Source: Psammoneis japonica
Lineage: Eukaryota
Direction: 5' to 3'
Assembly: GCA_008632985.1 (NCBI GenBank)
Contig: QPGO01000068.1
Coordinates: forward strand, 378,570 to 418,143
DNA length: 39,574 bases
Within the stretch, counting starts at the first letter, position 1. Every line of letters starts with the position of its first letter. The notes beneath the pieces were generated by a model, which saw only the letters and a list, made by a program, of their open reading frames with translations, made no database searches and was not told where the DNA came from. This document shows positions 1 to 39,574 of the stretch, piece after piece. The translations under genes were made by a program, and so were the position numbers.

Positions 1-1695
1 GCAACTGCTAAAAAGCAAAAAGATCCCGACATGCCTTCTTTGCACGAGGCCATGCGCAGCGATGAATCCGAAGAGTGGGTTGAGGCCATGAAAATTGAAA
101 TTGACGCGCTGCTCCACCGACGTGCATGGGAAATGGTGCCAAGAACGGCAGATGTGAATGTGCTACCCGGCACATGGGCTTTCAAACTCAAACGACTCCC
201 GGATGGTGCGCCCTTGAAGTGCAAGGCACGACATTGCGTTCGCGGCGATTTGCAGAAACACGGGATCGATTTTTTCGAGACCTGCACGCCGGCAGTGCAA
301 TGGTCGTCCATGCGCCTTCTCCTCACCACGGCACTCAAGGAAGGTTGGACTGCACGTCAAGTGGACCACACTACAGCCTTCTGCCAAGCTGATGTCAAGG
401 AGAAGGTCTGTGCAGAGCCTCCCAAGGGTTTCCAGCCAAAATTGGGCGCCGATCTGGCACCAAAATTGTTGAAAGGCCCACACGGCCTGCGCCAGTCTCC
501 CAAGTGCTTCTGTGAAAAGCTGAGGGACGGATTGCTCGAAAGAGGATGGATTCAATCCGCCATTGACCCTTGTCTTTATTTCAAAAAGGGCATGTCATGT
601 GTGGCACATGTTGATGATGCCATGTTCGCCGGCGCATCGGCCCAAGCCTTGGAAGCAGAGATTGCCAAGTTGGGCATTTCCAACGATGAGCAACGCCATG
701 TCTTTGATCTACGTGATGAAGGCGAAGTCGGTAACTTTCTGGGTGTCAAGATTCAAAAGCTCGAAGACGGCCGATTCCTCCTGACCCAACCCGGCCTGAT
801 TGAGAAAGTTCTCCGCACCGCACAGATGACTGAGTGCAACGGCGCACCCACTCCTGCCTTGCCCGCTCCTGCTGGCAGCGACACCGACGGGCCACCGTTC
901 GACGAGCCTCATGACTGCCGTTCCATGGTCGGCATGCTGATGCATCTAGCGTCCAACAGCCGCCCGGACATTGCTCACGCGACCCATCAAGTCGCGCGGT
1001 TCTCCTGCGTACCCAAGGCCTCCCACGCTGTGGCTGTCAAGCGCATTCTTCGTTGCCTGAAGGATGCGGCCGACAAAGGACTTATCCTAACTCCAACCGC
1101 CGATCAACGACTCGACTGCCATGTTGATGCTGATTTCGCGGGACTCTTCAGTGTTGAAGATGGACAAGATCCCACGTCTGTCAAGTCACGTGCGGGACAT
1201 GTCATTTATTATGCTGGATGTCTGATTGTCTGGGTGTCCAAGTTACAGACCCTCATCGCACTCTCTACCATGGAAGCCGAGTGTGTCGCCCTCTCCCAAG
1301 CGATGCGTGATCTCATCCCCCTTCGCGAGATCGTGAAGGAAATCAACGCGCTCGTTTTCGGACAGCCGGACAGACAGACCGATATTTCGACACATTCGAA
1401 GGCTTTCCGACACGCCAACGACGGAACTGAGGATTCTCCCATTGACTCTACTAACCTCCCAGCATCCGTTGTGTACGAAGATAATGCTGCCTGCCTCCAA
1501 TTCGCCCGCATGCCAAAATTATCCCCACGAACCAAGCACATCGGCATTCCCTGCCATTGGTTTCGTACTAAAGTTGAGGCTTTGGAGATCAAAATTGAGC
1601 CTGTGAGCTCAGCTGCACAGCTTGCTGACCAGTTTACTAAAGGATTGACTGTTGATCTATTCCGCACTGGTCGCAAAGCCCTCATGGGCTGGTGA
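1..1695 (+). pseudogene. pol: Copia pol (RT + RNase H), open frame but missense-hypermutated
   Basis: Frame open from base 1 to TGA at 1693-1695, ending LMGW. Conserved Tyr replaced by Cys/His: KCKARHC, ETCTP, DHTTAF, AHVDD, CHVDADF, EAECVAL. Confidence 0.88.
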
Positions 1696-1722
1696 CTGAT
1701 GGTTCTCCTTCTCTTTTCGGTT

Positions 1723-1731
1723 GAGAGGGAG
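1723..1731 (+). other. Polypurine tract of Copia 1
   Basis: GAGAGGGAG about 28 nt after the pol stop. Confidence 0.75.
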
Positions 1732-1996
1732 AGTCACGAGTCAACAACCGAGTCTGATTCACGGATGACGCTTCCGGTCATGGATCTCTTCTTCCGGAAG
1801 AAATGTCCGTTGAGTCTTCTAGCGACAGTAATCGGAGTGACACACACGACCGTCAGGTCACAATGTCATCTCCAATCCCTCGTGAGATCTTCTCACAGTT
1901 CGCATCTTTGGCGCATCTCATTGTCCCAAAACTGCTTCTTGTCATCCTCTGTTGTGTTGCACAACCTCAAGAGAGTCCTGAACTCTCCATCCTACA
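1732..1996 (+). repeat. Putative 3' LTR of Copia 1 (AGTCAC...CCTACA)
   Basis: Starts directly after the PPT. Right end inferred from CTACA and by analogy to the Copia 2 LTR end; partner LTR is outside the window. Confidence 0.55.
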
Positions 1997-1999
1997 CAG

Positions 2000-2690
2000 T
2001 GCATTGTTGTGTCCCAAGTGGAGGCAGCAGAAGGCAGAGCATGGCTCGACGCAAACTCACCAAGGGCGGCGATTGAGTCATTCACACCAACAGTCGCAGG
2101 TCTGGAACTGGTCGTAGATGAGGGTGCAGGCTGTGGGTTCTGCGGGGTGGGGCATGAGAGAGAACTCCTTCCAATCCTTGTAGTTCCACATCATGTTGGG
2201 ATCAACGTCAATGTGGTGTGCAGAGATGACAACGCACATGATTTGATCGTGGTTCCGGAGATTGGTCTTGATGATCGACGAGAGAGATGTGGGCGTCATG
2301 CGGATCACACGAGGCCTGGTGGAGTCAACAATGTGGAACGCAGCTTCATCCACAATCGTCTTGACAGGCTGCATGTCCGCAGGATGAACCGTGCAAGGTG
2401 GGAACGCTGTGTTGACGAGGTGATCTCAAAATGTGTCAACAAAATCTTTCTTCGGTTGAGTGTGTTCTGGATCATCAAAGAACGGGTCCAGATCAAACAT
2501 TGAATGCGCGTGTGTCTTGTTCAAAGTTGCACGGAAATGAGGTGTTGTTGCATGTTCTTGAAATTCACAATGGATCTCTGCAATGGACATTGGAGCGGCC
2601 TTTGCAAGGTCAGGAGACGCCATGGTTTCACTTGGTGAGGGCATTTTTGGTCATGCACACGTGGAAATCTGGCATGTTTCTATGATCGTG
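2000..2690 (-). pseudogene. Degenerate ORF of unknown function
   Basis: ORF pieces 2426-2644 and 2078-2374 are in one frame and continue past TGA stops (probable CGA->TGA); protein-like sequence, no family recognised. Confidence 0.3.
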
Positions 2691-2999
2691 AAACATGCTG
2701 GGAAAGCAAGAAAAAAAATGTCATTGGAACAGATGATGAGGCTTGCTTGGTCGGCTCACAAAACAAATGAATCGAGACAGAAAGCTTGGCGCAGAGTTCT
2801 GTGGCACAGCGCAAGGCCACAACCTGACAGAATGCCGAAGGTCAATGATGACAGAGGCGTGAAAGACTCCCCAAGCACTGGGACTGTGACAACACCAGTG
2901 CTGGCAGATGAGAAAGTGAGAGGCAGATCTCAGAGAGATCTGCTCGTCCATCTAAATGGTCCGGTCATCATCCGCATGTAGTCTGTCCATCGTGCGACA

Positions 3000-3550
3000 G
3001 GCAGACTGACAGTGCCAGTTGTGGTCACTCCTGACCCTGTCAACAAGATCATGCCAGAGCTTGGAGAGTTCTGGGCAGGACTCCATGGAGACATCATTGG
3101 GGTCACAGAATTCTGTGCACAAGCTCTGCAGCAGGATTGTCAGGTGACAAATGCATTGGCCATTGCCAGCAAAAAACAGCAGGAAAGAGGCAATTTTGTG
3201 GACACATGAAACATGAACTCATCCATGTGCTTGCACTGCATCGTTTCCAGTTTGCCCAGGCACTTTTTAAGATGCTGACGAAAATGCCCAGCCCATTTTT
3301 GTTCTCATCATGAGTGGGTAAAACAAAAAGGCTTTGGTTTAACAGGGAAGAGCATGAAACAATTTTGCAGAAAAGCCAAACGCAAAAATGTGCGCACCCA
3401 ACATGTTGATGTGGTGCATTGATCAAAAAACATTCACACCACAGTCCAGTGGTGCAAGGTCCAACCTGGAGCTGGACACAGTGTTGATGGGGAGCTGCAA
3501 AGATGGCCTTGTCATTGCAGAACAGGTCTTGCACAGTTTCAAGGCAATTG
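3000..3550 (-). pseudogene. Decayed member of an unidentified gene family, related to 12200-13950
   Basis: Shares CACAGAATTCTGTG..CAAGCTCTGCA, AAAGAGGCAATTTTG and AACTCATCCATG with 13105-13212; peptides QNCLF, AEL.HRIL, IFAAP. Confidence 0.35.
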
Positions 3551-6500
3551 CTGAAGACATTGCTGCTGGAAATCCACAGTTAGAGTCAAGCCATGTGGAA
3601 GTGTCTTCATGGAGCACGTTTGAAAAATTCCAAGCCTTGGCAGGGCTGTTGACAGTGCAGCTGACACAGCACAAATTGGTGCCCAGCCACTGGACACAAG
3701 CCTTGACAAAATTCAGATGAATGATGGCAGGGACAATGGCGGTCATTTGGTGGACAATGTCAGGGATGACAGTGGTGGAGATGAGCAGCCAGAGAACATT
3801 GACATCAACTGCAAAACAAACAGTGATGACACCAGGGGGGGAGCACAGGCAAACTTTGTGGCTTGAAGATCCATGCGCTGCTTGATGAGAACAACAAGAC
3901 AGATTTTCCACAAACTCAGCAGTTTGCTGGTTGATTCTTCCATGCATTTGACTTGAGCCACACACCCTCATCTTTTGATCCAGGAATCAAGAATGTGCTG
4001 AAGCTGGCGATGCAGTGCCCAGTGATCACACAGGCAACAATTGAGTTGAACAAGGGTTGCTGGGAGGGAATGATCAATTTTCTTACATTGCATCATGTGG
4101 CACAACAGTTCTTGAGAACATTCTGGATCATTTTTGTTGCAGCTGGGAGCAGTGCAGCACAGACATGTCTGAATGTGCCCTCTTCAAGCAAAGGAGAAAG
4201 GAGGTGACAACATTGCAGTGGTCCATGATGTGGCTCTTGCTTGCAAATCCTCAGTTGAGAGGAGCAGGCTGGCCCCTCACTGGAGCAGTGCTTCAAGGCT
4301 GTTGAAAACATGCAACTTTGGGAAAACTCAAGGAGTGCATTGGTGTCTCAAATGTGCATGTGCTGGGGCAAAAAGAAAAAGCACCAAGGGTGGCTTGAAT
4401 CTGTGGTTGTGCACAGTTGTGCACCTGGCACATCCAGCAACTTGCAACAGAAAATGTGGGTGGCCTTTGGACCTCATGGTGTTGGCAGGAAGGCCGGCCA
4501 TTTTCTGTCAGTCCTTGTGACACACTGCTTTCACATGAACACTGACATCAACGTCAAGTGCAAGGATTCACTGAGCTCAGATTCAAGCACTGCAGCTGCT
4601 CAGATTTGACCTGTCTCCACAACACATTGGCCAAAATTGCTGTTGCAGCTGGCTCACTGAGCTGCAATTCAAACATGACACCCTCTTTCTGGCTCAGCAC
4701 ATGAAGTTCTTGAGAGAGCTGCTGCTGCACACTGCCCACCTGTGGAAGATGATGTGCTTGTTTGACAAACTCATGAGCGACAATCCACCAAAACCTGCAA
4801 CAGAAACATGGAAAGATTTGACAGCACTGCTTGAGAAGAAGTCAGAGGATGCACAGCCATTTTTTCAAAGTTTCTGTCCACACTTTGTTGATGCCATCAC
4901 AGCTAGAAAGCAACACAGGACTTTGTCACAAGTGAGGATGCTGCTGCAAAGGCAGGCTGCCACAGCCTTTTGAAAAATCTTGTTCAGCCATCTCACAAAA
5001 ATGAGAGTGCCACAGCTTCATGACCATTTCAAGAAAGAACAAGCAGCAGTTTCACCAAACCTGATGATGATGACTTTGGCACAACTGCAACAAAGGTGGC
5101 TTTTACCGGCAATGTGCTCCAGAACCTGGTGTGCTGTTGCCACCACTGGCAGCAGTGGAATGGACTGAGAAAGCAGTCAGCAGCAATGGATGTTTGAGAA
5201 GCAAGGATTGTTGCTCTGTGGTGCCACCTGAACAGCGCCCCCATCTGGCAAGATGTTGTGCTCACAGATGATGGCAAAACTGCAAGCTGGTAAAAAGCAA
5301 TGGTGCTCACACTGGTGCCCATGACTCTGAAGAGAAATGAGAGCAAGTGCTTGTCACAGCGTGCGAACAACAATGCAAAGAAAGGATGAAAAGAGGGCAA
5401 CAAAAATGGCAAGGCAGCAGAGCAGCAACAGCAAGCAGATTGATGCCAGTGCAGGCTTGACTGCATTCACATTTGGCACCAACTTCACACATGACAAGCG
5501 CTCCTGCATTTTCAGAGCAGGAGCAATTTGGCTGCAAGTTGCAGCTTGCTGTTGCACAACAGCTGTCACCTGGTGTGCAAACACCATGGTGGCACACCAT
5601 GTGTGCTCACCATGAGACACTGCATTGCCAGGAGGAAGCAATTTTGTATGACAAAAATTTTGTCATGACAAAAAGCGGGAAAGCAGCTCAATGTTGCAGC
5701 ATGCTTTTGCTTTTTGCACCATTGTTGCATCTGGTGTCTCCCTGTGCTAGGTTGATGGATCTTCCGATGCTGACATTGGGCTTTTGTGCTGTGCAACCAT
5801 CAAAAATGGTGTTCTCCACCACGTCTCTGTGCACAGACATGTCCGGAGGCAAGTGGCGCCACTTTTCGACTGACATGATCTTTCCAGACGTTTGCCTTGT
5901 GTGGGATGTAACGACCAGCGTCATGGTGCGACTTCAAGCATGTTTGTTTCGAGCGGCGACTCCATGATTCGTGATTCTCGTCAAGGTCACTGAGCAAAAA
6001 AGATCCAACATAACGATCAGCTCAAGACAAGCTTTGCTCCTTCTCTACAATCGAATATTACACGCTAGAAGATGAAACTGTAATTTTAAACTCTCTAAGA
6101 AAAGTTCAAATAAGAAAATGTAACAACACGTACGAGTAGTAGCGTACAAGTAACAGCTGCGACCCAACCACTGCTATTTGTAAGAGGAGTCGCTGTATCC
6201 AAGCTGCCAAGGTAAATGAGGTAACAAACATACAATACAAACATGCTCAACGAGTCTGTGAAGCTCTTTGTCTGGAACTTGCATGGAAGATTCCAGAATG
6301 TTTGTCTTGAGACGCAACCGTTTTTGGGACGTTTTTCATCCTCTCTTCGTCAGGCCGTTTTCGACCTACGCATCCCATTCAGCATTGTCCCCGTTGTCTC
6401 GGTTCGTGAAAGACGTGGAAGCGTACGCTACCCACGTCGTGCAGCAGGACCCGTACCATCCGCCAAGACGTCTCTTGTTGCACCGTTGCCTCCTTTACAC

Positions 6501-6561
6501 CTTTGCTTCTCCCAGGGCGACCGGCTTAAAGAGCTCTGGGGTCCAACAATGCCTCTTGCAG

Positions 6562-9500
6562 TCATCTCCTGAAAAAATTGACCCTTCTCCTCCTCGGGCG
6601 AGGTCGGAACGTCGGACGTGGCGGCGGCGGATCGGGATCCAACCGGCATTCTCCATCCTTGTTGAAAGCCTTAAAGGCGTCTCTCAGCGAAGCATAGTTT
6701 TGGTCGTTTCGGCTGTTAAACGCGTCAACAAAGGCATCAATTATCTCGTTCTTCTCTAATGGGTAATCAACGTCACTGTTCGCCGCATTCAAAAGTGCAG
6801 CCACTGTCTGCTTCCCGAGACCCCGCTTGGTCGTTCCTCCTTGTGCCAACACCTTTTGTAGTGTTTTTCTTCCATAGGCCTTGATGCCAACCACGTCCCT
6901 GAACAAGTCGCCTGGATTGTACGGGTCCCCCCACTGGCCAGTGTTCTTCTTCCAGAATCGTACACTGCAACCTTCTTCCAGCTCATCGGTCCCATCGCTA
7001 TACGATGTCATGTCCGAATCTTCAGCATCTAGATCCAATCCGTTTTCCGTGTACTCTGCTGTAACGGTAGCGGTGGTTTCATACCTACCAGTACCTGCGG
7101 TGCCGCTTTCAGCGTATCGCCAAACTTCGTCAAGGTCAAGCTTTCCGTCAGAGTTTACGTCTCCTTCTTCCACCATCAGAAATCTATCGAGCGTACTATC
7201 ATACACTTGAACATTGGAGAGGGGAACGTTGCCTTTGTTTGTGACAGTGTAGTTAAACACAACTGTTTCTCCTGGTGTGATTGTCAAGCCATCATCGTTG
7301 TTTGCTGTAACGTCGATTTTAACAGCCGACGCGATGCCAAAGAAATCGTCGGATATCGTTGCTCTCCAGTTTTTCCTTCTAGCCCTGCCTCTGGCTCTCA
7401 AATTGACTGTGTTATCGCCAGCTTTAGCCACCTTTTCGACACGGTAGATCCACGTCTCATTTAAATCGAGTCGGTTGTTATTATTCGAGTCGCCGCTCTC
7501 ATAAAAGACTGGAGCATTGGAAGTTTCTCGTACTCGAACAAGTCTTAGACGACGATCTCCCGTGTTGGACACATTGTATCTCAGCACCATGGGCTTGTTT
7601 TCCTCTACCACAGATGGCGTAGGGTTTTCTGCAGAAGCAACCAATTCAATGAACGTTGTTGGCTCAGGCGGCGGCGGCTCGATAGTGGGAACAGAGGGCG
7701 ACGTCGATGGAGCAAAGGAAGGAATTTCTGAGGGTACTGCACTTGGTAGACGACTTGGAGTTTCCGAGAGCGAAACAGATGGTATACTACTTGGCACATT
7801 AGATGGCAATGCCGATGGCAATGCGCTGTCCTCTCCAGTTGGCGTTACGCTTGGGACCGCTGAAGGGGCTTCTGATGGGGCCGCACTGGGTGCCGCCGAT
7901 GGTTTCGACGATGGTGCATTGCTAGGAACCGATGAAGGGGCAAAGAACGGTGCCATCGACGGTTCATTGCTCGACGAAGGGGCCAATGATGGTACTGTGC
8001 TTGGTAAGCTAGATGGTGGTACCGATGTAGACGGTGCATTGGTTGGAGCCAAGGAAGGAGCTGATGATGGTGCTGCGGAAGGTACATTGGACGGTGTCCC
8101 CGATGGCACTGAGCTAGCTTCTTCAGACGGTGCGTTACTTGGAACCGCTGAAGGGAGTCTTGAAGGCGCAGCACTGGACACAGCCGAAGATTTTGACGAT
8201 GGTGCAGTGCTAGGAGCCGTTGATGGCGCTGCGCTGTCTCCTCCAGTTGGTGTTACGCTTGGAACCGCTGAAATGTCGTCTGATGGGACCGCACTAGGCA
8301 CAGCCGACGGTCTCGACGATGGTGCATTGCTAGGAGCTGATGAGGGAGCAAAGAAGGGTGCCATAGACGGTTCATTGCTAGAAGAAGGGGCCAATGATGG
8401 TACTGTGCTTGGTAAGCTAGATGGTGGCGCCGATGTAGACGGTGAATTGGTTGGATACAGAGAAGGAGCTGATGATGGTGCTGCGGAAGGTACATTGGAC
8501 GGTGTCCCCGATGGCACTGAGCTAGCTTCTTCAGACGGCGTGTTACTGGGAACCGCTGAAGGGATTGTTGAAGGTACTACACTGGACACAGCCGAAGGTT
8601 TCGACGATGGTGTATTGCTTGGAGCCGTTGATGGCGCTGCACTGTCTCCTCCAGTTGGCGGTACGCTTGGAACCGCTGAAGTGGCGTCTGATGGTACAGC
8701 CGATGGTTTCGACGATGGTGCATCGCTAGGAGCCGTTGATGGCGCTGCACCGTCTCCTCCAGTTGGCGTTTCGCTTGGAACCGCTGAAGGTGCCTCTGAT
8801 GGTACCGCACTAGGCACAGCCGACGGTTTCCACGATGGTGCATTGCTAGGAGCTGATGAGGGAGCAAAGAACGGCGCCATAGACGGTTCATTGCTTGAGG
8901 AAGGGGCAATGATGGTGCAGCGCTCGGTAAGCTAGATGGTGGCGCCGATGTAGACGGTGAATTGCTCGGAACCAAAGAAGGAGCTGATGATGGTACCTCA
9001 GACGGAATATAAGACGGTGTCCCCGATGGTACTGAACTGTCTTCTTCAGACGGTGTAGTGCTTGGAACCACTGAAGGGAATTTAGACGGTACGGCACTGG
9101 ACCCAGATGGTGTCGCGCTAGGTGAGTTGCTGGGAGACCCACTCGGAACAGCGCTTGACGACTCGTCTGTCGGCTCGTTGCTCGGTACTGTGCTGGGTAT
9201 ATCAGATGGCTTCGCCGACAGCGCCTCGCTGGGTGCCGAACTGGGTACAGCGGACGGGCTTGTTGAAGGCACCGTAGACGGTTTCGCAGAAGGGGCATCA
9301 CCTGACTGGGCTGATGGACTAGCCGACGGCATATCACTGGGCGCCGAACTGGGCACAGCTGACGGGCTTGTTGTCGGCACCGTAGATGGTTGCAGCGAGG
9401 GCACATCACTGGGTTGAGCTGATGGACTAGTAGACGGCACAGCACTGGTTGGCGCAATCAGGACTTCCGAAGGCTGACTCGATGGCGCCAAGGATGGAGT

Positions 9501-9917
9501 TGACGAAGGCATGGAGCTTGGCGTACTGCTCGGAAACATGGACGGAAAATCGGAAGGTACCGCACTCGGCACTCCTGATGGCATGGCGCTAGGCGTTGTA
9601 CTCGGCGTGCCACTTGGAATGTCGGATGGGCTTGTCGAGGTGCCCACTGAAGGAGAGCTGCTCGGCATGCCCGACGGAGCACTGCTTGGTAAGGTGGAAG
9701 GCATCATTGATGGAGCCGACGAAGGCATGCCACTCGGGACATGCGACGGAGTCGACACGCTGCTCGGCATTGTCGAGGGAACATCACTTGGCGTTCCCGA
9801 TGGTGCCCCAGAAGGGAGAACGCTGGGCATCGTTGAAGGCACGTCACTTGGTTCATCAGTCTGACTTGAACCTGTGCACAGCAGAGCAAGGCATAAGCTC
9901 ACCCTTACAAGCCTCAT
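6562..9917 (-). CDS. Secreted Pro/Ser-rich (PSxxPS) repeat surface protein with two DUF11/DUF7507-like repeats and a C-terminal GCxxxFWK..AALLNA domain; 1-bp frameshift near 8907 (about 1118 aa if repaired)
   Basis: ATG at 9917 with signal-peptide-like MRLVRVSLCLALLCTGSS. ORFs 8577-9950 and 6562-8880 join if one C is restored. Two Y.V.N.G...L..V.V....GD.N..G/N.LDL.E.W.Y repeats. Normal TA and CG content. Confidence 0.8.
7843..9080. repeat. Intragenic tandem repeat, 408-bp (136-aa) unit, about 3 copies
   Basis: Equivalent positions at 7843, 8251, 8659; GGTACTGTGC at 7991 and 8399; peptide EPSMAPFFAPSS recurs three times. Confidence 0.85.
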
Positions 9918-10769
9918 TCTGGGACAGTTGCCAAACAACCTTTCCCCCAACTAATCCAACGAGTTTTTGCTGTTCACCTTCTGCACAGGACGAGACCACG
10001 AATTTCCCTTTCTAAAGTCTCTTGATTGTTACGGTTCGGCAACGACTGTTCGACACCAATTTCTTGATTGATTTGGTTTCTCAATGACCACAACACACAA
10101 ACCAAAAGGATGCATGGACCAATTTGGCAAGAATGGATCCAGTTCGGAGGGCAACAACTGCATGTTATGGGAAAAGATGAGGGCTTATTTCTTTGTGCTC
10201 GATTTAGAAAATGACCTTTTCCACAAGATTGCTGATGACCTCTTTATTAAGCCCGGTGTTGTGTTCACACTGCACCATACAGAGTATAATAATGCCCATT
10301 TTCAACGGAAATTGACTAGAGAAAATGACTCAATAGAGTCATTGAAGTGCTAAATCGATGAGCGCATGTAACGTCATGGCGTTAGGTAGGTATCTGCAGC
10401 ACCAATACAGACAGTACAATACAGCCAGCAGTCGCATTAGGGACATAAATGGGCATAAATCTTCTACATAAATGGCACGCCCGCCAATGCGGACCGGACG
10501 GTGGATGGAGACTAAAATTGTCCTGGTGCAGCTTGCATGGCAGCATGACATGCCGAGCACACTGCAAAGGCTGCTGCTTCTAGAGTGTTCCCTCTAATGA
10601 ATTCTGTGCATCCAGAGTTGCATTTTGCAAATCAAGTGCTCATGGTGCCGCATTGTCCAGCACTTGATGTGCGTGCTCAATTGAAGTGTTTGAGCTTCTT
10701 GCAGGTTTGTGTGTTTGCGGGCTTGTGTTCAGCACTGCAACACCTTGAGCCACAGCTCTGGGTTGGCAT

Positions 10770-11930
10770 CCAATGAGCTCACTTCTGTGGTCACAAGCAA
10801 GTGACAATGGCCAAGAATGTCTGCTTGATCATGTTCTTTCCAACAGCCCAGTGAGACAACTGTGGATTCCTTGCGCTTCAAAATTTCAGCCATTTCAAAC
10901 CACCCATTGCCAGGCAGGTCGCCGCCAAACAGCTGAGCAGGGCTGGGTTTTTTCTCTGCCCTTTTGGTGCATTTTGCACACAGGAACAATGCCAAGCAAA
11001 ACTGGCCTTTTGAGGAAGCTTCAATGGCTTAATTTGCATTGTGACAATCTTGTTGGCAGTGCTCCAGCCGAACTTGATGCTTTGCCAAATTTGACTGCCA
11101 TTGTTGTCAACAACAACGTGCTTTTGTGCGCCACTTCTCAAGCCACAGGTCATCTGCCATTTCTGGAGAGGTGTCAGTGGTTGGCAACAATGCATTGTTT
11201 GGCACCTTGCTTGATTTCTCGGGTGACCAAGACAACTTAAACAGATTTGATGCCCAGCCCTTGCAGCTTTCAGGGTGTCTCAATGGCTTCCTGGTCTGGG
11301 CTCCACCCTCTCTGCAAAAATTGGTTTTGGCAGACAACACCATTTTGGTCTTTGCCCCAGGCTGCTGGCAATTTTTTTAATCTCGAGTGGCCAGTTTTGC
11401 AACCGGCTTCTTCCCAACTGTGGCCGGTCTGTTGACTCAACTGAGCCTTCTGCGGGTGTCCAACAATTGGTTGAGTGAGCCAATGCCATCAGAAATGGGC
11501 TTGCTAAAAAAATTCAAAGAGCTCCATGCAGAAAAGAACAATTTTGCTGGCTTTTTGTCAAACAGAAATTGGAGATTGCAGCCCACTCAAGGAACTCAAT
11601 CTGTCACACAATGGCCCAATTGGCGGCATTCCTCAAGCCATTGCAGACCTCCCTTTCCTTGACGGACTTGATGCAAGTCACAACTTTTTCAACTCAACTG
11701 TTCCTGATGTCTCTGCCAACCAAGATTCCTTGTTTGGTTTTTGTGCAGGTGACAACAGAATTTCTGGAAATCTGGAATTTTTTTGTCACCACACCATCTG
11801 CCGCATTGCAGCAGCAGGTGCATGTGGGTGACAACCTTTTGAGTGGCAGTGTCCCACAATGAGTGGGCTTGGGTTGAATCCCAAGAATCATCTCTCCAGG
11901 AAGACACCATCAGAGCTGGTGCAGGAGCCA
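10770..11930 (+). pseudogene. Leucine-rich-repeat (plant-specific-type LRR) protein pseudogene
   Basis: Frameshifted pieces: GTMPSKTGLLRKLQWLNLHCDNLVGSAPAEL, LTQLSLLRVSNNWLSEPMPSEMGLLKKFKEL, EIGDCSPLKELNLSHNGPIGGIP, DNLLSGSVP. Confidence 0.85.
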
Positions 11931-12199
11931 CTCACCCCCGTGCACCATTTTTGCTGCCTTGTTTGTAGAACTGTGCTTGCACAGGAACTCTCTCTTGGGG
12001 ACAGTTCTTGAAAGTGTGGGCCCTTCCAGTCTTTGACACTGGCTTTTGTGTTTTGCTCACTGTGTTGTTTCTGCATTGAATCAATTGCAAAACCATCGGC
12101 TTAAAAGCAGAAATGTTTTGGCTTCATTTCAATGACCTTTCCAGGGATTTTGCAGCTTCTGTCAATGTGGAGACAACAGCTCTTCTGACCTTGACAAGC

Positions 12200-13950
12200 T
12201 CTTTGTGGGTTCTCTTGAGCCAAAAGACATCACATGAAATTGTTGCCTGTGGTGCTGCAATGATGTGTCATGCTGTGATGTGGACACTGGGGTGCATGTG
12301 GTGGCTGATGCTGGGTGAGGAGCAATGACGTGTGCACAGTTTCTTCAGCCATGCATGAACCGAACAATGTTTTTGAGTCCTGTCTCCAAACTGGCTCCAT
12401 CTGCTGTTGCTGGGCCTGCACACAGTCATTAAAATGGCAGGAAGGACGACTTGAGCAAAAGCATTTTTGTGGTGCTCTCATTCTCTTGACTGACTGCGTG
12501 CCCCCATCACCTTGCTCACTTGTTGATCCTCCATGCCCATTGACACATGAACACACTTGCATTGCCTCCACAGAGATTTTTGCTGCCCCGCACTTTGACA
12601 TCCCACTTCAGTGGCTTCATTTCTCATTTTTGGCTTGCCTTTGGAACACATTGTGACAGTTGTGCACACTTTGGAGGCATGCCTTCAAGTCAAATCCTTG
12701 TGATTCCAATTGAATTGATCACTCTCACCAAAATGATGTTGCACTGATCTGAACAGGCAAGGTTTGTGCTGCATTGCATGAGACTCCATTGGTCTTGCTG
12801 GAACGTGCAATTTCAATCACTTGCATGGGCTGAAAATGTGGGTCAAACTGCAGACTGATGCACAATGAAAAGATTGTCAATGACCCAAGAAGTGCACTGC
12901 GCTTGACTCTTGTTTGCATTTGCAACCATGTTAGAATCTCAAATCCATGGTTGAAAAGGAGGTGAGAACAACCAGGCAAATGGTGGTCCACCCCAATTCT
13001 TGCCTCTCCCATGGACAGAATGCAGCTGACATGAAGGAATCAAGTGAGTGCCATTGGCAAAGATGTGCTCCAGCCCCAGGTGAAACTCTCTGTGATGCTG
13101 GGCACACAGAATTCTGTGTGCAAGCTCTGCACTGAAATCATCTTTTGATGAAGACACACATGATTGCCGACAGAAAAAGAGGCAATTTTGCATGTGTGCA
13201 AACTCATCCATGCTTGTGGCACATTGTTTCCAATTTGACTTGGAAGTGGAAGAAGGGAGCTGTTCTTGCTCAAAGCAGCAAGTGCACAGTGTGATTCATT
13301 GCTGTTCCTTCAACAAGCACCATGCAATCTCTTGCACCAAGAGCAACCCTCTTGTTGTGCACATGAAAGTTCATGTGAAGAAGGTTTCAGCCCCTCTCTC
13401 CACCCACAGAGGATGTGTTTCAGATGCAGGTGGGAATCTGTGTGACATTGGTCCCACACAGAGTTCTGTGTGCAAGCTCCATTTTCACAAGGTGATGAAT
13501 GTGTCAATGATCACCAACAGAAAAAAAAAGAGGCAATTTGGGAATGCACAAACTCATCATCCACCATGATTGAAGTGCATCATTTCTCACTTGGCCCAGT
13601 GCATTCTTCAGACATTGAAAAATGTGCTGGGCACTCTGTTGTTCCCACAAATGCATCAAATAAAAAGTCTTGGTCTTTGCAAAACAGATGGCGTGGAACA
13701 ATTCTGTGGAAGAGCGCATGCAGAAATGCACATGCAAAGCATGCAACAGATGACAAAAAAATTGTGTCACATGTCAGCACTGCAAGCTCCCACCCAGGGC
13801 TGGAGTGCATCAGAGGTTCATTGCTTTTCTTTTGAGGAAAATGCAAGGAATTTGTGTGCAAAGGAAAACTTGCAACTTGCCTTTGGTGCTGCAATGATGC
13901 CACCAACTTGGATGTGTGTGGAGAGGTCAATGCTGGTGACTGGTCAGCGG
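12200..13950 (-). pseudogene. Decayed repeated coding modules of an unidentified family
   Basis: Motif EL.HR(I/T)L with NCLF-like neighbour at ~13110-13210 and ~13455-13560; TTGCCT(G/T)TGGTGCTGCAATGATG (IIAAP) at ~12243 and ~13877. Confidence 0.3.
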
Positions 13951-15329
13951 GGAGATGCTGGGGCATTTGAGCTCAAAAATCGAAAAAGTGTGACACCCCA
14001 AACAAGGAAAATCAATGCTTCCTTTCAAACACAGGGACATGCAGGGACTGTGGCAGCAACCTGGTTTTCTTGCAATGCTTTGCTGCTTTTCATGTCACTT
14101 GCTGAGCTTTGACACAAAAAAAATTTGGTGTTCAGGATTTTGTCTTGGCCCAGAGCATGTTGTGCTGTGTGCACCAGGGTTGCCCAGGTCATCAGGGCTC
14201 TCATGTTGCATGTCAACCCACTGCATTGCCAGTGAAAAAACAAAGCTTGAGCTGAAGGAAGATCTCTGCACACCCAGGAACTGTGCTGGGGAGTCTGTGG
14301 ATGGTTTCATCACCACACTTTGTTGGAGTCAAATGACGTCCTCTAAAATTGCCAGGAAAAGTGCCCAGCCCTGCAGAGTCATGGTCTGCAGTGCTTCTGA
14401 GGTGTCAGCACTGTCATTTTCTTCACCAGGCAAAGAGACCAAACCTTTGTTGGTGCTGCACAGATGCAAAAGATCATCTTCAAGAGTCCTTTTGTGACCA
14501 CCAAGCAGACCCACCATGGTCAAGGTGGCACTGCAAAGTGAAGAGCCAGGGGAAGCTTCTTTGATGCTGTGAGAGACAAATGTGTGCTGTGGAGAACAAC
14601 AACAAAGTTGTGGGAGGACTGCAACATGCTGTTGGCGGATGCTTCAGAACATGCTGGAGGCATGGCAATGTGGTGGGATGTTCTCAGATGGTGTGACATT
14701 GACAAAACACAACATTTCCACACAAAAAAAAGCTCCCAAATCTATTGCTTGCATCGTGCAACATTGTTTTCAACAGCATTGTCAAAAAGAGATCTCAACA
14801 AGAGCTCAAACTTTGAATTCAGAGTGTTTTGCTGAGATGGCTGCCAACCTGCAAAAATCTCACAGCACTGTGGGGCAAGAGCCTGCAAATTGCCACAGAC
14901 ATTGCTGGGAGACTGGGAAATGAGAAAAACAATTTTTCCATGAGAGGTGCAAATTCAAGAATGAAAAATGAAAAAATGGTCTGTTCTTGAAATGTTGCAG
15001 AGGCACTGCAATTGGTTGAAGTCATTGCAGCAATTTGGCCAACATTGCAGGAAAACATGCAACGACATTGTGGCAAAGCCAGGTTGCACATGACAGAGCA
15101 GGCTGCAGCTGATGAACAACAACCACCTGCATGATGCTGGCATTGTGCCCAACTCAGATTGACTTGGACCTTTTTCAGAGTGACATTTTTGGAATTGAAG
15201 ACTGCAGCTGGTTCATGGTGTCACACCAGCAACAAATGACAACTGCTCAAACAGCAAAGCTCCCTTTCTCCTGCCACTAAAATGAGCAGTTCTTTGTGCA
15301 TGGTTTCTTGACTCAATGTGTGTCTGTGC

Positions 15330-16130
15330 AGGGCACCAACTGGAATTTTCTGTCACCACCTTGCCCCTTGGCCATGGCACTGTGACCCATTTCTGGACGG
15401 CCAAGACACCAAAACATCAACCATCACCAGTGACCGAAAAGAAGCCACCCACACACACTTGTCAAAATTTTGTTTCTGATGCAGTGTCTGCTGCTGGTCT
15501 CTTGACAGTGGCAACATGGGGGGCAGAGATGGCATCTGCTCAAGAAGCAACTGCAGCCAAGGAAGGTGGCATTGCCCTCTTCAAGCTGCTGTTGGTCTCA
15601 AGTGCATTGAATTGAAACCAGTGCTGGACCGTCCCCTCAATGTGGTCAACTTGTTGCCATCTCGTGTGCAGCTCATGTCAAACTCCCCAACAAGAACAAG
15701 GAAAAATTCGATTCCAACAGGATGCTGTTGAAACATGGAAATGGTTGAACTGTTGCAGGCTTGGATGAGGGCTTGCACACCATGAAAGTTGGGGGCGTGT
15801 GTCGTGTTGTTATTCCACCAAAGTCAAGCTTTGTAGATTCTGGCTTGGGGCTTCTGCCAGCTGGTCCCTTTGATCAAAGAAAACTCAACAAATTGCTGGA
15901 TCAAATGGTGGCTGCTTGGAATGGCAATGCAATCTTTGATGTCGAGTTGCAGCAAGTTTTGGATGATGAAGCAGACCAAGGCTGCTACGAGGATGGTTCC
16001 TCAATGCCTGATCAATTCAACACTTTGCAAAACAACATTCAAGAAAAGGCTTCCAAGGCTGCCATGGAAGAAATGGAAAATGGCAAGGGCGAGCACCTTT
16101 CCCACCACCCCAACAGTGTAAACCAGCAGA
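15330..16130 (+). pseudogene. FKBP-type peptidyl-prolyl isomerase pseudogene (plastid/thylakoid FKBP-like)
   Basis: GLKCIELKP-(fs)-AGPSPQCGQLVAISCAAHVKLP..KFDS..LLKHGNG*TVAGLDEGLHTMKVGGVCRVVIPPK..IFDVEL: full FKBP motif set with Y->C/H, R->stop and frameshifts. Confidence 0.85.
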
Positions 16131-16199
16131 AGAGTTTCTTTCTAATTAGCACAGCAGCATGCACTGGAGCAGTCATGACATTGAAACTTCTGTTTCACA

Positions 16200-17250
16200 A
16201 AGAGTGCATGTGGTGCTAGTTCTCAGAGAGTCCACCAATGCTGCAGCACAATCTGGGGACACTGCATCAACTCTGGGAGCATCAGCCGCCATGCCAATTG
16301 CCAGATTAGCACCAGCAATTGCTGATGATGCCATGGCAAATGCTGGAAAAGCACGGAGCACCAAGCACACATTCATCTGACTGTGTGATGAGGATGCTTT
16401 GGGTGAGAACATGATGACCTCTGTGACATTGCCAAATGAACGCTCTCCTGATGAAAACACAAATGCCAAGAGTTCCTGGATGGATTGCTTCTGCTTCTGG
16501 TGATGATTCAATCCTTCCAAATGTCAGATTGCAAGTTGGGAGCAAGTGAGGTGGTGCCCACCTTGTGTGGTTGTGTTTCACAATGTCAACTCCACACAGC
16601 ATGTGTGCATGAGGTTGTGTGCTGTGAAACATGCGTCCTGGTGCAAGACCCAGCTGGTCGGCGAGTTGTTTAATTTCACTGCACAAGCACCACCACCAAT
16701 TTCTCTGATGCTGCAGCCACAGTGCAGTGGGACAGTCAAACACACAAAGGCCATTTTGGGAATTTGCAGGTTGTGCCTTCTCTGTCAAGAGTCCAATTTG
16801 TCTTTGAGTGTGGCAAGTCCAACCCCAAATGAGATGAGGGTGGTGAGTCCATTCACCGATGATGGCCACTTGACTTTTGTTGTGCAGTGCAGTGGTCAAG
16901 AGAAACATTCCTGATGGCATGGAGTAGAGAATGACAGAGACATGGCCAAAAGCACCAAGCAAATGCTGGCCAACTGCTGTGTTTGCACTGCATTCAGCAT
17001 GGGGAGCTGCAGCCACACAAAAAAGGAGGATTTTGACTGCCAGTTCTCCACCAAAGATTTGGAAGGCAACAAGCACCCCCCCCAAGAGAACAACAGAGTT
17101 TGACAAAGCTGAAAAAGTTCCAAGCACCTGGCTTGTCATCAGGCCCAGTGAGAGTGACCTGGCTGCTGAAGCCAAGCATTTGCACTCATCAGCTGTGAAG
17201 AGAATGGGCAGACAAAGCAGCGGCAGGTCACCTCAATCACCATGATGCTT
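16200..17250 (-). pseudogene. Decayed multi-pass membrane protein gene (transporter-like)
   Basis: Several hydrophobic segments (SVVLLGGVLVAFQIF, VKILLFCVAAAP, LLGAFGHVSVILY, CLVLRAFPAFAMASS); family not established. Confidence 0.4.
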
Positions 17251-18649
17251 GGGCAGACTTTGCAGCAACAGTTTGTGAAAACTCTCAAGCACCCTGCATC
17301 ATGGCTCCAGTTTTTATGAGAGTGGACTTCCAGCTGCAGGCACCAATTGGAGAGAAATGTGGCATGGATGTGGTGTGCTGCCCTGCTTCATTTGTGCAGG
17401 CTGTGCCTTCTCAAGTCAATGTGGTCTTGGATGTTGTTGACAAGTGTGTCATGCCCAACTGCTGGGAGAGAAAGCTCCCTGCAAATGACCCACAAATTGG
17501 CAGAAATTTGAAGCTTGCTGGAACAAAGAGGTGCATCTCAGGATGACAACTGGCCCAGTGGTTTGACAAGACCCAAGAATGTGTGTCAAGTCAGAGGAGA
17601 AACTGGGTTGTTGACAACCTTTCAAAGCAATGAATTGACCAGCAGCACTGCAGCCATTGGCCTCACATTTTTAACACATTGCAGAGGAAACAGTTTGCAA
17701 AAGAGTGGATGTGGAGACATGGAAGCTGGGTTGGCCATGAAGAGCTGAGCAGCAGTGCCACAAGTGTGCAAACAATGCCAACAAAGGTTGACACATGGAG
17801 CAAGCAATTTGAACAAAAACCTGCATGGCTCCAAAATGGTTGCCACATTGACTTGAATTTTGGAGGCTGCAGTCATGCCCAAGACTGACACAGCTCTCCA
17901 CAGGATGTGCACAAATCCATGGGTGAGCTTCATGCTGACATCAATGGATGGTTTTGGTGCAGGCAACCCAATGGACACAAACACATGCCAAGTGGGGTTG
18001 TTGACAGGTCTCCTTCTGTGGGCCTGCATCAGGTGAAGCAAAGAACAGCAACTGTCAGATGCAACAGTGATCAAGCCCCAAAGAATGCTCCTGATTTGCA
18101 GTGCAATCTTGCTGTGAATTGTCAACAATTTGACCTGCTTTCTTTTCCACATGATTGGCTCAGGAAATCCTCACTTGCTGCCTTGGACTTTGTTTGAAAC
18201 AGAGTGCCATTTGGACAACTCAATTGCATTTGAGGATTTAGATTAACCTTCCTCCTGCCAGATGATGAACTCAGCAGACATGAGTGCCAGAGCAAAGGAG
18301 AGAGGTCAGCAGAGATGCATGAACTGCCTCACAACAAACAAGCATGCCCCGTGCAATCACTTGTCAAAATGCACCATGGCATTTGGCACATGCTGTGCTT
18401 GTGCCATTTTGTTGCCATGTCTGCAATTGCATGCTGCAAAAAATGCTTGTGATGTTGTTTCATCCTCAGCTCTGCTGGCCCAAGCATTTCTGGGACTTTT
18501 GTGTTGAGATTCAACAATGAAGGCACCACTTTTCTGGAAGGCTTGTAGCAGCCACATCTCTGTGGCAATGTGGTTGTCTTCATTCTGAGTTGCTTCCTCT
18601 GCGTTGGCATGCAATGCACTGGTGTGATGCACCCACTGCAATTGTGCCA

Positions 18650-19100
18650 TGCAGCTCAATTCCAGAGGTGAGAAACATCTCAAATGGCAAGAAAAGCAAG
18701 CAAGTGTTGCAGCTTCTTTTGTTCTGGTGCTGCTGGAAAATGGTTCATGGGAGCCACCCATGCCAACTTTGCAAGCAGTGAAGAAGATGTCAAAGACTGC
18801 AAGATCATTGTTGGCTTGATTTTGCTTGTCTCCATTGTCATGTCTTTGGGGGTCGTGCTTGACACTTTGGCCATTTTCAAATTTTGTTGCTGCATTGCAC
18901 TGAAATGTCATCTGCATCTCTTTGCAAGAACACAACCTGTTTTTTGGTTGGAGCTGCTCTGGCAGGAGCCCTTTTCATCAACACTCTCATTGTGAACAGT
19001 GCTCAGGAGGGAGTTGGCATGGGTGGATGCTGCCGCTGCAGCACTTGCCTCTGCAGCATTGCTTCACTCATTGTTGACATGGGACTCCGGTGCTCCACAA
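18650..19100 (+). pseudogene. Decayed small membrane protein gene
   Basis: Hydrophobic pieces IIVGLILLVSIVMSLGVVL and CFLVGAALAGALFI across a frameshift. Confidence 0.3.
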
Positions 19101-20199
19101 CTGCTGCAGGCTGCAAACAAGGAACTTCAATCTGGTTGCCTTGTTTGTGGGTGTTGAGTCAAGGAGACAGTGCTGACAAGTGGCGGAGTGGTGGCTCCTT
19201 GGACCAGAGGATCTAGAACCAAAAGCATTGGAAGACAAAACCAGGAGGGTGAGCGAAGTCATCCAGGGAGCCACCGTGCACAATGTTGTGAAGCAGCGCT
19301 GCATGACATTTGTGTGCTGATGTGTTGGGAAGAAAATTTGCTGTGCAATGACAGAGACTTCCTTTCCAGTGTCTGACTGGGTGCCTGGCTGCCCAGTTGC
19401 CACCACATCTGTGAGGTGGCATTCTCACAACACGTTTTGCCTGCAACAGCTGTCAAAGTTTCTTGCTTCACTTGAGATCTGAGCAAGTTGTCATCAGGTT
19501 TCCACACAGCCACACATTCTGTTGATCTCCTCACTCATGTTTTCAAAGGAATCAAAGTTTTTCAAGACATCTTCAACTGCATTTCTTGTGTGCAAGAAGC
19601 AATGACAAAAAGAGTTGCACAAGTGACACAGCATCAAGTGCTTCCAAAGTTGGGTGCCACGCATTGCAGCCCCAGATTCTAGTGTCAAGTGCTGCTGCCA
19701 CAACCCCAGCTGCAACCAAGGGGCTGCACTTCTTTGTCATCATTGACACTGTCCAGCCATCACAGACTCTGACACAGGAAGAGGCAGTGGCTGGATGTGA
19801 CTGGAGACAAGCTTTTGCTGTGGAAATCAGGCTGGGCCTTTCAGCACCCATTTGGGGGGGGGGGAGCACATGTTTGCAAATTTGGTTGCTGGTTTCCTTG
19901 GCAAACATGGCTGCCTGTTGGCCTTGGCTGGGGATGTGACCAAGCTGTGCATGGGGGAGGTTGTTGTTTGCCCACCACAAAGAGGCTTTTGTGGGCACTC
20001 TGTTCTGAAAAAGAGCTTGCAAAGCAAGAAAACAGCAAAGAAGTTCACACAATCAGCACAAGTGCTGCTGCTGCCATCATTCTTGTTTGTGCCTCCAACC
20101 CCAGAAGCATGAAAAGGGCCCCATTTGTGCCAGACACATTGGCTGCACTTGCAACTGAAATTTTCAGGATGGCACACTGTTCGGAGCTGGCAAGCTGGT

Positions 20200-21160
20200 G
20201 AACTGGGTTGAGACAACTGTGCCATTGATGGCATGCTGATGCTGTGAGTTGTGCTCAGAGCAGCTGGCACAGCACTGGAGAGGGCACAGCAGAAAAGGCA
20301 AAGGACAGGGCTGCACTTGACCCAGAAGATGACATTGTTGAGGGGGCTCAATGGCAGGAGTTGTGCTTCTTTGAGCAGATGATGGGATTGTTGAGGGCAT
20401 CTTAGAAGGTGCAAAAGATGGAAAGTCAGCTGACTGCAATGAAGCTGCTGTTGAAGACATTGCTTGGTGTTGAACTCAGCAGTGTTGCAAATGGAGTTTT
20501 CAACATCACAGCAGAAGGTGTTGTGGAGATGACAATTGTTTTTTCTGTGGGCAGTGCTGTTGAAGGCATGTTGCTGGTTGCTTGGTGTCAAACTTGGAGC
20601 TGTGGACAGAGCACAGAGCAGTTGAAGGAACAACAGAGGGTGCCACAAATGACAAATCACTTGGTTTGAAGGTGCATCACTTGGTGCCAAACTTGGAATT
20701 GCAGGTGGAGAGGTCAGGAGCAAAGAAGAAGGCATCACAGATGGAACATTGCTTGGTTCTGCTGTGGGTGCTTTGGAGGCATGTCATCATTTGGTGCCAA
20801 ACTTTGTGCTGCAGACAGAGCAGCCCTCAAGGCACTGTTGAAGAGATGAAAGATGGGGCAAGCCACTTGGTGGTTTGGCTGAAAAGGTGCTGTCAAAGAT
20901 GTGTTTCTTGGCACTGAGCTCAGGGTTGCCAATGGAGCAGTTGAGGGAACAGCAGAGGCTGACATTGATGGGATGTGGCTTGGTTTTGCTGACAGCATTG
21001 GTGTCAGCTGGCACAGTTTCTGCAGATGTTGCCACACCCAGAATTGAGCATCACAGCCAGCAGAAGGGACAGCAGTTGCCTTGTGAGCTCAGACCACCTG
21101 TGCAGTGGTGAACAAGAATTGCAGCAACAGTGCAAAGCAAAACCCCAAGGTGAGGAGCAT
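20200..21160 (-). pseudogene. Decayed second Pro/Ser-repeat secreted protein gene
   Basis: ATG at 21160 with signal-like MLLTLGFCFALLLQFLFTTAQ; fragments SASAVPSTAP, PAIPSLAPSDAPSNQ, DFPSFAPSKMPSTIPSS in shifting frames; TA and CG nearly absent. Confidence 0.65.
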
Positions 21161-21379
21161 TTTATTTTTCTTTTCTGCACCATGGTGACAACTGCTTTCC
21201 AATCATTGTGAGCTGATTCATTTGTCTCTTGCTTGTGGCCAGCACTTCTGCTTTGCAAGACACATGAAAGAGAAGCTCCACAAGCAACAAATCCTGTTGA
21301 AGGTCTAGATTTGTGATCTGCCATGCACCAGGAATCATCCAAGTCAGATCATCTGACAGAATTGATGGATTGAGGAGAG

Positions 21380-21776
21380 TGCAGAAATGAGCCAGATGAC
21401 AGCACAAGCTGGAGCAACAACAATCATCTAAATGGCATGCAAGCCTCAACAGCAGCACAAGAGCCATCAAGTGATCCTGGTTCTCATGAACATAGAAATC
21501 CGCAAGAAGTGAGAGAAGGAGAAGGGAGCCCCAAAAGCAACTGAAAAAGTCAGAAGAGAGAAAAGACACTGTTTCAGTGCCAACCCCACAAGAAGACCAT
21601 GGATTGGATGATCACCAAAAAAAGCAGACCAAAATGATGGGCCAAAAGATGTTGGCCCATGAAACCCAAGAGTCCACAAGCAAGGACAGAGGACCAAAAC
21701 TCTCACAAACACCAACAGCAAAATTGCGTGCATCACTGACCTGTGTCACAGATCAGAAACCAGAACTCTTGTTGCT
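21380..21776 (-). repeat. 3' LTR of Copia 2
   Basis: Aligns with 27252-27617 plus 34454-34484; adjacent to PPT AAGAGAGAG (minus, 21777-21785). Confidence 0.85.
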
Positions 21777-21899
21777 CTCTCTCTTGAGAAGATGTCAACT
21801 GCAAGACATCAGATTGCCGCTGAGATTTCAAAATAAAGTTTGCACCAAAACACAACCCATCATGCAATGATGAAAACCACAAAATGAATCTGCCACATC

Positions 21900-24800
21900 C
21901 TGCCACCCCATGATCTTCTTCCACAAATGCTCAGACTTCTCCTGCACCAAACCCTTTGTCAAGGCATCAGCCCACTGCTCTTCACTGGCAATCTTCTGAG
22001 TGCAAATCATGGAGTCAAGTTCTGAAATGTGAGACTTGAAAAAGTGATGCTTGACCCCAATGTGCTTGGTGCGCAGAGCCATCTTTGGCATTGTGGCCAA
22101 CATCAAAGCACCGTTGTTGTCCTCAAAAACAGGAGTGGAGCAACATTTCATCATCCTGATTGGCACTCATCAAAGAGGAGACCTCCTTGACAAGCTCTTT
22201 CATGGGTGGCAGAACTCTCATTGCCTGAGATGGGGCAACACACTCTGCCTTGAGTGTGGACAACACAATCTTGGTCTGCAGCTTGGAAGCCCAAATCAAT
22301 GGGTTGCCGCCAATGGTCAAAAAGTGCCTAGACCAAATCTTGATGCACACAGGATCTTGTGGGTCCTTGCAGTTTCAAAGTTCAGCAAAAGTCACGTCAC
22401 AACAACAGTTCAACCTTGAGCTGTTGGAGACAGTGAAAATGACACCACGATCCTTTGTGCCTTGAAGACACCCAACAATCTGCTTGACCACTTCCTCATG
22501 GCTCTTCTTGGGATTGTGCATGAACCCAGCCAGCAGCTGTGGACTGCATGTTGAATGCAAGCCTTGCATTGGAGGCCAAGCAGAGCATCGTGCCAATGAT
22601 GCTGGTGCAGCTCCATGATTTGACTCACTTAGAACCATCAGCATGTTGGCAGCTGAAGGAGTTGAGCTGGATGGAGTCTTCTTCATCATGTGACAATCCT
22701 TTACATTCACAGCAGCAACACTCTTTTTGATGAGACCCTTTTGAGTGAGATGGAGAGTCCCAGCCTCATCGTCCCCGTCAATGTTGATGCCAAGAAAACC
22801 ATTTGCATCATCCTCAACATCAAGTTCACAGCCGCTGGCCTTGAGTTCACTCACAATGTTGTCGATTTTGTAAGATCTTTTGCAAAGAACAAACAATCAT
22901 CCACACACACGAGACAAACAACGTCTTTGCTGAAGAACAAACATGGACCACTCTTGCTAGAGTGCAATCTGACCTCTTCCAGACCCTTGGACAAATGCTG
23001 GAACCATGCAGTTGTGGCTTGTTGCAATCCACACAAGCTCTTGTTCAGCTTTAATGTGCACAGCCACCTTCATCTTCCATCTCAAAGAGCCAGGCAATTC
23101 AACACAAACATCCTCTTCAATGTCTGCCCAAGCAAAAGCAAGGGTGTGGTCAACTTGACAGGATGCCAATCCATGCATGAAGATTTGACAGACTCGCAGA
23201 GGCAACTGAACCATGCTCTGCTGGACCACTGGAGCACAAGTCTCAAAGAGATCAATTCCTGCTTGTTGATGGTTCCCTTGCACACAAAACCGTGCCTTGA
23301 ACTTCTTGAGACATCCATCAGGGTTTCTCTTGATCACAAGCACCCAAGTGCCAGGCAAAACATTTGCACTCAACTGCACTGACTCACGTTGCACCAGAGC
23401 AAATGAGCTGCACTGCATCAAGTCACAATCTTGAAATGCACAGCTTTCTTGAACTCTTCCACACATGGTCCTGCCATCACTTCATGACACACAGGAGCAT
23501 CAGGATTGTGAGTCTTCTTGCTTGCAAAAGAACCCAACAAATGTGCTGACAGTGGACATGCAGCATTGATGCCATCACCGTCAAGGTCAGCAAACATCGC
23601 ACACATCTTTGCAAATTCCACTGTCCTGCAACCAGACTTGAGCCAACATGTTAAATTGGAAACAAAAGAAGCCATGCCTTTGAGGGCATGTCCATCACAA
23701 CCATGCTTGTCAGTCCTTTCACAGCCATGATGTTCTAGAGGACAAACTGTTCTTCCAGAGCTTGTCTGAGTCAGAGTCAGAGTTGAAGCATCTGGAGCTT
23801 CTGGGAAATGGTTGTCATGATCAGCAACCAAAGGTGCATCTTGAGATCTGGGAATTCCAGAGTCTCCCCTTGAGCCTCTGTTGCATCAGCTAGAGACAAA
23901 GGAGCTTCAACACTTGGAGGAGTGTTTTCATTGTGAACAAAATCTGAAGACAATGGAAGATCTGGCAAAATGTCATTGGAGTGTGAAACACTGAACTGTC
24001 TGGGAGCACTGGATTTTGAATTGTCCTTGAGAAGAAGAAGGTGCTCCAGGGATCCAGGTGTCCTCTCTCTCTGTTTCATTGGCATTGACACTTGTGCTCT
24101 TTGTTGCCTCCACAACTCTTCCTGTTCAGCATGTTGATCATGCAATTCTTCAGCAGCAAGCCAATCATCTGATGATGGAGGCAGGTGCAATCCTTCATCA
24201 TTCTCCACGTGACATCTTGAAGTGGTGAGGAGATCCAACCAGTTTCTTGGTGGTCCATGCTCATCATCCAAGTGGACCATCTCAAACCAATTGTCACAGA
24301 CAACATGGAATTGAGGCAACACAGAACCACTCTTGAGGTTTCTAATTGAACCAATGTCACTCACATGGACAGGCGCATGACCCACAAATTGTCCTCTGCA
24401 ACTTTGGGCTTTCCAACATGGCATTTCTTGCCATCTTGCAATGTTGGATCCAACACACAGGTCGGACAACCCCAAACAGCTGAATTTGTGAGGGTTGAAC
24501 TTGAAGAAACTTTCACTCATGTGAAGACTTGTTTGGGACACAATCCATCAAAATCCATTCAAGGGGTCAAATTCCACAAGTGGACAGAATTGCTCACATC
24601 TCACATCCATGGGCCACAAATCCATCTCCGGTGCATCTGGCCATCAAACTGCAGCATGAAACATCACAGTCTGAGCTCTTTTGGTGACAGGGTGAATTGC
24701 TTGCTCAGCAATTGCACTCTGATGGTGTGCACCAACACCAGCAAGCTTCCTTCCCTGTCCTTTCTCTCCTCAAATTCCTTGAGGAATTCTTTGCTCACGA

Positions 24801-27143
24801 ACATGCCACCATGCTCTTGCAGCATGTCTGATGCAAATTTTGGCTAAATTTGTCTGTCACACATGGGCAGATGTCTTTCTTCTGATCCACTGCTGAAAAA
24901 GGATTCCTTCCAGTTGCAATGGGGAGCCTGTTAGTTTCATGACAAGGCACAGCAACAGTGCTGCAGTCATGCCAATGAAAGAATGTGTGGTCTTTTGAGG
25001 TGTCAACATCAAGCCTGCAGCCCAAACCCCTGCCATTCTTCTTGTCATGCCCACATGATGAGTGACACTCAACTTCACAGGAGAGGTTGGAATGCAAAAG
25101 CACTTGGCGTGGATGTGTTGCTCGCATCTGGCACATCATCAAACACCGTCCACTCAACAACTCCCACACCTCCCATGAACATGACCTCCAACACCCAAGG
25201 ATGACGGAAGTGGTTCTGTGTTGTTGAACAACTCAAAAGTCCCAGGTGCAAAGTCCTCCTTGTCAAAAGCAAAAGTTGCGCTCACCCCAGAATTGAGTGA
25301 AATCTCAAATTGCTTGTTGTGAGGGGACAAGAAGGACACCAGAAGATGATCAACTTGTTCCTGCAAATCAACGTTCACAAAATGGTGAGAGTTCAGCAGA
25401 GTTGGGTGGTTTCTTCTTCTTGGGCATCTCCGCATGTGGATGACACCTGCAAATCACACAACAGAGCATTGCTGAAGACCACATGGATGCAACGTGTGCC
25501 AACAAAATGCACATGGCTTCTGTGATGCTTCCAACATCACTGAATCTGAGTCTTCTTTGATGTTGGACTCCGTCCGACAATCGGTTTTAAAGAGAACAGA
25601 GCCCTTTGTGAATGGCAAACCAACAGTCCACTGGACCAACAAGTTGCACACCAAAGCACCACCCACAAAGATTTGATTTGATGTGTTCTGGGTCAAAGTG
25701 CATTCTTGGGAAGCTTGAACAGTGCCACCAGAACCTTGCACAGAAGGGTCCCAAGTGACATTGCTCCTGTTGGCATTTGAGGTGTGACCCTTGGATTGAT
25801 CTTGAGCAGCAGCAGCAGGGTTCTGACTGTTTGCACTGGTGCCTCCCTCTGGAGCCAAAGGACCAGCAGTTTCATGAGTGGCCCAACACCCACATCTGCT
25901 GTGTCAATGCTTGGTTGCACTGTTGGAGACTCGAGTGTGAGATTCTCCACATGTCAGAGGAATCCTGCAAGGGTCCCTGGGATTGCAAGTGATCTGGCAT
26001 TGCCAAGGACTGCAGCAATCTCCTCAACCACATCAGTCTGCCTTGATCTCCATGAACACCACATCCACCACAACCTTGATCTCCACATCCACCGCCACCT
26101 CCTTGACTTGTCATTGTTGTTCTGAGGGAAGTGTGGATGGATGTGGCCTTGCTGACCACATTTGTGGCAAAACACAGTCATCCGCACAGTTTGGAAATGC
26201 AGCAGAACTGGACTTGCCTGCATCAAAAGGCATCCATTCTTTGTGATCCATCAAACTGGCACATGACTTGTTGGCATGAACAAGATCATCACATGTGTGT
26301 TTCATTGGATCCATGTTGACTTCATTGAAGAGAGTCATGAACCTTGACAGTCAATGTTGCAAGACCACTGTAAAGGATTGAAGCAGCATCTTCAGGAAGT
26401 TTGTGATGACCTTCCAGATGTCTGCAAAATTCAGCCAACTTTGCAGTGGAGTTCTTGATGTTCTCACCCAGTTCTTCCATGAGTTTCACAGCCTTGAGTT
26501 TGTCCACCACTGCACAGAGAGCCAATGCAGTGGATGCATGCAACTCGGCAGCAACAAGCTTGTAAATGATGGGCCCATGCGCAGGTCCATTGGCGCACTT
26601 TTGGACATCACCACATGCAGCAACACCAACTGAGTTGAGAAAGAACTCTGCAGACCACCATGAGCTCTGATGATCACATTGGTCACCCACAGTGAGCAAG
26701 TCTTAAACATGATCCTCAACCTCTTGCAGGTCCAACAAACTGCAATCCATTTTGAGATTCAACTCTAGAAGTGCCCCTGTCCTTGGATCTCTGCTCTGGA
26801 CACAGAACGCCAAATCCATGCTGCTCATGAGAAGGTGTTTGCCAACAGAGTTGGTCTGACTGATGAGAGTCACCTTGCAATCCATGTTGGTGTCAATCTT
26901 CTTCAACTCCAAACCTTTCTGACAATGGGGTGCAATTGTCATTGAATGATGGAATGACGTTGGACGTCAGCAATGTGGGCCGCATGCCATGGCATGTGGA
27001 TCAACAACTCGTGGACCACTGATCCAAGCAATGTTGTTGATGATGCCACCAATTTGAGGAACAACTGACACAGCAGTGTGGTGTGTGGCTTGATCCTCCT
27101 CAAGATGCAGAGAAATGTCCTGGAGATTGTTGCTTGGACTCAT
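21900..27143 (-). pseudogene. gag-pol of Copia 2 (many stops and frameshifts)
   Basis: Gag knuckle CHKCGQQGH; RT VLPGTWVLVIKRNPDG..KARFCVQG and LVCVDD; RNase H AECVAPSQAMR, EDNNGA, KHIGVKHH, ADALTKGL, KIMGW. Confidence 0.85.
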
Positions 27144-27240
27144 TGCTCAAAATCATCTGGTGCATCATCCTCAAACAGATTGGCGTCATCATCCCTGACC
27201 AGGATGTTGCCTGATCCTGCTGAACAATCACTCAACACTT

Positions 27241-27252
27241 GAGCTCACAACC
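27241..27252 (-). other. Primer-binding site of Copia 2 (internal tRNA-iMet type)
   Basis: Minus strand GGTTGTGAGCTC beside the 5' LTR resembles the Copia half-tRNA-iMet PBS GGTTATGRGCCC after TA->TG. Confidence 0.6.
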
Positions 27253-27617
27253 ACAGAAATGAGCAAGATGACAGCATGAGCTGGGGTGACAGCAATCATG
27301 CAAACAGCGCACAAGCCTCAACAGTGTGTGAGCTGTCAAAGTCATCCTGGTCCTCACAAATGTGGAAATTCACAAGAAGTGAGAGAAGGAGAAGGGAGCC
27401 CCAAAAGCAACCAAGAAAGTCAGAAGAGAGAAAAGACACTGTTTCAGTGCCAACCCCACAAGAAGATCACAGATTGGACAACAACCGAAAAAAAGCAAAC
27501 CAAAACAATGGACCAAAAGATGTCAGCACACAAAACCCAATGGTCCACAAGCAAGGACAGAGGACCAAAACTCTCACAAAGACAGTGACAGCAAAATTGT
27601 GTGTGTCACCATCCTGC
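27252..27617 (-). repeat. 5' LTR of Copia 2, main part (remainder at 34454-34484)
   Basis: Direct repeat of 21380-21744; homology resumes after Copia 3 (ATCACAGATCAGAGCTGGAAGTCTTGTTGCT). Confidence 0.85.
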
Positions 27618-27799
27618 CGAATAAATGCCGATGCAGCCGCGTGGGGCAATGACAGCACCTTGAGCCCAAGAGCAGTGGTGACAAACCAAAGAGAACCCCA
27701 TGTCGATTGGATCGCACAAGATTGTGGGAAAGAACAAACCACCAGATTGTGCGCGTCAGCCCCGGACCAGGGACTGACCGCTCCACCCAGATTTACTCG
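27618..27799 (-). repeat. 3' LTR (182-bp shared repeat) of Copia 3
   Basis: Ungapped match to 34268-34449 with 18 transitions. Confidence 0.92.
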
Positions 27800-27963
27800 G
27801 TCCCCGCGAAACGGCAGTGACAACGCCGATTCGTCTAAACCTAGAACATCCTCTCATAGAGAGGTAAACACAAAACCCAAATTCAGACCACCAGCAATGC
27901 TGGCTTGGGAGGCCAAAAACACGTGGGCGCAAGCCGCAGGTGTCTGGCCTTGGTGTCGGGGCT

Positions 27964-30900
27964 CTACCAAAAGATGCAAGAGCAAAGTTTCCAACGCCGC
28001 TCTCCCGTCGTCACCTTCGTAAACAAATCCGCCAAATTCGTGTCCGTGTCCTCCTTCCCGATGCGAACAATGCCAGCCGCAACCGCTTCACGAACCAAAT
28101 GACAGTTGATGGCATTGTGCTTCTTGTGCAACACAGATTCCAGAATGCTGACGTTCTTCACCACGCCGCGGTTGTCGCAAAATACATTGGCAGGGCCTTC
28201 AATCGGTGCTCCAAACATACGAAGTTTGTAACGCAAAGCAACAATCAACTCCTTGCAAATGCGCATCGCAACCAATTCGCTGCCAAACGTCGCCGACTCC
28301 ACTGTGTTCTGCCGCTTGCTAAACCAAATGATCGGAGCATTGTTCACGAATGTCAAAATCCCGCCATGCGATCTGCGAGTGACAACGTTTCCCGCATGGT
28401 TAGCGTCAACAAATGCAGACACATTTGCCGGGTTGCCACGGGGCTTGGGCATCCGTGGCGGCAACTCCTCCTCAACGTCCCCATAAAACTCCGTCCAGTC
28501 CGCAGTAGAATTGAAAACAGATTCGTCAATCACAGGCATCTTCGGGTCAAAACCAATGCGACCGACATTCAAATGCTTCTTCATGTGCGCGAACACGTGG
28601 TGCAATGCTTCGAGGTGCCCTTTCCTTGGGTTGGCTTGACACTGAGAGAGAATGGAAACTTCATGCAAGACATCGACACGGCCCAACTCGATCGCCCAAC
28701 GACAAATGCCAATCAACTGCAAATGCCTGTCCACCAAATCGGGTCCCAACTCGTCCGTCACGTCTAATTCTGGCTTGCACTTAGAAGGCAGTGGGTCCCT
28801 CACATTGTTCTTCAAGACTGCTCCGTCACCGTCCTCTTCTAACAGCCCTTCCACCGTCTTGATCGCCGACTTGACACACGACTTCGGTGAGCTTGCCCAA
28901 ATGGCACGCCCATCTTTGGTCTGAACCTTCTCGACGTCGGCTCCAAGGCACAACGATGGCTCTCCTTCACTCGCAGGTTTGACAGCAAATGATTCACCCG
29001 TGCTCTCGACAATGGATTTTCCTTGATGAGAAATGATTAGAATGTCGTCAACACAAACCAAAAGCATTTCATAATGCTCACGCCCATCGTCGCGAGTTGC
29101 CGCACGAATGTGAACGTCGGGATCCGCCTTCGTTGATTCAAAACCCATGTTCCGTAAAACCGATGCCAATGCGGACCTCCAAGAGTGTCCAGAGCTCTTC
29201 AAACCGCACAGCGCTCGAGTCACCACTAGAACCTTGCCTTGGCACTCTCCACATTCCCTGCCACCTTCGAACCAGATCTTCTCCGCACACGGGGCATTCA
29301 AGTGCGTGTTCTCCAGGTCGACAGCCGTGATGTCCACTCCATTCAATGCTGCCAGCAGGAATCCTAACCGTGCGCTATCCCTCGAAACAACACTTGAGCA
29401 TGTGATCGATGATGGTGTTTCCGCAGCATGACCTCCTGCAACAAATCTGGCCTTCCCAGTGAAATCCATCTTTACGTCGAACACCAAATGGCACCTGATC
29501 TCCTGACAACCACGTAAAGTTGCACTCTTGCCTTCCCGGACGACTTGAGGGGTTTCAGCTTCATGTTCGCGCCACGCTGTCTTGACCTTGTTCATCTCCT
29601 TGTTGATTGCGCGAGCCCAACAGTCCGTCCCCGTTTCCTGGTCAATCTTCAAAGCATCTTCCGTAGACTTGGGTAAACGTGTGCCGAACTTGTGGGCAGT
29701 GCGCCAATGTTTCTTCTCAACCTTCGAGATGATGCAATTCCGCTTGCGCAAAACATGTGTGACACACCAAGCAAACGCTGGTTCTTCGGTTAACCTGTTC
29801 GCTGCAGCATGCTCAGCAAGTTCAATTGGGTTAGACTCCTTCAGATCCTTGAGTTTCACCCACGACGAGCTGCCGTCCTTCCATGCGACCAATGGGTTCC
29901 ATCCTTTCGCAGTTATCTTCTTATGTTCGTTCCCGTCAGCTGTCTGAACTGTTCCTTCCTGGATCGGCATGGCTTCGCCGGTCTTTTCGTGATCCTGCAT
30001 CTCCTGTAAAATAGAATGCTGGTTGCCTTCGCTGTCAACTTGAGCAAACACATTCTCCGCGATCACATTGGCAGTGCACTTGTCTCTGGTGCCGTCTGTG
30101 CATTCAATCTCACATTCGCGGGTGTCAAACATTGGATTCTGATGCCGGGTTCCAATCGGTCGCCCATCCTGACCTCGTGCCCGCTTGACTGCGACTCCTC
30201 GCCGTTCAGCGTTAGTCCCAACATCAAACATAAGTTCCATTCCGAGACATTGATCAATTGCCTGTTCGTCGTCGTCCTCGGGTCGTTCTCCTGGCAACAA
30301 CATGTCCCCGTGTTCCTCATCGGTTGGTGTCACACCGCCTTCATGTTCCACGCCGGGGTTGCCGTCGATCGCCAAATCATCCAATGCAAATGCTGGTGCC
30401 GCTTCGTCGCCTTGTAAAACGAAATTGGTGTCATCTAACCGTGCCTCCAGTTGTTCGTTAAACTTGTCGACTTTCACACGAATGTCCGGCTGCACCATGT
30501 CGGCCTGCGTTACATGCTCGACCGAAGTCTTCGAAACTGTCTTCCCGGATTCCGTGATGATCCAATGACACATGTCCGATCCGACCTTGTGAGACATGCC
30601 AAGCCATCGTCCAAGCCTCCTCGGGTCATCTGTTGCATTCGGCTTGTCGTGTCTGTCCCACCACCAGACCAGATCATAGAAACCGAAGTCCAAATGCTTG
30701 CCTGTTTCGGGTGTCTGACCAGTTGCCTCTTCACACCCAGTCCGTTTGTCGCGGCCTCTTGCCATGCGAGATACAAGTTCCGATTCATAAACTAGACCAA
30801 AATCCCACAATCGTTTCGGCACCTTCTTCCTTGTCATCCGCAGGCGCCAACGCTTGGCCAAGAACCCGATCTCTCTTTCTGCTGCGTGATTCTGATTCTT

Positions 30901-32295
30901 ACGACCTTGTTCCGTTGTCCTGAGTTGGATCCTCATTCGACGTGCGTGTTTCACAAACTCGGCACTTCGTCCTGTGAACTCTCCAGCACCATCCGATGTG
31001 AGATGCTCCGGCACTCCCACATCGTCTGTAAAGTCAACGAGAGACAAACCTGCCTCCGACCTTGCGGTCATTGGCACAACCTTTACGAACTTGCCCTGAG
31101 TGCAAACATTGGCACAAGTGTTGCCGAGCAAAGACTTCACCTTGGACATTAACGTGTCCACAAACCATGTCCCTTTTAATCTTTTCTGATGCAGGTCCAA
31201 GTGATCCACCCCAACTCTCCTTGACATTGGTTGGGTCGCCGTCCGCACACCGCGCTGTGCAGTTACATTGAGAGTGTCCTTAGCCGTTTCCAAGCCGACG
31301 CTCCACTTTCGTGCTAGCTCTTCAGCGTCGATCTTGGAGTGACGGTCCTCACTGCGCAATTCCTCAACCGCTCTTGCTCTTTCGTCTGCGTCTGACCCAC
31401 ACGCACAAGCCACGTTGACTGAACTGATGAGCCTGTCACAAAAGGATTGAAGATGATAGACTGGAGACAATCGAGTGAGTTCAGCTTCAACCTCGCCCCA
31501 TTGGACTGCTTGAGACTTGGCCCTGTCGCTCTTCATTTCTGAAATCTGTTCCTGTCTCATGCCAGATGTCATCGAACGGACAGTGCGCATCTCAGATTGC
31601 TCCCTTGTACGCTGTGGTGAACCCATGTCGACTTCCGTTGGACTCCATGCGTCTCCTGTCAGCAGCATCACTGGCAAGTTCTTCTCCTCCCAATCCGTCG
31701 GAACACGAGACTTGAAAGATGCAATTGTCCCCATGGAATTGAAAGGTGTGAAAGCTTCATCAGCTTCGACTCCAAACCCATTTCGAGTGTCGCAAGGGTT
31801 GTCGTGTACGGGTGTGTCACACGCTCGCAACTGATTGGGGTTCAACAATGAATGCTGCATGTCAGTTCCAAACCACAGCATTTGGTCTCCAACCAGCAAG
31901 TGCTCGCGAGTCGTTTCCGGATCCGTCCACACTGTGCAACAACGCGCCACAGGAATCTGTTTAACCGGCTCATACGAATCTAGAAACGGGTGCACTTCAC
32001 AGACTTTGTTCGTCAATTCCACAAGTTTCCAGTTAGCGCCAGCACAACAAGCACCCGCATGAGTGTCACATTCGTTCCTCGCCATGAAGCCGGGTGTCGT
32101 TAAGTTCGTCATCGCGGTGGCAGTCGTTGACCTTGTCACACGTTTCGAAGTCAAAGCAACGCGCCTTTTCGTTACCTTCTCTTGCAAATGAAATGTTGGG
32201 TGGGGTTTAGTTGACAACATGATGAGCAACATGAACACAAATGACATGTGCACCAAACACGCCAATGCTCCCGTAGTTGAAACCACCCCGATCAG
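27964..32295 (-). pseudogene. pol: pol of Copia 3 (protease, integrase, chromo-like domain, RT, RNase H); uninterrupted but hypermutated
   Basis: 1440-aa ORF: DTHAG (protease DTHAD-like), FVDT/SDGAGEF/AEREI (DDE integrase), KARFVAGGH, LVCVDD, VDANHAG, FCDN, ADLFTK. Only about 7 Tyr remain. Confidence 0.9.
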
Positions 32296-33819
32296 TCAAA
32301 CATGACCTTGACAGGCCCCTCGACCGAAAGCGCGCCCATTCCTGCCACCACGATCACGGTCAGCTCCGCGACCGCGGCCACCGTTTTCACCTTGCGCTTG
32401 ACCTTGCTGCCCTTGACCTTGACGGTCTTGAACCTGAGCTTCGGCTGCTTGCCTGTTGCCTCCGTCGCGTCCGCCTCTTCCTGCAGGGTTTCCTCGACCA
32501 CCGCGTCCGTGCATCCTTTCACGAGCTTGAAAAACATAATTGAGACCTCCGTTAAAGCGCAATCTGTCCCATTCCTGGTCGGCAAATGTCCTCGTAGGAT
32601 CCGACACATCGACTCCGTTAATCACAGTTGTGCGATCACCACCCCTTCCTTGATGTCCTCCGCGTCCTCCACCGCGGCCAAATCTGCCGCCACGCCCACG
32701 ACCGCCGCGATGGAAACCTCGGCCACCACCGCCACCTCGGCTGATCTGAGAAATCTTGCGCTTTGTGCAATGCCGGGCTTCCAACTGAGCACCTGCATGT
32801 AAACGAGAGACTTCGGATGAGAAATGAGCACACGCCCCCGCGAAGTCACGAGGGTGCTGGTTGCCAATGACGGCCGTAGCCGCCACAAGACGGGCATCCT
32901 CCGATTTGACACCCTTCTGTGACATTTCAACCTTCTGCCGAGCAGACATGCTTTCATCCGGAACCTCATCCAAAGTGGCAAAGGCACTGGTGAGTTTCTC
33001 CGTGAATTTCTCAAACGTAAGTGCACCTTCCTTTTTGTAGAGTGACGTTTCAACATTGGCCTTGGCCAAATGAACTCGCTTGCTCAATTCGCCTTCGCCA
33101 TTGCAATGGTTGACCCAGGCCCAGAATGCTTCGCGTCCATTATCTGTTGCATCGTATGGCTCAATCCAAGCCCAACCAGCCGCATCAATCAAATGCTCTT
33201 TTAACATGCGACACACGCGACGATCATCCACATCAAACGCGTCTCCGGCGAGCGGCAACTGATGCATGCGCTCCTCCTGATTGTCCGCGAACTCCGCCGG
33301 TGCAGGCATCCTCCTCGCGACATGTTTCAACGGCTCCTTAAGTGCACCAAGCTTCTGCGCCAACAAGTTCAAGAAAGCGTCTTCACACACGTCAAAATCT
33401 TCCGCTTTGAATTTGGTGAGGCTGTCAACCATCGCAGTGGATTCCGTAAACTCCTTTTCAATGCGCCTGCCGTCCCCAGCCGCCGCCACAGCTGCAATGT
33501 TAAAATTCGCCACGACCAGTGGCTGGTTCCGTTTCGTTAAATCTCTCAACCACCAAACCAACGCCTGCAAGTTCTTAATCTGTGTCATCCCTGGCGTCAC
33601 GCGTCCATCGGCTGCTGTACGATGAGCCGCCCTTTGGGCTAGATCCTCAACATCATGGTCCGTTTCCATGACAGCAACATTCTCAAGAGCAGCAAACCCT
33701 TCATAGAAAACAAGCCTCGCCCCAGCGTGTTGGTCAACAACACCACAAACCTGCAATGCCGTGTCTACGTCAGCCGCCGCGGCCAAAGCCGCAAGTGCCA
33801 CTGCTGGTGCCGCTGCCAT
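32296..33819 (-). CDS. gag: Gag of Copia 3 with RGG-rich C-terminus (no CCHC knuckle seen); hypermutated
   Basis: Long ORF upstream of and in frame with pol; likely start MAAAPAVALA at 33819; GRGGRG-rich tail. Confidence 0.8.
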   Translation of the reverse strand: MAAAPAVALAALAAAADVDTALQVCGVVDQHAGARLVFYEGFAALENVAVMETDHDVEDLAQRAAHRTAADGRVTPGMTQIKNLQALVWWLRDLTKRNQPLVVANFNIAAVAAAGDGRRIEKEFTESTAMVDSLTKFKAEDFDVCEDAFLNLLAQKLGALKEPLKHVARRMPAPAEFADNQEERMHQLPLAGDAFDVDDRRVCRMLKEHLIDAAGWAWIEPYDATDNGREAFWAWVNHCNGEGELSKRVHLAKANVETSLYKKEGALTFEKFTEKLTSAFATLDEVPDESMSARQKVEMSQKGVKSEDARLVAATAVIGNQHPRDFAGACAHFSSEVSRLHAGAQLEARHCTKRKISQISRGGGGGRGFHRGGRGRGGRFGRGGGRGGHQGRGGDRTTVINGVDVSDPTRTFADQEWDRLRFNGGLNYVFQARERMHGRGGRGNPAGRGGRDGGNRQAAEAQVQDRQGQGQQGQAQGENGGRGRGADRDRGGRNGRAFGRGACQGHV

Positions 33820-34253
33820 CCCATGACAAGAGAAATGGAGGCAATGACCCATGCAATGGGTCACAATTTGGTGTGAGTGCGCATGGCATAGGAGGCCACA
33901 CCGACCGGTGCCGTGATGGCGGGTTCACATAGCCAACCGACTTTGGGGTGATCAATCCAGTGTCGTTTCCATCGTGAGCACACGCTTGGGCATGCTGCCC
34001 AACACCGCAGTCGTTCCACACCCGTTAACAACATGGAGATGGTGACCACTTTGCGAGTGTTTTCCGTTGCAAGCTGTTTCCTTTGGTCGTCACACGCGAC
34101 ACAGAGCACACGCTGCACGCGACAACCCCCTTTCGATGCCACGCGTACGAATCAGTACATTTTCTACAGCTGCTCGTTCCATGCACACAATCACAACAAT
34201 CAACCGTTTGCAACGAGTTGTTTCCTTGTCCGTTTCGTTCAGCTTTTCATCAA

Positions 34254-34264
34254 TGGCTCTGACA
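34254..34264 (-). other. PBS-like site of Copia 3 (tRNA-iMet 3' end)
   Basis: Minus strand TGTCAGAGCCA equals TATCAGAGCCA after TA->TG, but is preceded by CTT rather than TGG. Confidence 0.55.
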
Positions 34265-34267
34265 AAG

Positions 34268-34449
34268 CGAATGAATGCCGATGTGGCCGCGTGGGGCAAT
34301 GACAGCACCTCAAGCCTAAGAGCAGCAGTGACAAACCAAAGAGAACCCTGTGTCGATTAGATCGTGTGAGATTGTGGGAAAGAACAAACCACCAGATCGT
34401 GCGCATCAGCCCCGGACCAGGGACTGACCGCTCCACCCAGATTTGCTCG
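34268..34449 (-). repeat. 5' LTR (182-bp shared repeat) of Copia 3
   Basis: Ungapped match to 27618-27799. Confidence 0.92.
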
Positions 34450-36689
34450 CTGCATCACAGATCAGAGCTGGAAGTCTTGTTGCTGGAATGAGCCAACAGA
34501 TGCAACCAACATGGAAGCTGTGTGTCAATTGCTTTCAACATTGGAGACTGCATGCAATCTAAAACACAAATTACATCCCAAGTTGTCTGCGCCAATGGAG
34601 CACGTGTTTTGTGTGTGACATTGAATTCTTGCATGCTTTCCCAGTCTTTGCACCACAACGATGCTTTTGGCATCCTCAACAATGTCCTCCTCAGTCTCAC
34701 CTTCACCCAAAATGCTGAGACAATCTTTGTCAACAACCCCAGAAAAAAGAACAACACCCTTGTTGATGTCCTTGTGCTGGCAGGATGAGACCTTGCATTT
34801 TCTGTTGACAGGGGGGGTTTGCTTGGAAGAAGTCATCTCATTGTGCCCACCTCAAAAAGTCCTCCCAAACCATCATCACAGCCACAATTCCTTCATTGTT
34901 TGTCAACAAAGCAGCAGTTGATGAGGTTGACATCCTTTTTGTGCCAGTGGTGGGACACAACCTTGTGTTTTTTGTCTGGGGTGGTGGCCTTGCTTCAAAG
35001 TGCTTGGCAGATTTTTGTGTGAGTCGTCACTTTGCTGGCAACCCACCAACAATTTGAATGGAACTTGCTTTGTTCAAGAAATCTTGCTCTGACGCAGGTG
35101 ACAACATCATCCACAACATGAGATTTTGCTGTTCTGGATCAGTTGTCTGGTGTTGCTCTCCATTCAAACCTGGAGCCACAAGACAGAAAGCTGTCTTCAG
35201 TGGCTCAAGAAGCACTGTGCTGCAGTCCATGAGGAGCGCCTGAGTCTGCCAAGGGAGCCAGTGGCAACAACAAGAGCAAGCACACCCACACTGAATGACG
35301 TGCAGTGTGTTTGCTGCAACATGCCTTGGTGTGGCCTGTGACATTGCAGCAGTTGATGCCTGCTGAGCAAATGAATCAAAAATGAAATGAGTGTCAACCA
35401 CATTGGCAGAAAAATGATGGCAACCAATGTGCTCTCAAGAAGGTTGCTCCAATTGAGGAGTGATGGCACACCTGACAACTGATCACACTCATCTCTGGTC
35501 TGTGGCCTGCAGATGGAGAAATGCTTTGGCATCACATTGGCACAATGAATGAGTGTGTTTTTGTGTGTGTCTTTGCCACATTTGCAACAGCCACAAATTC
35601 AAAATCTTGTGAGCTGACATGAAATGCAACGCCACTCCACACAGCATCATGCCATCCATCCATCTGTCCATCCAACCAGTTTTGCCATCAGCAAGGCATG
35701 TGCGGGGCACCAACAACCATTGCAGACATGGACAAAAAGATCAAGGATTCTTGCAAAACACTTTTCTGACTTCCAGCTGTTGTTTTGCATTTGGCAGTCA
35801 CTTGTTGTTCCCCTGTTGACTGAGATGGAGACTTGGTTGCCTGTTGCTGCTCTTGTTGTCTTGCCAAGTCAAGTTGATTGATGGTTTCCAACTCAACAGC
35901 TTGGTCTTTGCATCCCTTTCTTGCTCTGTCTCCAAGCACTCTGTGGCTGTTCTCTGCCACCTGCAAAACCAAGGCAAGCAACTTGGCATCTGACAGCCCA
36001 CCAAATCTGTGCTGTGTGCTGTTCATGCACACCTTTTTGACAACATCCCATTGCTCCATTGGCTCTGTTTTGTTCCCACATTGTCGCACTTTCTCTGTGC
36101 ACAAGTTTGTGCCCCACAAAACTCCCTCACATGTTTTCTCTTTGACAACAAATGCGTTGGGGGCAAACAACATTGCACTGTCAAATGTGTGACACCCTGC
36201 CATGTTGGCTTGGGCATTGTTTTCTTTGCCTTGTTCCAACAGCCAACCTGCATCTGTGCTGTTGCCACTGTCAATTTTGCCCAATGACAAGCCCTGTTTG
36301 TGTTGAGGCAAGCATGCATTTGCCCCAAAGACTCGACAAACAGTTGGCACACAAAGTGACAACAAACTTGCGCACCAACTCATTGTTGCCTTGACCCCTT
36401 TCCAGCTTGCCACAAACACTGCTTTGCAGCAGAGCACCGCTTCTTCCTCACAATGTCTGCTCTTGGTTTTTCCAAGAAACTTGCCGTGCCCTTTGTCAAC
36501 AAGCAACATCTGCTGCAGCAGCTCTCAAGCATGCCGCTGAATTCTTGCTGCTCTCTTGACTTCTCTTTTGTGGCAATGGCTGTGCCACATCCACATGACT
36601 TTGCACTTGGCTTGGGGCTGTCGGCGCAAGCATGCCCCAAAGCCTCCCATGACACCTGCTCCATGTCTGATGCCCAGCGTTTTTGCAAG

Positions 36690-37927
36690 TCTGCCAAGCT
36701 TGCCAAACTTGCCAAGCTTGTCAAACTCACCAAACTTGCCAAACTCAAAAACCCGCTAAACTTGAAAAACTCATCAAACTCGCCAAACCTGCCAAACTTG
36801 CCAAACTTGCCAAACTCGCCAAACTTGCCAAACTCACCAAACCCACCAAACTTGAAAAACTCATCAAACTCACCAAACCCGCCAAACTCACCAAACTTGC
36901 CGAACTTGCCAAACCCACCAAATTGGCCAAAATTGCCAAACTTGTCAAACCCGCCAAACTTGCCAAACTTGCCAAACCTGCCAAACTTGCCAAACTCACC
37001 AAACCCACCAAACTCGCCAAACTTGCCAAACTTGCCAAACCTGCCAAACCTGCCAAACTTGCCAAACCTGCCAAACCTGCCAAACCCGCCAAACTTGCCA
37101 AACTTGCCAAACCTGCCAAACTTGCCAAACCTGCCAAACTTGCCAAACTCACCAAACCCAACAAACTCGCCAAACTCACCAAACCTGCCAAACTCGTCAA
37201 ACCCGCCAAACTTGCCAAACTTGCCAAACCTGCCAAACTTGCCAAGCTCGCCAAACTTGCCAAACTTGCCAAATGTGCCAAACTTGCCAAACATGCCAAA
37301 CTTGCCAAACCTGCCAAACTTGCCAAACTCGCCAAACTTGCCAAACCTGCCAAACCTGCCAAACCCGCCAAACTTGCCAAACCTGCCAAACCCGCCAAAC
37401 TTGCCAAACTTGCCAAACCTGCCAAACTTGCCAAACTCACCAAACCCACCAAACTCGCCAAACTTTACAAACCTGCCAAACTTGCCAAACTTGCCAAACC
37501 CACCAAACTCACCAAACTTGAAAAACTTGGCAAACTTGCCAAATTTGTCAAACTTGGCAAACCCGCCAAACTCAAAAAACTTGCCAAACTTGCCAAGCTC
37601 AGCAAACTCAGCAAACTTGCCAAACTCACCAAACCCGCCAAACTTGCCAAACTCAGCAAACTTGCCAAACTTGCCAAACCTGCCAAACCAGCCAAACTTG
37701 GCAAAATTGCCAAACTTGCCAAACTCGCTGATCTTGCCAAACTTTGCAAAATCACCAAACTCACCAAACTTGCCAAACTTGCCAAACTCACCAAACTTGC
37801 CAAACTTGCCAAACTTGGGAAACTTGCCAAACTCACCAAACTTGGAAAGCTCATTGAACTTGCCAAATTTTTCAAACTTGGCAAACTCCCAAAACCCACC
37901 AAACTCAGCAAGCTCCCCGAACTTGGC
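36690..37927. repeat. 9-bp minisatellite, consensus TTGCCAAAC, about 135 units
   Basis: Units TTGCCAAAC, CTGCCAAAC, TCACCAAAC, TCGCCAAAC, CCGCCAAAC, CCACCAAAC in strict 9-nt phase. Confidence 0.95.
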
Positions 37928-37929
37928 AT

Positions 37930-38628
37930 TCTTGCACTTGCGAGGATCACTCTTGGACCACAAGCAGTGGAAGTCAGAAAACAGAAAGGTGCTCTGATGC
38001 TGTCACTCATCTTTTTATTTTGTGTGTGACTTTTCCTGCCAAGAAGCACATGCTGGCAAAACATCAAATTGCACTTGGGTGTGCAGTCACACGCAAAACA
38101 TTGAGCTGCATTTGGGGTCATGTGCAATCAAATCTTCCTGCACGTGTGCTCACATCACATGCAACAAAGAGCGTTTTTGGCAACACACAAATGTCTCAAC
38201 AAATGGGGAATGAGGCAGCAATGCCTCCCTTGTGAAAAACGTTTTTTGCACTTTTTCATGGATTTCTTGCACTTGCAGGAATCACCAAAAACCAAAACAT
38301 TCTGAAAAAGTTTTTCATGTGGGAAGTCTTGCCACCTCATTCACAATTTGTGTGGAAATTTACGTGTCGCCAAAAAAGCTCATCATTGCACATGACATGA
38401 ACACATGTGCAACAGGAGGAAGATTTGATTGTGCACAGCCCCAAATGCAGCTCAATGTTCCTTTTGCACATGGCCCTGAACAAAATTTGATGCTTTGCTG
38501 TTGTGTGCTTTTGTGGCGGAAAAGGCCACATCCAAACACAAGTGTGCACAAAAAGATCAATGGATTCTCACAGAACACTTTTCTGACTTCCACTTGTGGT
38601 TCAAGAGTTGTTCCTGCAAGTGCAAGAA
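37930..38628. repeat. Imperfect inverted repeat, arms ~37930-38220 and ~38330-38628
   Basis: ACATTGAGCTGCATTTGGGG..CAATCAAATCTTCCT vs AGGAAGATTTGATTG..CCCCAAATGCAGCTCAATGT; GTGGAAGTCAGAAAA vs TTTTCTGACTTCCAC; TTCTTGCACTTGC vs GCAAGTGCAAGAA. Confidence 0.8.
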
Positions 38629-39189
38629 ATCCTCTCTCTCTTGTGAAAAAGACATCTTTTGCAATGTGGCTTTGTGGAGCACAAGGTCAACAACTTCACC
38701 TCCAATCAGCACATGCCTTGCCCCAAAAATGAAGCAGCATGTCAAGAGCCAATGGATGTGAATGCCCTTGTTGTCTTGGACATGCTGAAAAGAACAACAT
38801 TTGAGGACAAGTTTGTGGACAAAGAAGACAATCATGCATGCTCTCCTTGCAGACTGTGGGATGACAAAAGCAGGAAAAAAGCAGAACAGAAAGGGAGCCA
38901 AAATTCAAAATTTGATTTGTGGTGCATGGCACACTGTGCAGTTTGCAAGTTGCCAAAAGACAATGACCTGACAACTCCAAAACAGAGCCTTGTGGATCTG
39001 AGGAAACTTGGCACCACCCAAAAGCCCAGCACTTCATGTTGTGATGCAAAGATTTGCAATGCACAGTGCTCTTTTTGTGATGACTGCAAGAAAGTGGTGT
39101 TGATGCAAGCAATTGGGGATGGAGCAACATGCACACCAGTTTGCATTTGGCAACAGAGCATTTTGTTGATTTTCAGCTGGCACTGGAGC

Positions 39190-39574
39190 ATTGTTTAGAG
39201 GCATCTTTGTCCATGGTGTGGATGGTGGTGTTGGTGTTGAGCACCCATGTGCCCCAAATCAGGTCATGATCATTGTCAGGAAGTTGCTTCTCTTGCCCAA
39301 TCCTCTCACCTTTGGACCTGCACAGAAATGGATTTTCCAAACCATGCCACCTGCCAACATTTCAAATTGTGACAATGTTGGCATCACAGCAATGAGCCCA
39401 CTGTGCTGCAGATCTTCTGATGGAATGACTGGAGCACACACCAAGACCAGCAGCCTCAAACAACTTCTTCAACTGTCTCACAAATGTTGAAGACCCAACC
39501 TTGCTTGCTGTTGGGCACATCAACTTGTGACCACAAAGCTCCCAATGCTTCATCAACCAGTGGATGGGGCAAAC
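39190..39574 (-). pseudogene. Tyrosine recombinase C-terminal remnant (Crypton/DIRS-like); truncated by window edge
   Basis: LKKLFEAAGLGVCSSHSIRRSAAQWA...I*NVGRWHGLENPFLCRSKG: HxxR box, GRW, and the expected catalytic Tyr position reads TGC (39320-39322). Confidence 0.7.

Follow-up and report, generated by a model that had tools for sequence, protein, structure and literature searches.

TpA-erasing hypermutation as a probable source of TA-poor transposons and silent DNA in Psammoneis

Sequence patterns indicate that a process acting after integration has very probably turned TpA into TpG or CpA, on either strand, across a putatively silent domain of the Psammoneis window (the whole stretch of DNA that was analysed, 39,574 nt). 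A targeted A:T>G:C process at TpA, on transposons and adjoining silent DNA, had been proposed by a sequence-only reading of the window and is borne out by the LTR pairs and by the regional dinucleotide ratios. The named homologues of the repeats and of the low-complexity gene in the window are from diatoms.

Dinucleotide composition and the spared gene island

A total of 364 TA dinucleotides were counted in the window, which gives an observed/expected ratio (o/e) of 0.143 for TpA; the whole-window ratios of CA, TG and CG are 1.57, 1.74 and 0.46. About 25 kb lie at a TpA o/e of 0.02-0.06 and the younger elements, Copia 1 and Copia 3, at 0.24-0.25. A normal value (0.62) is found only within a sharply bounded island at 6011-10595 with one gene inside. 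Computed by region, TpA and CpG o/e are 0.25 and 0.89 in the Copia 1 part (1-2100), 0.057 and 0.21 at 2500-5900, 0.62 and 0.93 in the host gene (6050-10200), 0.043 and 0.11 at 10600-21380, 0.046 and 0.15 in Copia 2 (21382-27609), 0.24 and 0.99 in Copia 3 (27618-34449), and 0.019 and 0.18 at 34450-39574. TpA is thus depleted everywhere but in the gene island, and the scarcity that the sequence-only reading had placed outside ~6000-10560 is stronger than it claimed, with island edges at ~6011 and 10595. Its remark that many CpG are retained holds for Copia 3 and not as a general trait, since the oldest parts are also CpG-depleted. ApT o/e is 0.8-0.9 across most depleted regions and 0.63 at 34450-39574, and CA/TG o/e reaches 1.3-2.3 where TpA o/e is 0.02-0.25.

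The spared island holds a minus-strand PT-repeat/DUF11-DUF7507 gene (Pfam PT, DUF11 and DUF7507; ORFs 6562-8880 and 8577-9950) with TA-rich flanks. Its edges are abrupt, with TA positions beginning at 6011-6046 and ending at 10595, and its TpA o/e of 0.62 stands between flanks at 0.04-0.06, so that the depletion is regionally confined. Contigs of run X2 span 6061-10155 within it.

Three stretches outside the Copia elements are almost free of TA and poor in CpG. The first, 2500-5900, has 13 TA in 3401 bp and CA/TG o/e of 1.88/1.89; it contains no recognisable gene, its ORFs found no match in Pfam, and its k-mer depth is that of a single copy from ~3336 onward. A 3352-nt run contig of depth 66 spans 2947-6300 with 11 letters different. 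The second, 10600-21380 (32 TA in 10781 bp), carries weak relics of ordinary genes. Leucine-rich repeat (LRR) matches at 10749-11859 fall below their Pfam cut-offs, and an FKBP piece at 15749-16216 matches FKBP_C with E 1.2e-5 (26 bits, cut-off 21.1); against solved FKBPs the alignment of this piece spans only 36 residues (E 0.003). In the third, 34450-39574 (7 TA in 5125 bp), the 9-bp unit TGCCAAACT is repeated in 133 tandem copies (36692-37887).

A six-frame census gives 1820 TGA, 223 TAA and 205 TAG, and 159 stop-to-stop frames of at least 90 aa occur in 39.6 kb. The long overlapping ORFs at 34450-39574, one of them with a Pfam 'collagen' match, arise because TAA and TAG are scarce. TA-free DNA thus yields long spurious ORFs on both strands that annotation may take for genes.

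Copia elements as a record of the changes

The three elements fit Ty1/Copia LTR retrotransposons by sequence, with RVT_2 and a Y/H/C-VDD motif in all three and direct LTRs in Copia 2 and Copia 3; full-length relatives are 50-65% identical. Copia 1 (1-2100, plus strand) is a moderately hypermutated fragment with an RVT_2 ORF at 1-1692 (Pfam E 5.5e-32), HVDD at 607-618 and EAEC at 1273-1284. Copia 2 (21382-27609, minus strand) is old and degenerate, with LTRs at 21382-21736 and 27254-27609, an RVT_2 match at 22960-23481 (E 3.6e-9) and CVDD at 22896-22907. The younger Copia 3 (27618-34449, minus strand) has LTRs at 27618-27799 and 34268-34449, a pol ORF at 27964-32286 with CVDD at 29044-29055, and a gag-like ORF at 32299-33924, with an in-frame TGA lying between it and pol. 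The reported replacement of YVDD by HVDD or CVDD, and of EAEY by EAEC, is therefore present.

The open frame of Copia 3 pol (1440 aa, 65% identical to its best relative) contains 7 Tyr, as had been noticed, together with 50 His and 41 Cys, while the counts in the 12 relatives listed for it are 40-48 for Tyr, 27-42 for His and 13-20 for Cys. Its Tyr content of 0.49% lies below the lowest value among 120 relatives (1.7%; median 3.45%). At 24 conserved Tyr columns Copia 3 keeps six, with 7 H, 10 C and 1 F at the others (17/24 His or Cys); among the conserved columns of other residue types, 75 of 650 differ. Copia 1 keeps two of 16 conserved Tyr columns, with 6 C, 6 H and 2 other residues (12/16 His or Cys). 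His and Cys replace Tyr in near-equal numbers in both elements. The relatives of Copia 1 and Copia 3 keep Tyr at the affected columns. Among 79 related metagenome loci TpA o/e ranges from 0.26 to 0.92, with a median of ~0.69 read off the sorted list, and 78 of them lie above Copia 3. Two independent instances carry the signature as well. Contig L029 (only 69% identical in nucleotides) is at 0.26 and has H or C at 10 of 12 conserved Tyr columns; the metagenome protein P0141 has them at 7 of 25.

The LTRs of Copia 3 provide the clearest record. They are identical at 164 of 182 positions without gaps, and all 18 mismatches are transitions within YpR steps, comprising six CA/TG, three TA/TG, one TA/CA, one CG/TG and one CG/CA dinucleotides, that is, 16 columns in TA-derived classes and 2 in CpG classes. 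The 92 columns outside YpR steps show no mismatch (0 changes in 184 non-YpR site-copies). No TA is common to both copies, and 10 CG are. In 5000 simulations of 18 random transitions a mean of 8.9 was explained (maximum 17), and CA/TG doubles averaged 0.3 (maximum 3) against the 6 observed. Each of these six dinucleotides stands as CA in one copy and as TG in its partner, which implies an ancestral TA that was struck independently after insertion. This LTR has lost a TATAAG-like box and also an AATAAA-like signal. The expected enrichment of A>G changes in TpA context is thus clear, and the older Copia 2 LTRs (82% identical) have 60 mismatches; 47 of these are transitions and 35 are in YpR classes, with 15 CA/TG dinucleotides. 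An estimated 86% of TpA has been lost per Copia 3 LTR copy and 2 of 12 CpG sites are changed. From these sequences TpA loss would be at least ~100-fold faster than background substitution, with CpG decay running parallel to it and roughly 20-fold slower.

Strand symmetry, claimed earlier, is supported at the codon level as well as by the His/Cys balance. Out of 93 replacements, 22 are TA>TG (sense) and 17 TA>CA (antisense), a count biased upward because ancestral codons were chosen in favour of an origin from TA, and no strand runs were found (P = 0.19). Tyr codons in RTAY context were mutated in 19 of 20 cases and those in YTAY in 9 of 16 (Fisher P = 0.012; 36 Tyr codons from two elements), with equal His/Cys outcomes in both classes (10/9 and 4/5). 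Of the TA that survive in the deeply depleted regions, 80% are preceded by a pyrimidine, compared with 42% in reference loci. The frame of Copia 3 pol is open, as stated before; the absence of stops has no weight as an argument, since TA>TG/CA cannot turn a sense codon into a stop and destroys TAA and TAG, so that ORFs stay intact.

Proposed process and alternative explanations

The process would act throughout a putative transcriptionally silent chromatin domain and would halt within roughly 100 bp of a putatively active gene. Besides the three Copia elements, this domain takes in unique DNA that has decayed, a gene relic and a satellite. The sequence shows the process to be TpA-specific, strand-symmetric and post-insertion, striking RTAY more than YTAY. 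Tyr codons, including that of the YVDD catalytic motif, and the stop codons TAA and TAG are lost as a consequence. A role in genome defence is plausible.

If a modified base at TpA were misread, the assembly itself would be wrong, but run contigs at ~60-66x k-mer depth (single copy) give the same TA-free sequence, and 14 of the 18 listed contig differences in single-copy parts are of YpR class, including two CA/TG doubles. Run X1 may come from the very sample that was assembled, so the agreement does not independently rule out an error of the platform. A strand-dependent miscall would however also make CG, and CpG o/e is only 0.02-0.2 in the depleted regions; the signature recurs in a metagenome protein (P0141) and in a metagenome contig that is unrelated (L029), and the Bigelowiella natans study discussed below used Illumina reads according to its available passages. 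Base-calling error is accordingly very unlikely. There is hardly any chance that these families are simply TA-poor or that TA is selected against. TpA is mildly under-represented in most genomes and the host gene itself is at 0.62, but nearly all related loci (78/79) exceed Copia 3, relatives keep their Tyr, and the LTRs, apart from two CpG-class columns, diverged only at TA sites. Equally negligible is an ADAR-like A>I editing of retrotransposon transcripts that were then copied into new insertions. Retroelements are among the targets, and the passages of the B. natans preprint state that ADARs favour a 5' U (bioRxiv 10.64898/2026.01.13.699255). The LTRs of one insertion differ, which places the changes after integration; both strands are struck equally, and non-retroelement DNA and the satellite are also affected. 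Editing of one strand before integration is ruled out by the LTR differences and by the 22/17 sense and antisense events.

A trigger like that of RIP, in which the mutator is switched on by duplication or homology sensing and DNA that is now unique was repeated when mutated, appears rather improbable. The clearest targets are multi-copy, with run-contig depths of 1000-4500 over bins 1-3335 and 1293-4161 over 12674-14007 compared with ~60-66. Nevertheless, by present copy number, the single-copy-depth stretches 3336-6003, 10006-12673 and 14008-15341 and the FKBP relic are as TA-free as the multi-copy ones, depletion stops at the gene boundary and not at element boundaries, and the hypermutated viral insert of B. 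natans is single-copy in the passages of that study. The name 'reverse RIP' used in the sequence-only reading is accordingly not supported, since there is no sign of repeat induction.

The remaining alternatives concern the chemistry only and not the process. An enzyme of ADAT2/TadA type, directed by chromatin and deaminating adenine to inosine at 5'-TA-3' in duplex DNA, is a serious candidate, though the odds lie somewhat against it. Alternatively, 5hmU/5fU (TET/JBP) or N6-methyladenine could be placed symmetrically at TpA in silent chromatin, and miscoding or deamination of the marked base would give T>C or A>G, like 5mC at CpG; this route seems unlikely. It would suit the loss of TpA and CpG in the same domains, both ending as TG/CA. 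The flanks influence the site as one unit, with RTAY struck more than YTAY and equal His/Cys outcomes, which agrees better with a duplex palindrome being recognised than with the context of one strand. Against it, 5hmU mostly pairs with A. Transposons of dinoflagellates are marked and silenced by 5hmU, with a preference for T in TA and TC in Crypthecodinium cohnii in the passages of one study (PMC11572971), but mapping at base resolution in Breviolum gave no sequence motif for 5hmU in those of another (PMC11071213). It is likewise doubtful, as a joint claim, that a symmetric heritable mark on TpA (modified A or T in duplex RTAY) exists in silent chromatin whose decay erases TpA as 5mC decay erases CpG, and that it forms a second system of the 'mutagenic epigenetic dinucleotide' sort, with a single enzyme family behind it in diatoms and chlorarachniophytes, distant lineages of SAR. 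If this were true, invading DNA would be permanently disarmed at its promoters (TATA), poly(A) signals, stop codons and Tyr codons.

Comparison with known systems

Fungal RIP resembles the proposed TpA-erasing process as a dinucleotide-specific transition hypermutation of transposons that skews dinucleotide indices and leaves dead elements. Its changes are C>T, chiefly at CpA, and they give rise to TpA and to stop codons. The direction of RIP (C:G>T:A with TpA rising) is opposite to the A>G/T>C changes found here, with TpA o/e at 0.02-0.25. Deamination of 5mC operates in the same domains with the same TG/CA products and would explain why CpG has fallen in the window's old parts, but is unable to remove TpA and is roughly 20-fold slower here. 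APOBEC3 (G>A) and ADAR (A>G) in animals share a deaminase-driven, context-specific inactivation of retroelements, a deaminase being a candidate for the window; they mark one strand of cDNA or RNA during replication, whereas the changes here are post-integration, on both strands and beyond the elements. The 5hmU of dinoflagellates is a silencing-linked T modification with TA/TC preference, and the passages on it describe no mutational outcome (PMC11572971). One published observation counts against the proposed process: the passages on mutation accumulation in the model diatom Phaeodactylum tricornutum describe a spectrum biased towards GC>AT, name CG, CC and TG as mutagenic contexts and mention no TpA effect.

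The closest known case was reported after all, although the sequence-only reading knew of no described system. A 2026 preprint shows de novo TpA>TpG/CpA hypermutation in the unrelated alga B. natans, the only report of the kind so far, which makes the kind itself already known. In its available passages, mutation-accumulation lines carry 231 mutations in two viral regions, 230 of them A>G or T>C; those biased towards GC lie without exception on TpA, and their rate is ~1000 times that of the background (Mettrop et al., bioRxiv 10.64898/2026.01.13.699255). Both cases have TpA>TpG/CpA changes only, on both strands, confined to foreign or silent regions while the remaining genome is normal, with a rate excess that is very large in B. 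natans and, as estimated from the LTRs, in the window. The low-TpA coding sequences of B. natans are enriched in reverse-transcriptase and DDE domains, and its single-copy target matches the single-copy stretches in the window. The window probably records the same kind of process, and Psammoneis is probably a new lineage with new targets.

The two cases also differ in several respects. B. natans is a rhizarian and the host here is probably a diatom, and mutations were seen de novo there and are deduced from standing sequence here. The viral regions of B. natans keep much TpA (rho 0.45 in the passages given), while the window is nearly emptied (0.02-0.06 over tens of kb). If the host is a diatom, TpA-erasing hypermutation is not confined to one chlorarachniophyte, and this second lineage is ecologically dominant and genetically tractable, so the enzyme should be findable. 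Only the window has LTR retrotransposons as a built-in before/after test. The sharp boundary at the gene island, the parallel CpG decay and the RTAY preference are also seen in the window, and the words 'CpG' and 'retrotransposon' are absent from the main text of the B. natans preprint in the form available. To the published case the window therefore adds an LTR before/after experiment, a chromatin-like boundary at a gene, a flank preference for RTAY, and a ranking of rates with TpA far above CpG and CpG far above other sites.

TpA depletion and its boundaries

Across the window, dinucleotide counts give 364 TA at an observed/expected ratio (o/e) of 0.143, together with CA at 1.57, TG at 1.74 and CG at 0.46. 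Region counts sort the window into three TpA states. Deep depletion, with TpA o/e of 0.019-0.057, CpG o/e of 0.11-0.21 and CA or TG at about 1.5-2.3, was found at 2500-5900, at 10600-21380, in the Copia 2 element at 21382-27609 and at 34450-39574; these regions contain stretches without a Pfam protein-family match. Copia 1 (1-2100) and Copia 3 (27618-34449) are moderately depleted, with TpA o/e of 0.24-0.25 and CpG almost intact at 0.89-0.99. A one-gene island is in the normal state (TpA o/e 0.62, CpG 0.93). The scarcity of TpA outside this gene region, claimed in the sequence-only reading, is thus borne out, with o/e of 0.019-0.25 outside and 0.62 within 6011-10595. The island has sharp edges, the first TA lying at 6011-6046 and the last at 10595. 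The stretch 5822-6011 has 13 CG but one TA, so that CpG recovers about 190 bp farther from the gene than TpA does, and the two decay boundaries near 6011 may not be identical.

The product of the spared gene (6562-9950, reverse strand) is a PT-repeat protein that carries DUF11/DUF7507 at its C-terminus, a fold known elsewhere mainly from surface proteins of bacteria and archaea; internal repeats of the gene measure 408 bp and 108 bp. Because the two long ORFs of the gene lie in different frames where they overlap, either an intron or a frameshift must be located near 8577-8880. An Atlas search with the C-terminal part of the protein matched only bacterial DUF11/DUF7507 clusters. Named matches of the PT-repeat gene are mostly diatoms (Chaetoceros, Seminavis, Cylindrotheca, Amphora, Odontella and Proboscia), along with one chrysophyte entry and one ciliate transcriptome entry. 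Among the listed matches of two Copia families, all those with species names are diatoms (four from Fragilaria crotonensis, one from Nitzschia inconspicua). These homologies make the source organism very probably a diatom; they rest on repeats and a low-complexity gene and not on a phylogeny. No Bigelowiella match is present among the listed homologues of the Copia families or the PT-repeat gene.

The depleted DNA is not confined to transposons. Contigs of sequencing run X1 have depths at the single-copy level at 10006-12673 (62-77), 14008-15341 (65-68) and 3336-6003 (66-103), and far higher ones over the repeats at 1-3335 (1000-4500) and 12674-14007 (1293-4161). Depths of 62-103 in TA-free stretches indicate that present-day single-copy DNA is as TA-free as the repeats, in agreement with the earlier claim that transposons and neighbouring DNA are both affected. 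Ordinary gene fragments inside the TA-free domain appear to be mutated as well, including a FKBP_C relic at 15749-16216 (forward strand; Pfam E 1.2e-5, aligned over 36 residues only) and LRR relics at 10749-11859 (forward strand), which are weak matches under the cut-offs. The depletion stops at the gene island and not at element ends. From the single-copy DNA and this edge, we read the chromatin domain as what is targeted. Contigs of run X2, a run of undocumented kind, are limited to bins 6004-10672 within the 20 kb compared, and neither expression nor silence was read from this.

Two other explanations bear on this map. Hypermutation could be triggered by repeat induction, with the TA-free unique DNA having perhaps been multi-copy in the past; the equal depletion of DNA at single-copy depth and the end of depletion at the gene island speak against this unlikely alternative. 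A sequencing or base-calling artefact is unlikely. Over 2947-6300, a 3352-nt X1 contig at depth 66 departs from the window by 11 letters, though the library type of this run is undocumented and its sample may be that of the assembly. Miscalling that depended on the strand should make CG too, yet CG is nearly absent in the deep regions. The assembly and the run contigs differ at 403 positions; among the 40 listed, 18 fall in single-copy TA-free parts, and 14 of these are changes in pyrimidine-purine (YpR) steps, including two CA/TG doubles. This predominance of YpR changes also argues against an artefact, and fits allelic or population variation from a still-recent process. The same signature is found in other datasets: of 12 conserved Tyr columns, 10 carry His or Cys in a metagenome contig of 1590 bp (L029), which is only 69% identical to Copia 3 in nucleotides and has TpA o/e of 0.26, and the figure for a metagenome protein likewise related to Copia 3 (P0141) is 7 of 25. 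The process is thus at work in organisms of those datasets too. Two further metagenome loci, L034 and L032, have CpG o/e of 0.03-0.06 with TpA only mildly lowered (0.38-0.47) and conserved Tyr mostly kept; this order of decay is opposite to that in Copia 3, indicating that CpG decays first in some hosts.

Substitutions at tyrosine codons and between LTRs

The Tyr-to-His/Cys motifs noticed from the sequence alone were recovered as HVDD at 607-618, CVDD at 29044-29055 and 22896-22907 (both reverse strand) and EAEC at 1273-1284, as was the Tyr-poor pol of Copia 3, whose open 1440-aa frame contains 7 Tyr against 50 His and 41 Cys. Its Tyr content of 0.49% compares with a median of 3.45% and a minimum of 1.7% among the 120 relatives listed. 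Aligned with the best 40 of these 120, Copia 3 has 24 conserved-Tyr columns, which read Tyr 6, His 7, Cys 10 and Phe 1, while 75 of 650 conserved columns of all other residue types are changed. The 16 conserved-Tyr columns of Copia 1, aligned with 40 of 120 matches, read Tyr 2, Cys 6, His 6 and other 2. Relatives conserve Tyr where the two elements read His or Cys, which upholds an ancestral TA at the affected sites. In 79 related metagenome loci, TpA o/e lies between 0.26 and 0.92; the median, taken from the sorted values, is about 0.69.

Differences between the two LTRs of an element arose after insertion, since both are identical on landing. The Copia 3 LTRs (27618-27799 and 34268-34449) align without gaps and are identical at 164 of 182 positions. 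Each of the 18 mismatches is a transition within a YpR step (counted by dinucleotide, CA/TG 6, TA/TG 3, TA/CA 1, CG/TG 1 and CG/CA 1), with none in the 92 non-YpR columns; no TA and 10 CG are common to both copies. When 18 random transitions were simulated (n=5000), on average 8.9 were explained (maximum 17), and the mean number of CA/TG doubles was 0.3, never above 3. Such a double denotes a TA ancestor that changed once in each copy, the two events falling on opposite strands; descent of these doubles from CpG is very unlikely because just 2 of 12 CpG sites changed. The predicted enrichment of A:T->G:C changes at TpA is therefore evident in the LTR tally. By hand arithmetic from the 6 doubles and 4 single events, we put the loss in each LTR copy at about 86% of some 16 ancestral TA; TpA would then decay about 20 times as fast as CpG and, compared with other sites, at least about 100 times as fast. 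The LTR pair of the older Copia 2 has 60 mismatches, of which 47 are transitions and 35 belong to YpR classes, with CA/TG doubles numbering 15. Copia 3 adjoins a Copia 2 LTR, 8 bp apart (27609-27618), as neighbouring insertions of very different age, and Copia 3 is bordered on its two outer sides by CTGC, possibly a target-site duplication.

His (sense-strand T>C) and Cys (A>G) replacements occur in nearly equal numbers. A codon-level tally of 93 replacements, biased in that the ancestral codon was chosen to favour a TA explanation, gave TA>TG 22, TA>CA 17, CpG-type 9, other transitions 9 and transversions 16, the rest needing multiple changes. With 22 against 17 and balanced His and Cys, change on either strand is confirmed. 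Strand-coordinated clustering, a hallmark of a processive single-strand deaminase, received no support (17 runs against 20.2 +/- 3.0 expected, P = 0.19). In Copia 3 and L029, a small sample, Tyr codons with a 5' purine (RTAY) were mutated at 19 of 20 and those with a 5' pyrimidine (YTAY) at 9 of 16 (Fisher P = 0.012), and the His:Cys split is balanced in both classes alike. A pyrimidine lies 5' of 80% of the TA still left in the deep regions, and the figure for 71 reference loci is 42%. The flank effect with an even His:Cys split suggests, in this small sample, that the duplex TpA step is recognised and not a single strand. Single-strand rules of a +1 pyrimidine or a -2 purine were discarded, the Tyr-only tally having no strand preference; a flank tally of all replacements is confounded by which changes are synonymous.

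Consequences for codons and signals

By the genetic code, TA>TG/CA changes turn no sense codon into a stop and destroy TAA and TAG. The stop-free Copia 3 pol had been taken as evidence against ordinary decay; the frame is indeed open over 1440 aa, but it is expected from the process itself and uninformative on function. A six-frame census of the window counted 1820 TGA, 223 TAA and 205 TAG, and 159 stop-to-stop frames of at least 90 aa. In the deep region 34450-39574, a wholly TA-free 9-bp satellite at 36692-37887 (unit TGCCAAACT, 133 copies, 79% matches) gives rise on each strand to ORFs that overlap and exceed 500 aa, and one of these has a collagen match in Pfam that is spurious. A lone TGA at 32296-32298 (reverse strand) divides the same-frame gag-like and pol ORFs of Copia 3; among relatives there are gag-pol proteins of about 1900 aa. 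This TGA could be an old TAA, a CpG-decayed CGA or a read-through stop. One site of the Copia 3 LTR has CACAAG in one copy where the other has TGTGAG, implying descent from a TATAAG-like box, and AATAAA in one LTR is AATGAA in the other. These changes suggest that the process removes promoter and poly(A) motifs too.

Candidate mechanism and relation to known hypermutation

The specificity, symmetry, timing and domain restriction of the process are established at the level of sequence comparison. We tentatively propose that adenine at duplex TpA is deaminated by a chromatin-directed deaminase; the inosine product would be read as G, which fits the A>G outcome. TadA/ADAT enzymes act at a U-A step in tRNA. 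The authors of a B. natans preprint arrived at the same candidate type, an ADAT2 homologue (10.64898/2026.01.13.699255). Mutation driven by a modified base at TpA is a serious rival on chemistry, if a rather unlikely one: TpA loss and CpG loss have common domains and end products, the flank effect is strand-neutral, and dinoflagellate 5hmU is described as silencing transposons with a preference for TA/TC (PMC11572971).

The sequence-only reading knew of no described system of this kind, a claim that did not hold, since TpA hypermutation is reported for B. natans and this kind of process is already in print. In mutation-accumulation lines, 230 of 231 mutations in integrated giant-virus and virophage regions were A>G or T>C; the GC-biased mutations were, per the authors, all at TpA, the rate in viral regions was about 1000 times background, and 324 low-TpA coding sequences were enriched in reverse-transcriptase and DDE domains (10.64898/2026.01.13.699255). 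The words diatom, CpG and retrotransposon are absent from the main text of that preprint. In the part consulted, a P. tricornutum mutation-accumulation paper gives a GC>AT bias and mentions no TpA effect, and our literature search found TpA erasure described in no diatom, nor in any organism besides B. natans. TpA hypermutation in the window is real and striking, yet no longer unprecedented. Compared with B. natans, the window adds a probable second lineage, its targets are LTR retrotransposons and unique silent DNA, and it displays near-complete TpA erasure with a boundary at a gene edge, together with the rate ranking of TpA and CpG, the RTAY preference and the stop-codon consequence.

Follow-up and report, generated by a model that had tools for sequence, protein, structure and literature searches.

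Evidence for post-integration hypermutation of TpA in a diatom-type Copia retrotransposon

The closest described system is that of the alga Bigelowiella natans, in which, during a mutation-accumulation experiment, two integrated viral regions acquired 231 mutations; 230 of them were A>G or T>C, and each of those 230 lay on TpA (Mettrop et al., bioRxiv 10.64898/2026.01.13.699255, 2026). The main text of this preprint gives a rate of ~6e-7 per site per generation, ~1000x background (231 mutations, ~8,469 TpA, 3,132 generations and a background of 3.5e-10), and reports that reverse-transcriptase and DDE domains are over-represented among TpA-poor coding sequences of B. natans (bioRxiv 10.64898/2026.01.13.699255). 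The signature has so far been reported only in this one 2026 preprint, on an alga other than the likely source of our DNA, and the words retrotransposon, LTR, diatom and flanking are absent from its main text.

Here we describe a window (the whole stretch of DNA that was analysed, 39,574 nucleotides) in which one element, Copia 3, is most probably a fairly recent single insertion that then underwent locally targeted hypermutation of TpA. The direction of change, its dinucleotide target, its strand symmetry, its timing after integration and its regional targeting are all shown by the analysis. The element is made up of the following features.

27618..27799, minus strand: Copia 3 LTR, 3' in element orientation; 182 nt, 18 transitions relative to its partner, two TA left
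34268..34449, minus strand: Copia 3 LTR, 5' in element orientation; 182 nt, two TA left, none shared with its partner
27614..27617: target-site duplication CTGC, left copy; the same 4 bases follow the other LTR
34450..34453: target-site duplication CTGC, right copy, matching the left copy
27964..32286, minus strand: pol frame of 1440 aa, open; RVT_2 at E 3e-11 and 43.8 bits (cut-off 31.6)
32296..33864, minus strand: gag-like frame of 522 aa with a Gly/Arg-rich tail; Tyr 0.77%
34255..34264, minus strand: candidate primer-binding site, 3 nt after the 5' LTR in minus-strand reading

The reading frames are on the minus strand, and thus the repeat at 27618..27799 is the 3' LTR. A repeat search recovers the LTRs as a single direct repeat pair (90% identity, spacing 6650), with termini that read CG...CG instead of the usual TG...CA. 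An empty-site paralogue of the target, uninterrupted at 21741-21744, was identified in the left LTR of the older Copia 2; together with the CTGC duplication it indicates that Copia 3 is a single insertion. A 4-nt duplication (TTCC) is described for the diatom Copia element Blackbeard (in the part of PMC2806351 that treats it). The pol protein has 971 homologues, the best of them 68% identical; those that are named belong to Fragilaria crotonensis. A Pfam search of the mutated pol protein yielded no integrase family above threshold, and the precomputed Pfam annotation of the homologues comprises PF07727 only. The gag-like frame, with a TA observed/expected ratio (o/e) of 0.18-0.36 across the three codon phases, had no hit in a Pfam search. 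Based on its terminal repeats, target duplication and RVT_2 match, Copia 3 is predicted to be a Ty1/Copia LTR retrotransposon of the CoDi-like type of diatoms. The candidate primer-binding site is a lead only: apart from a TG in place of one TA, it looks like the initiator-tRNA-Met site found in Copia elements of plants. The pol reading frame is open yet mutated to death. The YVDD box of the reverse transcriptase has become CVDD (residue 1078, Tyr to Cys), and Tyr makes up 0.49% of the protein versus a homologue median of 3.2%.

The first-pass annotation had reported 18 differences between the 182-nt LTRs, all transitions, with no indels, in 12 dinucleotides (six CA/TG, four TA vs CA or TG, two CG vs TG or CA), and most CpGs kept in both copies. 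An ungapped comparison reproduces these counts exactly (18/18 transitions, 0 indels). The pyrimidine-purine (YR) steps that differ are CA/TG (6, one pair of which is adjacent as CACA vs TGTG), TA/TG (3), TA/CA (1), CG/TG (1) and CG/CA (1), and those unchanged are CA/CA (13), TG/TG (10) and CG/CG (10, with only two CG changed in one copy); TA/TA is absent. All 18 differences fall within the 90 YR-step positions, an outcome with a chance of ~3e-6 for 18 random differences, and the other positions show 0/92. Recoded as purines and pyrimidines, the LTRs show 100% identity. TpA ancestry is compatible with 16 of the 18 differences, and the log-likelihood (lnL) of the LTR counts is -2.9 for TA ancestry versus -13.3 for CG ancestry, which favours TA ~3x10^4-fold. 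Per-copy TpA loss is p = 0.88 when estimated from the LTRs alone versus 0.71 from the coding region; for the 10 visible TA-type sites (TA/TA, TA vs CA or TG, CA/TG), 1.1 / 5.5 / 3.3 are expected and 0 / 4 / 6 were seen, and both estimates are compatible.

Where the LTRs of a single insertion show opposite outcomes at the same site, neither the transcript nor reverse transcription can be the source. Thus, the proposal that mutation followed integration and acted independently on both strands, and was not due to reverse transcription error or transcript editing, holds. So does the warning that LTR dating overestimates the age of the element, as the naive K2P distance is 0.11 versus 0/92 differences at non-YR positions (95% upper bound 3.2%).

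The direction of change was polarised in the coding region of Copia 3 against 60 homologues. Tyr is conserved in these at 24 columns, where Copia 3 has Cys (10), His (7), Tyr (6) or Phe (1), so that 17/24 columns record a change of TAY to TGY or CAY. Conserved Arg is kept at 43/51 columns (one reads Cys and one Gln), as are Phe at 25/27 and His at 17/18. Because Tyr was lost to Cys and His while Arg was kept, the direction is TA to TG or CA, and not decay of CG. These Tyr columns, along with the likelihood of the LTR counts, support the earlier claim that TA was ancestral. Across the 78 changed conserved columns, 37 correspond to one TA>TG (22) or TA>CA (15) change and seven to CG>TG or CG>CA. 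The remaining 34, which have neither a TpA nor a CpG explanation, most simply reflect divergence of the family, whose closest homologue is 68% identical. All six Thr>Ala changes are preceded by T, and all four Ile>Thr and all three Val>Ala changes are in codons ending in CA. The 22 TG and 15 CA outcomes are consistent with strand symmetry (p 0.32), and runs tests detected no strand-wise runs (p 0.53 and 0.54). CpG o/e in Copia 3 is ~1.0 and TpA o/e ~0.23, versus TA o/e values of mostly 0.56-0.92 in related metagenome loci. The share of Tyr>Cys/His is 0.70 in Copia 3, with a median of 0 over 80 rows (79 related metagenome loci plus Copia 3); it is <=0.10 in 78 of these loci and 0.8 in one, L029.

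The loss of TpA extends over ~30 kb of transposon debris, in which TA o/e is 0-0.15 in 59 of 60 windows of 500 nt. The surroundings of Copia 3 include the following.

10501..27250: old transposon debris, TpA- and CpG-erased; per 500 nt, TA o/e 0-0.15, CG o/e 0-0.28, CA+TG o/e 1.5-2.0
6001..10500, minus strand: host-gene island encoding a PT-repeat/DUF11 protein (Pfam); per 500 nt, TA o/e 0.35-0.8, CG o/e 0.8-1.25
1..1695, plus strand: Copia 1, the reverse transcriptase part of another Copia family; RVT_2 at E 5.5e-32
21380..21744, minus strand: left LTR of Copia 2, an older element; holds the uninterrupted target site 21741-21744
27252..27617, minus strand: right LTR of Copia 2, split by Copia 3 and resuming after 34449 to ~34484 (by alignment)

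The edges of the depleted domains are sharp, within one 500-nt window: TA o/e rises from 0.09 to 0.73 across 5501/6001 and falls from 0.64 to 0.10 across 10001/10501. TA o/e in the host gene is 0.58-0.8 at mostly synonymous codon phases. Thus, judged by the single host gene in the window, neighbouring host DNA is spared and mobile DNA is targeted. The sequence of the PT-repeat gene has low complexity. A diatom host is suggested by the named homologues of both the host gene and pol, which come from diatoms and in no case from Bigelowiella; the homologue searches returned no near-identical protein on record (best 40% identity). Copia 1 is also TpA-poor (TA o/e 0.12-0.44, CG o/e 0.73-1.06), and its residues include 0.7% Tyr, 3.2% Cys and 3.4% His. 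Comparison of the Copia 2 LTRs gives 19 CA/TG sites, no TA/TA and no CG/CG, with 20/216 differences at non-YR positions. Faint pol similarity was seen inside Copia 2 (21909-23054, minus strand), and the segments 2001-6000 and 34454-39574 resemble the erased domain at 10501..27250.

The TAs that survive are not of all contexts alike. In the old domain they comprise 38 YTAR, 17 mixed and 0 RTAY, and in Copia 3 36 YTAR, 45 mixed and 10 RTAY. Survivors are mostly YTAR, which indicates that RTAY is attacked first. At the conserved Tyr codons a 5' purine is present in 14/17 that are mutated versus 1/6 that are kept (Fisher p 0.009).

We predict that Copia 3, a diatom-type Ty1/Copia element, landed in an LTR of the older Copia 2 and was hypermutated as integrated DNA, with A converted to G in the TpA steps of either strand, so that TA would become TG or CA at random. 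Approximately 70% of its TpAs have been lost so far, with ordinary positions unchanged and CpGs hardly changed. Both LTRs would have been attacked independently, and an ancestral TA would then be seen as CA/TG (both copies, opposite strands), as TA/CA or TA/TG (one copy), or be invisible as CA/CA or TG/TG. The process is probably restricted to transposon-derived DNA, with a preference for RTAY over YTAR. It probably outpaces the decay of CpG (presumably 5mC deamination), which would later erase CpG in the same domains. The leading candidate for the chemistry is enzymatic adenine deamination in DNA, with inosine read as G. The enzyme could be an ADAT2/TadA-like protein or some other deaminase that is brought to silenced foreign DNA, in line with the proposal for B. 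natans.

The same target and direction could also arise from a different chemistry, either a modified thymine at TpA (5-hydroxymethyluracil or base-J-like) that mispairs with G, or repair of T:G or A:C mismatches to G:C of the very-short-patch type. The pattern is strand-symmetric and TpA is palindromic, so T>C on one strand and A>G on the other are indistinguishable by sequence. Hydroxymethyluracil is found preferentially at TpA in dinoflagellates, and enterobacteria lose CTAG through Vsr repair. However, a search of the diatom literature found no record of such a base or repair system, a repair bias would require a large supply of mismatches, and the only experimental study, on B. natans, proposes adenine deamination (in its main text, itself without proof). 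We consider a chemistry of this kind unlikely. Ordinary 5mC decay, in which the CA/TG sites would be former CpGs that each LTR lost through deamination of a different strand, is very improbable. CG>TG and CG>CA are its classic outcomes, two LTR sites show CG vs TG or CA, and the CpG o/e of 0-0.28 in the old DNA implies that CpG decay does operate in the window. As the source of the CA/TG sites it would nevertheless need six CpGs changed twice, two once and ten untouched (lnL -13.3 vs -2.9), and the element combines a CpG o/e of ~1.0 with a TpA o/e of ~0.23 and has kept Arg at 43/51 columns while Tyr became Cys or His at 17/24. CpG deamination was thus rejected for these sites, an ancestral CG being disfavoured by a likelihood ratio of ~3e4.

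ADAR-like A-to-I editing of the element RNA (UA preferred) before reverse transcription is given an equally small chance. The 5' U preference of ADAR, noted in the main text of the B. natans preprint (bioRxiv 10.64898/2026.01.13.699255), fits TpA, and part of the internal-region changes might conceivably predate integration. The LTRs, however, are copied from the same template, so the six sites with opposite outcomes postdate integration; moreover, the strands are equally affected and tens of kb of old debris are down to a TA o/e of ~0.03. Hardest to credit is that the repeats are no true LTR pair but a recombinant of two elements, or that assembly or base-calling failed at a modified motif. 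Doubt of this kind draws on the sole public run with the element, which contains 0.46 of its sampled words. It is countered by the matching 4-nt duplication, the empty-site paralogue and the 100% purine/pyrimidine identity, by aligned contig pieces that are at least 99% alike in 434 of 1890 cases, by the normal TpA of the host gene in the same window, and by the same signature in L029, an unrelated metagenome contig.

If post-integration hypermutation of TpA is the correct reading, a process known from a single alga preprint also acts elsewhere, probably in a diatom, and on retrotransposons besides integrated viruses. Diatoms rank among the most important primary producers of the sea. In genomes of this kind, LTR-divergence dating, Kimura landscapes and repeat annotation would be biased (naive 0.11 vs <0.032 at unaffected positions). 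As illustrative arithmetic, if B. natans rates are assumed, 70% TpA loss would take ~1e5 generations, versus ~1.6e8 by a naive LTR clock. Because TAA and TAG are removed and no stops are created, dead elements and debris retain long open reading frames, which gene-prediction programs will report as genes. Both the preference for RTAY and the sharp borders would help in finding the enzyme and the targeting signal, and a natural DNA adenine deaminase that acts on duplex chromatin would be of interest for base editing. A broader proposal, which is possible but less likely than not, is that the LTR retrotransposons of a diatom are policed by a RIP-like defence of opposite chemistry, in which DNA adenine is deaminated at RTAY. 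This defence would be tied to silenced CpG-methylated domains, erase nearly all TpA over tens of kb with frames left open, and be shared with the chlorarachniophyte Bigelowiella, in which case it would either date far back in the SAR supergroup or have spread between marine algae.

The locus shares features with several known systems. 5-methylcytosine CpG decay also ends in TG and CA within the same domains, but here it is a second, slower process (two LTR sites; CpG o/e of 0-0.28 in old DNA) and fails to explain the CA/TG sites, the missing TpA and the Tyr>Cys/His changes. APOBEC3 G-to-A hypermutation of retroviruses and endogenous retroviruses and ADAR editing of retroelement RNA are likewise deaminase-type, context-specific transitions in defence against retroelements. 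They operate before integration, on a single strand of cDNA or RNA, so that LTRs carry the same changes, whereas here the LTRs have diverged from each other and the strands are equally affected. Ascomycete RIP resembles the process in that dinucleotide-specific transitions at the DNA level, after integration, kill transposons, leave a scar and spoil LTR dating. However, RIP converts CpA/TpG to TpA, makes stop codons and lowers GC, whereas here TpA is converted to CpA/TpG, no new stops arise (the 1440 and 522 aa frames are open), GC goes up and there are no strand-wise runs. Fungal RIP was thus rejected as a candidate: TpA o/e is 0.02-0.26, Tyr codons were lost and not gained, and long frames persist. 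The closest likeness is to B. natans, where, according to the main text of the preprint, A:T>G:C changes also occur only at TpA, give TpG or CpA depending on strand, are local to foreign DNA, and leave TpA depletion with CpA+TpG enrichment as the long-term trace. That organism is a chlorarachniophyte in which an integrated giant virus and virophage are affected and depletion is moderate (Rho TpA 0.45). In contrast, the targets here are LTR retrotransposons, the named homologues are from diatoms, RTAY is preferred over YTAR, and TpA is nearly gone over ~30 kb, in a domain that coincides with the CpG-depleted one.

We identified one clean direct pair in the window (27618-27799 and 34268-34449; both copies are 182 nt long and their starts lie 6650 nt apart), which bounds Copia 3, an LTR retrotransposon with minus-strand frames. 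For the larger frame there are 971 homologues (up to 68% identical); among the 120 listed, the diatom Fragilaria crotonensis is the only named source. No further copy of the family was identified within the window.

Features of Copia 3 and of the older element that hosts it
27964-32286, minus strand: larger Copia 3 frame, 1440 aa, Pfam RVT_2 (E 3e-11)
32296-33864, minus strand: second Copia 3 frame, 522 aa
27618-27620, 27797-27799, 34268-34270 and 34447-34449, plus strand: terminal triplets of the Copia 3 LTRs, CGA at the start and TCG at the end
21380-21744: left LTR of Copia 2
27252-27617, resuming after 34449: right LTR of Copia 2

Copia 3 is placed inside the right LTR of this older, degenerate Copia (Copia 2), of whose pol a faint similarity is left at 21909-23054 on the minus strand. 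CTGC adjoins Copia 3 at both ends, and the uninterrupted insertion site is preserved in the left LTR of Copia 2 (21741-21744). Thus, the repeats are the LTRs of a single insertion and were identical at integration. A 4-nt duplication is also described for the diatom Copia Blackbeard (PMC2806351). The Copia 3 LTR termini, read on the plus strand, are CGA and TCG; those usual for LTR elements are TG...CA.

Compared position by position, the two Copia 3 LTRs show 18 differences, every one a transition (18/18), and no indels. All 18 lie among the 90 positions that belong to pyrimidine-purine (YR) steps and none among the remaining 92, and in a purine/pyrimidine alphabet the copies are 100% identical. 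The differing steps are CA/TG (6), TA/TG (3), TA/CA (1), CG/TG (1) and CG/CA (1), with two neighbouring CA/TG steps giving CACA vs TGTG. Steps common to both copies are CG (10), CA (13) and TG (10), and TA/TA is absent. The first-pass annotation had described this pair exactly, in the 18 transitions, the lack of indels, the step counts and the retention of most CG steps.

The question of ancestry was put to the coding region of Copia 3. The pol protein (P0001) was aligned with 60 homologues using MAFFT, and a column was taken as Tyr where this residue occurs in 80% or more of the homologues. At the 24 conserved Tyr columns Copia 3 has Cys (10), His (7), Tyr (6) or Phe (1). Other conserved residues are largely retained (Phe 25/27, His 17/18, Lys 30/31, Arg 43/51), and the changed Arg columns include just one Cys and one Gln. 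The protein is 0.49% Tyr vs a homologue median of 3.2%, and CVDD stands in place of the catalytic YVDD box (residue 1078). At the codon level 78 of the 616 conserved columns are changed, 37 by a single TA to TG (22) or TA to CA (15) substitution, 7 by CG to TG or CA, and 34 by neither. T precedes all six Thr to Ala changes, the codons of Ile to Thr changes are ACA in 4/4 cases and those of Val to Ala changes are GCA in 3/3. As a control, 79 related metagenome loci were scored: the share of Tyr replaced by Cys or His is at most 0.10 in 78 and 0.8 in one (L029), compared with 0.70 in Copia 3 and a median of 0 over the 80 scored rows (Copia 3 counted in). The observed/expected ratio (o/e) of TpA is mostly 0.56-0.92 in the related loci and about 0.23-0.25 in Copia 3, where CpG is about 1.0. 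Because of the Tyr replacements, the codon contexts, the metagenome control and the low TpA with CpG about 1.0, we read TA as the ancestral state in Copia 3, with about 70% of these steps since turned into TG or CA.

Some of the related sequences merit separate description. L029 (a metagenome contig of 1590 nt) is a pol relative 69% identical over residues 1070-1440, and is the sole locus of the 79 with a Copia 3-like signature (TpA o/e 0.26, CpG 0.79, conserved Tyr replaced by Cys or His at 8/10 columns). A database homologue of 1405 aa (P0027) has 1.7% Tyr and 6.1% Cys plus His, vs 3.5% and 3.8% as the medians of 146 homologues, and may represent partial hypermutation of a copy in a different record. 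In contrast to Copia 3, two metagenome contigs of ~2.1 kb each (L032 and L034; CpG o/e 0.03 and 0.06, TpA 0.47 and 0.38), which keep conserved Tyr at 13/15 columns each, represent ordinary CpG decay without the TpA process.

The differing LTR sites could descend from TA or from CG. We modelled the decay of each ancestral TA with a probability p per copy and a random choice between CA and TG, which leaves three visible classes: none hit, one hit and two opposite hits. For 10 sites, with p = 17/24 from the coding region, 1.1, 5.5 and 3.3 are expected, and 0, 4 and 6 were seen. If the six CA/TG sites were of CpG origin, the CpG classes would become 10, 2 and 6, a split that no single rate reproduces. 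The maximised lnL is -2.9 if the sites descend from TA and -13.3 if they descend from CG, which favours TA about 3x10^4-fold; both the classes and the likelihoods disfavour a CpG origin of the CA/TG sites. For the CG/TG and CG/CA sites, ordinary CpG decay is the best explanation. TA ancestry, as proposed in the first-pass annotation, is thus supported by the likelihoods as well as by the 17/24 conserved Tyr replaced by Cys or His. Outcomes are strand-symmetric (22 vs 15, p 0.32) and form no strand-wise runs along the sequence (runs tests p 0.53 and 0.54), which fits many independent single events, not one processive pass. The single insertion, the opposite outcomes in the two LTRs and the strand symmetry bear out the earlier proposal that mutation occurred after integration and on both strands.

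Over the whole window o/e is 0.14 for TpA, 0.46 for CpG, 1.57 for CpA and 1.74 for TpG. In 500-nt steps across 2001-6000, 10501-27500 and 34501-39500, TpA o/e is 0-0.15 in 59/60 windows; the top value in the depleted stretches (0.15) is at 16001-16500, and CpG o/e there is mostly 0-0.28. Between these stretches lies a block of host sequence:

6001-10500, minus strand: host gene block, PT-repeat/DUF11 (TpA o/e 0.35-0.8, CpG 0.8-1.25)

On both sides of the block TpA switches inside a single 500-nt step. At mostly synonymous codon phases TpA is 0.58-0.8 in the host frames and 0.24-0.37 in the Copia 3 frames. Within the window, the process keeps to transposon DNA and spares the one host gene next to it. 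This gene is of low complexity, and its named homologues are from the diatoms Chaetoceros, Seminavis, Cylindrotheca, Amphora, Odontella and others; Bigelowiella is not among them, and the best protein match on record is at 40% identity, none being near-identical. With the Fragilaria homologues of pol, they make a diatom the probable host, a placement tempered by the low complexity of the gene. At 7772-9420 the gene has internal repeats with a period of 108-408 nt (PT repeats, DUF11), and its TpA is normal; thus, repetition alone does not attract the process.

The transposon sequences can be ordered as a series by age: Copia 3 and Copia 1 are youngest (TpA about 0.25, CpG about 1), the stretch at 2-3 kb of the window is intermediate (0.07-0.09 and 0.62-0.74) and old debris is oldest (about 0.03 and about 0.1), and therefore TpA goes first and CpG later. 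The Copia 2 LTR pair, with 19 CA/TG steps, no TA/TA and no CG/CG, and with 20 differences (11 transitions and 9 transversions) at 216 ordinary positions, agrees with this series. Copia 1 (1-1695), a second Copia family (RVT_2, E 5.5e-32) that runs off the window start, has 0.7% Tyr, TpA o/e 0.12-0.44 and CpG near 1, and looks like another recent victim of the TpA process. In the same homologue alignment it keeps Tyr at 0/13 columns (His 3, Cys 3, Phe 4, other 3), at a distance from the aligned homologues too great for the Tyr comparison to be clean. At 36623-38000, a 9-nt unit forms a long tandem array (120 register copies) with TpG o/e of about 3 and almost no TpA, and frames of 448-527 aa are open across it on both strands.

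The TpAs that survive differ in context. All YR steps pooled, the baseline split between YTAR, mixed and RTAY is about 25%, 50% and 25%. Surviving TpAs number 38, 17 and 0 in the old domain (p 7e-14) and 36, 45 and 10 in Copia 3 (p 7e-4), and the skew in the host island (41, 74 and 52) is not significant. At conserved Tyr codons, a 5' purine is present in 14/17 mutated and 1/6 kept cases (Fisher p 0.009). From the survivor and Tyr-codon contexts, we conclude that RTAY is attacked faster than YTAR.

The process affects both dating and gene prediction. For the Copia 3 LTRs the naive K2P distance is 0.11, vs a 95% upper bound of 0.032 from the unchanged positions outside YR steps, so that the earlier warning against dating by LTR divergence was justified. 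The Copia 2 LTRs diverge by 9.3% at ordinary positions and by 29% at YR positions. As the loss of TpA removes TAA and TAG without ever introducing a stop codon, dead elements retain long frames. Those found in TpA-erased debris (230-303 aa), none with a Pfam family, are probably artefacts of this loss and constitute a hazard for gene prediction:

16306-17175: open frame in debris
19827-20738: open frame in debris
22690-23382: open frame in debris
23777-24541: open frame in debris
35688-36509: open frame in debris

Among public sequencing runs, X1 is the one listed as carrying the element (share 0.46), alongside two runs from that sample; none of the listed carriers is an RNA run. Contig pieces at least 80% alike were placed on the window (n=1890), with each transition type at 412-451 places and each transversion type at 49-71; no LTR sites are among the 40 variant places listed out of more than 2200. 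Over 34267-34345, one contig from X2 has 9 differences from the window, every one C>T or G>A, as fits a less-mutated copy, although CpG decay in that copy could account for part.

The observation in the first-pass annotation is confirmed and its interpretation supported: TpA is the target, the change runs towards G:C, and the hits fell independently on both strands after integration. Enzymatic deamination of DNA adenine is the leading candidate for the chemistry and may underlie the change, but a modified thymine or biased mismatch repair would leave an identical sequence trace.

In the literature on TpA hypermutation, diatom transposons and LTR transitions, the sole description of the signature that we identified is a 2026 preprint on Bigelowiella natans (Mettrop et al., bioRxiv 10.64898/2026.01.13.699255). 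In mutation-accumulation lines, 231 of 302 nuclear mutations were in integrated giant virus and virophage, and 230 of these were A>G or T>C, every one on TpA, at about 6e-7 per site per generation in these regions (~1000x background). The preprint also reports 124 clusters of TpA-poor, CpA+TpG-rich windows, enrichment of reverse-transcriptase and DDE domains in TpA-poor CDS, and a proposed ADAT2-like adenosine deaminase; the words retrotransposon, LTR, diatom and flanking are absent from its main text. The accessible text of Maumus et al. (2009; PMC2806351) makes no mention of hypermutation or dinucleotides. The phenomenon has been described once before, very recently, in another lineage and with other targets. 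Unlike the integrated viruses of that chlorarachniophyte, the targets here are retrotransposons in a probable diatom host, and the window adds the erasure of nearly all TpA, a border that lies within one 500-nt step of a host gene, the coincidence with CpG decay and the RTAY preference.
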